Assembly (NCBI RefSeq): GCF_964188315.1
Contig: NC_135667.1
Location: 26,722,001 to 26,786,000 of the forward strand
Length of the DNA stretch: 64,000 nt
From: Podarcis muralis
Lineage: Eukaryota
Reading direction: 5' to 3'
In this document: one piece after another, positions 1 to 64,000 of the stretch
Position numbering within the stretch: position 1 is the first letter of the stretch
Layout: each line of letters opens with the position of its first letter
Made by a program: the position numbers and the translations under genes
Notes under the pieces: generated by a model
Database searches by the model: none
The model's input: only the letters and a program-made list of their open reading frames with translations
Told to the model about the DNA's origin: nothing

Positions 1-19
1 AAGCTTCCCTATATAGGAT

Positions 20-190
20 TACCTTCAGATGCCTCTGGGGTTGGATAACTCCATACCCTCCAACATTTATCCAATGAAAATAGGGACATCCTAAGGAAAA
101 GCGAGACATTCCTGGATCAAATCAGAAACTGGGACGACTTCTCTAAATCAGGGACGTGCCTGGAAAATAGGGACACTTGGAAGGTCTGCA
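20..190. mobile_element. Non-autonomous interspersed repeat (probably DNA-transposon derived); related copies at 4405-4522 and 14495-14590
   Basis: Three similar copies (aaaatagggacatcc...ggaaaatagggacacttggaaggtctg). Confidence 0.5.
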
Positions 191-876
191 GTAATGGTTG
201 TTCCTGACATAGCAATGCAGGCATGCTAATCTCAGTCAGCTCTGGATACTAGCTCAGTTGCAAAGAATGTGATGTTGCACAACTTCTGCCATTGATGTTG
301 ACCTCTCTTGATTCTCAAGCTAAAGTTCTGCACAGTAAGCTACTTAAATCTCATTGGGACTTTAAGCAACCTGTGTGCAGGGCTGCATCCCCATTCTCTA
401 GCAGTGTGGCTCTCAAGAAGAGCCCATAGGTACAGAATAGAGACCTTCTTGCTAATGGTTGCCTTAAAAAATCCAAAAGTTAATCTCCAACATAGTAAGT
501 TCTACAGAGTTTTCATTTCCAGTGAGAAATTGAGTGGAAGTAACACAAGGAATACCAATAGCTAATAGTTTGACACACACACCCTGAGGGGGTGGGGTAT
601 AATGGCATTCCTATATGAAGCAGAACCTTTAGTTCATATGAATAAGAATTGCCTTGCTACAGCAGACCAGCTCAACCATCACTTTATTTCCAAGATTAGA
701 CAACCAGATGCTTCTTCAAGCTCTCAGAAGGAATCAATATGATGATGACCACCGCCTGTTTATGATGTCTCTAATATCCTGTTACCAGGGCTGTATATAT
801 TTTCCACCGAAAGATAATTCTCAGCAAAGAAAAATCCTTGCATTTCAGAGAAAATTATAGTATTTACAGATTCACT

Positions 877-885
877 ATGGAAATA
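877..885 (+). CDS. Candidate coding mini-exon 1 (Met-Glu-Ile) of the OR at 1281-2237
   Basis: tatttacag|attcact ATG GAA ATA|gtaggt: ATG plus a GTRRGT-type donor in phase 0 with the acceptor at 1280; starts ATG GAA like the subfamily A first exons. No paralogue in the window to confirm it. Confidence 0.4.
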
Positions 886-1280
886 GTAGGTTAAGGCCAT
901 GGAAGCAGTACATGTTATATTGAAAAAATAGCTAACATAATACCTACCCTTCAGATGTTGGGGACTACAAGTCCTTGGGTACCATCCAAAATTGTCAGTG
1001 GCCAGGGATGATGAGTGCCAGATTTCTGTAGCTACCTGCAACATTTAGCTTGACATGAAGTAGGTCCTCTATTATTCTATTGTTACTGCTGCTCTTTTAC
1101 TTTTGCTGCTGTTTTCCATTTCATTCTTTTGTGTTTTAATTATTGGATTACTGCTGCTGTTATATTTACTTTTTATTTGTAAGCTGCTTTGAGCAGAAAA
1201 GCAGAATATACGAATCATATGAATCAATGAATAGTTATAAATCTGCTCTTTGTTTCATAACCTCCTTTCTTTTCCTGCAG

Positions 1281-2237
1281 CAACTGCAAAACAGAACAAA
1301 TCAAACTACCATTGCCAACTTCATTCTTCTTGGATTGGTTGATCATTACCCAGAACTGCAGCCTCTTCTCTTCCTGGCTTTCCTAGCAATCTACTTTATT
1401 ACCATGGCTGGGAATCTCCTCCTTGTTGTGCTAGTTCTGGCTGATCTTCACCTCCACACTCCCATGTACTTCTTCCTAGGGAACCTGTCTTGCTTGGAGA
1501 TCTGTTACACATCAACCATTCTTCCCCGGATGCTTTTCAGTCTTCTAACAGGAGAGAGATCCATTTCTGCTAATGGCTGCATTGCACAATACTATTTCTT
1601 TGGTTCCTTAGCATCTGCTGAATGCTATCTCCTGGCTGTGATGTCGTACGATCGATATTTAGCCATCTGCAAGCCACTGCGCTACACCTCTCTCATGAAT
1701 GGTAGGCTCTGCCTATGGCTTATTTGTGGCTCCTGGATAAGTGGTTTTCTAAGTAACACCATCATAACCTCTCTAGAGTTGCAGCTGTCATTCTGTGGCC
1801 CCAACGAAATTGACCATTTCTTTTGCGATCTGGCCCCAGTGCTGAAGCTTTCATGTAGTGACACCCATGTGGTGGAACTTGCAACCCTCATCCTGGCATC
1901 CATGGATACCATACCCCCATTTCTACTTACCTTGATCTCATACGTGCTTATCATCATCAATATCCTCCAGATCCAATCCAAAGGCATGAGGCAAAAAGCC
2001 TTCTCCACTTGTTCTTCCCATCTCATTGTAGTGACCCTCTTCTTTGGGTCTCTCATCAGCGTCTACATGGCTCCCACAACTGACATACTGAAGGAACTTC
2101 ATCAATACTTCTCTCTCTTTTATACAGTCTTAACCCCCATGGTCAATCCCCTCATATACAGCCTGAGAAATAGAGATGTCAAGGAGGCCCTATACAGAAC
2201 TGTCAGAAAAGCTATCGGTTTGGCTCAGTTACCTTAA
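1281..2237 (+). CDS. Olfactory receptor (class II), main coding exon, divergent singleton
   Basis: Intact frame with OR motifs LHTPMYFFL, MSYDRYLAIC, HFFCD, KAFSTCSSHL, NPLIYSLRN and an NQT sequon. Polypyrimidine tract plus CAG acceptor at 1261-1280. No ATG between the acceptor and TM1, so the start is uncertain (upstream exon, ATG 1227 if unspliced, or CTG 1284). Confidence 0.9.
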   Translation, partial: QLQNRTNQTTIANFILLGLVDHYPELQPLLFLAFLAIYFITMAGNLLLVVLVLADLHLHTPMYFFLGNLSCLEICYTSTILPRMLFSLLTGERSISANGCIAQYYFFGSLASAECYLLAVMSYDRYLAICKPLRYTSLMNGRLCLWLICGSWISGFLSNTIITSLELQLSFCGPNEIDHFFCDLAPVLKLSCSDTHVVELATLILASMDTIPPFLLTLISYVLIIINILQIQSKGMRQKAFSTCSSHLIVVTLFFGSLISVYMAPTTDILKELHQYFSLFYTVLTPMVNPLIYSLRNRDVKEALYRTVRKAIGLAQLP

Positions 2238-2327
2238 CCTTTACTGGGTGGCTTTTTATGTCTGTTTCCGCTAACAAGGAAGTAAGGAGCTGCAGCAAAA
2301 TCTTTGCACAGCATGACAGTATTACAT

Positions 2328-2475
2328 AGGAAGCTGCCATATACTGAGTCAAACTACTGGTCTGTTTACTCAATATTTCCTACACTGAGTGGCAGTGACT
2401 CTCCAGAATTTCAGACACTACCGAGCTTACCTGGAGATGTCTGGGGTTGAACCTGGGACCACCTGCATGCATTGC
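2328..2475 (-). mobile_element. Squam3-like tRNA-derived SINE, degenerate
   Basis: ataggaagctgccatatactgagtca tail and gttgaacctgggacc B-box remnant. Confidence 0.6.
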
Positions 2476-3129
2476 ATTCCCACCAACCCCTCTTTGTAAG
2501 TCACTATGGAAGCTGTTGAAAGTAATGGTATAATTTACTAAAACAAATTTTAAAAAAATAATTTCTTGTTAGTACTTGTGCCACAGCTAGAGAAGCTGAA
2601 GAATTCCAATGGAATTCCATTGCCTCTTTCTAAAATGTATGTATTGTTGTGTGCTATCCTTGTTGTAAATCTACAGAAGAATAAAATAAAATAAAATTGG
2701 GATTAAGGAGTTTTCTCAGGACAGTGGAGGGTGTAGGCAATGTGTCCCATTGGTGTATTGGTGGTGGCCCTTGCCCTTCTTCAGATAGGAAATGCTGGGG
2801 GGGGGGGGTAGGCCTCATTCACCACTTCCCTGGAAGGTAAGTTGTTCTTCTTCTAACAGCAAACACGTTCTTAAAGTGTGTGACTTTGCTTAGTCAAAAT
2901 GGCAACTTTCGCACAAAAGAGGGAGGTAATAGCAGACTTAAGGGAGATTGCAGAAACACAAAAATGTGTTTTTGGGGGGTGGGAATAATTTGTATTAGTT
3001 TTCAATTACATTCTAATAATAGCCTCATTATAACATTGCCAAATTATAATACAATTAGTAATACCAATCATTCAAATACCAAATTATATAATTTAAGTGC
3101 CCCCCCCACATGCTAGAATTGATGGTTGG

Positions 3130-3930
3130 ATGATTTATTTTATTTCTGCATTCCAGAATCTTATTAATTTCAGTTACACTCCCGTCAAAATAACAATCCC
3201 TTATACAACAACTGCAATATTAACAACTTCCATTCTTATTGACACATTAAATAATATATAAATCTACAAGTGAGGCATTCAAACTGTATCCTTGTTCTTC
3301 CTGTGTGTGGCAATCTTTCTTCCATGATGTTTCTTCCTGTCCTTGTAAAATATTATGTCTGTCTTTTCCTGGTTGTTGCTGTTCTCTATCATGCCTTGGG
3401 TGGAGCTAATATCCCATTGTTCTTTCAGAAATTCTCCATTGCTCCGTCCCATGGTTCACTGTTTTGCAACTTTAACAGCAGCTGCAAAATTCACACTGTC
3501 CCAATACATAACCTGTCTTCACCATTTTCCTTCTCAGCCTGGGAAGGAGAGTGGTCGGTCAAACTACAAATAACTCAGTAATGAACCTTATCAGTTCCTT
3601 GGCAAGCTTGCAGATTCCTTTCATCCCTCTGTTTGGCCAGAGATAAATGTGCAGTTGTACTTCCAATTAAATTAAATTCCAAGTACTTTTAGCATCATTC
3701 AATTCAGTCTGCAAATAATAAAGGATAAGGAAGAGTCAGCTCTAAGTTTCCAGCGTAAACCTTTTGCAAAATAGAGCTTCCCTTCCTTTTTCCTTTTTCT
3801 TTACACACACAGTTCCATTCAATGTTATATTCCATATCTGCAATCCACTTTCATCTCTCCTCACCTGTACATACATAATTTGAACTAGCATTCAAAGGAG
3901 GGTTACTGAATCATAAATATAGGGGAAAAA
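3130..3930 (-). mobile_element. Degenerate L1-type ORF2 fragment
   Basis: A-rich minus strand with interrupted coding-like character resembling the L1 ORF2 C-terminus; recognised by eye. Confidence 0.4.
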
Positions 3931-4070
3931 ACTTTATATAAAGAAGCCATAGGCTCCCCTCCCCCCCCCCACCGTCTTTTGCACCAAATGAAGTCTCTCA
4001 ATTTCCAAACTTAACGACCTTGCAGCTGGTTCAATTCCACAGTTTATGATCTCTTCTAGCATGTGCATGT

Positions 4071-4404
4071 AAAGGTAAAGGGACCATGGACCACTAGGTC
4101 CAGCCGTGGCCGACCTTGGGGCTGCGGTGTTCATCTCGCTTTATTGGCCAAGTGAGCCGGCGTACAGCTTCCGGGTCATGTGGCCAGCATGACTAAGCCG
4201 CTTCTGGCAAACCAGAGCAGTGACGGAAACGCCGTTTACCTTCCTGCTGGAGTGGTACCTATTTATCTACTTGCACTTTGACGTGCTTTCGAACTGCTCA
4301 GTTGGCAGGAGCAGGGACCAAGCAACGGGAGCTCACCCCGTTGCAGGGATTCGAACCGCCGACCTTCTGACCGGCAAGTCCTAGGCTCTGTGGTTTAACC
4401 CACA
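4071..4404 (-). mobile_element. Sauria SINE
   Basis: (ACCTTT)n tail and tRNA-like head with GGTTCGAATCC B box. Confidence 0.85.
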
Positions 4405-4552
4405 GATGATGAAAACAGGGACATCCTAAGGGGAAGTGGGATATTCTAGGATCAAATCAGAAACCAGAAAGGCTTCTGTAAATCGGGACTGTCCCTGGAA
4501 AATAGGGACATTTGGAAGGTCTGCTAATCTTATCTATCAAAACATTGTGAAC

Positions 4553-5521
4553 CTATGAAACCCTGTTGCTGAATCTTCTGACAGTTTTGAAAAGCACTTC
4601 CTTCACTTCTCTGTTTCTCAAACTGTATATCAGCGGGTTAAGGGTGGGTGTTAGGACGGTGTAGAAAAGGGAGAAGGTTTTGTGTACTTCACTCGGTGTT
4701 ACTGATTCAGGAACTATATAGACGAGGAATATTGACCCATAGAAAAGTGTCACAACAATCAGATGGGAAGAGCAGGTGGCAAAGGCTTTCTGCTGAGCAG
4801 CTTTGGATTTAATTCGCAGGACAGTGAGAAGAATGCAGATGTAGGAGGTTATAGTTAGTAGAAAAGGAGGACCTGTTCCCATAAGCCCAAGAATAAATGT
4901 TACAAGTTTTACTTGGTGCGTATTGCTGCATGAGAGGTTTGCCACTGGATATATGTCACAAAAGAAATGATCAATTTCATTGGGTCCACAGAATGTGAGC
5001 TCCAACATAAAAGAAGTAATTATAGTATTGGTCACTAGGCCACACATCCAAGACGTGAATGCTAACTGGAGGCAGAGTCTACCATTCATAATGGTTGAAT
5101 AGTGCAGAGGTTTGCATATTGCCAAATACCGATCATAAGACATCATGGCCAAAAGATAGCATTCTGTGGCTGCACAGAAACCAAAGAAATAGTATTGTGT
5201 GACGCACCCCTTAATGGATATGGACCTATCCCCAGTAAGGAAACTAGCCAGCATTCTGGGTACGATGGTTGAAATGTAGCAAGTCTCCAAACAGGACAAG
5301 TTCATGAGGAAGAAGTACATGGGAGTATGAAGATGCTGGTCAACTGCAACCAGTAAAACAATTAGGAGGTTTCCAACAAGAGACAAAGCATAGATTGCAA
5401 GGAATAATACGGAGAGGAGAATTCGCAATCCAAGGAAATTGCCAAATCCCAGAAGGACGAATGTTGTAGGGCTTGACTGGTTTCCTCCCAATGCTGTTTG
5501 CAGATGAATCTCAAAGTCATT
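4553..5521 (-). CDS. Olfactory receptor, subfamily A, coding exon 2 (predicted 341 aa with exon 1 at 10276-10332)
   Basis: Intact OR frame (PMYFFL, MSYDRY, HFFCD, KAFATCSSHL, NPLIYSLRN). The ORF-track start 5491 is TTG, not ATG. Acceptor gcatttcag|AAT at 5523-5522, with an in-frame TAA further upstream. Confidence 0.92.
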   Translation of the reverse strand, partial: NDFEIHLQTALGGNQSSPTTFVLLGFGNFLGLRILLSVLFLAIYALSLVGNLLIVLLVAVDQHLHTPMYFFLMNLSCLETCYISTIVPRMLASFLTGDRSISIKGCVTQYYFFGFCAATECYLLAMMSYDRYLAICKPLHYSTIMNGRLCLQLAFTSWMCGLVTNTIITSFMLELTFCGPNEIDHFFCDIYPVANLSCSNTHQVKLVTFILGLMGTGPPFLLTITSYICILLTVLRIKSKAAQQKAFATCSSHLIVVTLFYGSIFLVYIVPESVTPSEVHKTFSLFYTVLTPTLNPLIYSLRNREVKEVLFKTVRRFSNRVS

Positions 5522-6469
5522 CTGAAATGCAATTTGATTAGTGTTAGCTTAGTGACTCTTTCCCCTCCCATTGACAGTCACAAAGCCAGCCACCCAGTAT
5601 GGTCCTATCAGTACTGTTCCACTTAGTAATGGGAGTTGAGTTTTGTATGTTTTGAATGCTCTGACACATTTGTTTGTTCTTGTTTTTAAAACTCAACCCT
5701 CCTTTACACATAGTTGTATAACACCATGATAGGAAGCCTTCTCATAAATATGCTAGTTCCCTCTGTACAAAGCATTTTTTTATGGGGAGAGGCAAGAAGC
5801 CTCCCACTAGCATCACTTTTATCATTGCTACTACTACACATTTGCGTAGCATTAATAATGTGCAGTGCTGTATACATTTCACCCATGTCTCAGTCCTTCC
5901 CCCAGTCTGACAATTTGCAACAAATGAAATACAGTGATGAATGGAAGTAACAGGAGGTAGATAATGCAGGACAAGTTTGGATCAGGAAAAAGATGATGAT
6001 GATGTTGATGTTGATGAGGATGAGGATGATGATATAGCATAAGGACAAAATAAGAGCCCTGCTTCATAAGATCTAAGTTTGATGAACAATCCCAACCCAA
6101 ACATCTGCTCCGAGGTCAGTCTCACTGTATTCAACAGAGCTTATTTCCAGGCAAGTAGGCATAGGGCTGCAACCTTAGTCCAGTACTCAAGATTCACCAG
6201 CTGTCAACCATTGGGAAGCTGTTAAGCAAGACATAGGAGCAATAGTCATCTCCTGTTGTTGCTCTCCAGCAGCTGACTGTCAGTGGCCTACTTCCTCTTG
6301 AAGCCATGAGGACAAGAACATATGAGGATCCTTGCTGGATCAGGCCAAAGACCCATCTAGTCCAGCATCCTATTTTCACAGTGTCCAGCCAGATAACCTA
6401 GGAGAATTCCACAAGTAGCTCATGAGCACAACTGCACTTTTTTCACTTGTGACTCCCAGGCAGCAACTA

Positions 6470-7114
6470 CCGTACTTTTCACACCATAGGACGCACTTTT
6501 CCCGTCTTAAAAACTAAGGGGGAAAGTCTGTGTGTCCTATGGAGCGAATGCAGGGGGGAGGCAGGCAGGAAAAGCCCCCAAGAGCCCCACACAAGCTTTG
6601 TGCGGCTCTTGCAGGCTTTTCCCCAAGAGGGAGAAGGGACTGACACCACCAGCCTTGCACAACCTCTCCAACCAGGGGGAGGCTTCGCAAGGCTAAAGAG
6701 GAAGCCAAGGCAGCGAGCGCGATCCATCCCGTTCACTGCTCTGGCTTCCTCTTTAGCCTTGTGCGCCCCTCCAGCTGCGAGAGGCTGTGCAAGGCTAAAG
6801 AGGAAGCCAGAGCAGCGAGTGGGATGGATCGCGCTCACTGCCTTGTCTTCTTTAGCCGCGCTGGAGAGGTTTAGCTCCTGGCTGGAGAGGTTGCGCGGCT
6901 ATGGATCCCGTGCGCTGTCTTGGCTTCTTTGCTCTTTGGGGCTGGTGGAGGAACCCGGGCTTCCCCCGCAGCCCCGAGAAGCTCTGGGAGAAGCAGACAG
7001 GCTGCACGCAGCCTGTCCGTTGCTCTCTGGGGCTGGGGGGGATAATATTTTTTTCCTTGATTTCCCCCTCTAAAAACTAGTTGCGTCCTGTGGTCCGGTG
7101 CATCCAATAGAGCG
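6470..7114. mobile_element. Tc1/mariner (Tigger/pogo-like) MITE
   Basis: TIRs ccgtacttttc / gaaaaatacgg, TA on both flanks, internal GC-rich direct repeats. Confidence 0.75.
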
Positions 7115-7152
7115 AAAAATACGGTAACATTCATGATATACATTGCTTCATA

Positions 7153-7515
7153 AAGGTAAAGGTAAAGGTACCCCTGCCCGTACGGGCCAGTCTTGACAGA
7201 CTCTGGGGTTGTGCGCCCATCTCACTCAAGAGGCCGGGGGCCAGCGCTGTCCGGAGACACTTCCGGGTCACGTGGCCAGCGTGACATCGCTGCTCTGGCG
7301 AGCCAGCGCAGCACATGGAAACGCCGTTTACCTTCCCGCCAGTAAGCGGTCCCTATTTATCTACTTGCACCTGGGGGTGCTTTCGAACTGCTAGGTTGGC
7401 AGGTGCTGGGACCGAGCAGCGGGAGCGCACCCCGCCACGGGGATTCGAACCGCCGACCTTTCGATCGGCAAGCCCTAGGCGCTGAGGCTTTTACCCACAG
7501 CGCCACCCGCGTCCC
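7153..7515 (-). mobile_element. Full-length Sauria SINE with 13-bp TSD
   Basis: TSD acattgcttcata at 7140-7152 and 7516-7528; A box and B box intact. Confidence 0.92.
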
Positions 7516-7730
7516 ACATTGCTTCATACATTCTCCTAATTGTCATGACTAGTAGTCACTGATAAATAGAAAACTCTCCATGTCAAATTTTATTTTAAAC
7601 CCATTTCATCTAATGGCCATCACCATGTTAACTCAAGACACTGAACTCCTTACATTAAATTTATGTTGTATGACTAAGTACTTTTTTCTGCCTATCCTGA
7701 ATCTTGTCCCCGTCATTGTTCTGCCCGGAC

Positions 7731-8070
7731 ACTGAGGTCCAGCTCCGAGGGCCTTCCGGCGGTTCCTTCACTGTGAGAAACCAAGTTACAGGGAACCAGG
7801 CAGAGGGCCTTCTCAGTAGTGGCACCCGTCCTATGGAACGCCCTTCCACCAGATGTCAAAGAGAGCAACAACTACCAGACTTTCAGAAGACATCTGAAGG
7901 CAGCCCTGTTTAGGGAAGTTTTTAATGTTTAACAGACCACTATATTTTAATATTTTGTTGGAAGCCACCCAGAGTGGCTGGGGAAACCCAGCCAGATGTG
8001 TGGGGTATAAATAATAAGTTATTGTTGTTGTTGTTGTTGCTGCTGCTGCTGCTGCTATTGTTGTTATTAT
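7731..8070 (+). mobile_element. L2-type LINE 3' end with trinucleotide tail
   Basis: agggccttctcagtagtggcacc..tatggaacgccct and gccacccagagtggctgggg signature; (tgt/tgc)n tail. Confidence 0.7.
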
Positions 8071-10275
8071 ATTTCAATAGATGGTGAAACATTATCATTT
8101 TAGAAATTGTCCTGTGCTGAATCCTGCCCCCAAATTCCTAGATAGCTTTTGCCAAGTCAAAAGAGGTTGTATGTTTGATTTCTTTCTTCTTTCTCCAGAT
8201 GCTTGAGAAATTCTTCTGTATTTCATTTTAACAGTTCACATTTACTTACAAGGTGGATGCTGGGTGCATGATCAGTGGAGGCTGGTTTATTAGGGCTAAA
8301 GGGTCATTGCCCTTAGTCTAAGAACCTTAGTCTGCCCTAGGCAGTGGCCAGCAACACTCCTCCTAACTTACTTCCTACTTAGTCCATGTAGTGTTGTCTT
8401 TGTAACAGCAGGAAGGTGAATGGGAACATAACTAGAATAAGCTGGCGCTCTCAGTTGCTGGCTCTGTCTGCACCTACTCTCTGCTTTCTGCCCTACTGGT
8501 CTCACTTGGCAACAGCCACCACTGTGTGTGAGTGAATGTCCTCTTCCATTCTACAGTCACTTATTGGATGTCTGCAGCCTTTTCAGCCAGCACTTCCTCA
8601 AAACCCTAGGATACTCTTGGCTAAGATTTCCTGTAATTGCAGCCACACTGGAAGTTTGCAAAATGCAGGCCAAGAGATACAGTAGGTGATTTATAGAATG
8701 AAATAAAGGACATTCTCAGACACCTTTTGGCCACCTCAAAAACAAATAAGAAGATAAAAAGCATCCCACCCATAAGAATTACAATAAAATTCTCAATCCT
8801 TTGATAATTTTCAAATGAAATTTCTTTTTCTCTATGCAATTTTGAGGTTATAACCCACTATTATAGTTGCTATGTTTGTAAACTAAAAAATACCTTGGAC
8901 ACATAAATCATGCCTGCTGACTCTAGAGAGGGAGGCTATTCATGCATATTTTTTATTAAAAAAACCCCAAAACATACCAGATTATAGTTGGCTGTGCAAC
9001 ACATTCATTCACATTCTCTGAACTTAACAGAGGCATATCCAGTTTGTTGTGTAAATTGGTCCTTTCGCATCAGATAATAGACATATTTTACAGTTAAGGG
9101 AGTAGGTTTCAAATGCTGATTGCCTTTTCCTCCAGAACGATATCACCGAGGCCACATCCACACAATACATTTAAAGCACTATTACACTGAGGACTTCCCC
9201 TCAAAGAATCCTGGGAACTGTAGTTTGTTAAGTTTGCTGAGAGTTGCTAGGAGATCTATATTCCCCTCACAGAACTACAGTTCCAGGAATTCTGTGGGAA
9301 TAGGGGTTTACTTTTAAACCACTCTGAAATTGTAGCTCTATGAGGGGGGTGGCATCTCCTAAAAACTCAGCACATTTAACAAACTACAGTACCCAGGATG
9401 CATAGGGAAGTCATGACCATTTAAGTAGCATAAGAATGATTTAAATGCATGGCGTGAGTATTGCCTGAGTTCTACAGAACACTGTTTCCGCCTTGCTTTA
9501 TAAATTAAACTGTGGATTAATATAAGCAGCTGTACTTAATCAATGTTTGGCAGACATTACAAGTTTTCAGATGGTCTCAAACAAGTTAAATGTTTGGCTT
9601 TTTAATCCCAGTTATATATATAGATATTATAATCCAGAATAGTTGGAGTTAAAGTGGCTCCTTGATTTCTGAAACCCCTCTGAGATTTCTCAGTTCTGCT
9701 GTGCTTCTGAGAAATCCAAAACACTGATACATTTATTGTTGTCCCAGGACATGGTCTGAGGGTAGATGGTGAAGCTAAGCAGATCTGTGTTTGACTGTGC
9801 TTGCATGGGAGCCCTTCTGCCTTGGGTTACATGGTGGAAGAAGGGTGGGATGTAAAATGTAATAAATAATACATTTTCTCTCTGAACAGCTTGCAAAATC
9901 CAAAAACTTGCTCCCAGAATTCTGAACATTGTAAAATTAATCGACCCAGGAAAAGATGTCAGTATGTGTATTGTATGCATTCTTGCCAAATCTAAACCTT
10001 CCTCATAAACCATTAGATTGATGTTCCAAATGAAGACAGGACAGATCCTGTGAACATCATAGATCTTATCTGTATGGAAACAGATCAGATCCCATTTGCA
10101 GAGCAGACCTTTCACTTCCAATCAGCCAGTGTCAAGGTTTACTAAGAAAGCAGCAGAGTTCATTTGTGTGCATATGAAACATTTAAAACTCACATGAAAT
10201 AAAAATGAAATACCCTGCCCCAAATATAGCAGATGGGGATGAAAAGCTACTATGATAGATAACATGAATATTTAC

Positions 10276-10332
10276 CTCTAAAATGATTATATTTCCAGGT
10301 GGAATCTCTGATGTGTTCCATCTGGATTCCAT
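10276..10332 (-). CDS. Coding exon 1 (MESRWNTSEIPPGNIIILE) of the OR at 4553-5521
   Basis: ATG at 10332, 19 codons, donor GAG|gtaaat, phase 0; homologous exon found upstream of all five subfamily A genes. Confidence 0.8.
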
Positions 10333-10339
10333 CTGTAAA

Positions 10340-10950
10340 ATAAGGGTTTCTTCAGTGCCTTCTCAATACTCTCCGCCTGTTTTAGATTATGGCCTCTTGT
10401 CTTGTCTTGTCTTGTCTTGCTTCCATTCAGTAGCAAAAGATTCAAAGTACGATTAATTAAAGGGTTTTGCTTCCATTCAATAGCAAAACACCACCGTGCC
10501 TACTTATTTAAACTGAAACTGATCAAGAAGGATAACTTCAATTCAGCAGCAAAATATCACTATGTACACTTAGCTAAACAGTAAGTGTTCTGGTGGAAAC
10601 TATTTCTACAGATGGATATTCACAATGACTGGGGGAGGAGAACTAAGCAGTCTTGCATGCATTTGGCTTTCTATTATTAATAACTGCAGAACTAAGGAAA
10701 CCCACATTTTCACTATTGGTAGAAGGGGAGGAGTGGGAAAGAAGGGAACCTTTAACCTCAAGGACCCTGTTGCAATCTCAGCTGGCAGTTTTGGGGGTTT
10801 TGAGGTGCTTATAATACTGACCAGGTCTGAGAGCAAGAATAACAGCAAGAATCATGTGGATTAGGTGGCATTCTAGTTCAGAAATCTGTCCCACTTGGCA
10901 TCTTTTAGTGCTTATGGTCTGGGGAGCTAGGGCTCTGCAAAGTCATGCCA
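10340..10950 (-). promoter_or_regulatory. Conserved upstream block (candidate promoter/5' UTR) of subfamily A, copy for the 4553 gene
   Basis: Noncoding blocks such as cagcaaaatatca and tttctaca..tggatatt recur at about 21580-21860, 26320-26640 and, inverted, 33620-33960 and 39080-39470. Confidence 0.5.
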
Positions 10951-11452
10951 AATCCGATGCCTATCTTGTTCTTTTAAGATTCAAAATATCACATATTAAA
11001 GAAGTGCTGGATCCATGAAATTGATGGCAGTCTTCCAGGTTCAGTCCCCTGATAAGAACAAACTTTTCAAAATGACATAAAGTGTGACTCTGTAGTTTGG
11101 AACTCAATGTTTCTACCCCTCCCTGCATCACTCCCCCTTCCCCAGTTTTTTTTTGTTTGTTTTTTAGGTTTTTTTTTAGCTTAACTCTTTGGTTAGCTTT
11201 TATTGTAAAGCAAATCAATTGTGAATGATTTTGAATTATTAAAAACACATAATGTGGGTGGGGGTGGGGAGGAAGGTTTCATTCTTATTTTTAGTGAGTG
11301 AGAATAATTTCCCCAAAGGATGGATTTTTTCCCCACAGTTATGGGCTCTGCCTCCTTTCTTTTAGCAATTTTTTGTGCCACTGGGGAAATGGTAATTCTG
11401 TATTGATTTGTTTTGAATGTTTGTATGTTATGCCAATAAAAGGTTTGATGAT

Positions 11453-12537
11453 TTAGAACCCAAAACTAAGGTACTTTCAAGAATGTATAACTTGCTGTTA
11501 AAATGGAATACTCAGGATGAAACGGTCAAATCAGCTATGATAAAATGGGCGCAGGACATTGGCTATAATATCATGTTTGCTGACTGGGAATGGTTATGGA
11601 CCACTGGTGTGAAATTTACGGCATGCAATGCCCTAAAAGAAAATATTATGAAAATGATATACAGGTGGTACATGACCCCAGTCAAGCTTGCAAAGATATA
11701 TCATTCGCCAGATAACAAGTGTTGGAAATGTAAAGAGACTGAGGGAACATTCTTTCACCTTTGGTGGACGTGCCCAAGGGTTAAGGCTTTCTGGGAAATG
11801 ATCTATAATGAACTGAAAAGGGTATTTAAATATACCTTCCCTAAGAAACCAGAGGCCTTCCTTCTGGGCATTGTTGGCCAAATGGTGCCAAAGAAGGACA
11901 GAACCTTGTTTATGTACGCGACAACAGCAGCAAGAATACTCATCGCAAAGCACTGGAAGACACAAGATTTGCCCACTTTGGAAGAATGGCAGATGCAAGT
12001 GATAGACTACATGGAACTGGCAGAAATGACCGGCAGAATCCGAGACCTGGGAGAAGAGACAGTGGAAGAGGACTGGAAGAAATTTAAAGACTATTTACAA
12101 AGATATTGCAAAATGATTGAATGTTAAAATGATGCAGGAGATAAGGACAATATGGCATTAGTGATAAAGCTGAAAGGAATATGTAAAAGTACTGTATAAG
12201 AAATAAGGGTGAAAAAAGTTAGAATAATATTATGTCAGAACTAAACGAAATGATACGAAGGGAAAAACTGGTGACATAATAGTTGAAATGTATAATAATA
12301 ATAAGATTCAAAAGAGGGTAAGATATTGCTGAATATGATTTTCTAAAAGAGAACACAGAAAAGGGAGATGTGAGGAAGTCAAGAAAGAGGGTTATGAAGG
12401 TAACAAGCTAGAAACAGGATTTTTATGTTTTTCTTTTCTTTTCTTATGTATTTCTATGTATTTTCTTTTGTATTTTCTAAGTACGTGAAATCTGTTTAAT
12501 TGTTTAAAAATTTTAATAAATATCTTTTTAAAAAAAT
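11453..12537 (+). mobile_element. 5'-truncated young L1 (ORF2 C-terminal Cys-rich zinc knuckle, 3' UTR)
   Basis: Uninterrupted ORF 11417-12127 with CWKC..FFHLWWTC motif; 18-bp TSD aataaaaggtttgatgat at 11435-11452 and 12538-12555. Confidence 0.88.
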
Positions 12538-12835
12538 AATAAAAGGTTTGATGATGATTATTTGTACTCAAATGCCATAGTGTGAGGCTTGACCAGTGCA
12601 TTAACTGAAAGGAAAATGCTAAGAATTGTGAAAGGTATAGCATGTATCTTAAACATTTTGCATTGTTGTTGTAGTATTGCCAACACAATCAGAGATCAAT
12701 GATATTATAGAAACAAAGTTCTCAAACAGGAAAATTCACTCACTTCAAGTATCTGTTCCCTTCCTGGCACAGTGAAAACTAAAATAACTTTCCCACGTGG
12801 CTAAACTCTTGCAACAAAGGAATCATTTTCTTAGA

Positions 12836-13360
12836 TGTTGTGGTTCGAGGACCCAACCCCCGCGAAGTAAAATGAAGACACAGGGACACGTGATATAAGG
12901 TTAATGGGCTAGAAAAGGCCACAACTTTATTGATTACAGCAATGAAAAGGTATTGGCTTAGGCATTGGATCGCGAAACAAGTGGGTTTATTCACCAGGGG
13001 TTCATCACCTGTTGATGCTAATCCAACTATAGGCTCACCCCTGATGTCACCGAGGGTCGTGCCATGGCCTCCCGCCAAGCAGGCTTCGGACGGAATACAC
13101 GACCGCCAGATTCCTTTAGCGGAATACCCCTAGAGATTGAAGGCATAGGCGATGGCCACACCTAGCACTTCGACACACCACAACACATTATTCCAATGCC
13201 TAACCTACCCACCAATACCACCAAAAAGTTGTGACGATTGCTACGAGGTAGGCGAAAAAACCAAAAAGCCTAATGCCAAATGGAAAAACTCCTACCAGGC
13301 CCCCCGGGCAACCGGGGCGACCAACCTAAGGTCCATAGCAAGGCCAATGACCTAAGCCCT
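12836..13360 (-). mobile_element. LTR- or DIRS-like terminal repeat; diverged second copy at about 55720-56290
   Basis: Shared ggccacaactttattga..ggtattggcttaggcattgg (AATAAA on the minus strand) and aagttgtgacgattgctac blocks; class not determinable from sequence alone. Confidence 0.5.
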
Positions 13361-14191
13361 AACTCAAAGGGAGTGGAGGGTGGGTGACTCGCACAGGATG
13401 ACAAAGAGAAATTAGGCTGGGGAGAGGCTGGCACTGCAGCATAAAGGCTGCTGGACACGCCACCCCATGGCACCTGGTTGGGCGGCCACCGGGGGGGGGC
13501 GTGAGCGCCAGCCAGGTGAGCTGGAGGCAGGGGCAATGCCCCCTGCTAGGAGCGGTGTTCGGGCTCCCGCCCACAGCCACTCCCCTCTCTTTCAGGGAGG
13601 AGAGTCTTTCCAGCCAGAGTGGGAAGAGGGATATTTTTTTCTGATCATAACCCTCCCCCCACCACAATGGACTGCATGCCCAGTATATCCCCATGCACAC
13701 ACATGTAAATATGAAAAAAGCTGAATAAAAAATGAAACAATTCTACACTGCACAAGGTCTTTACTAGCAGATGGGGATGCCAAATAGTAAGATAAAATAG
13801 CTGCAGATAAGTAAAATACCCCATGGAGGAGCTTTATGTTGATATAAACATATAAAATTTATTGTGGATGCCTAGAAGCAGAATATATAACCATATAGAT
13901 ATATGCACACACCCGTGTAGCCTGGCTTTTGATACTTGAGATGAATATTTATGGCACCCGCCTTATTTCTGTGGTTGTTGGATGTTTTAAGCTGCTTTTG
14001 ATATTGTGTTTTATCATTGCTTTTCAAAAGAGTTTGCTTTAAAGTGTAGAAGAGTAGCTAGGTGCTGATCTCAAAGATATTTCATGTAGCCTTGTTAATA
14101 GACGATGAAATATCTAATTTAGGACTAACTTAAACCACTTTTGGAAACTACTTTGAGGTGTCTTCTACAATCAAACAGTAGATCAACTTTA

Positions 14192-14193
<2 letters not shown>

Positions 14194-14235
<42 letters not shown>

Positions 14236-14236
14236 A
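14194..14236. repeat. (TAAA)n microsatellite
   Basis: Seen directly. Confidence 0.95.
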
Positions 14237-14589
14237 CGTAAGGTAACTTCAGGTAACTTCAAACTTTGGAAAGATGAGATAATAATAGGAATTCATCAGG
14301 ACTTGGATCCGATTCAAAATTATGAGCTGGCTATGAGAAGAATGAAGACAGCCCCACCTATCTTTCAGAATCTTCACATGAGATCTCACTTGAGTAAACT
14401 TGAGCAACAATCTCTAGGTCTGTAGATCTGGCATTTTTACAAGTGCCACGTAATGTTTGTTCTGTATTTGCAGCAGTTTTGAAACACTTCCCTATAAACG
14501 GCTGTCTTCAGATGGTTCAGGGGTTGCATAACTCCATACCCTCCAATGTTTCTCTGGTTAAAATAGAGATGTCCTGAGAAAAAACAGAA

Positions 14590-14716
14590 CTGCTAGGTTA
14601 GCAGGACCTGGGACCGAGCAACGGGAGCTCACCCCGTCATGGGGATTTGAACCGCCGGCCTTCCTATCGGCAAGTCCTAGGCTCTGTGGTTTAACCCACA
14701 GCACCACCCGCATCCC
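14590..14716 (-). mobile_element. Sauria SINE 5' (tRNA-like) fragment
   Basis: Matches the head of the full copies. Confidence 0.75.
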
Positions 14717-14754
14717 AGCACATGCATATACATTAGTCCAAATTAAACTCTAAT

Positions 14755-14995
14755 TAACTGAGGGGGGTGACATCCAGCACGCCGCCTGCCGCCAAATCCC
14801 AAGCCTTCCCCGAGCCATCGGGGGAAGGGGGTAGCTGCACTGCTTTGCCTTCATTTTGACAGTTCGGGGTAGGCTTGGGAGTCGCGGGGGGGGGCGGTGC
14901 GCCCAGGGGGTGACATTCAGCGCACCGCATGCCCGCAACTCCCAAGCCTACTCTGAGCCGTCAATATGGGGGGGTGACAAAAAAATTCGCACTGG
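14755..14995. mobile_element. GC-rich non-autonomous repeat; related longer copy at about 31178-31633
   Basis: Shared gggggtgacatt..gcccgcaactcccaagccta motif in both places. Confidence 0.45.
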
Positions 14996-16051
14996 GTACC
15001 ACCTGACCTTGCTACGCCTCCACAAAACTACAAAGGAATTCTACAAAATTGACCCCCAATGGATTTCAAAGCAAACTGATCTAAACAGCAGATTGCGACT
15101 ACTGGTAAATTATCTTCCTAGTCTCACCAGTCTTCATAGCTGGCAATACAAATATGGTTCTTGATTCAAAAAATATACACAAATATATTAAAATGTGTTC
15201 GTTTGTTTTAAAATCGTTTTAGAAATGTTTACTTTGAGATAAAATGGTGACTTGGGCTCCTATGGTGGAAGGTGCAGATTTTATTTATATGTCTATATGT
15301 AAAAAGCTCCTGCTGCTGTTCCCACAGTATGGAAGGGAAGGCAGAGTATTTATTGAGGATGGGGATGGCATGGCAGGGCTTTGTGTCCTTGTGAAATGTC
15401 CTTTTTTCTTTTCCTCAGCTTATCTAAGCCAGTGCCAATGCAACTCCTAAACTTAATGGAGCCTTGAAAAGAACATTCTTGTTAGGTGACACAGATCATT
15501 TTTTTAAAAAAATCCTTGCAGGTTTCTGCTTGCTTATTCTTCTTGTTGTTAACGTTATCAGTGCCATTGGCATTTTGAGTATCATCTTAAAGAAAATGGA
15601 TCCCAGGCCAAAATCATTTCTCAGTGATGAGAGATAAGCAAGTTTGTTTATGGGAAGTTTTACACTTTTGCATGTTTTTTCATCCATACTTCCATTCCAT
15701 TTTCACATTACTTTGAAAGATGTTTCTTTAAAAAATCATGACACAACAGTTATTTAAATAAATATTGAAAATATATTGTTTCCTGAACATCTACTTTCAT
15801 TGATGTACTTTAATCTTTTAACTGCTGAGAACTGCATCACAACTAGAAATAAAAATAATAATAAAGACTTCCTTTAAGAGAAAACCCGAAGCTTACCTCC
15901 TGGGGATCACAGATTTGGATATCCCGCAAAAAATGAAGAGTATATTTTTAGATGCCACAGTGGCAGCAAAAATTCTTATCGCTACAAAGTGGAAGAGTGA
16001 TGAAATCCCTTCTATTCATGAATGGATCCAAAAGTTAACAGATTATGCGGA

Positions 16052-16273
16052 ACAAAAAAAATTCCTTCCAGTAGCACCTTAAAGACCAACTAAGTTAGTT
16101 CTTGGTATGAGCTTTCGTGTGCATGCACACTTCTGAAGAAGTTATCTGAAGAAGTGTGCATGCACACGAAAGCTCATACCAAGAACTAACTTAGTTGGTC
16201 TTTAAGGTGCTACTGGAAGGAATTTTTTTTGTTTTGACTATGGCAGACCAACACGGCTACCCATCTGTAACTG
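16052..16273. mobile_element. Penelope-like element terminal repeat in inverted (hairpin) configuration
   Basis: 84-bp perfect inverted arms 16051-16134 / 16150-16233; 12-bp TSD agattatgcgga at 16040-16051 and 16274-16285. Confidence 0.8.
16143..16178 (+). ncRNA. Minimal type I hammerhead ribozyme motif (Penelope-associated)
   Basis: UAU-CUGAAGA-A-GUGUGC AU GCACAC-GAAA-GC-UC^AUA: conserved core, palindromic stem II, very short stem III. Confidence 0.65.
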
Positions 16274-16936
16274 AGATTATGCGGAGTTAGATAGTTTATC
16301 AGAAGAAATAAAGAACAAACCAAAACAGGAATTCATCTCAAAATGGGAAGTCTTGAAAGTTCTTTTGAAGAACAATTACAGTAGTTTAAATTCTGTTGCA
16401 GTGTTTGAATAACTTTAGTAGTAGATTTAAGAAAGATTGAAACCTTAGATAAATCAATAATTAGTTAATTAGTCAATTTAAGACAAAAACGTGTATGGGC
16501 AACAAATAATAGATAATGGACAGGAGGTTGGGTCTATAGTCCAAGGACTGCTTTTTGTTTTATTGATTTGTAATTAATATTGTCCATATTGTCCATATTG
16601 TCCATATCATGGTTTGGTTTTATTTCTTGTCTTTTTTGGGGGGGGGTGTATCAATAAAAAAAAGGAAGAATAAAACAGACATAAAAATATATATATTGTT
16701 TCCTGAATATCTGCTTTCATTGAGGTACTTTAATCTTTTAACTGCTGAGAACTGCATCGCAACAACTAGAGCAGTACAACACCCAATGAATACTTAATGC
16801 AAAAAAGAACATTAGTCTGAGAAGTTTGGATCAAGCTTTTTTAATTGAGGAAAATAAGAAGATTGAATGCAACAAGCAGTTGATGACAAAATCATTCTCA
16901 AAACTTAATCACAGCACTTTATGTGACACCATGAAA

Positions 16937-17905
16937 CTATGAAACCATATTTCTGAATTTTATGACAGATTTAAACAGAGCTTCCTTCACCTCTCTGTTT
17001 CTCAAACTATATATGAGGGGGTTCAACATGGGAGTCAAAATGGTGTAGGAGAAAGAGAAGATTTTATGAAGTTCCTTTAAGGTTTCTGATTCAGGGACTA
17101 CATAGACTAAGAATAATGAGCCATAGAAAAGTGTCACAACAATCAGATGGGAAGAGCAAGTGGTGAAGGCCTTCTGCTGGGAAGCTTTGGATTTAATTCG
17201 CAAGACGTTGAGAATAATGCGAACATAGGAAGCCAAAGTCAGTAGAAAAGGGAAACCTATTGCCATATACCCGAGAATAGAAGTTGCAAGTTTTACTAGG
17301 TGGGTATTGCTGCATGAGAGGTTTGCTAATGGATATACATCACAAAAGAAATCATCAATTTCATTGGGTCCACAGAACGTTAGTTGTACTAAAAAAGAAG
17401 TTATGATAGTGTTGGTCACCAGGCCACACATCCAAGAAGTGAATGCTAATTGGAGGCAGAGTTTACCATTCATAATGGATGTGTAGTGCAGAGGTTTGCA
17501 TATTGCCAAATACCGATCAAAAGACATCATTGCCAAAAGATAACATTCTGTGGCTAAACACAAACCAAAGAAATAGAATTGTGTGATGCATCCCTTAATG
17601 GATATGGACCTATCCCCAGTGAGGAAACTGACCAGCATCCTGGGCAGGATGGTTGAAATGTAGCAAGTCTCCAACCCTGACAAGTTCATGAGGAAGAAAT
17701 ACATGGGAGTATGAAGATGCTGGTCAACTGCAACCAGTAAAAAAATTAGGAGGTTCCCAACAACAGACAAAGCATAAATGGCAAAAAACAATACAAAGAG
17801 AGGTATTCTCAATCCGAGGAGATTGCCAAATCCCAGAAGGGTGAATGTTGCAGGGCTTGACAGATTTTTCTTCATTTCTGTTTGGTGGTGAATCTCAGCA
17901 TCATT
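16937..17905 (-). CDS. Olfactory receptor, subfamily A, coding exon 2 (predicted 341 aa with exon 1 at 21421-21477)
   Basis: Intact OR frame; acceptor tttcag|AAT at 17907-17906; internal ATG at 17875 also present. Confidence 0.93.
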   Translation of the reverse strand, partial: NDAEIHHQTEMKKNLSSPATFTLLGFGNLLGLRIPLFVLFFAIYALSVVGNLLIFLLVAVDQHLHTPMYFFLMNLSGLETCYISTILPRMLVSFLTGDRSISIKGCITQFYFFGLCLATECYLLAMMSFDRYLAICKPLHYTSIMNGKLCLQLAFTSWMCGLVTNTIITSFLVQLTFCGPNEIDDFFCDVYPLANLSCSNTHLVKLATSILGYMAIGFPFLLTLASYVRIILNVLRIKSKASQQKAFTTCSSHLIVVTLFYGSLFLVYVVPESETLKELHKIFSFSYTILTPMLNPLIYSLRNREVKEALFKSVIKFRNMVS

Positions 17906-18051
17906 CTGAAATACAATTTTAAAAACATTACTGAGCTTGGAAATCCATCTCATTATTATTTTTCCTCTGATTGATTTTGAAAGTCACATGGGACATCCTT
18001 CCTGGGCCTCTGCATTCTATACTACTTAATAATTATACATTATTGGGAATA

Positions 18052-18205
18052 AGGGCCATATCTCAGTAGTAGAACGTCTTGGTTTTCATCTCCAGATAGA
18101 ACTGGAAGAGAACCTTGCCTGGATCCGTGGAAAGCCACAGCCAGTCCGTATAAAGGATACGAAGCTAGATAGACTGACTGTGGCTGACCTCATATAAGGC
18201 AGCTT
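18052..18205 (+). mobile_element. Squam3-like SINE, internally deleted
   Basis: gggccatatctcagtagtaga head and tataaggcagctt tail. Confidence 0.6.
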
Positions 18206-20961
18206 GTCACCAATAAGTGAGGCTCATGTACTTAAATTAGGGATATGACCTAGCTTTCTGTAGGGTCTGAATAGTGAGGCAGATCAGGGTGATGCAGGGG
18301 TCTTTAACCCCATGCAGTTCACAGTGTGACAGGGGAGCTGGCCCAGGTTATGGGTGCCCAGTGCGCATGATGTCATGATGTCACATTTTTACGTGACATC
18401 ATGATGTTATGAATGCACACACACACCCAGCCTCGGAAGCTGACTTCTGGTGGTACTGAAAGTCAGGTTCCGAGACCTTGGAGACCTCAGAAAGCATCTC
18501 TGAGGTCTCAGAAGGCCTCAGACACCATCTTCGAGACCTCATTAGCTGCATGGGTTCCTGCAGTGTGGGTGCTGAGCATCCACAGCCCCCTATAGCTGGT
18601 GCTCCTGCACTGTGCTGTTCATAAATCTTGTGTTGAATCAGATCCTCCTGTTGTTCTGTTGTTGCTGTACTTTTCAGTTCTACAGAGCTCTATCTTTTCC
18701 TAGTTCTCTATGTTTCTTTAGACCCCTGGGCACTGCAACAAATGATACTGTCCCAACTAGGACACTAAGGAGCTCTGGATTTTATTATATTTTTCTTTCA
18801 TCACAGTAGTTGAGGATTTGTTTGATAAGTTGAAAACTTCAAGTTTTTTAAAAAAAATAAAAAAACCCTACACTGCTCTGCTTTAGCAATAACACTCAAG
18901 TCCACTTCAGAACCCCACAGACAGAATTCTAGATAGTCTCATGTTATAACCTCAGGCTTGAAAGCTCTGTTGAAGGGCACAAACAAACACTGAAGAGGCC
19001 AATATGAAGCTGTGGAATTTTAAAAATGTAAGAACAAGTATAAATAACCACTCTTAACCAACTTAAGAAAAGTAAGAACATAGGACAACCATCTCCCAAC
19101 ATGTACATCCAATAAGGAAATACGGAGGAAGATTATTCCTTTTTACTCCACAAATAGCTCTTGGACCTATTTGCCTGAAGTTTGGGTAACTTAAATTCAT
19201 TTGGGTGGGACTTCTGCACCTTTAACATTCATTCAGGTTGACCGAAGGGGGGGAAAGTTAGGTCTGTTTTTTAGATTCCCCTTTGCAGTGAATAGGGAAG
19301 GCAGAGCATCTTATTTTACAATGCAGCTTAGATTAGAAGCTTCAACACAGATCAAAGTGTAGGAGGCACAGAGCAATTCACAAACAGATTGAAATTTGCA
19401 AATAATGCACAGATACAAAATCAAGGCGAATCTTGAGAACAGTGAAGACCATAAATTTAAGCTTCTCCACAGACTCCTTATACATGGAAACACACAGCAC
19501 CTATCAAAACTCAAGCCAAGGATCTGGCTAATTAACTGAGGGCAGAAGTAAATTTTTTTGTTTGTATTTTTTTCAGAAACACCAGAGTGTTGCTGCTCCC
19601 CTGAAAGGGGAATTGGAGAGGGATGATTTGCAGAATAGAAGCAGAAGGAAAGAGGAAGAGTGATTAACCCTTTCTGATTTCTTGGTTTCCAATGCTGCTT
19701 ACCCCACCCTCCAAGATGTGGTCCCAGACCTGTGTAACTACACAATTCCAATAATATCTTGCTAGAATTCTGAAGTGGAAGAGTGGGTGTTCCTAGTTTT
19801 GTAAAATTTCCAGCTTGCACATATGAAAAAAGCTCAGTACTATTCTAGTTTTCTACTTTCAATTCATTTTTTTTAATGAAGTGGTCCCTGACTAGCAGTT
19901 AGTTCTCTTCTACCTGCTTACAACTCTACTGCATTAACAATGACTATTATAGCCAAGTCCTGCAATACTTGTACTGCTTCTTTTGTTTGCAATTTTTTTT
20001 AAGTATTCAAAAAATGTAATTCCCCCACCTGAAGGTTCAAGTAGCGTCCTTGAACCTACCACCTCAGCATTTGACCACCTTATTGAGCTGCACACATCAG
20101 GGCTTCTAGTCCATACCTAGTAAAAAGTGTTCAATGGTGCCAGGCACTTGTTCCTGATTATAAAATGTGTGTACATGCACACATGCACACACACATATAC
20201 CCAGACTGTTGTGAAACTGTGAAAATGATTTTTGTGCAATTTTCTCTCCCACACACGCTAATGGACACATTCTCCAATGAGGGACAGAGCTACATGTAAA
20301 CATTTATTTTCCTTCCCAAATTATCTCAATAAATCAAAGAGTACAACTTCAGACGAACAGTACAACTTTCCACCATATTATGTGAAGGGTGCTGTGTATG
20401 AAAATAGGGTTTTCTGAAACCTCTGACAGTTTTCTCAGTTCTATAGTACTTCTAAGAAATCAAAAATATTAATAAATTGGCAGGAGTTTTATGATTGCCT
20501 CAAACCATGATATGAGGGCATATGATGCAGACCACTTGCTAAAGTTAAGCAGGTTAGGTGTCTGAATGAGGGACATATGGGAACCACTTGTACATGATTG
20601 CCTTTAAGTACATGACGGGGGGAAATGGGATAAAGATATAGTACATTCAGTGAATAATAGAATTTTGTCTTTCTGAATGTATTCTGTGAACTCCAAAAAG
20701 TTAATTCTAGGATCCCAAATATTCTAAAATAAATCGGCTCAGTGAAAAAAAGATGACATTTCTCTCTCTCTTTTTCTTTTTGGTATGCATATCATAAAAA
20801 AATTAACCAGTTTCCTCATAAAGCTTGAGAGTGACCTATGGAAGGAGGAAGACCAAGATCAGATAGGTTAGATTTATAAAGCCCAATTGCCAATTCCTTT
20901 CATCCAGTTTACCAAGAAAGTGGTATTCTTAATTGGCGTACAGTGCATACGAATCATTTAA

Positions 20962-21324
20962 GTAAAAGGTAAAGGTACCCCTGCCCGTACGGGCCAGTCT
21001 TGACAGACTCTAGGATTGTGCGCCCATCTCACTTAAGAGGCCGGGGGCCAGCGCTGTCCGGAGACACTTTCCAGGTCACGTGGCCAGCGTGACAAAGCTG
21101 CATCTGGCGAGCCAGCGCAGCACACGGAAACGCCGTTTACCTTCCCGCCAGTAAGCGGTCCCTATTTATCTACTTGCACCCAGGGGTGCTTTCGAACTGC
21201 TAGGTTGGCAGGCGCTGGGAGCGAACAACGGGAGCGCACCCCGCCGCGGGGATTCGAACCGCCGACCTTTCGATCGGCAAGCCCTAGGCGCTGAGGCTTT
21301 TACCCACAGCGCCACCCGCATCCC
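20962..21324 (-). mobile_element. Full-length Sauria SINE with 14-bp TSD
   Basis: TSD tacgaatcatttaa at 20948-20961 and 21325-21338; highly similar to the 7153 copy. Confidence 0.92.
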
Positions 21325-21420
21325 TACGAATCATTTAAAACCCTCATAAAAATGGAAAATCATGTTTATATGTAGTACATGAAGAGAAATCACTAACAGG
21401 ATGGATTTATAAACATTTAC

Positions 21421-21477
21421 CTCTAAAATGATAATACTTCCATGTGGAAAATCTGATGTATTCCATTTGGGCTCCAT
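21421..21477 (-). CDS. Coding exon 1 (MEPKWNTSDFPHGSIIILE) of the OR at 16937-17905
   Basis: ATG at 21477, 19 codons, GAG|gtaaat donor, phase 0. Confidence 0.78.
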
Positions 21478-21949
21478 AAATAGGATGCAAGTTTCTCTTC
21501 CCTACCCCTCTTCTGTTCCAATCATGTCATTCTAATGTTGGCTCTGGAATCTTCTTTCCAGTTAGTAGCTAACTGTTAGTATGCTCACTTATTTAAAGTA
21601 CAAATGATCAAGTTGCCATGCTTTTATTCAGCAGCAAAATATCAGCAGGTAACCTTACTTGAACATGACTAAATGATCAAGGACATGCTGTTTCTACAAA
21701 TTAATATTTCATTATGGCTAGGGAAAAGCGCTATATACCCTGAAAGCTATGTGCTCACTCATGCCTTGGGGAAGTCATTAGACGCTTCCAAAGCCAAGGC
21801 TCTTAATTAATACTATCTCTTCAGTGCTATGAAGGTACTCACAGCCTATCCTCAACATCCTGAATGAGAAATGCCACCTCACTTCTACTGAAGTTTTATT
21901 TATTAAGTATAGAGACATTAAAATAAAGGAGATAGTGTTTGGACATATT

Positions 21950-22515
21950 GTAGACTTGGACCCCAGTGGTCATCTAGTCCAACTCCCTGCAATGCAGGAA
22001 TCTCAACTAGATGACAATCCAACCTCTGCTTAAAAACCTCTGAGGTTTTTAACCTCCTGAGAGAGTCTGTTCTACTATCTAATGGCTCTTACTGTCAGAA
22101 AGTTCTTCCTGGTGTTTAGCTGAATTCTTCATTTTTGCAATTTGAAGGCATTGCTTCAAGTTCTACCCTCCAGAGCAAGAAAAAACAAGCTTGCTCCATC
22201 TTCCATGTGAAGATGGTTAGAGAGTTTAGATAGTTGAAGAAGGCTATCATATCTCCTCTGTCTCCTCTTCTCTGTGCTAAACATACCCAGCTCCCTCAAC
22301 TGTTCCTCATAAGATGGTTAGAGAGTTTAGATAGTTGAAGAAGGCTATCGTATCTCCTCTCAGTCTCCTCTTCTCTGTGCTAAACATACCCAGCTCCCTC
22401 AACCATTCCTCATAAGACTTGGTTTCCAGACCCTGATCAACTTGGTTGCCCACCTCTGCACATGTTCCGGCAGGTCAATGTCCTTCTTAAATTGTTGCAT
22501 CCAGAACTGGGCTTT
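21950..22515 (-). mobile_element. CR1 LINE 3' fragment with an internal 101-bp tandem duplication
   Basis: CR1 3' motifs (gtcatctagtccaac, actgtcagaaagttcttcct, cagaactgg); repeat units start at 22210 and 22311. Confidence 0.75.
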
Positions 22516-22852
22516 GTATTCCAGTTGTGATATGATTTTCAGAAAAATATTTTGTGTCAGGATATCAATCTCAGGGGGCTAGATTCAGACTTTATCATGC
22601 TTAGACTCATCAAATAGAGTTATTTATGCACCTGAGGAATTGGGTCAAGACAATGCCTGGAACCCTGCACATGCTGTACTTCCCTAGCTGTAAGTTTCAC
22701 TGAACTCTACAGGACGTACTTTTTAAATATACATTCCACAAGGTTGTGCTTGCGTATGAATTAATTCATTTACTGCATAACACCAAAATAGGCTTCTAAG
22801 CAGTTTTCAACCAGTTTCACAAACATGTCATAATTTCATAAAATTTCATAAA

Positions 22853-22910
22853 AAACAGTTTCATAAAACAGTTTCATAAAACAGTTTCATAAAAACCAGT
22901 TTCACAAACA
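22853..22910. repeat. Short tandem repeat of the 13-mer aaacagtttcata
   Basis: About 4 copies seen directly. Confidence 0.8.
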
Positions 22911-23519
22911 TTAAAATATAAGCATTGCTTATTAAAATGCACAATAGAACAGTTTCATTTAAACAACATAGCAATTAAAGAGAAGTTTAGGCTAGTTGAT
23001 CCTGACTAAGGCTGCAGTCCTAATTCCTCTTACCTGAGGAGTAAGCCTCACCAAATTCAATAGGATTTATTTCTGAGTAAATGAAGTTAGGACTGCACTG
23101 CAGGTTTCTGCTTGTTTTATTCTTTGCCTTGTTACGCTACCAGTGACAATGGCAGTTTGAGTATCATTTTGAAAAGACTTGAATCCCAGCCCAAAGGATT
23201 GTTATTCAATGGCAAGGGATGAGCCAATCTCTCTGTTTATGGCACATATTAGACATTTGTGTGTGTGTGTGTTTCCACACTTCTGTTCCATTTTCAGATT
23301 AATTAGTAAAGTTCTATATTTTTTTAAAAAATCATCACAAAAGAGGTATTGTAATATGTATTGAAAATGTGCTATTTTTTCAAAATATGCTTTTATTGAT
23401 GCACTTTAATGACTATGTGAAAACTTAATGCCTCAAGCAACCCAGTTAATGACAAAACCAATCTTTATCTTCTTGTATGCTTCACATGATCCAACCCACT
23501 ATGAAGTTATAGAACTCAA

Positions 23520-24476
23520 TCACAAAAAAATTCTCACAAATTTGAACAAAGCTTCCTTGACCTCTCTATTTCTCAAACTGTAAATGAGAGGATTTAACAT
23601 GGGAGTAAAGATGGTGTAGAAGAAAGAGAAGATTTTATGAAGTTCCTTTAATTTTTCTGTTTCTGGAACCACATAAACTAAGAATAACGAAAGGAAGAAA
23701 AGTGTCACAACAATCAGATGGGAAGAGCAGGTGGCGAAGGCTTTCTGCTGAGCAGCTCTGGATTTAATTCGCAAGATGGTACATATAATGCAGACATAAG
23801 AAGCTAACGTTAGGAGAAAAGGGGACCCTATTCCCATAAACCCCAAAATCAAAGTTGCAAGTTTTACTAGGCGGGTATTGCTGCATGAGAGGTTTGCTAA
23901 TGGATAAACATCACAAAAGAAATCATCAATTTCATTGGGTCCACAGAAAGTTAGTTGACCCAAAAAAGAAGTTATGATAGTGTTGGTCACCAGGCCACAC
24001 ATCCAAGAAGTGAATGCTAACTGGAGGCAGAGTCTACCACTCATTATAGTTGGGTAGTGCAGAGGTTTGCATATTGCCAAATACCGATCATAAGACATCA
24101 TTGCCAGAAGGTAACATTCTGTGCATGCCAAGAAACCAAAGAAATAGTATTGTGTGATGCAACCCTTAATAGATATGGACCTATCCCCAGTAAGGAAACT
24201 GACCAGCATCCTGGGCAGGATGGTTGAAATGTAGCAGGTCTCCAAGCCCGACAAGTTCACGAGGAAGAAATACATGGGTTTGTGAAGATGCTGGTCAACT
24301 GCAACAAGTAAAACAATTAAGAGGTTCCCAACAAGCGACAAAGCATAGATGGCAAGGAACAAGGCAAAGAGGAGGATTCGCAGTTCAAAGTCATTGCCAA
24401 ATCCCAGAAGGATGAATGTTGAAGGGGTTGACAGATTTCCTCCCATTGCTTTTTGCTGTTGAATCTCAACTTCATT
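23520..24476 (-). CDS. Olfactory receptor, subfamily A, coding exon 2 (predicted 333 aa with exon 1 at 26174-26218)
   Basis: Intact OR frame; branch-like ctaac plus acceptor gcatttcag|AAT at 24478-24477; internal ATG at 24446. Confidence 0.93.
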   Translation of the reverse strand, partial: NEVEIQQQKAMGGNLSTPSTFILLGFGNDFELRILLFALFLAIYALSLVGNLLIVLLVAVDQHLHKPMYFFLVNLSGLETCYISTILPRMLVSFLTGDRSISIKGCITQYYFFGFLACTECYLLAMMSYDRYLAICKPLHYPTIMSGRLCLQLAFTSWMCGLVTNTIITSFLGQLTFCGPNEIDDFFCDVYPLANLSCSNTRLVKLATLILGFMGIGSPFLLTLASYVCIICTILRIKSRAAQQKAFATCSSHLIVVTLFFLSLFLVYVVPETEKLKELHKIFSFFYTIFTPMLNPLIYSLRNREVKEALFKFVRIFL

Positions 24477-26173
24477 CTGAAATGCAATTTGAAAAATGTT
24501 AGTAAGCTCAGCAACCCGCCCCATTCCTGTTTCCCCTCCCATGGATGTTTGTGACTAATGTGGACAGTTGCAAGAGACTGTGAGGGACGATTTGCCAAGG
24601 AAAAGCAGGAGGAGAGGCAAAGAGCTCACGATTCCTACCAACATTTTGGTTTGTCCCTGCTCTTTACCCCACTTCACCCACCAATTTCTGGTTCCAAACC
24701 TGTGTAACCACGAAATCCATGACATCACAGAAATGTAGAACTGCAGATGCTGAAGAACTGAAAGTGTTGGAGTGGAATTTAGTACTTCTGACTGTAGTAG
24801 ATGTTCCCTATTTTGTAAAAAAAAAAAAAAATCCCAGGTTATATATAAAAATAAATTATGACTTTACTATCCTAGTTTTCTGTTTGCAAGGAGGTGTTTT
24901 ATGAAGATGTGATCCTTGATTGGCTGTTAGTTTTCTGCTAGTAGTTTAGGACTCTACTATATCTTACTGCTAGATAAATAGATGTGCTCAATTGCTATAT
25001 GTGGAGCAGAATTATGTGGGAAGGAGGCAGTAGAATTCTGAGAAATGAAGGCAGCTCTTCAAAATTGTAGGTGGGAAATACCACATTGAATGCTTCCTTA
25101 TAAATGAAATCTCCTTGCCTGCAGAAATCTAGCACAATGGGGAATAATATTCTAGCTAAGGTCTTCCATGCGTGTGCATCTTTTCTTATTTCAAATAATT
25201 TATTTCAAAAACAATGTGATTCCTCCACATGCAGACTGAAGTGGCATCCTTTATTCAACCACCTCAGCCCTTGAGCACCTTATTGAGCTGCCTATGTACA
25301 CACCAGGGCTTCTAATCTATAACTAGAATTAAATTCTGTCAGGTATTTTATATGAAACTGTTATGAAACTGTGAAAATGATTTTTGTGTATCTTATTTCT
25401 CCTGATAGTTAAGAGGCATATTAAACAATGCAGGAGGGAGCGTCATTTAAGCTTCAATTTTCACTCCAGAACTATCTCAGTGAGTCAAACAGGACAACGT
25501 CAGACAAGGAGGCGGACATTATGAAAATAGGCAGCTGAGCTTAGTCAATGCTTGGTACATAATATGCACATCTTCCCTGGCTCCTTGACATTACTGTTTA
25601 CTGAAATCAGCTTTCTCAGTTCCATAGTACATCAAATTAATCCAAAATATTAATAAATTGACAACAGTGTTATTTTTGCCCCAGAGCATGCACTGAGGGC
25701 AGATGAGGCAGGTTTAGGTCTGGTGAGTGCCTGGATATGGAATGTCAAGGAACCCCATGTATGCCACCTTGAAGTCCACAGTGAAATGAAGATGGACTGT
25801 TAATGGCACTAACTTAAATCAATAATAGCACTGAATATGTTTCCCTGAACATATTCTGTGAAATCCAAAAAAGGTTGACTCTGCAATGTCAAAGATCCTA
25901 AAAAAAATTGGCCCAGTGATAAAATATGTCATTTAATTTATTCTGTGCCTACAAGCTAATAACCTACCTTTTCTCTCACAAAACATGAGACTGACCTACA
26001 GAAAGAGGAAGACTGAGATCAGATTGGTTAGATTTACAAAACCCAACTTTCCCTTCTTATCAGTCACTATCAGTGTATATAAACCATTTAAAACCTTTAT
26101 AAGGATGAAATACTATATCACAAATATAGTACTTGGAGACAAAAGGTTAATAGCATGATTGATAAATATTTAC

Positions 26174-26218
26174 CTCTGAGACTGTTATATTCCTAGGTGC
26201 GTTCCATTCAGTTTCCAT
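26174..26218 (-). CDS. Coding exon 1 (METEWNAPRNITVSE) of the OR at 23520-24476
   Basis: ATG at 26218, 15 codons (in-frame 12-nt deletion relative to paralogues), GAG|gtaaat donor. Confidence 0.75.
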
Positions 26219-27390
26219 ATGTAGGATGGAAGCTTCTCTTCTCTATCCCTGCTCTGGTCCAAACATTTCATTCCAGTGGTGACTCTGGTGTCTGGTGCTT
26301 CTTTGGTAGCAAAATATTACTGTACTCACTTATTTAATGTACAAATGATCAAGTTGCCTTGCTGTTATTTAGCAGCAAAATATGAGAATGTAAACTTATT
26401 TAACAGACTATTTCTACAAATGGATATTAACTATGGTTAGGAAAAAGAACTCAGCAGTTTGCCAGGGTTTGCCTTTCTATGTTTTGAATTCTAGGAGTTA
26501 TAGTGAGCTATTACCATAACAGGACATCAATGACCTGGGAAGCTACATGTTGACTCATGCCTTGGGGAAACCATTAGACTCTTGCAAAGCCAAGGTTCTT
26601 AATTAATGTACTCACAGGCTGCCCTCAACAGCCTGAACAAGGAATGGCATTCATTCTGATGACGTTTTATTGCTTAATTATAGAAGTAATAAAATAAAAG
26701 AGATGGAGTTTATTCACAATGGTCTTGTGGATTGTCAGAAAAATGTTTTGTGCCAGAATATCATACTCAAATTCTTTGTGTATCTAAATAGAGTTATATA
26801 TGGACTGAGGAATATATAGACCTGCAATCCAGCACATACTTGCCTAGCTGTAAGTTTCACTGAACTCTATGGTGATAACTTCTTAGATACTTAATCCACA
26901 GGGTTGTGCTTGAATATGAATTAATTTGTATACTGCTTAATGTCAAAATAGACTTCCAAGCAGTTTACAAAATATAAAAACCACTTACCCAAGCATTAGA
27001 ATCTGAACATCCCTTATTACAGTGCAGAAAAACAATTCCATTAAAACAGCACAGCAAATAAAAGAGAAGACGCCTGGTTTAGCCTAGTTAATCCTGACTA
27101 ATGTTGTACTCCTAATCTCTTTTACCAGAAAGAAAGCCTCATGGGGTTTAATTTTGAATAGATGTATTTAGGATTGCACTGCATGGCTGCAATTTGATGC
27201 AAACACCCATATGAATAAGGCTCATTGAACAAAACATGACTTACATCCATGTAAACATCCACAGGGTTCGACTGTAAATGAAAACAGCTGAAAGGGTTGC
27301 AACTGAGATTTGAGCAATTTATTTATTTGAGCAATTTATTTATTTCAGTGTTTTATTGAGACGTTATTTTTCTTACTGTGGTGGAATACA

Positions 27391-27480
27391 TATCTGAAGA
27401 AGTGTGCATGCACACGAAAGCTCATACCAAGAACTAACTTAGTTGGTCTTTAAGGTGCTACTGGAAGGAATTTTTTTTGT
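27391..27480 (+). mobile_element. Second Penelope terminal fragment with an intact hammerhead motif (27391-27426)
   Basis: Identical to 16143-16232. Confidence 0.75.
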
Positions 27481-27748
27481 TATAATCATTATGTTATTCC
27501 AAAATATTCATTTTCAATGCAAAGGCAATCATGCAAATTGGGAGGGAAGTAATCAATTGCATATTGTTTGCAGACTGAAAACAATAACAGCTGCATTTTG
27601 TCATTAGGGCCTGAGATTCTCCGCTTGTTTTAAATCATTTATATTCCAGAGTTACATTTTCAAAACTTTGCTTTTTAGCCAGTGGATCCCATGTTGTGGA
27701 ACAGAAACCTGGGATATAAACATCTCAACATATCAACAGACTTTTCAG

Positions 27749-28720
27749 TTATGACAGTACATTTTTCGGCATCCTTGCAAAATGCATCACCTTGCTGCAA
27801 ACTCTTCTTAGGGCTCTATGTACTTCTTTATTTCTTAAACTGTAGATTAAAGGATTAACGAGAGGTGTCAAGACCGTGTAGAAGACGGAGAAGACTTTAT
27901 TGAGGTCTCTCAGAGTTGGTGTATCTGGCAGCATGTAGACAATGATTATTGTGCCATAAAAAATGCAGACAACAATCAGATGAGAGGAGCAAGTGGAAAA
28001 GGCCTTTTGCCGTCCAGTGGTGGATGGTATCTTTAGGATGGTGGTGATGATGCAAACATAGGATGTGAGGGTCAGTAGAAATGGGGTGATGGTGAAAATG
28101 AAGGTTGAAAGAAAGGTGACAAGTTCAATCATGCTTGTATCACTACAGGAGAGTTTTTCAAGTGGGATGAAGTCGCAAAAGTAATGATCCATGACATTTG
28201 GGCCACAGAAGGATAACTGGGCCATCAGATATAATATTACACAATTAGCCAGCAAAGAGTCGATCCATGCCCCAACGATGAGCTGAACACAGAGCTTTGC
28301 ATGCATGATAGAAGTGTAGTGCAAAGGTTTACATATCGCCAGGTAGCGGTCATAGGACATCGCTGCCAGGAGATATGTCTCTATACCTACACAAGAACCA
28401 AACAGATAAAATTGGGACAGACATCCACTAAGAGAAATGGACTTCTTGCCACTTATCAAATTGGCCAACATTTTGGGCAAGATAATAGAGCTATAGCAGG
28501 TCTCCAAGCAAGACAAATTGGCTAGGAAGAAGTACATGGGGGTGTGGAGGTGTTGATCAGACACAACTAGCAATAGGATAAGGAGATTCCCAGTTATTGT
28601 CACAATGTAAATCACTAGGAACAGTACAAAAAGATGGGGCTGAAGCTCAGGGAGATCCCCAAATCCCAAGAGGATGAATTCTGTGATAACTGTCTGGTTT
28701 TCCTTCTCTGTGTTCCGCAT
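27749..28720 (-). CDS. Olfactory receptor, subfamily B, 323 aa, single coding exon
   Basis: ATG at 28720 (the ORF-track start 28738 is TTG); MRNTEKENQT sequon; full OR motif set; in-frame TGA between acceptor and ATG marks that stretch as 5' UTR. Confidence 0.94.
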   Translation of the reverse strand: MRNTEKENQTVITEFILLGFGDLPELQPHLFVLFLVIYIVTITGNLLILLLVVSDQHLHTPMYFFLANLSCLETCYSSIILPKMLANLISGKKSISLSGCLSQFYLFGSCVGIETYLLAAMSYDRYLAICKPLHYTSIMHAKLCVQLIVGAWIDSLLANCVILYLMAQLSFCGPNVMDHYFCDFIPLEKLSCSDTSMIELVTFLSTFIFTITPFLLTLTSYVCIITTILKIPSTTGRQKAFSTCSSHLIVVCIFYGTIIIVYMLPDTPTLRDLNKVFSVFYTVLTPLVNPLIYSLRNKEVHRALRRVCSKVMHFARMPKNVLS

Positions 28721-31700
28721 TGATTTAATCAACTGCAAGTCACATCAACCCTAGAAAATAAAAGCAGAAGAAGATGAATTTTGATATAAAGACTTCCATC
28801 CACCACCCCCCTTAATATCAGCAGCACTCGGAAGCTGTTTTACAATAGGAGTAGCTCAAGCAAAGTTTAGTGGATTATAGTATGTGAGTCAGATTTTGCA
28901 TACCATCTCTGTTGCAGCTTCCAATATGATTACAATCCTCATATTACAGTCCAACCTATTAAAACCTGTCCCGAAGTACCACCACGTAGCATCATCATAA
29001 AGTCAATTCAGAACGAGGGTGGTGCTTCTTGCTATCACTATGGCACCTTGTGGTTAGGCATCTGGATGCTCAGAAAGCAGCTGTGGTCTTTTCTTGTCCT
29101 AGGTTCATGCACCAGCTCTGCACATTCCTGAGAAAATGAGACCTGGCCACTGCAAGCTATGCCTTTGTGACATGCATGAACACCTGTGTTTTTATTATTC
29201 ATGGTTTCTTATCTGAGTAACACTCATTTTAGAATTTGCAGTGCAGAGTCTGCTTCTATTTTTACTGCTGTTGCTTTAAAGTGGTGTAAGCCCCCCAACC
29301 CACCCCCCAGGCAATGCAAATGCTTTGGAAGGGTGGAGTATAGTTTTTCTAAAATCAATCAGTTAATAAATGGCAAGCATGCTTAGTCAGACGTTCACCC
29401 CACTGTTATCACTGGAACAAAGCACTTTCCCAAGCAAGTGTGTGCAGGATTTCAGCCTAAGGCAATATGAATGCTGCAATGCTAAGCAAAAACACAACAC
29501 AAGTATCTTTGTCCAAAAATGAGCTGAGCTTTCTTTTTCCAGTTGGAGTAGTGAATGAAAAGGGGAGTTTGATATAGAAATATTTTGATGAACTGGGTGG
29601 ATTTGGGAAGGCAATTGCCATTTCTCCCCATTTGTCTTCCTGACTAAATGTAGAGGTGGGAGAGCAATTCAATTCAGATTGCATTTCAAGGTGATTCTAC
29701 CTACCTGTCAGGCATGGAGAGTCCTCTCCTCCCTTCTGTAACTTCACAGATAAGAATTAACAAGCAGTTGATATATTTATATCATGCTGCAAGCACAAAT
29801 ACACAGCTCTCCGCAAGGAGGGCAGTTGGCTATTCTAAATCCTCCTTCCAACTTCCGCAGCATTTTAGGTGCCAAAGGGAAGTTCCTCCCTCCCTCTGAC
29901 TCCTTTGCTCTATAATACATTTGGACCTCTGAGTACGTGGTGAGGGGGGAGTCCCCCACACTCTCCAGTGATGTCTTGACTAGCTGCCCCCTCCCGTCTG
30001 TTTCTCTTGTCATTATCTCACAACTGGGTAACCCCTCCCTAAACTGTTCAACTTCTCTCACTCTCTGCTTCTGAACACACCATGGACAATGGGGACCACT
30101 CTTCCCCATCTAACTCTCCATCGGAGAGAAACTGGTCTGCCATAGAATGCATTCCCCAGTCGTCATCTTCAGACCATTCCCTGACACTACGTTACACATT
30201 CCAGAATGATACGTGAGCCGAAATAAAGCCATTCCCCAGAATCTTATTTCAGCATTCCTGATGGGGCATCCTCCAATGTACCAAAGGAGAGGAGGCTAAC
30301 TAGGGGAACTCAGGGGGAACGGGGAGTGCCCCCCACAGCATCTGCCACCAGAGTCAACTGCCTCAAGATAGGATCCTCTGTATGTATTTCTTCCTTGAAC
30401 TTTACATTGATATAATGGGTGAGAGAAAGCCGTGAAGGATTAGTAAAATAAATTAATTATTTAACTTGTCACGGCCTTTCCAGAAACATCCACAAAGGTA
30501 GTTTGAACCATGCATTTGCATTAACAGAATTTCACATACAACTGGAAAGAAGAGAAACGGAGAGAAACCAAAATTGACCTATCCTAACACTGGTAAAAAC
30601 AAACTATTGTTTAGAAAAACTCTTGAAATATGGTACCTCACCAACAAAAGAATAGCATCATATGGGATGAGCACTTGCCTTCAACCAATCTCTTTGATGC
30701 ACAGTGATATTCCAGGATTCAAAACCTGTAGTAGAAAAATTAAGGAAACGCAATAGGCTCTGAGCAAGCTGGAACAGCCACATTTACACAGAGATAGATA
30801 GATAATACTTTATTCGGCTATAAGCCCACAAGGTAAAACAAATCAATAGATAAAATAGGATTTTACAATCTAAAATATCAACCAAAATATTTCAACGCAT
30901 AATCTCCTTCACATTACTTACAATCTCTAGATGTACCGTGTTACATTTACACAGAACTGTTAGTGATAATGTTTATGGGTGTAGATGCTTCTCTCTTAAA
31001 ATAAGTGATCCTTTGGGACTTTGCTGCAGATTGGCTATCTGGGGGCGGGGACCATGTATCTTGCAACTGACTTCCTAAACCCTAAGGGGATTCTTGTATT
31101 AATTATTGCTTCATGGGATTGCTTTACTGTCTGGATGAAACATATGACTGGAATTTTACACCCTTCTGGTTTCAAGTTCAGTTGTGTGGGGCAGGGACAG
31201 AGGAAGGGGGTGCGGTGGGGATGGACTGCCCCGGGTGTCTTCGCTGAGGGGGTGACATTTGGCGTGCCACCGGCCCGCAACTCCCAGGCCTACCCCGAGC
31301 GGTCAGGGTAAGGGAGGGAGCTACGCCGCTTTGCTGGCGGCATTCCCCCCTTCATTTTGACAGCTTGGGGGAGGCTTGGGAGTCGCAGGCCGGCGGTGCG
31401 CTGAATGTCTAACATCAGCAGCTCGCTCTGCCCCCGTGGGCGGCTTGCTCCGCCCCCGGCTACAGAATGTGCACGCCACTCCATGCACCCAAGTGGATAT
31501 CCCGCACCTGGGAGGGCACCCTCCACACCTCATGCCCCTCGGGAGCGCACTCTGCCCCCCTCAGGAGCGTGCCCCACCCCCCTTGGGATCACACCCATCC
31601 TGAGTAGCACAGCCATATGCTCTGCCACTGGTGTGGGGTGTATGTTTTAAAAACAAAATCATAACAAAATACCTGTTTTAAGACATTTGATTTATATACA

Positions 31701-33059
31701 TAAATTGATTGCCTTTGGCTGCCCTCTAGTGTTCAAACTTCCTGCTTGACAGCAGCAGCTTCCTATAGCGTTCAGTTTATGCCCGGATTGATTTTATAAA
31801 CAATAATGGAAAAATAGCAGGCTTTTTGCTGAGATATTTATTTTCAAAAGTATATTGGCAGTGCCACATTTATGATTTCGCAAAATGAGGTTAAAATCAT
31901 GCATTTCTCATTTTGTTTGTTTGTTTGTTTTAGTGATGGACAATGCCCCATGACTTGATTTGAAATCAGCTCAGTATTTATGAACTTCGTCATAGTACTC
32001 TCAAGGCGATGAAAGCTCACCTAGGAATGCTCTGAGACAGTTTGGAATGTCATCACACATGCACAGGGTATTATTATTTCCCCAGTTCTGCTCCAACTGT
32101 CTACCAATGACATTAGATCAAGGCTTCCATTTGCTCTGGGAAAAGGTGAATAAACTGAGGCTCAGTCCAGAGAAGAGACAGATGGTGATGGGGGGAACTA
32201 CTCAGCAGGGGTGCCAACTTGAATAAAATATGGGAGCGGGATCCAGATAAGCCCTGCCCCACATGATCAATGACATGATGCAGCACGCACACACTATTTG
32301 AGTGGCAATACCCATTTATTTGGGTGGCCTGGACCCCTCAAATATTTTAGGGGAGGTGAAGGGACCTCGGCACTTAGGAGCCGTGTGTGTACCCTTGATG
32401 AGATCACAATTCCTCTTTAAAAGGCAGAGGATTACACAACAATAGCTCTATCCTGGAGTAACTTTAATCAATGCTACTTCATCTGCTAGCTGTGTATACT
32501 GCTGGGGGAAAGGAAACTGATTATGACTACTCATACCCTGACAGCTTCTATACTACTGTCATTCGTTAATTTGGTACCTTCCAGTTTAGATTAATTTAAC
32601 ATGCTTCATTTAGAAATGTCCTTAAAAGTTCACTTAATTCAGAATGCAGAGAATGCATTAGTCATGATTAGAATAGACCCATTCAGTAATGTTAAGAAAT
32701 CCAGTCTTTTCTCATGCCTAATGCCTGTTAGAGTTTGCTCTCAATAAAGCAGTTTGGGCACAATCCTTAGTGTAAAGATTATAAGATCAGTAAATAAGTT
32801 CCGTTGATTCCAATGGGACTACTCTAAATATGGCAATGGATCCAGCTCTCAGGTATGATATCTTTTCCCACAAGGACATCATGATCCAACTTTATTTCTT
32901 TTATTTATTTATTTTTACTCCTACACTTGAAAATTAAAGTCTCGGTGGGTATAGCTTGGCTATTCTTGTTCATCCTGTTGAGACAGTGTGCGTGTATGTT
33001 AATATCAGTTTGGTGCCATTAATTAAATAGACATGGGTTTGGAAGAGGGTAGAGAATCC

Positions 33060-33563
33060 TGAGAATTCTCCGGAAAAAACAATCTCTCAAAGGACCTGTT
33101 GGTGGCATTTTACCATTGCACTGTGGAGAGTGTATTAACTTATGGTCTGTGTGTGTGGTTTGGGAGCTGCACGGCCAGGGAAAAAACAATGCTGTCCAGG
33201 GTTGTAAAGACTGCAGAGAGAATAATTGGGTGCACTCTTCCCACCTTAGATCAAATCTATGCTGTCAGGTGCCATAAGAAAGCGGCAGAGATAGCACAGG
33301 ATCGTACGCACCCCGGAAATGATCTCTTTCAGCTTCTGCCTTCTGGAAGAAGGTATAGGGTTATAAAGGCCAGGACTAGCCGCCTGAGAAACAATTTCTA
33401 CGCAAATGCAATTCAGGTTCTAAATGCAGCATAAAGGGTCTCTATAGTATAGTGTATTTTAAAATGGGGTTTCAGTGTTTTTAGGTGGTTTTGAATGTTT
33501 TATGTAGTTTTTCAATTTCATTGTTCTGCATGGGACAATGACAATAAAGATATCGTATCGTAT
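33060..33563 (+). mobile_element. Rex1/Babar-type LINE 3' end
   Basis: ORF 33099-33434 (FYHCTVESVLTY..VWFG..HPG..LF.LLPSGRRYR..RTSRLRN.F) is typical of the Rex/Babar RT C-terminus; (tatcg)n tail; agaattctcc on both sides. Confidence 0.75.
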
Positions 33564-34020
33564 AGAATTCTCCTTGAGATGAGTGAGCATCTAACTTTCC
33601 CTGTTTGAGAACTCCCCCCCCCCCCTTTGTCTGCAGTATTGACATCCCATTATGTGAGATAATAGTTTAACAGCTAATGCTGTTAAGCATAAGTTTAAGA
33701 CACTTGGCATAACTCCCAGAATAGCAAATATAGGTAGCCAAACACAGGCAGAAACTGCTTAATGATTTCTCCCAGTCATTGCAAACATCTAGTGATAGAA
33801 GACTTGTATTGGATTATTTAACTGTGTCTAAATAAGTGTAACTACTGATATTTTGCTACTAAATGGAAGCCAGACTTCTTGAACATTTGAACTTTAATAA
33901 GTGCACGTTGATATTTTGTTAGTGGATGGGAGCAAGATTGGAGCAAGACTCCACAGCATCTACCTGGAACAAAACTTGGGAGCACCATAAGGAATCAGAA
34001 GAGAGCTGTGCATCCTAAGA

Positions 34021-34077
34021 ATGGAAACTGAGCTGAACACATCAGAGATTCCACCTAGAAACACAATAATTTTGGAG
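34021..34077 (+). CDS. Coding exon 1 (METELNTSEIPPRNTIILE) of the OR at 37241-38212
   Basis: ATG at 34021, 19 codons, GAG|gtaaat donor at 34078, phase 0. Confidence 0.8.
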
Positions 34078-35116
34078 GTAAATATACATAGTTTCTCATC
34101 CCCATGTGCTATCCTTGGAACAGGGTGTTTCTTTTTTATTTCATGAGAATTTAATATGGTTTATAGGCACCATATTTCTATCAGGTATGTACAGAAACCA
34201 TTTCAAACTCATATGGCAACTCTTATCAATTTCATGGTGAACTGTGGAAGGTGGGAACTGTGGAAGTCTGATCGAAGCTCTGTTTAGATTGCTAAAAAAT
34301 AGAGTGCTATTTTTTCTAGAAAAATAGGTGCCGGTACTCACCCTGAAATTGTTACTGTAAGTGTCACACTTTTTATCAACAACAAAAAGAGGTGCCGGTA
34401 CAGCATACCCTTGAGTGCCCCCTGGAAAAAGCACTGGTTCAGATCAATTGCATTTACTTAATTTGCCTTCCTCTTTATAGCTCAATCACAAGGTTTATTA
34501 GGAAAATATGCATACAATGTATGAAAAGCCATCTTTTACTGGACAGGTCAATTTTAGACTCTTTAGACAACCAGGGATAGCATGTTGGATTTCTCAATTC
34601 AATGCTAGGTACTCATAGTTTAAATAATATTTCATAACATTTGAATATTTTGAATGTACTTCAGTTCTGGCTCAACTGAGTTTGTAGTTTTGACAGTTAC
34701 GTTCTTCATCTTCATTTGGAATCTCGCAATCAATGATGTTTCCAAGCTCCTGATTTTTACCCAGAATTCTGTTCACTTAATATAGGTAATAAGGATCTGG
34801 AGTTACCTTGTTTGATTCAGTGAGACTGTTCTGGAAGAAAATTCAAAATCTATATGTAGTTTACTTCGGGATTGGAGAATGTTTCCTAAGCTAGTGTAAT
34901 AAAAACATTGATAATTTTTACAACAATCAAGGTATTTGGTTCAGCTACTTTTCTCTCTCCCTTCCCCATTTCATTTATTAATCACTTGAAATATCCTGAA
35001 GAATTAAGCATAAAACTCCAGAGATGGATGAGATTGTGTGGATCATTTTTTTTAATGCCATATTTTTGTTCTCTGTAACGAGGAAGGGGAGGAGGCAAAT
35101 GTCCAGTCACCAGTAA

Positions 35117-35117
<1 letters not shown>

Positions 35118-35157
<40 letters not shown>
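35118..35157. repeat. (AC)n microsatellite
   Basis: Seen directly. Confidence 0.95.
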
Positions 35158-35158
<1 letters not shown>

Positions 35159-35599
35159 CCTCCCTGTATCTCCTTCAACTGTAGCCAGTAATCTCACTTT
35201 CAGGTCCTTTCATCCTTCATATTTTCCTGTAGTGTAGGAATAGCTCATGTAGGGCTCTCCAGATATTGTGGACAACTCCCATTATCCCTGACCCTTGGCC
35301 ATATGTACAGGGAGGAGGGATGCATGAGTCTTTCCATTTCAGTTTCTCTCAGTTTTTCATTTTTATACTCTTAAATTTAGTTCTCAACATTTCCATAGCA
35401 ATTTGTGAATTTTAATCATGACATTTCTTTATTATTTTTCTAGAAACATATTTTTTTGGGGGGGGGAATGAATGCAGTTTTAATGAAGATGCTCATTTTT
35501 GCATTTCCATGACACTTTCCTTTTAATATACTTGGTATAAGAACCATATTGCAAAATATGGAGAAGTGTGAACTTTGAAGGACAGTTGGGTTTTTGTCA

Positions 35600-35630
<31 letters not shown>

Positions 35631-36357
35631 TTTTAAAAAATCAAATTAGGTAGTTTCTCATTAAAATCAATTTTCTCCTCCATCTCTAAATAGGGCTGAT
35701 AAGAATTGTAGCCCCAAACCTTTGTTGGACATCACATTGTCTGCGCCAGATTTTTGCTATGATGTCCTTTGGAACAGCCTCCTTGTCTATGGTCAGCAAG
35801 CTCTTTTCATGTGATCAGGTTCTTGGAGTGTTTAACCTATACCAGTGCCCTTCATCTGGGCTTCAGTATAGCTGAAACAAGACACTGGACTAAGGCTACA
35901 ATTGTATGTCCTCTAACCCATTTAGTTCCATTTTAGACTGCAGCTGTAGAAATCATATTAGGAGGAATTGCATTGAACACCAATAATAGAATCAGCACAG
36001 CACAAAAAGGGCATGTATGGAAATAGAGATGGGTGTCTTCAAATATCTGAATGGTTATATCACAGAAGTTAGTCCAATATTCTGTACTGTTAGGGTTGTG
36101 GAATTATTATTATTATTATTATTATTTGACAAAGTAATAATCATAAGTGAATAAGAATAAAAACGTGCACCCCACCACCAAGACCATTCCATTGTAACTA
36201 TCCAACCTCCCAAAAATTCAACACCTCTTGCAATGGCTTGACCCCTTTCCGTTTTAACAGTACAAATTATACAAACACCCTCCATATCTCCTTAAAATCA
36301 TTTCTCCTGCATATTCCCCATATTACCTTAATGGCACATTCATCATTAATAGCTATA

Positions 36358-36593
36358 CAGTGGTACCTCTGGTTACGTACTTAATTCGTTCCGGAGGTCC
36401 GTTCTTAACCTGAAATTGTTCTTAACCTGAAGCACCTCTTTAGCTAATGGGGCCTCCCACTGCTGCCGTGCCATGCGATTTATGTCCTCATCCTGAAGCA
36501 AAGTTCTTAACCCAAGGTATTATTTCTGGGTTAGCGGAGTCTGTAACCTGAAGCGTATGTAACCTGAAGCATATGTAACCTGAGGTACCACTG
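36358..36593. mobile_element. Tc1/mariner MITE
   Basis: TIRs cagtggtacctc / gaggtaccactg with TA TSD. Confidence 0.88.
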
Positions 36594-37240
36594 TATCCCA
36601 CACCTCTTTATACCATTCTTCCATTTTATATTCAGTTTGCTCCTTCCTCTTTCTGGCTATAATAATTCATGCAGCTGTCAATAAATTTGTGAGCAAGTCT
36701 TTCATAGCCTGTGAACCTTCCGCCCCATCGTGAATTGATAATAATGCTACCTCTGGACTTTTGGTCAACTTTAGCACAGTGATTTCTGTAATCTCCTTAA
36801 ACACCCTTTGCAAAATAATAAATAAATCCATTATTCCGTACTAGTTAGGGGTGTGGACTTTAAGGTAACTCCCAACTCTACAATTCTGAGATTCACTGTT
36901 GCGTTTGATTTCTTTATTGGGGAACATACAAAGCAATATCCCATTCATATAATATGTATGGGATTCCCCAATCTTATTCTCAGGATTCCATTCCTGTCAC
37001 TATTGGGAAGAGAAATGGCATGGGTTTCAAATCCAAAATGCTGCGATCATGATTGGGTTGGTGGAGGAAACATGAGAAAGGAGCAGGTAGGACAAGGTCT
37101 AGCAACCTTCTTTCCAGCTGCTTCTCCACCACAAATCTTCCCTTCCCAAAGCTTTTGTGGAGGAGCAGATATCTCTTAAAATACAAATACAAATGTGGCA
37201 ACGTTAGTTTGCTAAAAAAAAATATATTATTGTGTTTTAG

Positions 37241-38212
37241 AATGATGTTGACAGTCATCACCAGCAAACAGCAGTGGGAGGAAATCAATCAAGTCCTTCA
37301 GCATTCATCCTTCTGGGATTTGGCAATCTACTTGAACTGCGAATTCTCCTGTTCATATTGTTGCTTGCAGTCTATGCTCTATCTCTAGTCACGAACTTCC
37401 TGATTGTTTTTCTGGTTGTGGTTGACCAGCATCTTCAAACCCCCATGTATTTCTTCATCATGAACCTGTCCTTCTTGGAGACTTGCTACATTTCAACCAT
37501 TCTCCCCAGGATGCTGGCCAGTTTTCTTACTGGGGATAGGTCCATATCCATTACAGGATGTATCACACAATACTATCTCTTTGGTTTCCTGGCAGCCACA
37601 GAATGCTACCTTCTGGCAATGATGTCCTATGATCGGTATTTGTCAGTATGCAAACCTCTGCGCTACACATCCATTATGAATGGTAGACTCTGCATCCGAC
37701 TGGTGATCACTTCTTGGATGTGTGGCCTGTTGACCAACACTATCATCACTTTACTTATGCTAAAGCTCACATTCTGTGGGCCCAATGAAATTGATCATTT
37801 CTTTTGTGATGTATATCCAGTGGCAAACCTCTCCTGTAACAATACTCAGCTCGTAAAACTTGCAACATTTATTTTAGGAGTGATAGGAACAGGTCCCCCT
37901 TTCCTACTAACTTTGGCATCTTATGCCTTTATTATTTTCACTGTCTTACAAATTAAGTGTAAAGCTGCCCAGTGGAAGACCTTCACCACTTGCTCTTCTC
38001 ATCTAATTGTGGTGACACTTTTCTATGGATCATTATTCCTTGTCTATATAGTCCCTGAAACAGAAACCCTGAAAAGACTACGCAAAACCCTCTCTCTGTT
38101 CTATACCATCCTGACTCCCTTGCTCAACCCCCTCATATACGGTTTGAGAAACAGAGAGATGAAGGAAGCTCTGCTTAAATCTGTCAGAAAATTCAGCAAT
38201 AGAGTTTCATAG
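37241..38212 (+). CDS. Olfactory receptor, subfamily A, coding exon 2 (predicted 342 aa with exon 1)
   Basis: Intact OR frame. The ORF-track start 37274 is GTG. The acceptor tgtgttttag|AAT at 37239-37240 is itself an in-frame TAG, so an ATG must come in by splicing. Confidence 0.92.
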   Translation, partial: NDVDSHHQQTAVGGNQSSPSAFILLGFGNLLELRILLFILLLAVYALSLVTNFLIVFLVVVDQHLQTPMYFFIMNLSFLETCYISTILPRMLASFLTGDRSISITGCITQYYLFGFLAATECYLLAMMSYDRYLSVCKPLRYTSIMNGRLCIRLVITSWMCGLLTNTIITLLMLKLTFCGPNEIDHFFCDVYPVANLSCNNTQLVKLATFILGVIGTGPPFLLTLASYAFIIFTVLQIKCKAAQWKTFTTCSSHLIVVTLFYGSLFLVYIVPETETLKRLRKTLSLFYTILTPLLNPLIYGLRNREMKEALLKSVRKFSNRVS

Positions 38213-39079
38213 CTCCAAAATGACTTGATAGGGACGTTGAAGGATACAGAAACGTGGGGGAAGTCCTGAGAAAGAATTTGGCATTATCAAGGATGTTTGA
38301 TGATGTCTGAAGGAACTATGTATGCCAAATTCATCATTAAGATTTCCTGATCCAAAACTTTCAGGTCTAATGTGTCAATTGCAGTTTAGCTGTTTACCAG
38401 TTTTTCCACTTCTTCAGTTGTTGTGGGATTATTCCAAGTAAATGGATCTGATGGATGTCTTCATGGATCTGGTGAAGCATACAGAAAGATTTTGTAATGG
38501 TGAAACACTTGTAGTTTCTTGTGAGATGAACACATATTTTTTACAAATTTAAACTCTGTATTGCACCATGATTGCTTTCGACAACAAATGACTGGGACAA
38601 ACAATGGGAATTAACCCATTGCACGGATTCGAAATGCCGACCTTATGATTGGCAGCTCAAGAGGCTCGATAGTTTAGACCACAGTGCCACCTGCGTCCCT
38701 GGGGAGAGGATGCAAGTGGACAGCAGAAGTAGATTCTGGAAACTCTTATGCTGGATCAGAGACGTATATTTCAAGGTTGGAAGGACAAACATCCACCATC
38801 TACTACACAGTGGTCTGAAGACCTCATTGTCCCTCTTATGATTGAGCACAAAGCTCCTAATTGTCAATCTTGTTTAGATACCTGGACTACATGGACTGTG
38901 TATGTTAATCTATATGTTTATATTAGGATTGGTGTAAAATGCTTATTGTCAATGTCAGATGCTGCTATCTTTATTTATTCCTACTAGTCATGTTGTTATA
39001 TTTGCAAATATATATTTTTTTAAAAAAAAACAAATCTGTTTCGTAATATCAAGACCAGGCTTTGGGAGAGTAACATGTA

Positions 39080-39470
39080 ATCAGTAAAATGACTTTCCCC
39101 TGGCATGAGTGAACCTGTAACTTTCCGCATCTGAGAACATTTTTCCAGTTCATTTGGCTGGAGTATCGTTGATATCCTATTATGTGAGCCTTACCATGCT
39201 AATAGTTTAAGATGTTTGGCATAGCTCCCAGAATTACTGATACATAGAGCCAAGCATAGGGGAAAAAATTGATCAGTGCCATCCCCCCAGTAACTGCAAG
39301 TATCCATCTACAGAAACATTTGTGCTTAATCATTTAACCATATTTGAATAAGTGCACCTGCTGATACTCTCCTAATAAATAGAAGCAAGACAAATTAGGA
39401 GCTTTTAGAAGAGCACACTGATATTCTGCTACTGTAAGGAAGCAAGACTCCACAACATCCACCTGAAGCA
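39080..39470 (+). promoter_or_regulatory. Conserved upstream block of subfamily A with O/E-like and homeodomain-like motifs
   Basis: tcccctggcatgagt (tccccaaggcatgagt in the minus-strand copies), cc(c/t)attatgtgag and ggcata.ctcccagaat are shared among paralogues. Confidence 0.45.
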
Positions 39471-39511
39471 AAGATGGTTTGGATAGAGAAGCAGCAAAAC
39501 AGAGACTTGTG

Positions 39512-39577
39512 ATGGAACCTGATGGAACAGTGATGGAACCTGAATCTAACACATCAGAAATTCCAATCATTTTTGAG
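39512..39577 (+). CDS. Coding exon 1 (MEPDGTV-MEPESNTSEIPIIFE) of the OR at 42110-43078
   Basis: In-frame ATGs at 39512 and 39533, GAG|gtaaat donor at 39578, phase 0. Confidence 0.77.
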
Positions 39578-39719
39578 GTAAATATTTATGCATTAGCTTT
39601 TCATCCGTATGTGCTGTATTTGGAACTGTGGGACTGTCTGATGGGAAGTGAAAGATGTGCTCCACAAATCTGTTTGTTCTCATTTTTGTTCAGATTGACA
39701 GTTACTTAATGTGCCTTCC

Positions 39720-39775
39720 CCTTCCTTCCTTCCTTCCTTCCTTCCTTCCTTCCTTCCTTCCTTCCTTCCTTCCTT
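39720..39775. repeat. (CCTT)n microsatellite
   Basis: Seen directly. Confidence 0.95.
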
Positions 39776-40199
39776 TCTCTCTTTATTATTGTACATAATA
39801 ATAGTGTTGCTCAGTCCTCAAGTTTATTAAGTTTATTAAGAAAGTCATAGAGTTGGCAAGCATATGAAATGAGATATGCTACTGAAACAATTAATTTTAA
39901 ACACTTTGGAATACTGGAGGCAACACTTTGAATTTCACAGAAAACAACTCCAGGACTAGGTGCTCAGAGTTAAAATAATGAAAATAATGTAAATGTTAAT
40001 ACTATAGTGATTGTATTAATAGAGATGACAGCAGTGGGACATGGGACTTCACTGTTTACCAGAGTTTCTTCTCCTTCCCCCATAGCTACATCACACCAGG
40101 CCCATTTTCTTTCATTCTCCAATTCCAGCCAAAAAAGAAAAGGTTGTCTATTGCCTGTTCAGCACTCACTCCAAGTGATTGACTAGAAGTCCTGTGGTA

Positions 40200-40470
40200 A
40201 ACATGTGGTAGAATGCTGCCTGTAAAAAAAAGGAGGGAAGATGTGATAGCTCTCTTCAAATTTTTAAAGGTATAACACAGAGACGAGGGAGCAGACTTGT
40301 TCTCCGTTGTTCCAAAATGTAGGACCAGAAAAAATTACAGGGAGGAAGATTTCAGCTAAACGTGAGAAGAAACTGTGAAATAAGAGCTGTTTCATAGTGG
40401 AACATATGTACCAACTTGAACATTTAGCTTTGTGGAATGTGCACTGTTGAAGGTGCTAAAGAACATGTGT
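40200..40470 (+). mobile_element. Old CR1 fragment
   Basis: Degenerate gatatgatagc..ttcaaata..gacttgttctc..gaagatttcagctaaac motifs. Confidence 0.55.
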
Positions 40471-40790
40471 TCCACACTTGTAAGAAATCAATAGTGAAAG
40501 AAATCTAGAGCAGCGGCTATACTTTGGAATGCCCAACCTACTGATATCTGACAGGTATCTGTGCTATACTCTTTTCAATGCCTGCCTAAAATTTCTTTGT
40601 TTAGCCAAGCCTCCTCAGATATGTAGCAAAAACAAATGTGTCTTCTTTTTTAGCTATTGATGATTTCAGTCATCTTTTCACTGTTTTTAAATACCTGCTT
40701 TGAGCTGTTTTGCAGACAATCTTAATGTTTTATTTCATGCTTTTGTAAACTGCTAAGAGGTATTCTTACAATCAAGCCGTATGCAAGGCA

Positions 40791-40791
40791 T

Positions 40792-40830
<39 letters not shown>

Positions 40831-40832
40831 TT
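40791..40832. repeat. (TTTA)n microsatellite
   Basis: Seen directly. Confidence 0.95.
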
Positions 40833-41424
40833 TGCAAATTTAAAAAAAAACAGACTGCCATGGGAAATCCTGGTCTAACCTCTATTATTTACGCACAGAC
40901 CGGGCACGCATCTGTCTTCAGTGCTGTGCTTGCATCCTGTGTAACAGTGTGTGTCCTAATACTGTGAATATCAGCACACAGCACACTGTGTCACCAGCAA
41001 AGTTTGATTACAGCATCCTGTAGGAAAGTCTGGTGTTCCACACAGAAAACATTCCCTTATTCTAAGGTAAACTTTTAATTCACGAAACAAGTGAGTCATT
41101 TCTCACTAAGGTCATGTCCTTTCAACTACCAACTGGGCTGGATAAATTAATGAAACTGTCCCTTTCATTTCATGCAATAAACCAACCTTTCTTCCTTCCT
41201 CTGGTGCATGAACATCTTGGGGCATACGGTTAAGCGTAGAAACACATATTCACAGCAAAAGCACATTTTAACTTTGACAGAAGATCCTAAACCTGTTTGG
41301 ATTGTATGTTGGAAAACATATGAGTGCTGGACACACACATGAGTTTGTAACATCTGCATTGCAGATCTTTTCCTGATTGAAGGGGAGGTGGTGGACTAGG
41401 TAAGCCGCAAAGCAATCTTTACAA

Positions 41425-41560
41425 CAGGCATGGCCAAATGTGGCCCTCCAGATGTTTTGGGACTACAATTCCCATCGTCCCTGACCACTGGTCCTGTTAG
41501 CTAGGGATGATGGGAGTTGTAGTCCCAAAACATCTGGAGGGCCAAGTTTGGCCATGCCTG
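41425..41560. mobile_element. Palindromic hAT-type MITE (136 bp)
   Basis: Near-perfect fold-back caggcatggccaaa..tttggccatgcctg; 8-bp TSD ctttacaa at 41417-41424 and 41561-41568. Confidence 0.88.
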
Positions 41561-42109
41561 CTTTACAATCTGGTGATTTTCCATTGTGCAAGTTTTCTGC
41601 TTCCAGGGAAAATATTTTGTATTACCTGGAAGCACCCAAAACAGTATCCCCCTCCCTCATACTTTTGAAGGAGGTACAATCCTGTCTCAGGATTGTACAG
41701 TCTTACTTTCTCATTACATCACTTTTCCTAGTGGGAAGTGCAGCAACATAGTTCTGGAATCCCACATTTGGGAATATTGCCTAGTTTCAAGGAGGAAACA
41801 GGGGAAAGCACACAGGTAGGAAATGGTTAAGCACGATCCTTCTCTCCAAATGCCTCACCTCTGCAAATCAGCCCTTCTCAATGGCCCTAACTCTAACCCT
41901 TTCTATGCGAGAAGTGCTTCAAAGGAAAAGAAGTAGGGTCGTGGCAGAGCTTTTAAAACACATGATACTCCATGACCATTATTTTGAAATAATACAGCAT
42001 GTGAAAACCATATTGGATACCTGGATCCTGCCAACTTTAGCTTTGAACATCAGTGGATGGTGAAACAGGAGTGTCCAAGCTCACTAAAACTTGTCAAATT
42101 GTATTTCAG

Positions 42110-43078
42110 AACGATGTTGAGATTCATCATCAAACAGAAATAAAGAAAAATATGTCAAGCCCTACAACATTCATCCTTCTAGGATTTGGTAATCTCCTTG
42201 AACTGCGAATCTTCTTCTTTGTATTCTTTTTTGCCATCTATGCTTTGTCGCTTGTTGGGAACCTCCTAATTTTTTTTCTGGTTGTGGTTGACCAGCATCT
42301 TCAAACCCCCATGTACTTCTTCATCATGAACCTGTCCTTCTTGGAGACTTGCTACATTTCCACCATCCTCCCCAGGATGCTGGTCAGTTTCCTTACTGGG
42401 GATAGGTCCATATCCATTATGGGATGCATCACACAATATTATTTCTTTGGTTTCTTGGCAGCTACAGAATGTTATCTTCTGGCCATGATGTCCTATGACC
42501 GGTATTTGGCAATATGCAGACCTCTGCACTACTCAACCATTATGAATGGTAGACTCTGCTTCCAGTTAGCAATCACTTCTTGGATGAGTGGTCTGTTAAC
42601 CAACACTATCATAACATCTCTCATGGTAGAGCTCACATTCTGTGGGCCCAATGAAATTGATGATTTCTTTTGTGATGTATATCCAGTGGCAAACCTTTCT
42701 TGTAGCAATACTCACATAGTAAGAACTGCAGTTTTTGTACTTGGGCTGATGGTGACATTACCCCCTTTTCTACTAACTTTGGCCTCCTATATCTGCATTA
42801 TTTCCACTGTCTTGCAAATTAAATCCAAGGTAGCGCAGCAAAAGGCCTTCTCCACCTGCTCTTCTCATCTGATTGTTGTGTCACTTTTCTATGGGTCAAT
42901 ATTCCTTGTCTATATAGTCCCTGAAACAGAAACACTGAAGAGACTACACAAAATGTTTTCTCTGTTCTACACCATCCTGACTCCCATGCTGAACCCCCTC
43001 ATATACAGCTTGAGAAACAGGGAGGTGAAGGAAGCTCTGTTCAGATCTGTCAGAAAATTCAGCAGCAGAGTTTTGTAG
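42110..43078 (+). CDS. Olfactory receptor, subfamily A, coding exon 2 (predicted 337-344 aa with exon 1)
   Basis: Intact OR frame. The ORF-track start 42053 is GTG. Acceptor gtatttcag|AAC at 42108-42109. The canonical Met position reads ATA (42140); another ATG at 42152. Confidence 0.93.
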   Translation, partial: NDVEIHHQTEIKKNMSSPTTFILLGFGNLLELRIFFFVFFFAIYALSLVGNLLIFFLVVVDQHLQTPMYFFIMNLSFLETCYISTILPRMLVSFLTGDRSISIMGCITQYYFFGFLAATECYLLAMMSYDRYLAICRPLHYSTIMNGRLCFQLAITSWMSGLLTNTIITSLMVELTFCGPNEIDDFFCDVYPVANLSCSNTHIVRTAVFVLGLMVTLPPFLLTLASYICIISTVLQIKSKVAQQKAFSTCSSHLIVVSLFYGSIFLVYIVPETETLKRLHKMFSLFYTILTPMLNPLIYSLRNREVKEALFRSVRKFSSRVL

Positions 43079-46000
43079 CTTCGCAATGTTGTGCTGGATC
43101 TGGTGAAGTATGCAGAAATACACATAGATGAAGTCCTGAGAAAGGATTTGCCATTAATAGGATGTGAGGATCTCACATTTGCAAATACCTCAGTAAAGCA
43201 GCCTGAGCCAAAACCCCTCACATTAATGTGCAGATTACAATTCTGTTCTTCAGCATATTTTTTGACTTCTGAAGTTGTTGTGGCACACTTTTCAGCAGGT
43301 GGATCTGATCGGTATTTTCATGGATCTGTTAATCCATAATCACAATTATTATGGATAATTGTAGTTGGTGAAGATATGAAATAAAGCATGATTTTTAAAA
43401 TTGTAAAATGTGTATTTGCCATGGCTATTGAAAGAACAACAACAATTACTTGCATTTAACTCCTGAATTTGCCTCCATTTCTATAATGCTAAAGGATAGA
43501 GGGTCTCTAGATATTGTTGGCCAAAATGGTCTCAGATGGTAAGGGTTTTAGCCCAACAATATCTAATGGGCCATTCATTCCCTACCACTGAACTAAACCA
43601 ATATGAAAAATTTTAATGGAATTTCAAATGCCAGCCTAAATGGCCATATCGCTGTGCCATTTCAATCTCTCGTTCAACTCTTATTCATCACCACTATGTG
43701 GTGATGTTCTGTGTCATCAAGATTTCAATCTTATGCCAATTTACTTCAGAGTAATCTCCACTGAATTCAATAGAAATTCCTTAAATAAAGTAATAAAATT
43801 AAAATTGTATCTGGCATGTCTGTGCTCATGTCTGTTCATGTGTGTGTGTATTTTAATCGACACATATTGGGACATTTCTATGGAAATGTTTGCTTTTCCA
43901 TAAAAGTAATGTTTGCTTTTTACAAGAAGACAGAGAGATTTGACATGCAGAGTTTGATTTTGCAGGATGTCCTCCAATATTTCCTGAGTATTCTCAGGTA
44001 GAAGCAAGAAATTTCACATGGTTCAAGGACATTCACTATATAGTATACACTGAACGGATGGGATTTAATCTGAAAGGGAGGATGAAAGCTGAATTGCAAT
44101 TGGTGCTAGCCAAGTTACTTGATTGTGTTGGTCTAGGTGGTCCTCCATCTGCACTTCACACCTTTCTCTGAAACTTGTCTCTTTGAAATATGTTGCTGTG
44201 TATTGAATGCTGCAATGGACATAGTGATCTAATCCTTCTCCCTTCTATTTAAGGCTGTTGCTTGTCCCAATTTATAGTCATCAGCACAGGAAATATTGCT
44301 GGGCTCCAGCTCACCTACAGAAAATTAATAGGTTTCCCAATTAATTAATTAAATTTGTATACCGCCCTATACCCATAGATCTCAGGGCAGTTCACAACAA
44401 CATTTCAACAAAAGTATGACTCTGAAAGGCAAAGATGGAATATCTAATGAGTGCAAGCTTGCTTGTCCTCTAATTGCAGGCAACATGTGCTGCAGTTCTG
44501 GGGCAGTCTACCCCCGCACACCTCTGCTTCTTTTAGAGCAATGTCAGGTTCCTGTCTTACCTAAACTATAAAGGGACCTCTTTGGAAGAAGGGGCTTGGG
44601 CCCCATGGAGACCCTTGTTCCAGCTGAAGATCTAAAGGTGACCTGAAATACCCTTTCTAGGGCTCCCGCCAATAACTCCTCCTACCCTATACTGCTTTGA
44701 TCTCCAGTTCTCTTTGTCAATTGGCCTCAGGAGCAAAGGGAGCAGCAGACCACATGGGAAGCCAAGTGTTTCAATAGAAGCCTCCATTTGCCTACCAAAT
44801 GCTTCTATTGCTCATGATCTACTAGGGTGGGAGGGTCTATTCAGTGGCAGGAGGGAAATCTAGCTGCAAGCAATGACTCGGCTTCAATAAATGAGAAAGT
44901 AAAGGAGGAGCTGTCAGTGACTATACGACTCTCTCCATATCCTCTGGACCATTGTTAATGCCCACATTTCAATCTCCACTCTGGAACTCACTGCCTTAGC
45001 TCCTGCCTCCACACCTAGTGCTTGACACAGGCACTCAACTTTAAAATACTTGGAAGTGGGCTATGAAACTTCAAGAACCTCCAAGTCTTAGCTGAAATGG
45101 CACGAGCCTAGGATACCTCCTCTCATACCAACTTGTTCACTCCCTGGGATCCTCTGGGGATCCACTTGTGCCACAAGGGTGGCTGAGGAATGGCTGGTTG
45201 AGATGTGAGAGAGGCCTTTCTCCATGATCATGCCAATCTCTACTTCAGGGTGTTCAGTGCCTGTCTCTGTTTTTCCAGATGTTTGCTTTTACAGTTGATT
45301 ATTTAATTTTTCTTAGGTTTTTTTTTCCTTCCTTAATGGAAGCTGGCTGCGCACGAAAAAGGCAGTGGTACAGAGGAATATTTTTTTAAATAAAGAATAC
45401 ATCAATGACAATCCATCATTCTTTATTATGATGATCATAGTTCAGCCACTAAGTTACAATCAAACAAATACAGTTTGCAATTTGCAGTTAACAAGACAGT
45501 AGCAGTCTATTAGGAATTAATAGAGAGAGATTAGACTACACCCCACTTTTATTAATCAGTTTGGCTCTGTTTTGTTTGTGGGGCAGTTACAAGGCAATGC
45601 ACATTCATCCTGATTTGCTTCCAAGGTATTTACACATCTTCCTGTTAATCATTCATTCCTCCCACACTTTTCAGTTTCTTTCCCCATCACTGCACAGTCT
45701 CTGGGTGTGTTTTATGTGGATTGCTTATGCTAGGGCATGGGCACTAGGACACTTTATTCCGCTTGAATTATGCAAGACTACATTTAGTTTTCTTGCAAAA
45801 TAGTGACAGTATGTGGGACAGGCTGCATGGCACAGACATAACTCTCCTTGGTGTCTTGATGCTGCTTGCTCACTACCCTTCTAGCTCTCTGCCAACCCAA
45901 ACAAATGCATTGGTGGTGTCACTATGCATCACATAAGGAGACTCATGAATGTTCATGCATGAGTGTATAGCCTGGGCTGTTTGCCTCACTGCCTGATCAC

Positions 46001-47602
46001 TTGGTCAGAGTGAGTTGCCTGCCTTAAGCAGCAAATGCTGCAGAAGAGAAAGCCATATCAAAGCACTAAATGAAAAGCTCTCCATGCTCCCAAATCTGAA
46101 TTGCCTTCAGGGGTAATGCCAGCATTGAAGGTTAAGATGCCAATCCAGTCTCTATTTGGAATGAAGGGACACCATATTGTCTTTTGCCTCAGGTAGCAAG
46201 ATATTTTGGACTGGCCCATGAATGTGTTGCCTTGTGCTTCACTTTAGGATATAGTAGGAATAAAATATATACATCATTTCCCACTATGGCCATTGCCTTT
46301 CAAGTACTCTTTTTGCAACTTCTTAATCATTTGCATGTTTAAGCATGTCTGCAACTAATGGGAGGGGAAATGATGCTAAGCTTGATGCAAAATGGTGGTC
46401 AAGCTGCCGGTACACTGGCAGAAAAAACCATTCAGAAAGAAGCTTTGCTACTGCCACTACAAAGGTGAGACCTGCTCTGGAGGAACATTTTCTTCTAACC
46501 CTGAAGAAACTTGATTATTTCCCAATAGCATGGGAAATTCTGAGGGGCCACTTGCAAAGAACTCTAAAAATTATGCAGTTCACCTGGCTGTGGTTTATGT
46601 TGAAACACCCACTGCATTCATTATGGCAGTAGGGTGGACCAGAGAATGAGAACAGGGAAGACAAATGTTTGTGTCATAGTTAAGCTGTATATAAACATTC
46701 TCAAAACTGGCTTGTAAGCGTAATTAAACTAGAAACAATAAAAACAATTATAAATCCATAATAAATCAAAAGCAAGATTAGAGTAGAAATCATAAAGGGC
46801 TTCCTTCACAGATTAAAAGTGTGATATTTTCTTTTTAAAATATTATGTATTTGCCTGGCAGTGGAAGGTAGAGTGAGCTAACACGAGGCAGAAGATTAAA
46901 CCGCTGAATGAAGCTCCAATGTCAGTGTGGGTGTTGGGATATACAAGCCCAGGCAGCCCCTCCTTTTGTTCATTTACACATATTACAGCAATCTACTCAG
47001 GGCTCTGAAGATAAGGTGGGATCCAGGTTTTGTTCCTTATTATGCAGATGACCTACATTCTTTTGGTTTTATACATAAAACCAAGACTTTGTTGCTCAGT
47101 CAAAAGCCATAACACAAGAGCTAGTAAGAAATAAGAAATGAAGGTACAGTCAGATAAACTAGCTGACTCACAACAAGCGATAACGCTAGCAACCCATATG
47201 AAATCAAAGGAACTGAATGGAGTAGTTTGGCTGCTATGTCTCACAACTTTTGATCAGCTTTTAAACATAAGGAACAGGATTGAGTCAGATGAATTCTTGC
47301 AATAAATAGTAATCTGCTAAGAACAGCTCTTGGGGTTTTGTGGGGGGATTGCTCAAGGGAGTCAGGACAGTGCAGAATACTTTACTAAGCTGTCTTTGGG
47401 TGTTGGGAAACATCTGGAGAATTATCACGGTGCCACAAAAAATACAAGCCGTAGCGGGATAAGAAGAGTAGTACAAAAAGGGGTTTAGAAGATGAGTATT
47501 TTTTTAGGATGGGGAAACTTTTCTTCTGTAAACAGCCTTCCTGTAAACACTCTATTACAAAGCCTCTCACATCTTACTCTCGTAAGCCATGACGAAGGAT
47601 CT

Positions 47603-48589
47603 TCAACGGCTGATAAGGTTAAAGGATGGAGGGGAGCAAAGTCTTGCATGAACTGTCAATCTACCACATAGAGTCTTTAAGGCTTTGTGAACTTCTTTGT
47701 TTCTCAAACTGTAGATGAGAGGATTGATCAAGGGATTCAGGATGGTGTAGAAGAGTGAAAATACTTTATTGAGATCTCTCAGAGTCGGGGTGTCTGGCAA
47801 CATGTAGACAATGATTATTGAACCATAAAAAGTGCAAACCACAATGAGATGAGAGGAGCAGGTCAAAAATGCTTTTTTCCTCCCAACAGCAGATGGAATC
47901 TTCAGGATAGTACTCATAATACAAATGTAGGATATGAGAATCAACAAGAATGGGGTGACAGTGATAAAGAAGGCTGAGAAAAGGGTAAAGAGTTCAATCC
48001 TGATAGTGTCACTGCAAGAGAGTTTTTCAATTGGGGTGAGGTCACAAAAGTAATGATTAATGACATTGGGCCCACAGAAGTATAACTGAGCCAGGAGACC
48101 TACTAGTATGCCATTAAAGAATGGACCATTTGTCCATGTCCCAGCCATAAGCTGACAACATAGTTTTCCATTCATGATGGAAGCATACAGCAAAGGTCTA
48201 CATATTGCCACATAGCGGTCATAGGACATCACGGCCAGGATATATGTTTCTATAGCTACAAAAGAGCCAAAGAAATAAAACTGGGTTAGGCACCCATTTA
48301 AAGAGATGGTTCTCTTTTGAGATATCATATCAGCTAACATTTTGGGCAGGATGACTGAGCTGGTACAAGTCTCCAGGCAGGACAAATTGGCCAGGAAGAA
48401 GTACATGGGTGTGTGGAGGTGCTGATCAGCCACAACAAGCAAAATGATGAAACAATTCCCAGTTAGTGTCAAGATGTAAATCATGAGGAAGAAGGAGAAA
48501 AGGAAAGGCTGCAGCTCAAGCAGATTCCCAAAACCCAGGAGGATGAATTCTCTGATTGCTGTCTGGTTTCCTTCTTCTGTGTTCCCCAT
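47603..48589 (-). CDS. Olfactory receptor, subfamily B, 328 aa
   Basis: ATG at 48589 (track start is TTG); MGNTEEGNQT; full OR motif set. Confidence 0.94.
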   Translation of the reverse strand: MGNTEEGNQTAIREFILLGFGNLLELQPFLFSFFLMIYILTLTGNCFIILLVVADQHLHTPMYFFLANLSCLETCTSSVILPKMLADMISQKRTISLNGCLTQFYFFGSFVAIETYILAVMSYDRYVAICRPLLYASIMNGKLCCQLMAGTWTNGPFFNGILVGLLAQLYFCGPNVINHYFCDLTPIEKLSCSDTIRIELFTLFSAFFITVTPFLLILISYICIMSTILKIPSAVGRKKAFLTCSSHLIVVCTFYGSIIIVYMLPDTPTLRDLNKVFSLFYTILNPLINPLIYSLRNKEVHKALKTLCGRLTVHARLCSPPSFNLISR

Positions 48590-48896
48590 TGCTTTAATCA
48601 ACAGGAGGTCAACACAACCCTACAACATAACAAGAACCAATGGTTTAAATGAAGTTGTATTCACATATTTTGGGGACAGTACTGTGCAAACCTATACATG
48701 ACTACTCAGAAACACCACTGCAGAAAATTCAACGAAACTTATTCTTTGTTTGAAAAATGCGTAAATGATTTCAATAGAAATTAATAATTGGAGCCATATG
48801 CCATGTGTCTTATTAAGTCTAAAATTCTTAGATATCTGATATCTCAGTTCTGAGGGTTAGGCAGGGCTTTGCTGAAAGCATATGGCTTTAGTACTT

Positions 48897-49120
48897 ACAT
48901 GCACCCATTTACTGTTGGATTATGCTCCAGGAGTTAGTGCTGCTAGCAGAGGTTGTGTGATGAACAACACCATGCAACTGCGTGTCTCTGAAGCTGCCTC
49001 TTGCAAAAACGTAAAAGGAAGTGAGCCTGGAGACTTACTGCTGATTTTCTAGCTGCGTGGAATACATATATGATGCAAGCAACTTCTTAAACCCAACAGG
49101 GATCCCAATATTAATTCCTT
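48897..49120 (-). promoter_or_regulatory. Conserved 5' UTR exon/promoter block of subfamily B
   Basis: Minus-strand donor gtaag(t/a) at 48898, 51859, 57082 and 63128; shared ccc(a/g)atattaa motif about 210-250 nt further upstream; in-frame stops in the two copies checked (48898, 57082) argue against coding. Confidence 0.5.
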
Positions 49121-50284
49121 CTCTGTGGACTACTATCTCATCTGGGTAAATTGTGACCTAGAACATCTATAGGTAGGGATGTTAGAGAATTCAAAACAAA
49201 AACAGAAACGGAAATTGAAGAGGAAAGTGATGAAGCTTGCTTATTTGCCCCTTATTAGGAATAGAAATCAATCAAGTGAATACCAGTTAGTATTCGCTGT
49301 TGCTGGTGTGCAGGGTTTTAAGCATAATCAATAGCATTATTTTCCCAATTTAAATTGTGTTCCCTTTGCATTGAAATGAATGGCCTTTGAAATGAAAAGA
49401 ATGGTGTTACATCAATGATTACATCAATTACTTTAAATAGTAGGCAGGTCAGATGGTTTTGCCTAAGGAAGTGGTCTTTTGGGTATTTGAAGGCAATATG
49501 GATGGTTGAGGATTGCAGGCTTGATTGAAGGATGGCAAGAATAACAAAAGCAATGCACACTTAAGTCTGAGCAGACTGAATAGGATATATTACTGTATGC
49601 AGCTGAACACAGTTCACAGAAATAGACTACAAGAAACATATTACTCCATAGCCAGGCATGACAGAAAGAAATGCAGTAAGCAGCATAGATCATGCCCCTT
49701 TGGTTGCTGCCAGGGAAATCTGTAGACACAGCTGTAGGTTGTCCCCTTTACACATCTAGAAACAGACACAGCTAAATCTTAAGGATCCAGCACAAAATCT
49801 GTTTATTGAGCATTTATCCTGATGTGCTTGCACAAAGATTACACATATTACAGCCATTGTACTTATTATGGCCATCAACTCAGGGTAAGGAGATAAGGAG
49901 GAAATTACCTACTTTCATTTGATTTAATATATCAAATCAACACTTTCTTGCTAAGACAACAGCCATAACACAGCAGCTGGTCAGAAATAACAACTGAAAG
50001 CATAGTCAGATAAACAAGCCCATCCACAACAGGTGATATAGCGCAAATAAACAGAGAAGTCATAGAACTAAATGGATTACTCTAGTCACACCCTAGCTTT
50101 TAAACATAAAGGAAAGGGGTGAATTCAGTCAAATGCTTTTTTAAAAATGGCAATAATATTTAAAAAATGTAAGACACAAAGAGATGAAGAGGTCAAAAAG
50201 GCTTCTCCCCCCCCCCCCAATAGCAGAAGGAATGGAAGGGTGGAATCCTTTTTTCTGTAAAACCTTTCTCTAACCACTACAGTA

Positions 50285-50510
50285 CAGTGGTACCTCAGGT
50301 TAAGTACTTAATTCGTTCCGGAGGTCCGTTCTTAACCTGAAACTGTTCTTAACCTGAAGCACCACTTTAGCTAATGGGGCCTCCTGCTGCCACCTTGCCA
50401 CCGGAGCACAATTTCTGTTCTTATCCTGAAGACAAGTTCTTAACCCGAGGTACTATTTCTGGGTTAGCGGAGTCTGTAACCTGAAGTGTATGTAACCTGA
50501 GGTACCACTG
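50285..50510. mobile_element. Tc1/mariner MITE, same family as 36358
   Basis: Same TIRs, TA TSD; absent from the paralogous spacer near 54135. Confidence 0.88.
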
Positions 50511-50578
50511 TACACTACACGGTCTCTCACATATTATTCTCACAAGCCATGATTTGGGATCTTCAATTTTTGATGCGC

Positions 50579-51550
50579 TTAACGGGAGAAAATTGAGTAA
50601 AGCCTTGCATAAACACTTAATCTACCAAATACAAACTTTAAGGCTTTGTGAACTTCTTTGTTTCTCAAACTGTAGATGAGAGGATTGATCAAGGGATTCA
50701 GGATGGTGTAGAAGAGTGAAAATACTTTATTGAGATCTCTCAGAGTCGGGGTGTCTGGCAACATGTAGACAACAATTATTGAACCATAAAAAGTGCAAAC
50801 CACAATGAGATGAGAGGAGCAGGTCAAAAACGCTTTTTGCCTCCCAACAACAGATGGAATCTTCAGGACCGTGGTGATAATATAAACATAGGATGTGAGA
50901 GTCAACAAGAATGGGGTGATGGTATAAAAGAAGGCCACGAGGACGGTGAAGAGCTCAATGCTGCTAGTGTCACTGCAAGAGAGTTTTTCCATTGGGTTCA
51001 GGTCACAAAAGTAATGGTCTATGACATTGGGTCCACAGAAATGTAATTGAGCTAATAGGTATATTACTATGCAATTAATCAACATCCCATTAATCCATGT
51101 TGCAACTATAAGCTGAAAACATAGTCTTCTATTCATAATAGAAGCATACAGCAACGGTCTGCATATTGCCACATAGCGGTCATAGGACATCATTGCCAGG
51201 AGATATGTTTCTACAGCTGCACAAGAGCCAAATAAGTAAAACTGGGCTATGCATCCATTCACAGAGATGGTTTTCTCTTCAGTTATCAAATTGATCAACA
51301 TTTTGGGCAGGATGATTGAACTATAGCAAGTCTCCAGGCAAGACAAATTGGCCAGGAAGAAATACATGGGGGTGTGAAGGTGCTGATCAGCCACAACAAG
51401 CAAAATGATGAGAAAATTGCTAGTTAATGTCAAGATGTAAATCATGAGGAAGAGGGAGAAAAGGAAAGGCTGCAGCTCAGGACGATTCCCAAAACCCAAG
51501 AGGATGAATTCTTTGATAGTTGTCTGGTTTCCTTCTTCTGTGTTCCCCAT
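50579..51550 (-). CDS. Olfactory receptor, subfamily B, 323 aa (probable chimeric duplicate)
   Basis: ATG at 51550; full OR motif set; 13 aa differences from the 54211 gene; 5' flank matches that of the 47603 gene. Confidence 0.94.
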   Translation of the reverse strand: MGNTEEGNQTTIKEFILLGFGNRPELQPFLFSLFLMIYILTLTSNFLIILLVVADQHLHTPMYFFLANLSCLETCYSSIILPKMLINLITEEKTISVNGCIAQFYLFGSCAAVETYLLAMMSYDRYVAICRPLLYASIMNRRLCFQLIVATWINGMLINCIVIYLLAQLHFCGPNVIDHYFCDLNPMEKLSCSDTSSIELFTVLVAFFYTITPFLLTLTSYVYIITTVLKIPSVVGRQKAFLTCSSHLIVVCTFYGSIIVVYMLPDTPTLRDLNKVFSLFYTILNPLINPLIYSLRNKEVHKALKFVFGRLSVYARLYSIFSR

Positions 51551-52676
51551 TGTTTTAATCAACAGGAGGTCAACACAACCCTACAACATAACAAGAACCA
51601 ATGGTTTTAATGAAGTGGTATTCACATATTTTGGGGACAGTACTTTGCAAACCTATACATGACTACTCAGAAACACCACTGCGGAAAATTCAACAAAACT
51701 TATTCCCTGCTTGAAAAATGTGTAAATGATTTCAATAGAAATTAATAATTCGAGCCAAATGCCATGTGTCTTATTCAGTCTAAAATTCTTGGATATCTGA
51801 TATCTCAGTTCTGAGGGTTAGGCAGGGCTTTGATGAAAGCATATGGTTTTAGTACTTACATGCACCCATTTACTGTTGGATTATGCCCCAGGAGTTAGTG
51901 CTGCTAGCAGAGGTTGTGTGATGAACAACACCATGCAACTGAGTGTCTCTGAAACTGCCTCTTGCAAATACGTGAAAGGAAGCGAGCCTGGAGACTTACT
52001 GCTGATTTTCTAGCTGTGTGGAATACATATATGATGCAAGCAACTTCTTAAACCCAACAGGGATCCCAATATTAATTCCTTCTCTGTGGACTACTATCTC
52101 ATCTGGGTAAATTGTTTTGTGACCTAGAACATCTATAGGTAGGGATGTCAGAGAATTCAAAACAAAAACAGGAATGGAAGCTGAAGAGGAAAGTGATGAA
52201 GCTTGCTTATTTGCCCCTTATTAGGAATAGAAAGCAATCAAGTGAATACCAGTTAGTATTTGCTGTTGCTGGTGTGCAGGGTTTTAAGGATAATCAATAG
52301 CATTATTTTCCCAATTTAAATTGTGTTCCCTTTGCATTGAAATGAATGGCCTTTGAAATGAAAAGAATGGTGTTACATCAATGATTACATCAATTACTTC
52401 AAATAGTAGGCAGAGTTTTCTTCCAAGGTCAGATGGTTTTGGCTAAGGAAGTGGTCCTTTGGGGATCTGAAGGCAATATGGATGCTTGAGGGTGAGGATT
52501 GCAGGCTTGATTGAAGGATGGCAAGAATAACAAAAGCAATGCACACTTAAGTCTGAGCAGACTGAATAGGATAATATTACTGTATGCAGCTGAACACAGT
52601 TCACAGAAATAGACTACAAGAAACATATTACTCCATAGCCAGGCATGACAGAAAGAAATGCAGTAAGCAGCATAGA

Positions 52677-53502
52677 ATCATAGAATCATAGAGTTGGAAG
52701 AGACCACAAGGGCCATCGAGTCCAACCCCCGGCCAAGCAGGAAACACCATCAGAGCACTCCTGACATATGGTTGTCAAGCCTCTGCTTAAAGACCTCCAA
52801 AGAAGGAGACTCCACCACACTCCTTGTCAGCAAATTCCACTGTCGAACAGCTCTTACTGTCAGGAAGTTCTTCCTAATGTTTAGGTGGAATCTTCTTTCT
52901 TGTAGTTTGGATCCATTGCTCCGTGTCCGCTTCTCTGGAGCAGCAGAAAACAACCTTTCTCCCTCCTCTATGTGACATCCTTTTATATATTTGAACATGG
53001 CTATCATATCACCCCTTAACCTCCTCTTCTCCAGGCTAAACATGCCCAGCTCCCTTAGCCGTTCCTCATAAGGCATCGTTTCCAGGCCTTTGACCATTTT
53101 GGTTGCCCTCTTCTGGACATGTTCCAGTTTGTCAGTGTCCTTCTTGAACTGTGGTGCCCAGAACTGGACACAGTACTCCAGGTGAGGTCTGACCAGAGCA
53201 GAATACAGTGGCACTATTACTTCCCTTGATCTAGATGCTATACTCCTATTGATGCAGCCCAGAATTGCATTGGCTTTTTTAGCTGCCGCGTCACACTGTT
53301 GGCTCATGTCAAGTTTGTGGTCAACCAAGACTCCTAGATCCTTTTCACATGTACTGCTCTCAAGCCAGGTGTCACCCATCTTGTATTTGTGCCTCTCAAT
53401 TTTTTTGCCCAAGTGCAATACTTTACATTTCTCCCTGTTAAAATTCATCTTGTTTGTTTTGGCCCAGTTCTCTAATCTGTCAAGGTCGTTTTGAAGTGTG
53501 AT
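52677..53502 (-). mobile_element. Young 5'-truncated CR1 LINE (RT C-terminus and 3' UTR)
   Basis: Uninterrupted ORF ([41 protein letters not shown]); (ATTCTATG)n tail; empty site in the paralogous spacer at about 49684-49693. Confidence 0.92.
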
Positions 53503-54210
53503 TAGATCATGCCCCTTTGGTTGCTGCCAGGGAAATCTGTAGACACAGCTGTAGGTTGTCCCCTTTACACATCTAGAAACAGACACAGCTAAATCTTAAG
53601 GATCCAGCACAAAATCTGTTTATTGAGCATTTATCCTGATGTGCTTGCACAAAGATTACACATATTACAGCCATTGTACTTATTATGGCCATCAACTCAG
53701 GGTAAGGAGATAAGGAGGAAATTACCTACTTTCATTTGATTTAATATATCAAATCAACACTTTCTTGCTAAGACAACAGCCATAACACAGCAGCTGGTCA
53801 GAAATAACAACTGACAGCATAGTCAGATAAACAAGCCCATCCGCAACAGGTGATATAGTGCAAATAAACAGAGAAGTCATAGAACTAAATGGAATACTCT
53901 AATCACCCCAACAGAGTCCAAAATATATGCCCCAAAATGTAGCTTTGAAACATAAAGGACAGGGGTGAATTCAGTCAAATGCTTTTTTAAAAAATGGCAA
54001 TAGTACAGTATTTAAAAAATGGAAGACACAAAGAGATGAGCAGGTCAAAAAGGCTTCTCCCCCCCCCCCATAGCAGAAGGGAACTTTAGGATGGTGGAAT
54101 CCTTTTTTCTGTAAAACCCTTTCTTTAACCACTAGACTACCCTACACTACACAGTCTCTCACATATTATTCTCACAAACCATGATTCTGTATCTTCAATT
54201 TTTGATGCGC

Positions 54211-55182
54211 TTAAAGGGAGAAAATTGAGTAAAGCCTTGCATAAACACTTAATCTACCAAATACAAACTTTAAGGCTTTGTGAACTTCTTTGTTTCTCAA
54301 ACTGTAGATGAGAGGATTGATCAAGGGATTCAGGATGGTGTAGAAGAGTGAAAATACTTTATTGAGATCTCTCAGAGTCGGGGTGTCTGGCAACATGTAG
54401 ACAACAATTATTGAACCATAAAAAGTGCAAACCACAATGAGATGAGAGGAGCAGGTCAAAAATGCTTTTTTTCTCCCAATAGCAGAGGGAATCTTCAGGA
54501 TGGTGGTGATAATGTAAACATAGGATGTGAGAGTCAACAAGAATGGGGTGACGGTGGAAAAGAAGGCCGAGAGGACAGTGAAGAGCTCAATGCTGCTAGT
54601 GTCACTGCAAGAGAGTTTTTCCATTGGGTTCAGGTCACAAAAGTAATGGTCTATGACATTGGGTCCACAGAAATGTAATTGAGCTAATAGGTATATTACT
54701 ATGCAATTAATCAACATCCCATTAATCCATGTTGCAACTATAAGCTGAAAACATAGTCTTCTATTCATAATAGAAGCATACAGCAACGGTCTGCATATTG
54801 CCACATAGCGGTCATAGGACATTATTGCTAGGAGATACGTTTCTACAACTGCACAAGAGCCAAATAAGTAAAATTGGGCTATGCATCCATTCACAGAGAT
54901 GGTTTTCTCCTCAGTTATCAAATTGATCAACATTTTGGGCAGGATGATTGAGCTATAGCAAGACTCCAGGCAGGACAAATTGGCCAGGAAGAAATACATG
55001 GGGGTGTGAAGGTGCTGATCAGCCACAACAAGCAAAATGATGAGAAAATTGCCAGTTAATGTCAAGATGTAAATCATGAGGAAGAGGGAGAAAAGGAAAG
55101 GCTGCAGCTCAGGCCGATTCCCAAAACCCAAGAGGATGAATTCTTTGATAGTTGTCTGGTTTCCTTCTTCTGTGTTCCACAT
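54211..55182 (-). CDS. Olfactory receptor, subfamily B, 323 aa
   Basis: ATG at 55182; full OR motif set. Confidence 0.94.
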   Translation of the reverse strand: MWNTEEGNQTTIKEFILLGFGNRPELQPFLFSLFLMIYILTLTGNFLIILLVVADQHLHTPMYFFLANLSCLESCYSSIILPKMLINLITEEKTISVNGCIAQFYLFGSCAVVETYLLAIMSYDRYVAICRPLLYASIMNRRLCFQLIVATWINGMLINCIVIYLLAQLHFCGPNVIDHYFCDLNPMEKLSCSDTSSIELFTVLSAFFSTVTPFLLTLTSYVYIITTILKIPSAIGRKKAFLTCSSHLIVVCTFYGSIIVVYMLPDTPTLRDLNKVFSLFYTILNPLINPLIYSLRNKEVHKALKFVFGRLSVYARLYSIFSL

Positions 55183-58123
55183 TGATTTAATCAATCTGTG
55201 ATCAACAGAGTCCTAAAACAGAATAAGGACCATTTATTTTAGTGCAGAAGTACACTATCTAGTACACTTAGCTGGAGCTTTTGCTAGCATTTTCTATGGG
55301 ATTCTGAAGCTGAGAAACACTACAGACCCGTTGTGCCACTCAAAAGGTAGGAGTACATAAAATAGGATTGGGGGTGTGGATAACTCACATGGCAGATTTT
55401 GATCACCCTCAACATTATTACTAAATGCATAGCTCATCCATTTGGATTGGATGAGCGGCAGTCCAACCCATGAATATATTTTGATGAAAGGACTGTGTGA
55501 TCCTGTACATGTCTACTGAGAAATAAACTACACAGAGTTCAAGGGAACATACTCCCTTCTTGCGAAATTGCAACCTAAATTAATACTAGGAGAAAAATGT
55601 AGAGCCAAGACTCCCCCCCCCCCCTGTGTAGTCTAAAAGTGAGGAATTAATCATGCTATTGAAAATGTATTTTTACAGGACTACGTAAGATATTAGTGAC
55701 ACATAACATGGTAGATTTTGCTTGCACGTCAAGGCCACAAACCACCCCCTTGGAACTAAAAACACAATGACACGCATTTTAAGTTTAAATGTTAATGGGT
55801 GAATTTTGGCCACAACTTTATTGAATACAGAATATAAGTGGTATTGGCTTAGGCATTGGCAACCTACGACTCTATATTTGACTCCTGCCCACCTTGCAGG
55901 GAGTCTGGAAAACCACCAGAAGAGGTAACTCCACTGATTACAATCAACTGAAGCTCACCCCAGAGTTCCTGCTAAATCATGGCATGGCCCTCACCCCTCC
56001 GTGGGCTACGGATGAGATCCAGACCCCCGGATTCCTTTAACAGAATGCCCTTGATCATGGAGGGGCAAGTGATGGCCACACCTCACCTCCCCCACACATC
56101 ACTAATCAAATGCCTAACTGCCAAACCTTACAAAGTTGTGACGATTGCTACACAGTAGGTGAAAACCAAGTTGCCAGTGTCAATCTGCCAAATGGAAAAC
56201 TTCCTACCAGGCCCCCGTTCCAAAACGGGCAACCAGCCAAAGTCCATAGCAAGGCCAAAAACACAACCTAAATGAAGGGTGGGTGGGCAGGTGTTTCGTG
56301 GAGCAAGGCCAAGAAGGCCTCCAGCTTCAAGCCGCAGTTTTGATTGGCCCCACAGCCACAGCCCCTGCACTCCCATTGGAGCACAGACCCTGGGGTGACC
56401 GTGGCACCACCACCAGCGCAACACAGGGTAGAGCCCTGCCCCCACACTGGGGGGGGGTGTCCTGCACCCAGCACACAACCTGGACCCTCCATTAAGAAGA
56501 CCCAATTTACCCTCCATTAACCCTCCATTAAGAAGATCCAATTTACCGCTAAAGTTTACTACAGTTTTTGTTGTTTGTTGTTTTTTTATAATTAATTGAT
56601 AGCATCACAATATTATTTAATTATCCCTCTCTGCAGGTGGGCAGGTAGATCCTTAGGTGGAGAGCAATGTCCACACTGAAAGGCCTCCTGCTTCCAGTCA
56701 TGGAAAGCTCTGAAGCTTCCCCTCCTAAATTATTGGTGCTTCAATGGCAGAGATAACAAAAAGTAGTCATTCAGGGTGCGGGGTACTGGGGATAGATCAG
56801 GCTGAGCTTTGAATCATGAGACTTCCCAACCCCCTAATGAGTATACACACAAGGCTCATTGACACATTAAATGTCTACTCAGAAATAAACCTCACATACT
56901 TCGGTGGAATGTATTTCCTTCTTACCAAGTGTGTATAGAATCCCACCCTAAATAAATAACATGAGCCAAATGCTATTTCTGCCATGATGTCCAAAACGTT
57001 TCAGTTTGTGATATTTTGCTTTTTAATGTTTGACAGGACTTTGAAAGAGGTCAAGAATAGAAGCATACGCTTTATTTCTTACCTGTACTCAGCTCCTGTT
57101 TCCTCGAATAATTTTCCAAGATTTAATACCAGTAGCAGAGGATTTCTCTAAATCTGCAATGAAAAACAATGAGCTGCAGCTCTATTGTTCCTATTGTAAA
57201 ACAAGTGTTTCTGCAACAGTTTCTTACAGAAGCTTCAAAGAGGTAAGAAGCTGAACTTGCATCTGGATTCTTGGCTGTGTGAAAAACTTTTATGATGTAA
57301 ACTACCTTCTAATCCTAAATGGAGACTCCCATATTAAATCTTCCATGGAGCATCTACTTCATTTGAAGAAACTGTAATCTGTGACATCTGCAAATTGTTT
57401 CAGCCACAATAAACATTTGCAAGCTGAAACATATTCATACTCAGAAAACAAAGTGGACTGCTATTTGTCTATCGACAGAGTTGCAGTTTCCTGATGAGCC
57501 ATCACACAACCAGAATTGTCAGCATTTTTATCATAGAATTCCTCTCAAGTACCCCTGGATATATCAGTAGATGGCCCATTTATGCTGTGTGCAGGCAGAG
57601 ATGACTTCAGAAGCTCTAATGAGCATGTGTGGATTTGGCACAGAGCCTATTCCCAAAGGACCACAATCCCATTTGAGTTGATTATGCTTCATTCTGAGTA
57701 CCTCAAAAGCCCAATGCTGTATCTCAATAATGTTTCAAATTAAGACTGAGGCAAAAGTCCTTACTTCAGAAGTTTTTTGGGGGTGGGGTGAGATTTGAGG
57801 GAACCTCAAATAATGGATCAATTATTGGTAGTTCATTAGTGTGGAGCTTATCACGTGTTTGGCTGTGCTGACACCGCTGGGCTTTGTTGTTTTACGAAAA
57901 GCTTCCTTTTACCTCTGCTAACATGGGGGTGGTGTGCAGATGAGGTTCACTCTTTTCACCCTCCAGAATGCCCCACACAGAAAACTATTCTTGAGCACCT
58001 TGTGGAAGGAGGGGGGTGATGACCACCAACAGGAACTCTGCACTGCCAGCTCATGCAGAAGAGCCAAGATGAAAAATGAAAGAAAAAAGGCAATTTCTGC
58101 AGCATTGCATTAATCATGCAAAT

Positions 58124-58525
58124 CCTGAGGCCCTTCTCTCAGTTCTGCCCCTCTCACAGGCATGCTTGGTAGGGACACAGGAGAGGACCTTCTCAGTGGC
58201 TGCTCCCAGACTTTGAAACTGCCTCCCTAGAGAAGCTAGACTGGCTCCTTCCTTGTTGGCCTGCACCAGCACATGAAGACTTCCCTGTTCCAACAGGCAT
58301 TTGAGAACTGACTGCTTTTAATGAAAGGGCTGGTACTGTGCTGTTTTCATTGTAATGATTTGTATGGGTTGAAAGTTTTTATGTATGCATATAGTTTTAA
58401 TTTGATCAATGTTTAATTGTTTTTTTTTAATTATTGCGTTTTTTCTATGTTGTTAAAAGTTCTTACTTTTATCTGTAAGCTGCCTTAAGTCCCATCAGGG
58501 AAAACGGAAGGGTAGGTAAGATTTT
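58124..58525 (+). mobile_element. L2-type LINE 3' fragment
   Basis: acaggagaggaccttctcagtggctgctcccagact motif and gtaagctgccttaagt tail. Confidence 0.55.
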
Positions 58526-59564
58526 GAAATATGAAATCTCACAGACAAAGAATGTGAGAGTATGAGATCATAGAAGCTAACTCCAGGGCACTGTGGGTTC
58601 CAGGCACCCCCAAAGTCAATAAGAAAAGCCAGCAGGAGCAGCAGGAGTAGCGGTGCTGCCTCTGAAAGAGAAGCAGTTCAGCTTCACACTCCACAGCCAG
58701 CCAGCAAGGCACCCTTTTCCGGAGGGGGGGAGACTCGGATGCAGAGTCTCTCTGTTTCCAAGTCCAAGCCCCTTGGACGGGTGCCTTGCTGGCTGTGGAG
58801 AAGAGGAAGAGGAGCCGCCACTGCAGGCCACCTCAACACGGATGTGCAACGTCACACACACACGCCTGCACATAGTGCATGTGACACTGTGAGTAGCAGA
58901 GGAGGTCTGTGGAACATGGATGGCTCTGGCCTAAGTGAAAAAATAGATAATTCTGAAACTGCTTTTTGTAAAAGCTGAAAAGGACCTTCGGGAATTGATG
59001 ATTTTCTGAGTGTTAAAAATAAAATAAAATGATGGTGCAAGATGCCTTCTGAACCTAAAAGATATGTCTACATTAATTGCTGTTCCTTGAGAGTAATAAA
59101 CTGAGTGATATTTAACTTACTGGTTCTGTAGGGTGGTTGTAGGGGGTTGACAAATAAGTCAAGACTGTGTCAAAAATGAAGAAAACTTAGCTGAGGTCTG
59201 CTTATGGGTGTCTAGTAACTTGTAACACTCCCACTAATCATTTTGTTGTACGTTAAAAAGGCAAACGAGAAGGGCGGGTGAAAAAGGACTTTTGCCTTCC
59301 AATAGTCAATGAAATCTTTAATCTGTTAACAATAGTACAAGAAAAGTATGGCTATGACTATAAATGCATTTATATGCACACTTCGACACTTGGCACTCGC
59401 ACGGGCATTTTTGTACACATTACTTTAAGAACTGCATTACAGAATCTAGAGATGTATGGATTTTGAAACATGGCTGCATTTCACTTTGCATCTTGTTTCA
59501 GAATGTGGAAATTGGGTAAGTTTGCCTTGGAATGCAAGTTGAAATGAATTTCTCTCTACCTTTT

Positions 59565-59804
59565 TTGTTGTTGTTTAGTCGTTTAGTCATGTCCAACTCT
59601 TCATGACCCCATGGACCCGAGCACGCCAGGCACTCCTGTCTTCCACTGTCTCCCGCAGTTTGGTCAAACTCATGTTAGTAGCTTTGAGAACATTGTCCAA
59701 CCATCTTGTCCGCTGTCATCCCCTTCTCCTTGTGCCCTCCATCTTTCCCAACATCAGGGTCTTTTCCAGGGAGTCTTATCTTCTCATGAGGTGGGCAAAG
59801 TACC
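59565..59804 (-). mobile_element. RTE-BovB 3' end
   Basis: gttgtttagtcgtttagtcatgtccaactcttcatgaccccatggac..atctttcccaacatcagggtcttttcca, the canonical BovB 3' terminus with (CAA)n-like tail. Confidence 0.85.
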
Positions 59805-60929
59805 TACCTATATATCCCACCTGCTGCAGTGCAGAGGAAAATTGTTCTCCTAAACAACCATACCCTTAGAAAAACAAGTGATTCTGTGTCACGGACTACC
59901 TAGATGAAGAGGAATGGTGGGAGGCTACAGCTGGGGAACACACACACACACACCGGGAAGCATCAGAGTGGTAAGGCTCTGAGCCAGGAAAATGCTGGTG
60001 GGATACAGAAGACAGGCCAGAGGAAGAAGGGGGAGCAGATGGGTTGGAAGCTGAGTAAGCAACAGATTAAGTGAGAGTGAGGCAGTTGAGTAGGAGAAGC
60101 AGGCTGAGGCTGTGACGGATCCCCATTAACCTGCCAGTTCCACTATTTCCTTCTCCCCTCCTCTTTTGTCCCCAAGATCAAGGAGGGTATTACATAAAGC
60201 AGAACAAAAGGCACAGAGAGCCCCTCCAAGAAGGAGTTTGCAATGGTTAGGAAGGCAGCCAGCTGAGGAGGAATCTTAGGAGGAAGTGGGAGGCTCAGAT
60301 CTTCATTTCTGGCAACTGATTCATCAGGCTAGACCTGGCCACAGAGTTTCGCTGATGTTTCCCTCTGAATAAAGACTCAACCTTACTGCTCCTCTCTGAG
60401 TTTCTGTGCTGAACTGCAGCTGAAATTGCTCTGACATTCTAGCAGCAGCAGCAGAAGGGGAGGGCAAGAGAGGTTCATAATAAATGCAATGGGTGGAACA
60501 GTTAAACTCACCTCTCCTCATACTGCAAACTCAAACCAGGTCAGATGTGGTGTCCAATTGGGATTTGTTTGTTTGTTTGTTGTTTAACTTTCCAGGTCTT
60601 CATCTTTCCAAGGCACACAATTCACTGACAAGCTATACTGGATATTTTTATCTTAACCTCCTGGATAGAAGCTCCAGTTTAAATGTGGATGTTGGGATGA
60701 TGTCTTGAAGCACAAGGATATATTCCATTTGTTTGTTTATACATATTACTGCCATCAACACAGGGCTAAGCAGCTACAGAGCAAGCAACTGACATGTCAT
60801 TGCTAAGCTAAAAGTCATAGCACAAGAGTTGCTCAGAAATGTGAACCGAAAGCAAAAATTATCCCAACAACATTTTTGAGTACACCAAAAGGAATTCAAC
60901 AACCAAATGGTGTGGCCACCCAGATGAGG

Positions 60930-61967
60930 TCAGCAGCTATGCCTCAAAACTTCTGATTGACTTTTAAGCACTGAGGAAAGGGATGAATTCAGCCGGATCC
61001 TTGACAAATTCAGATGACTCCTTACAAAAAATAGCCATCTACTACAAACCGTTCTTAGGGCTTTGTGAACATCTTTGTTTCTCAAGCTATAGATGAGGGG
61101 ATTGATCAAGGGAGTTAGGATGGTGTAGAAAAGGGAGAATACTTTATTGAGATCTCTCAGAGTCGGGGTGGCTGGCAACATGTAGACGATTATTATTGTA
61201 GAATAAAAAATGCAAACTACAATGAGATGAGAGGAGCAGGTCAAAAATGCTTTTTTCCTACCAATAGCAGATGGGATCTTTAAGATTGTGGCAATGATGC
61301 AGACATAGGATATGAGAGTCAGCAGGAATGGTGTGATGGTGTACAATGCGCACAAGAGGAAGGCGAAGAGGTCGATCAGGCTTGTATCACTGCATGAGAG
61401 TTTTTCCACTGGGATCAAGTCACAAAAGTAATGGTCTATGACATTTGGACCACAGAAGGATATCTGGGCCATCAGATAGGCTACTATGCCATTGCCCAGC
61501 AAAGAACTAATACATGGCCCAGCCATGAGCTTAACACAGAGCTTTCCATGCATGATGGAGGCATAGTGTAAGGGTTTACAGATTGCCAGGTAGCGGTCAT
61601 ATGACATTGCTGCCAGGAGGTATGTTTCTATAGCTGCAAAGAAGCCAAAGAAAAATAGTTGGGCTATGCAGCCACTAACAGAAATGGTTCTCTCTCCAGT
61701 TATCAAATTGCTCAACATTTTGAGCAAGGTGACGGAGCTATAGCAAATCTCCAGGAAAGACAAATTACTCAAGAAGTAGTACATGGGAGTTTGAAGGTGC
61801 TGATCAGCCACAACCAGCAAAATGATGAGGAAATTCCCTGCTAGCGTCAAAATATAAATCATGAGGAAGAGGGACAAAAGCAAAGGCTGCAGCTCAGGCT
61901 GATCCCCATATCCCAAAAGGATGAATTCTTTGATTGCTGTCTGGTTTCCTTCTTCATTCTTCCACAT
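60930..61967 (-). CDS. Olfactory receptor, subfamily B, 345 aa with a long C-tail
   Basis: ATG at 61967; MWKNEEGNQT; full OR motif set. Confidence 0.94.
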   Translation of the reverse strand: MWKNEEGNQTAIKEFILLGYGDQPELQPLLLSLFLMIYILTLAGNFLIILLVVADQHLQTPMYYFLSNLSFLEICYSSVTLLKMLSNLITGERTISVSGCIAQLFFFGFFAAIETYLLAAMSYDRYLAICKPLHYASIMHGKLCVKLMAGPCISSLLGNGIVAYLMAQISFCGPNVIDHYFCDLIPVEKLSCSDTSLIDLFAFLLCALYTITPFLLTLISYVCIIATILKIPSAIGRKKAFLTCSSHLIVVCIFYSTIIIVYMLPATPTLRDLNKVFSLFYTILTPLINPLIYSLRNKDVHKALRTVCSRWLFFVRSHLNLSRIRLNSSLSSVLKSQSEVLRHSC

Positions 61968-64000
61968 TGTCTTTATCCAACTGAGGTCAAGGCAGCCCTA
62001 TAACATAATCAGAGCACTGATTTTAATACAGAGGTGCACACTGAGAGCGAAATCCATGGGTGGAGGGTAGGAATGGCGTGGAAATTTGATTCATTTCACA
62101 TTCAATGCTAAATTTATCAAATTCACACTTTCTGGTATAATATGATAATCAACACATAGCCATCCTCCCATACTATCCAAATTTTGTGATGTAGTTATCC
62201 AAACAGTGTTCACAAATATGCACGTATTATGGGAAAGTGTGCCAAAAAAAAAAATGTAGATTTGTGAAAGTACCATACAAAATTGCATTATATTGCTGGC
62301 CAAAATGTGTCTGTAAGAAATACACACAAAAATGCAGAACAACCTTCATGGGGATTTTTCTTAAGAAATACAGATTGCTGCAGATATGTAGTGAACTGAA
62401 TGTGGAAAAAACCAAAAAAAAAGCTGAGAAAACCAAATTACCGTAGATAGATTCTTCCATCCTTAGCAGTGTCCAGCCACTCCTGCTTCCATCCAAATTT
62501 TGCCCCCCTCCCCTATGAATGTTGCTCCAATATCAGACAAAGCAAAAAGGAGGGCTTCTGGAGTCATGTTGAAAATGGATCAGGCTAAACTTTGGATCCA
62601 AAGTCCTCCTATTCCCCTGAGGTATAGGTACACAAAATACAAACACATTGCCCTGGATGCAAATACAAGCTATCTCTACACATGTACAGGTGTTTGTGTG
62701 AAAGAGTGTACACTTGTTAATTTTGTACAGCTCATGTAGAAACCTGTGTACATGCAGATAACTGTATGTGTTTTCAGTTGTTGTTTACACACACCCATAG
62801 GTTGTATACGCAATGAATCTGTATCTGTACTCCCCAACACTCACATCAGAACTAGGAGGAAAGCACATCAAATCTTGGAACTGGTTTATGTATTTTCCTT
62901 ACCATTGAAACCGTTGGGGAGGAGAACATTTTATTAAAACAGCGCCCCCAAAGGGGAACAATGCCATGCACATGATCTTCCACCCTTTATAGAATTGTAC
63001 CCAAAAATTAACAACAGGAGCCACATTCTACTTCTGCTATCTTTTCCAATATTCTTGGATTTTGGTTCTTAATGTTAGTCAGGGTTTTGAAAGATGATGA
63101 ATATAAAGCGTGTGGATTTAGTACTTACCTTCCCTTATGTATCTGCATTCAGTGATTAGTACCAGGATCAGTACAGGTAGCAGAGGATTTCTCTGAATTT
63201 GTGTTGAAAAACAACGAGCTGTAACTTCATTGTCTCAGCTGCAAAATGAGTGCCTCTGAAGAGGCTTCTTTCAATAGCTTAAAAGAAGCGAGTCTGGGGA
63301 CGTGCTTCTGATTTTCTGGTTGTGTGGAAATCATTTATGATGCAACCAACCTTCTAAACCCAAAGGAAATCCCGATATTAATTCCTCCTCCATCAGACTG
63401 CAGTCACCTTTTCCCTGCACTCCAGAGTTTGATGCACTTTGGATCTCTGTGTCTTTTTAACTACCTTTAAGTCTTAGGCACAAATTGCCTTCTGCTCCTC
63501 CTAGCGGTCACTTCTCTCACTTGCATCTCATTAGCTGCTCCCTTTAAAATTCAGCTACTATGTACAGGTATTATAGCTGGGCATCAGTTTGTACTATGTG
63601 AACCAAGGTAGGGCCGGAAGATGAGGATATTGTTGGTAGCTGGTATGGGAATAGAAGCAGCAAAAAATACAAATGGAGAGGGAGTCTTGTATTGGACAGG
63701 AGGTTCTGGGAGCAGAGAGAGGCTATTGTTTCTTTATTGTTGTTTAACAAATTTATATCCTGTCTTTCCATAGAAACACATCCAAGACAAGCAAACACAA
63801 ATAATCAATTTTATTAAAAGATATCATAATATAAAAGATAAATATATTATATATATACATACATATCATATAATATAAAAGATCAATTTCAATAAAAGAT
63901 ATAATAATATTAATAAAAAGAATCACATCCATGAATGCAGCAGCTTGAATTTAAAAAATCAATGAAGGGATAAAAGCTCATCACATGAATTAGAAACATG

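Follow-up and report, generated by a model that had tools for sequence, protein, structure and literature searches.

Split olfactory receptor (OR) genes have been described in human and mouse by Barnes et al. 2020 (BMC Genomics 21:196, PMC7055050). The first class that these authors recognised consists of presumed pseudogenes without a start Met, for which the Met was found in an adjacent upstream exon, as in Olfr1174-ps, Olfr1175-ps and Olfr1177-ps (PMC7055050). Multi-exon ORs, with a coding region that extends beyond one exon, are also on record for teleosts, cichlids among them (Azzouzi et al. 2014, as cited in PMC10869828). Here we describe five OR genes, A1 to A5 of a subfamily that we call A, in a 64,000-nucleotide stretch of Podarcis muralis DNA (the window). 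The closest system is the first class of Barnes et al. (PMC7055050): in both, an intron interrupts the sequence for the extracellular N-terminus, and a short exon 5' of it holds the start codon.

Results

Structure of the five genes

As judged by Pfam 7tm_4 and by signature motifs, A1 to A5 are vertebrate class II olfactory receptor genes. PF13853 (7tm_4) and PF00001 are precomputed on all 120 listed matches to the A1 main exon, and the two-exon orthologues P0032, P0010 and P0036 score 141-174 bits against 7tm_4 (cut-off 27), with the match beginning at residue 59-62 of the two-exon proteins. The translations of A1 to A5 read PMYFFL (TM2), MxYDRYLAICxPL (TM3/IC2), KAFxTCSSHL (TM6) and NPLIYSLRN (TM7).

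Upstream of each main exon lies a short exon 1 that opens with ATG, runs for 15-19 codons and ends in GAG/GTAAAT (the slash marks the splice junction). In all five genes it is 1.7-4.8 kb from the acceptor, in phase 0 and free of stops. The acceptor, TTTCAG in A1, A2, A3 and A5 and TTTTAG in A4, stands directly before positions 5521, 17905, 24476, 37241 and 42110 (A1 to A5 in order), and each main exon is open from there to its stop over 318-323 codons. The features predicted in the window are the following.

10333..10632, minus strand: conserved block 5' of A1 exon 1, putative proximal promoter; the same block lies 5' of all five exon-1 copies
10276..10332, minus strand: A1 coding exon 1, MESRWNTSEIPPGNIIILE; donor GAG/GTAAAT, profile match E 5e-27
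5522..10275, minus strand: A1 intron, 4754 nt, phase 0; holds a non-conserved alternative exon at 6190-6249
4553..5521, minus strand: A1 main exon, 322 codons plus stop; TTG (Leu) at the usual start-Met position
21421..21477, minus strand: A2 coding exon 1, MEPKWNTSDFPHGSIIILE; intact in the Lacerta and Zootoca orthologues
17906..21420, minus strand: A2 intron, 3515 nt
16937..17905, minus strand: A2 main exon, 322 codons plus stop; usual Met kept
26174..26218, minus strand: A3 coding exon 1, METEWNAPRNITVSE; NTS removed by a 12-nt deletion, new NIT sequon further downstream
24477..26173, minus strand: A3 intron, 1697 nt
23520..24476, minus strand: A3 main exon, 318 codons plus stop; usual Met kept, Val in Lacerta
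34021..34077, plus strand: A4 coding exon 1, METELNTSEIPPRNTIILE; used in the P. muralis RefSeq/Ensembl models (P0032) and in Lacerta model P0126
34078..37240, plus strand: A4 intron, 3163 nt
37241..38212, plus strand: A4 main exon, 323 codons plus stop; GTG (Val) in place of the usual Met, stop directly 5' of the acceptor
39512..39577, plus strand: A5 coding exon 1; homologous ATG at 39533 (MEPESNTSEIPIIFE), additional in-frame ATG at 39512
39578..42109, plus strand: A5 intron, 2532 nt
42110..43078, plus strand: A5 main exon, 322 codons plus stop; ATA (Ile) in place of the usual Met

Where a start Met is usual, A2 and A3 have M, A1 has L, A4 has V and A5 has I. The junction is followed by a linker of 10-11 codons (consensus NDxEIHHQTE) in frame with the receptor body, and the two exons together make 333-342 stop-free codons with a phase-0 GT-AG intron, that is, an intact ORF of about 300 aa or more with one intron, as in the definition of Barnes et al. 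2020. In A1 to A4 an in-frame stop precedes the exon-1 ATG by 8-10 codons. The start of exon 1 is polar and lacks signal-peptide character, and all five copies contain an N-x-S/T sequon, NTS in four and NIT in A3. An earlier note on this DNA had proposed these coordinates, peptides, donors and acceptors, each of which we reproduced exactly from the window; the three indels that it reported among the copies (12, 12 and 3 nt) are also present, all in frame and without stops. A profile search of the window with exon 1 returned exactly five copies, with none beside the other OR genes.

Among relatives, the A1 exon 1 of Lacerta agilis is intact (MEPRWNTSEIPPGNIIILE) and Lacerta A3 has the same 12-nt deletion in exon 1 (METEWNIPMNITVSE). 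The A2 intron is 91-92% identical to those of Lacerta and Zootoca, with most indels frame-breaking. Compared with P. raffonei A5, A5 exon 1 has lost 12 nt and gained 21 nt, each time in frame; the insertion, missing from P. raffonei, made the extra ATG at 39512, 21 nt 5' of the homologous one. The putative promoter block contains an element of about 55 nt repeated twice (TTTAAATAAGTG...TGATATTTTGCTGCTGAATGGAAGCAAG), and its core, ATTTTGCTGCTGAATGA, can be aligned with skink and gecko sequence; O/E and homeodomain motifs showed no excess in it.

Distribution and annotation of exon 1

Exon 1, its donor, its phase and its acceptor are common to geckos, skink, amphisbaenian, lacertids, monitor, iguanian and snakes. 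In Rhineura, Tiliqua, Thamnophis, Paroedura and Eublepharis the exon runs from ATG to GAG/GTAA(A/C), in phase 0, with an intron of 1.7-3.3 kb and an acceptor TTTCAG or TTTAAG followed by AAT; intact copies without annotation were found in Varanus and Sceloporus. A further 10 loci, from 10 species, keep the ATG, the donor, the phase and the acceptor, which is conservation in the sense of Barnes et al. 2020. By sequence homology, exon 1 is shared across Squamata by subfamily A, with a related exon in subfamily C. The earlier note had assigned it to one lizard clade and proposed a comparison with other squamate genomes. The exon is indeed shared by relatives, over a wider range than was claimed (at least two sister OR subfamilies, in all major squamate lineages sampled), and in this comparison the ORF is intact in 19 of 22 matches and lost only where dispensable.

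The exon-1 peptide is present in the RefSeq or Ensembl models of at least 16 of the 120 listed homologues, which come from 15 squamate species and include A4 (XP_028558736.1 / A0A670JIE3). The turtle, crocodilian and bird matches among these 120 begin at the usual Met. The other models of the window genome omit the exon, as the earlier note had predicted: A1 has 255 aa (P0121, truncated), A2 has 312 aa from an internal Met (P0021), A3 has 308 aa, and A5 has 355 aa with another exon. To call the exon hidden, as was done earlier, is therefore only partly right: it fits A1, A2, A3 and A5 of the window genome and is overstated elsewhere, because models in 15 species already contain exon 1.

Evidence that exon 1 is coding

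We considered whether exon 1 could be a conserved non-coding 5'UTR or promoter-proximal exon with an incidental ORF, in which case A2 and A3 would start at the usual Met, and A1, A4 and A5 would be young pseudogenes or use near-cognate TTG, GTG and ATA starts. Part of the conservation is indeed at the DNA level, including the third positions of AAC ACA TCA, so that exon 1 could also carry a regulatory signal; codon periodicity is weak (positional entropies 0.65, 0.66 and 0.86), and pN/pS is close to 1 between close orthologues. Divergence between Podarcis and Lacerta or Zootoca is about 6% in exon 1 and about 8% in introns. A conserved block of about 270 bp lies immediately 5' of exon 1, the homologous turtle element is non-coding (see below), and 14-22% of ordinary ORs have in-frame upstream ATGs (PMC7055050).

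Several lines of evidence nevertheless make this explanation very unlikely. The 19 intact copies, which come from 10 species, show no stop in the 339 codons of frame 0, as against 28 and 24 stops in frames 1 and 2 (320 codons each), so that chance does not explain the ORF. The usual start Met is missing in 12 of 21 pairs of main exon and exon 1, with exon 1 intact in all 12. These Met-less copies are spread over geckos, skink, snakes and lacertids. Purifying selection acts on their main exons (omega 0.10-0.28 between copies), which rules out recent pseudogenes; in snakes, the usual Met position is deleted outright. Moreover, in all main exons inspected (those of the 21 pairs, and two more with exon 1 not found or outside the locus) the frame is open exactly from the AG onward, and between the last 5' stop and the AG there is no in-frame ATG in 15 of 21 copies. 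At least eight independent indels in exon 1 and the linker are all multiples of three; for intron indels the count is 18 of 89, or 18 of 54 among those of at least 3 nt (20-33%).

Of 21 contiguous (non-relic) copies, 20 have the exon-1 ATG, and the one without it has acquired an ATG of its own: in this Paroedura copy, a 5-nt deletion brings the ATG of cAG/AATGA in frame, and the exon-1 ATG is now ATA. Exon 1 has decayed only where the copy has a start codon of its own or its main exon is deleted. In the Met-bearing Sceloporus copy, exon 1 is broken by a frameshift and a TGA, and in Zootoca A3 a 230-bp insertion splits exon 1 and the main exon is gone. In numbers, exon 1 is broken in 2 of 9 copies with their own start and in none of the 12 Met-less ones, a difference that is not significant (Fisher p ~0.17) between copies that are not independent.

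A further alternative, that other first exons or acceptors are truly used, appears extremely unlikely to us. These would be the exon at 6190-6249 (minus strand) in A1, an upstream acceptor or another exon in A5, and read-through from an intronic ATG in A2 and A3. Gnomon, NCBI's automatic gene predictor, uses such alternatives in models P0001, P0123, P0130, P0132 and P0134, which include A1 and A5 orthologues. The A1 alternative exon (MTIAPMSCLTASQWLTAGESW in the P. raffonei and Zootoca models) is near-identical in the proteins of both species, and a read-through ATG is present in Tiliqua as well as in the lineages of A2 and A3. In the window, however, the A1 alternative exon ends in TGA/GT where the proteins of other species have Trp, and it therefore cannot code here, on the assumption, read from proteins and not from DNA, that this Trp is a TGG directly before the GT donor; it also has no counterpart in paralogues. 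The alternative acceptor of A5 meets stops in the window, and read-through ATGs are missing in 15 of 21 copies. Conservation of the alternative exons and acceptors does not reach past lacertids, whereas that of exon 1 spans Squamata.

Altogether, the subfamily A genes are very probably two-exon class II olfactory receptor genes that start in the upstream exon 1. The split coding region put forward in the earlier note thus gains support from squamate-wide conservation, purifying selection on Met-less main exons, in-frame indels and decay only where dispensable, from which we infer splicing and translation.

Discussion

In the two-exon genes, transcription probably starts just 5' of the short first exon, which would supply the start codon and 15-19 codons including the sequon. 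The phase-0 GT-AG intron of 1.7-4.8 kb would then be spliced out, and the open frame would lead through the 10-11 codon linker into an ordinary receptor body. The predicted product has an extracellular N-terminus about 30 residues longer than usual, with two sequons. Loss of the start Met would make exon 1 obligatory for A1, A4 and A5. A2 and A3 retain both possible starts; as they keep the usual Met and an in-frame read-through ATG, the extension may be optional there.

How did such an exon arise? In turtle, the acceptor motif caaattgtgtttcag is conserved. An element resembling exon 1 (E 5e-5) aligns there at the ATG and the GT, but stops interrupt the exon and the linker. A look-alike 5' exon with the same acceptor and with stops suggests that the squamate exon 1 is probably a former 5'UTR exon, now coding. 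An ancestral non-coding 5' exon with its 5'UTR intron would have become coding in the squamate stem, once the ATG of the exon lay in one open frame with the receptor. After that, the former start Met would have been dispensable and lost repeatedly (A1, A4, A5; 12 of 21 copies examined).

The minimum role of the extension would be to supply the start codon. The substitution pattern shows weak constraint on the exon-1 peptide: pN/pS is 0.51 when pooled, and close orthologue pairs show 4 synonymous versus 14 non-synonymous changes (pN/pS ~0.9). It is a serious possibility, though a less than even one, that the extension is translated and functionless beyond the start codon, with no role in glycosylation, trafficking or ligand access. 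Such a view agrees with the weak constraint, with the length variation (15-19 codons, large in-frame deletions taking out the proline-rich middle), with the two of 19 intact copies that have no sequon, Paroedura_c (NTP) and Eublepharis_b, and with the AF2 model, a weak one, in which residues 1-49 form a low-confidence coil. It accords less well with the sequon in the other 17 copies, the NIT that replaced the lost NTS in A3, the further sequons added in snakes, the intact ORF in 7 of 9 copies with their own Met, and the core ME.EWNTSEIP, recognisable from geckos to lacertids.

An added role is plausible by analogy: the extra N-glycan may aid folding or export, as the rhodopsin tag does. Indeed, this tag raises OR surface expression (PMC3698168), and OR51E2 without its N-terminal N-glycosylation site fails to reach the membrane (PMC13486327). 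We put forward tentatively, as a possible but doubtful scenario, that a non-coding 5' exon was recruited in the squamate ancestor and gave whole OR subfamilies (A, C and perhaps others) an N-glycosylated leader of about 30 residues that alters folding, traffic or ligand contact. If so, the leader would amount to a natural equivalent of the rhodopsin tag, and counts of squamate ORs made from single exons would be systematically wrong. A bolder variant, in which one first exon and its promoter are spliced to alternative neighbouring OR coding exons, is suggested by two Zootoca Gnomon isoforms with a common exon 1 and different receptor bodies, its sole basis.

The rhodopsin and Lucy tags (PMC3698168) resemble exon 1 as short peptides placed before the receptor N-terminus, and the rhodopsin tag, at about 20 residues, is also of much the same length. 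However, both are artificial and Lucy is a cleaved signal peptide (PMC3698168), whereas exon 1 is natural and without signal-peptide character. The teleost multi-exon ORs, as far as they are cited in PMC10869828, belong to other OR groups and other lineages than the squamate genes.

The squamate two-exon ORs are a further example of the split-OR kind described by Barnes et al. 2020 in mammals. Intron sizes are similar in range (means of 3.4-3.8 kb in human and mouse, PMC7055050; 1.7-4.8 kb here), and in both systems the junction and the Met are conserved in orthologues and paralogues (PMC7055050). Some human and mouse genes have split and single-exon starts (PMC7055050), as in A2 and A3, and single-exon pipelines misclassify the genes of both systems (PMC7055050). 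The lineage is different and the origin independent; none of the human genes whose names RefSeq has borrowed for the squamate proteins (OR10A7, OR2AP1, OR6B1, OR11A1, OR11L1) is in the split-OR list of Barnes et al. (PMC7055050). The mammalian genes are supported by RNA-seq (PMC7055050), whereas the squamate structure is predicted here from sequence. Unlike in human and mouse, a second glycosylation sequon is added in squamates, a non-coding precursor is visible in turtle, and one homologous exon serves whole subfamilies (A, with a related exon in C) across an order.

Probable two-exon structure of the subfamily-A genes

An earlier reading of this DNA had placed a homologous coding exon upstream of each of the five subfamily-A olfactory receptor (OR) genes, A1-A5. 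When the window sequence was re-read, the coordinates of all five first exons proved exact. Each opens with ATG, stays free of stops over its 15-19 codons and has GAG|GTAAAT at its end, and the join to the main exon is in phase 0 in all five genes. The codon given for each gene is that at the usual Met, the ordinary OR start position inside the main exon.

10276-10332 (-): exon 1 of A1; codon at the usual Met, TTG
21421-21477 (-): exon 1 of A2; ATG
26174-26218 (-): exon 1 of A3; ATG
34021-34077 (+): exon 1 of A4; GTG
39533-39577 (+): exon 1 of A5; ATA

The acceptor is TTTCAG in A1, A2, A3 and A5 and TTTTAG in A4, with a CTAAC/CTAAT-like branch-site match about 25 nt upstream of each, and the main exons are open for 318-323 codons, from the first base past the AG to the stop. 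A DNA profile of exon 1 found exactly five copies in the 64 kb window. No profile match adjoins the five subfamily-B ORs further along the window, all of which have an ordinary start Met. The main exon of A1 matches a protein of Podarcis raffonei at 99% identity. Just before exon 1 of A5, a 21-nt insertion at 39512-39532 (+) (ATGGAACCTGATGGAACAGTG) duplicates the exon start and creates a second in-frame ATG seven codons upstream; neither of the two P. raffonei A5 copies has this insertion. The A5 exon also carries a species-specific 12-nt deletion.

Evidence that exon 1 is coding

We compared 21 main exons from the window and other squamate genomes, each matched to an exon 1. The usual Met is missing in 12 of them, being replaced by L, V, I or T or, in snakes, deleted. 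These Met-less main exons are nevertheless open, with omega values of 0.10-0.28, also between Met-less copies of different infraorders, which argues that they belong to functional genes whose start codon must come from elsewhere. In 15 of the 21 copies no in-frame ATG lies between the acceptor and the last in-frame stop, found 0-24 codons before the AG, and a start by read-through from an intronic ATG, possible in only 6/21 copies, was rejected. Downstream of the acceptor there are no stops at all, so that the AG marks the precise start of the open frame. Exon 1 itself is open in the expected frame, with no stop in 339 codons of the 19 intact copies, against 28 and 24 stops in the other two frames (320 codons each).

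The earlier remark that indels keep the frame could be extended to at least eight events in exon 1 and the linker (the 10-11 codons between acceptor and receptor body), every one a multiple of three.

Insertions and deletions in exon 1 and linker
Exon 1: 12-nt deletion, A3 lineage
Exon 1: 12-nt deletion, A5 of the window
Exon 1: 6-nt deletion in geckos, with 6 nt more lost from one Paroedura copy
Exon 1: 21-nt insertion, A5 of the window
Linker: 3-nt insertion, A4
Linker: 3-nt insertion, Rhineura
Linker: 9-nt deletion, snakes, removing the usual Met position entirely
Linker: 3-nt deletion, one Paroedura copy

Of 89 small intron indels in these genes, only 18 are multiples of three, which is 18 of 54 when indels shorter than 3 nt are set aside. 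With a background of one third, and event independence judged by eye, the probability of eight frame-keeping indels out of eight is about 1e-4.

Frequent breakage of exon 1, which the earlier note held to be damaging to a coding role, was also looked for, and breakage occurs only where the exon is dispensable. In one Paroedura copy, a 5-nt deletion just past cAG|AATGA has put the ATG of this motif in the receptor's frame, and the exon-1 ATG is now ATA. In the Met-bearing Sceloporus copy, deletions shift the frame of exon 1 and its last codon but one is TGA. In Zootoca vivipara, exon 1 of A3 (locus L007, 3979-4313) is split by an insertion of about 230 bp starting CAGTGGTGCCTCGGGTTAAG (SINE-like), and no A3 main exon lies between this split exon and exon 1 of A2. 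Exon 1 is intact in 12/12 Met-less copies versus 7/9 with their own start, a difference in the expected direction, to be read with the small numbers of related copies in mind (Fisher p ~0.17). Several independent lines of sequence evidence agree that exon 1 is coding; the splicing of the two exons and initiation at the exon-1 ATG are predictions from these lines.

The exon across Squamata and in a sister subfamily

Among the 120 best homologues, an exon-1-like N-terminus followed by the linker is present in 16 proteins (RefSeq, Ensembl or Gnomon) of 15 squamate species (Gnomon is the automatic gene predictor of NCBI), and the usual Met is the start of the turtle, crocodilian and bird homologues.

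Two-exon N-termini from four genera
Rhineura: MGPELNTSEVPPANIIILE|NGLEIHHQQTEM
Tiliqua: MELEWNTSKTPPTNGLLFE|NDFKIHWQTET
Paroedura: MGHEWNTSEIPPLSILE|NDLISHHQAEI
Thamnophis: MEHECNTTEILLRNINNSK|NHLTFHQQ

Other squamate genomes had been named as a place to check the exon, and the DNA behind five of these proteins, once read, showed the identical structure in 5/5: an ATG, an exon end of GAG or AAG before GTAA(A/C), a phase-0 intron 1.7-3.3 kb long, an acceptor TTTCAG or TTTAAG|AAT and a branch-site region as in the window. Loci of Lacerta agilis, Z. vivipara and P. raffonei hold A1-A5 orthologues with intact exon-1 copies. In Varanus and Sceloporus, exon-1 copies lie 2.7-2.9 kb upstream of ORs annotated as single-exon genes of 312 aa, and the Varanus copy is intact (MEDDWNISKIPPRDTIISK|GTAAAG). 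No exon-1 match was found within 5.4 kb upstream of a Met-bearing Rhineura copy (L001:5397). The occurrence of this structure in geckos and in other squamate lineages indicates that the exon is at least as old as the common ancestor of geckos and all other squamates.

A sixth OR of the window, belonging to subfamily C (1281-2237, +), has no Met before TM1 and is preceded by a strong acceptor, ttcttttcctgcag|CAACTGCAA, with its first coding base at 1281. Relatives of this OR in three species have a related coding exon 1 upstream, MGNE..IPSIHP.N...E|GTAAAG.

Subfamily-C exon 1 in other genomes
Sceloporus, L009:16277-16346: subfamily-A profile, E 6e-6
Varanus, L010:15869-15953: subfamily-A profile, E 1e-3
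Eublepharis, L005:17981-18087: profile built from the Sceloporus and Varanus copies

No exon 1 of the subfamily-C OR is present in the window, and since only 1.28 kb of its upstream sequence falls there, the exon probably lies beyond the window start, upstream of base 1. The split layout had been attributed to one lizard clade; the exon is instead shared by the main squamate lineages examined, and the sister subfamily C has a related layout. Two long non-OR open reading frames, at 11417-12127 (+), between exon 1 of A1 and the A2 gene, and at 52750-53586 (-), the latter with reverse-transcriptase-like sequence typical of a LINE fragment, are probably transposon remnants.

Constraint on the peptide, glycosylation sequon and upstream region

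A dN/dS analysis of exon 1, suggested in the earlier note, found the peptide to be under no strong constraint. Pooled pN/pS is 0.51 for exon 1, 0.53 for the linker and 0.30 for the receptor body, and close orthologue pairs show 4 synonymous and 14 non-synonymous differences in exon 1 (pN/pS ~0.9). Codon-position entropy is only weakly periodic (0.65, 0.66, 0.86), and Podarcis differs from Lacerta or Zootoca by about 6% in exon 1 and about 8% in the introns. By these values, the main targets of selection seem to be the ATG, the open frame, the donor, the core ME.EWN(T/I)(S/T)EIP and the possession of a sequon. Conservation of some third positions reaches from gecko to lacertid, and a DNA- or RNA-level signal may therefore overlap the coding sequence.

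The extra sequon reported for exon 1 is indeed present in all five window copies, as NTS in four and NIT in A3, and glycosylation at this position is predicted. In A3 the 12-nt deletion removed NTS, and NIT occurs a few codons later, likewise in the Lacerta orthologue. At least one sequon is found in 17 of 19 tabulated intact copies, and snake copies (P0037, P0046, P0050, P0057, P0066 and Thamnophis L003) carry additional ones, such as NINNS and NISNS. The Thamnophis exon has Cys in place of the conserved Trp (MEHECNTTE). The main exon then supplies the usual OR sequon (NQS, NLS or NMS). In two-exon proteins, Pfam 7tm_4 matches from residue 59-62 onward, which leaves about 50 residues ahead of TM1; an AF2 model of a two-exon orthologue, poor overall (mean pLDDT 54), has coil at residues 1-49 and then seven helices. 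The first 20 residues of rhodopsin, when added, help many ORs to the cell surface (PMC3698168), and OR51E2 without an N-terminal glycosylation site fails to reach the membrane (PMC13486327). These findings make a trafficking role of the extension plausible.

An element of about 55 nt (TTTAAATAAGTG..TGATATTTTGCTGCTGAATGGAAGCAAG) occurs approximately 100-270 nt upstream of each window exon 1, for example within the following intervals.

10430-10600 (-): element upstream of exon 1 of A1
21580-21750 (-): element upstream of exon 1 of A2
33750-33920 (+): element upstream of exon 1 of A4

It is a tandem pair in lacertids and Rhineura and single in skink, geckos and snake, and it may be a promoter element. 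O/E-like sites (TCCCNNGGGA, at most 1 mismatch) upstream of exon 1 occur at the background rate of 0.11 per 500 nt, and homeodomain sites there are scattered and unconserved, with no excess.

Existing gene models

The exon had been described as hidden. This is true of the window genome's models of A1, A2, A3 and A5, which miss it, but not of the databases as a whole: the P. muralis A4 protein (XP_028558736.1 / A0A670JIE3) and Lacerta XP_033024649.1 use it exactly.

Inconsistent gene models of the other four genes
A1: 255-aa stump (window genome); MYEAMYIMN|ND... (older release); MNYVSK|ND... (Lacerta); MTIAPMSCLTASQWLTAGESW|ND... (P. raffonei, Zootoca)
A2: 312 aa, starting at an internal Met
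A3: 308 aa, starting at an internal Met
A5: three differing invented starts

The first coding exon that Gnomon gives A1 in P. raffonei and Zootoca (MTIAPM[ST]CLTASQWLTAGESW) corresponds to window positions 6190-6249 (-). We rejected this alternative exon, which is unique in the window, has no paralogous copies and ends TGA|GT here, where the proteins of the other species have Trp; it is non-coding here if that Trp, known from the proteins, is a TGG directly before the GT. The Z. vivipara Gnomon isoforms P0128 and P0026/P0129 join one common first exon (…METELNTSRNTIILE) to two receptor bodies, A4-like and A5-like. The pair may reflect splicing of one exon 1 to either of two OR exons nearby, or an artefact of the modelling.

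Discussion

How might such an exon have arisen? Two turtle loci bear on this. The Emydura OR most similar to subfamily A has the acceptor motif of the squamate genes, caaattgtgtttcag, 18 nt before its start Met (L011:2290-2330). In Mauremys mutica (L012:17397-17497), the profile matches an exon-1-like element (E 5e-5 in 34 kb) that precedes an OR by 1.15 kb. The ATG and GT of this element can be aligned to those of the squamate exon, with a TAG inside the short open reading frame and another in the linker. By its sequence, this element looks like a non-coding precursor of the squamate coding exon. As it is a single locus, and the OR behind it is no near relation to subfamily A (58% identity), we take it as a lead. 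We propose that an ancestral 5'UTR exon and intron would have come first, that the upstream ATG would then have been drawn into the receptor's frame in the squamate stem lineage, and that the old Met would afterwards have been lost repeatedly. Alternatively, exon 1 could be the relic of another OR's coding start, as its likeness to turtle N-termini such as MADGEWGNQTSITEFILLGF might suggest. Alignment gave this idea no support: in local alignments of 21 exon-1 peptides with 28 ordinary OR N-termini, scores were no better than those of shuffled peptides (p 0.06-0.96). With the turtle outgroup, the proposed conversion of a 5'UTR exon would make this a case in which such an exon turns coding and the original start codon then becomes expendable.

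OR repertoire counts usually seek single-exon open reading frames beginning with Met (e.g. PMC2758906), and one study seeks extra exons solely where no open frame turns up (PMC10869828). Applied to squamates, single-exon counting from Met would cut short or misname an entire group of receptors that is old and maintained by selection; the A1 stump of the window genome and the several invented first exons in close relatives show this problem. A short exon-1 profile picked out the true start in each of the squamate lineages it was applied to, so that a simple correction of the annotation is possible. The extension also offers a natural N-terminal leader for OR trafficking experiments.

A full-text literature search, with subscription journals outside its coverage, found no description of split ORs in squamates. 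They are well described in human and mouse (Barnes et al. 2020, PMC7055050), where some neighbouring paralogues are likewise rescued by a Met upstream, and since they are already established in mammals no principle is overturned here. None of the five human names that RefSeq borrows for the lizard proteins (OR10A7, OR2AP1, OR6B1, OR11A1 and OR11L1) is on the list of human and mouse split ORs in that study. Therefore, the squamate split ORs arose independently of the mammalian ones.
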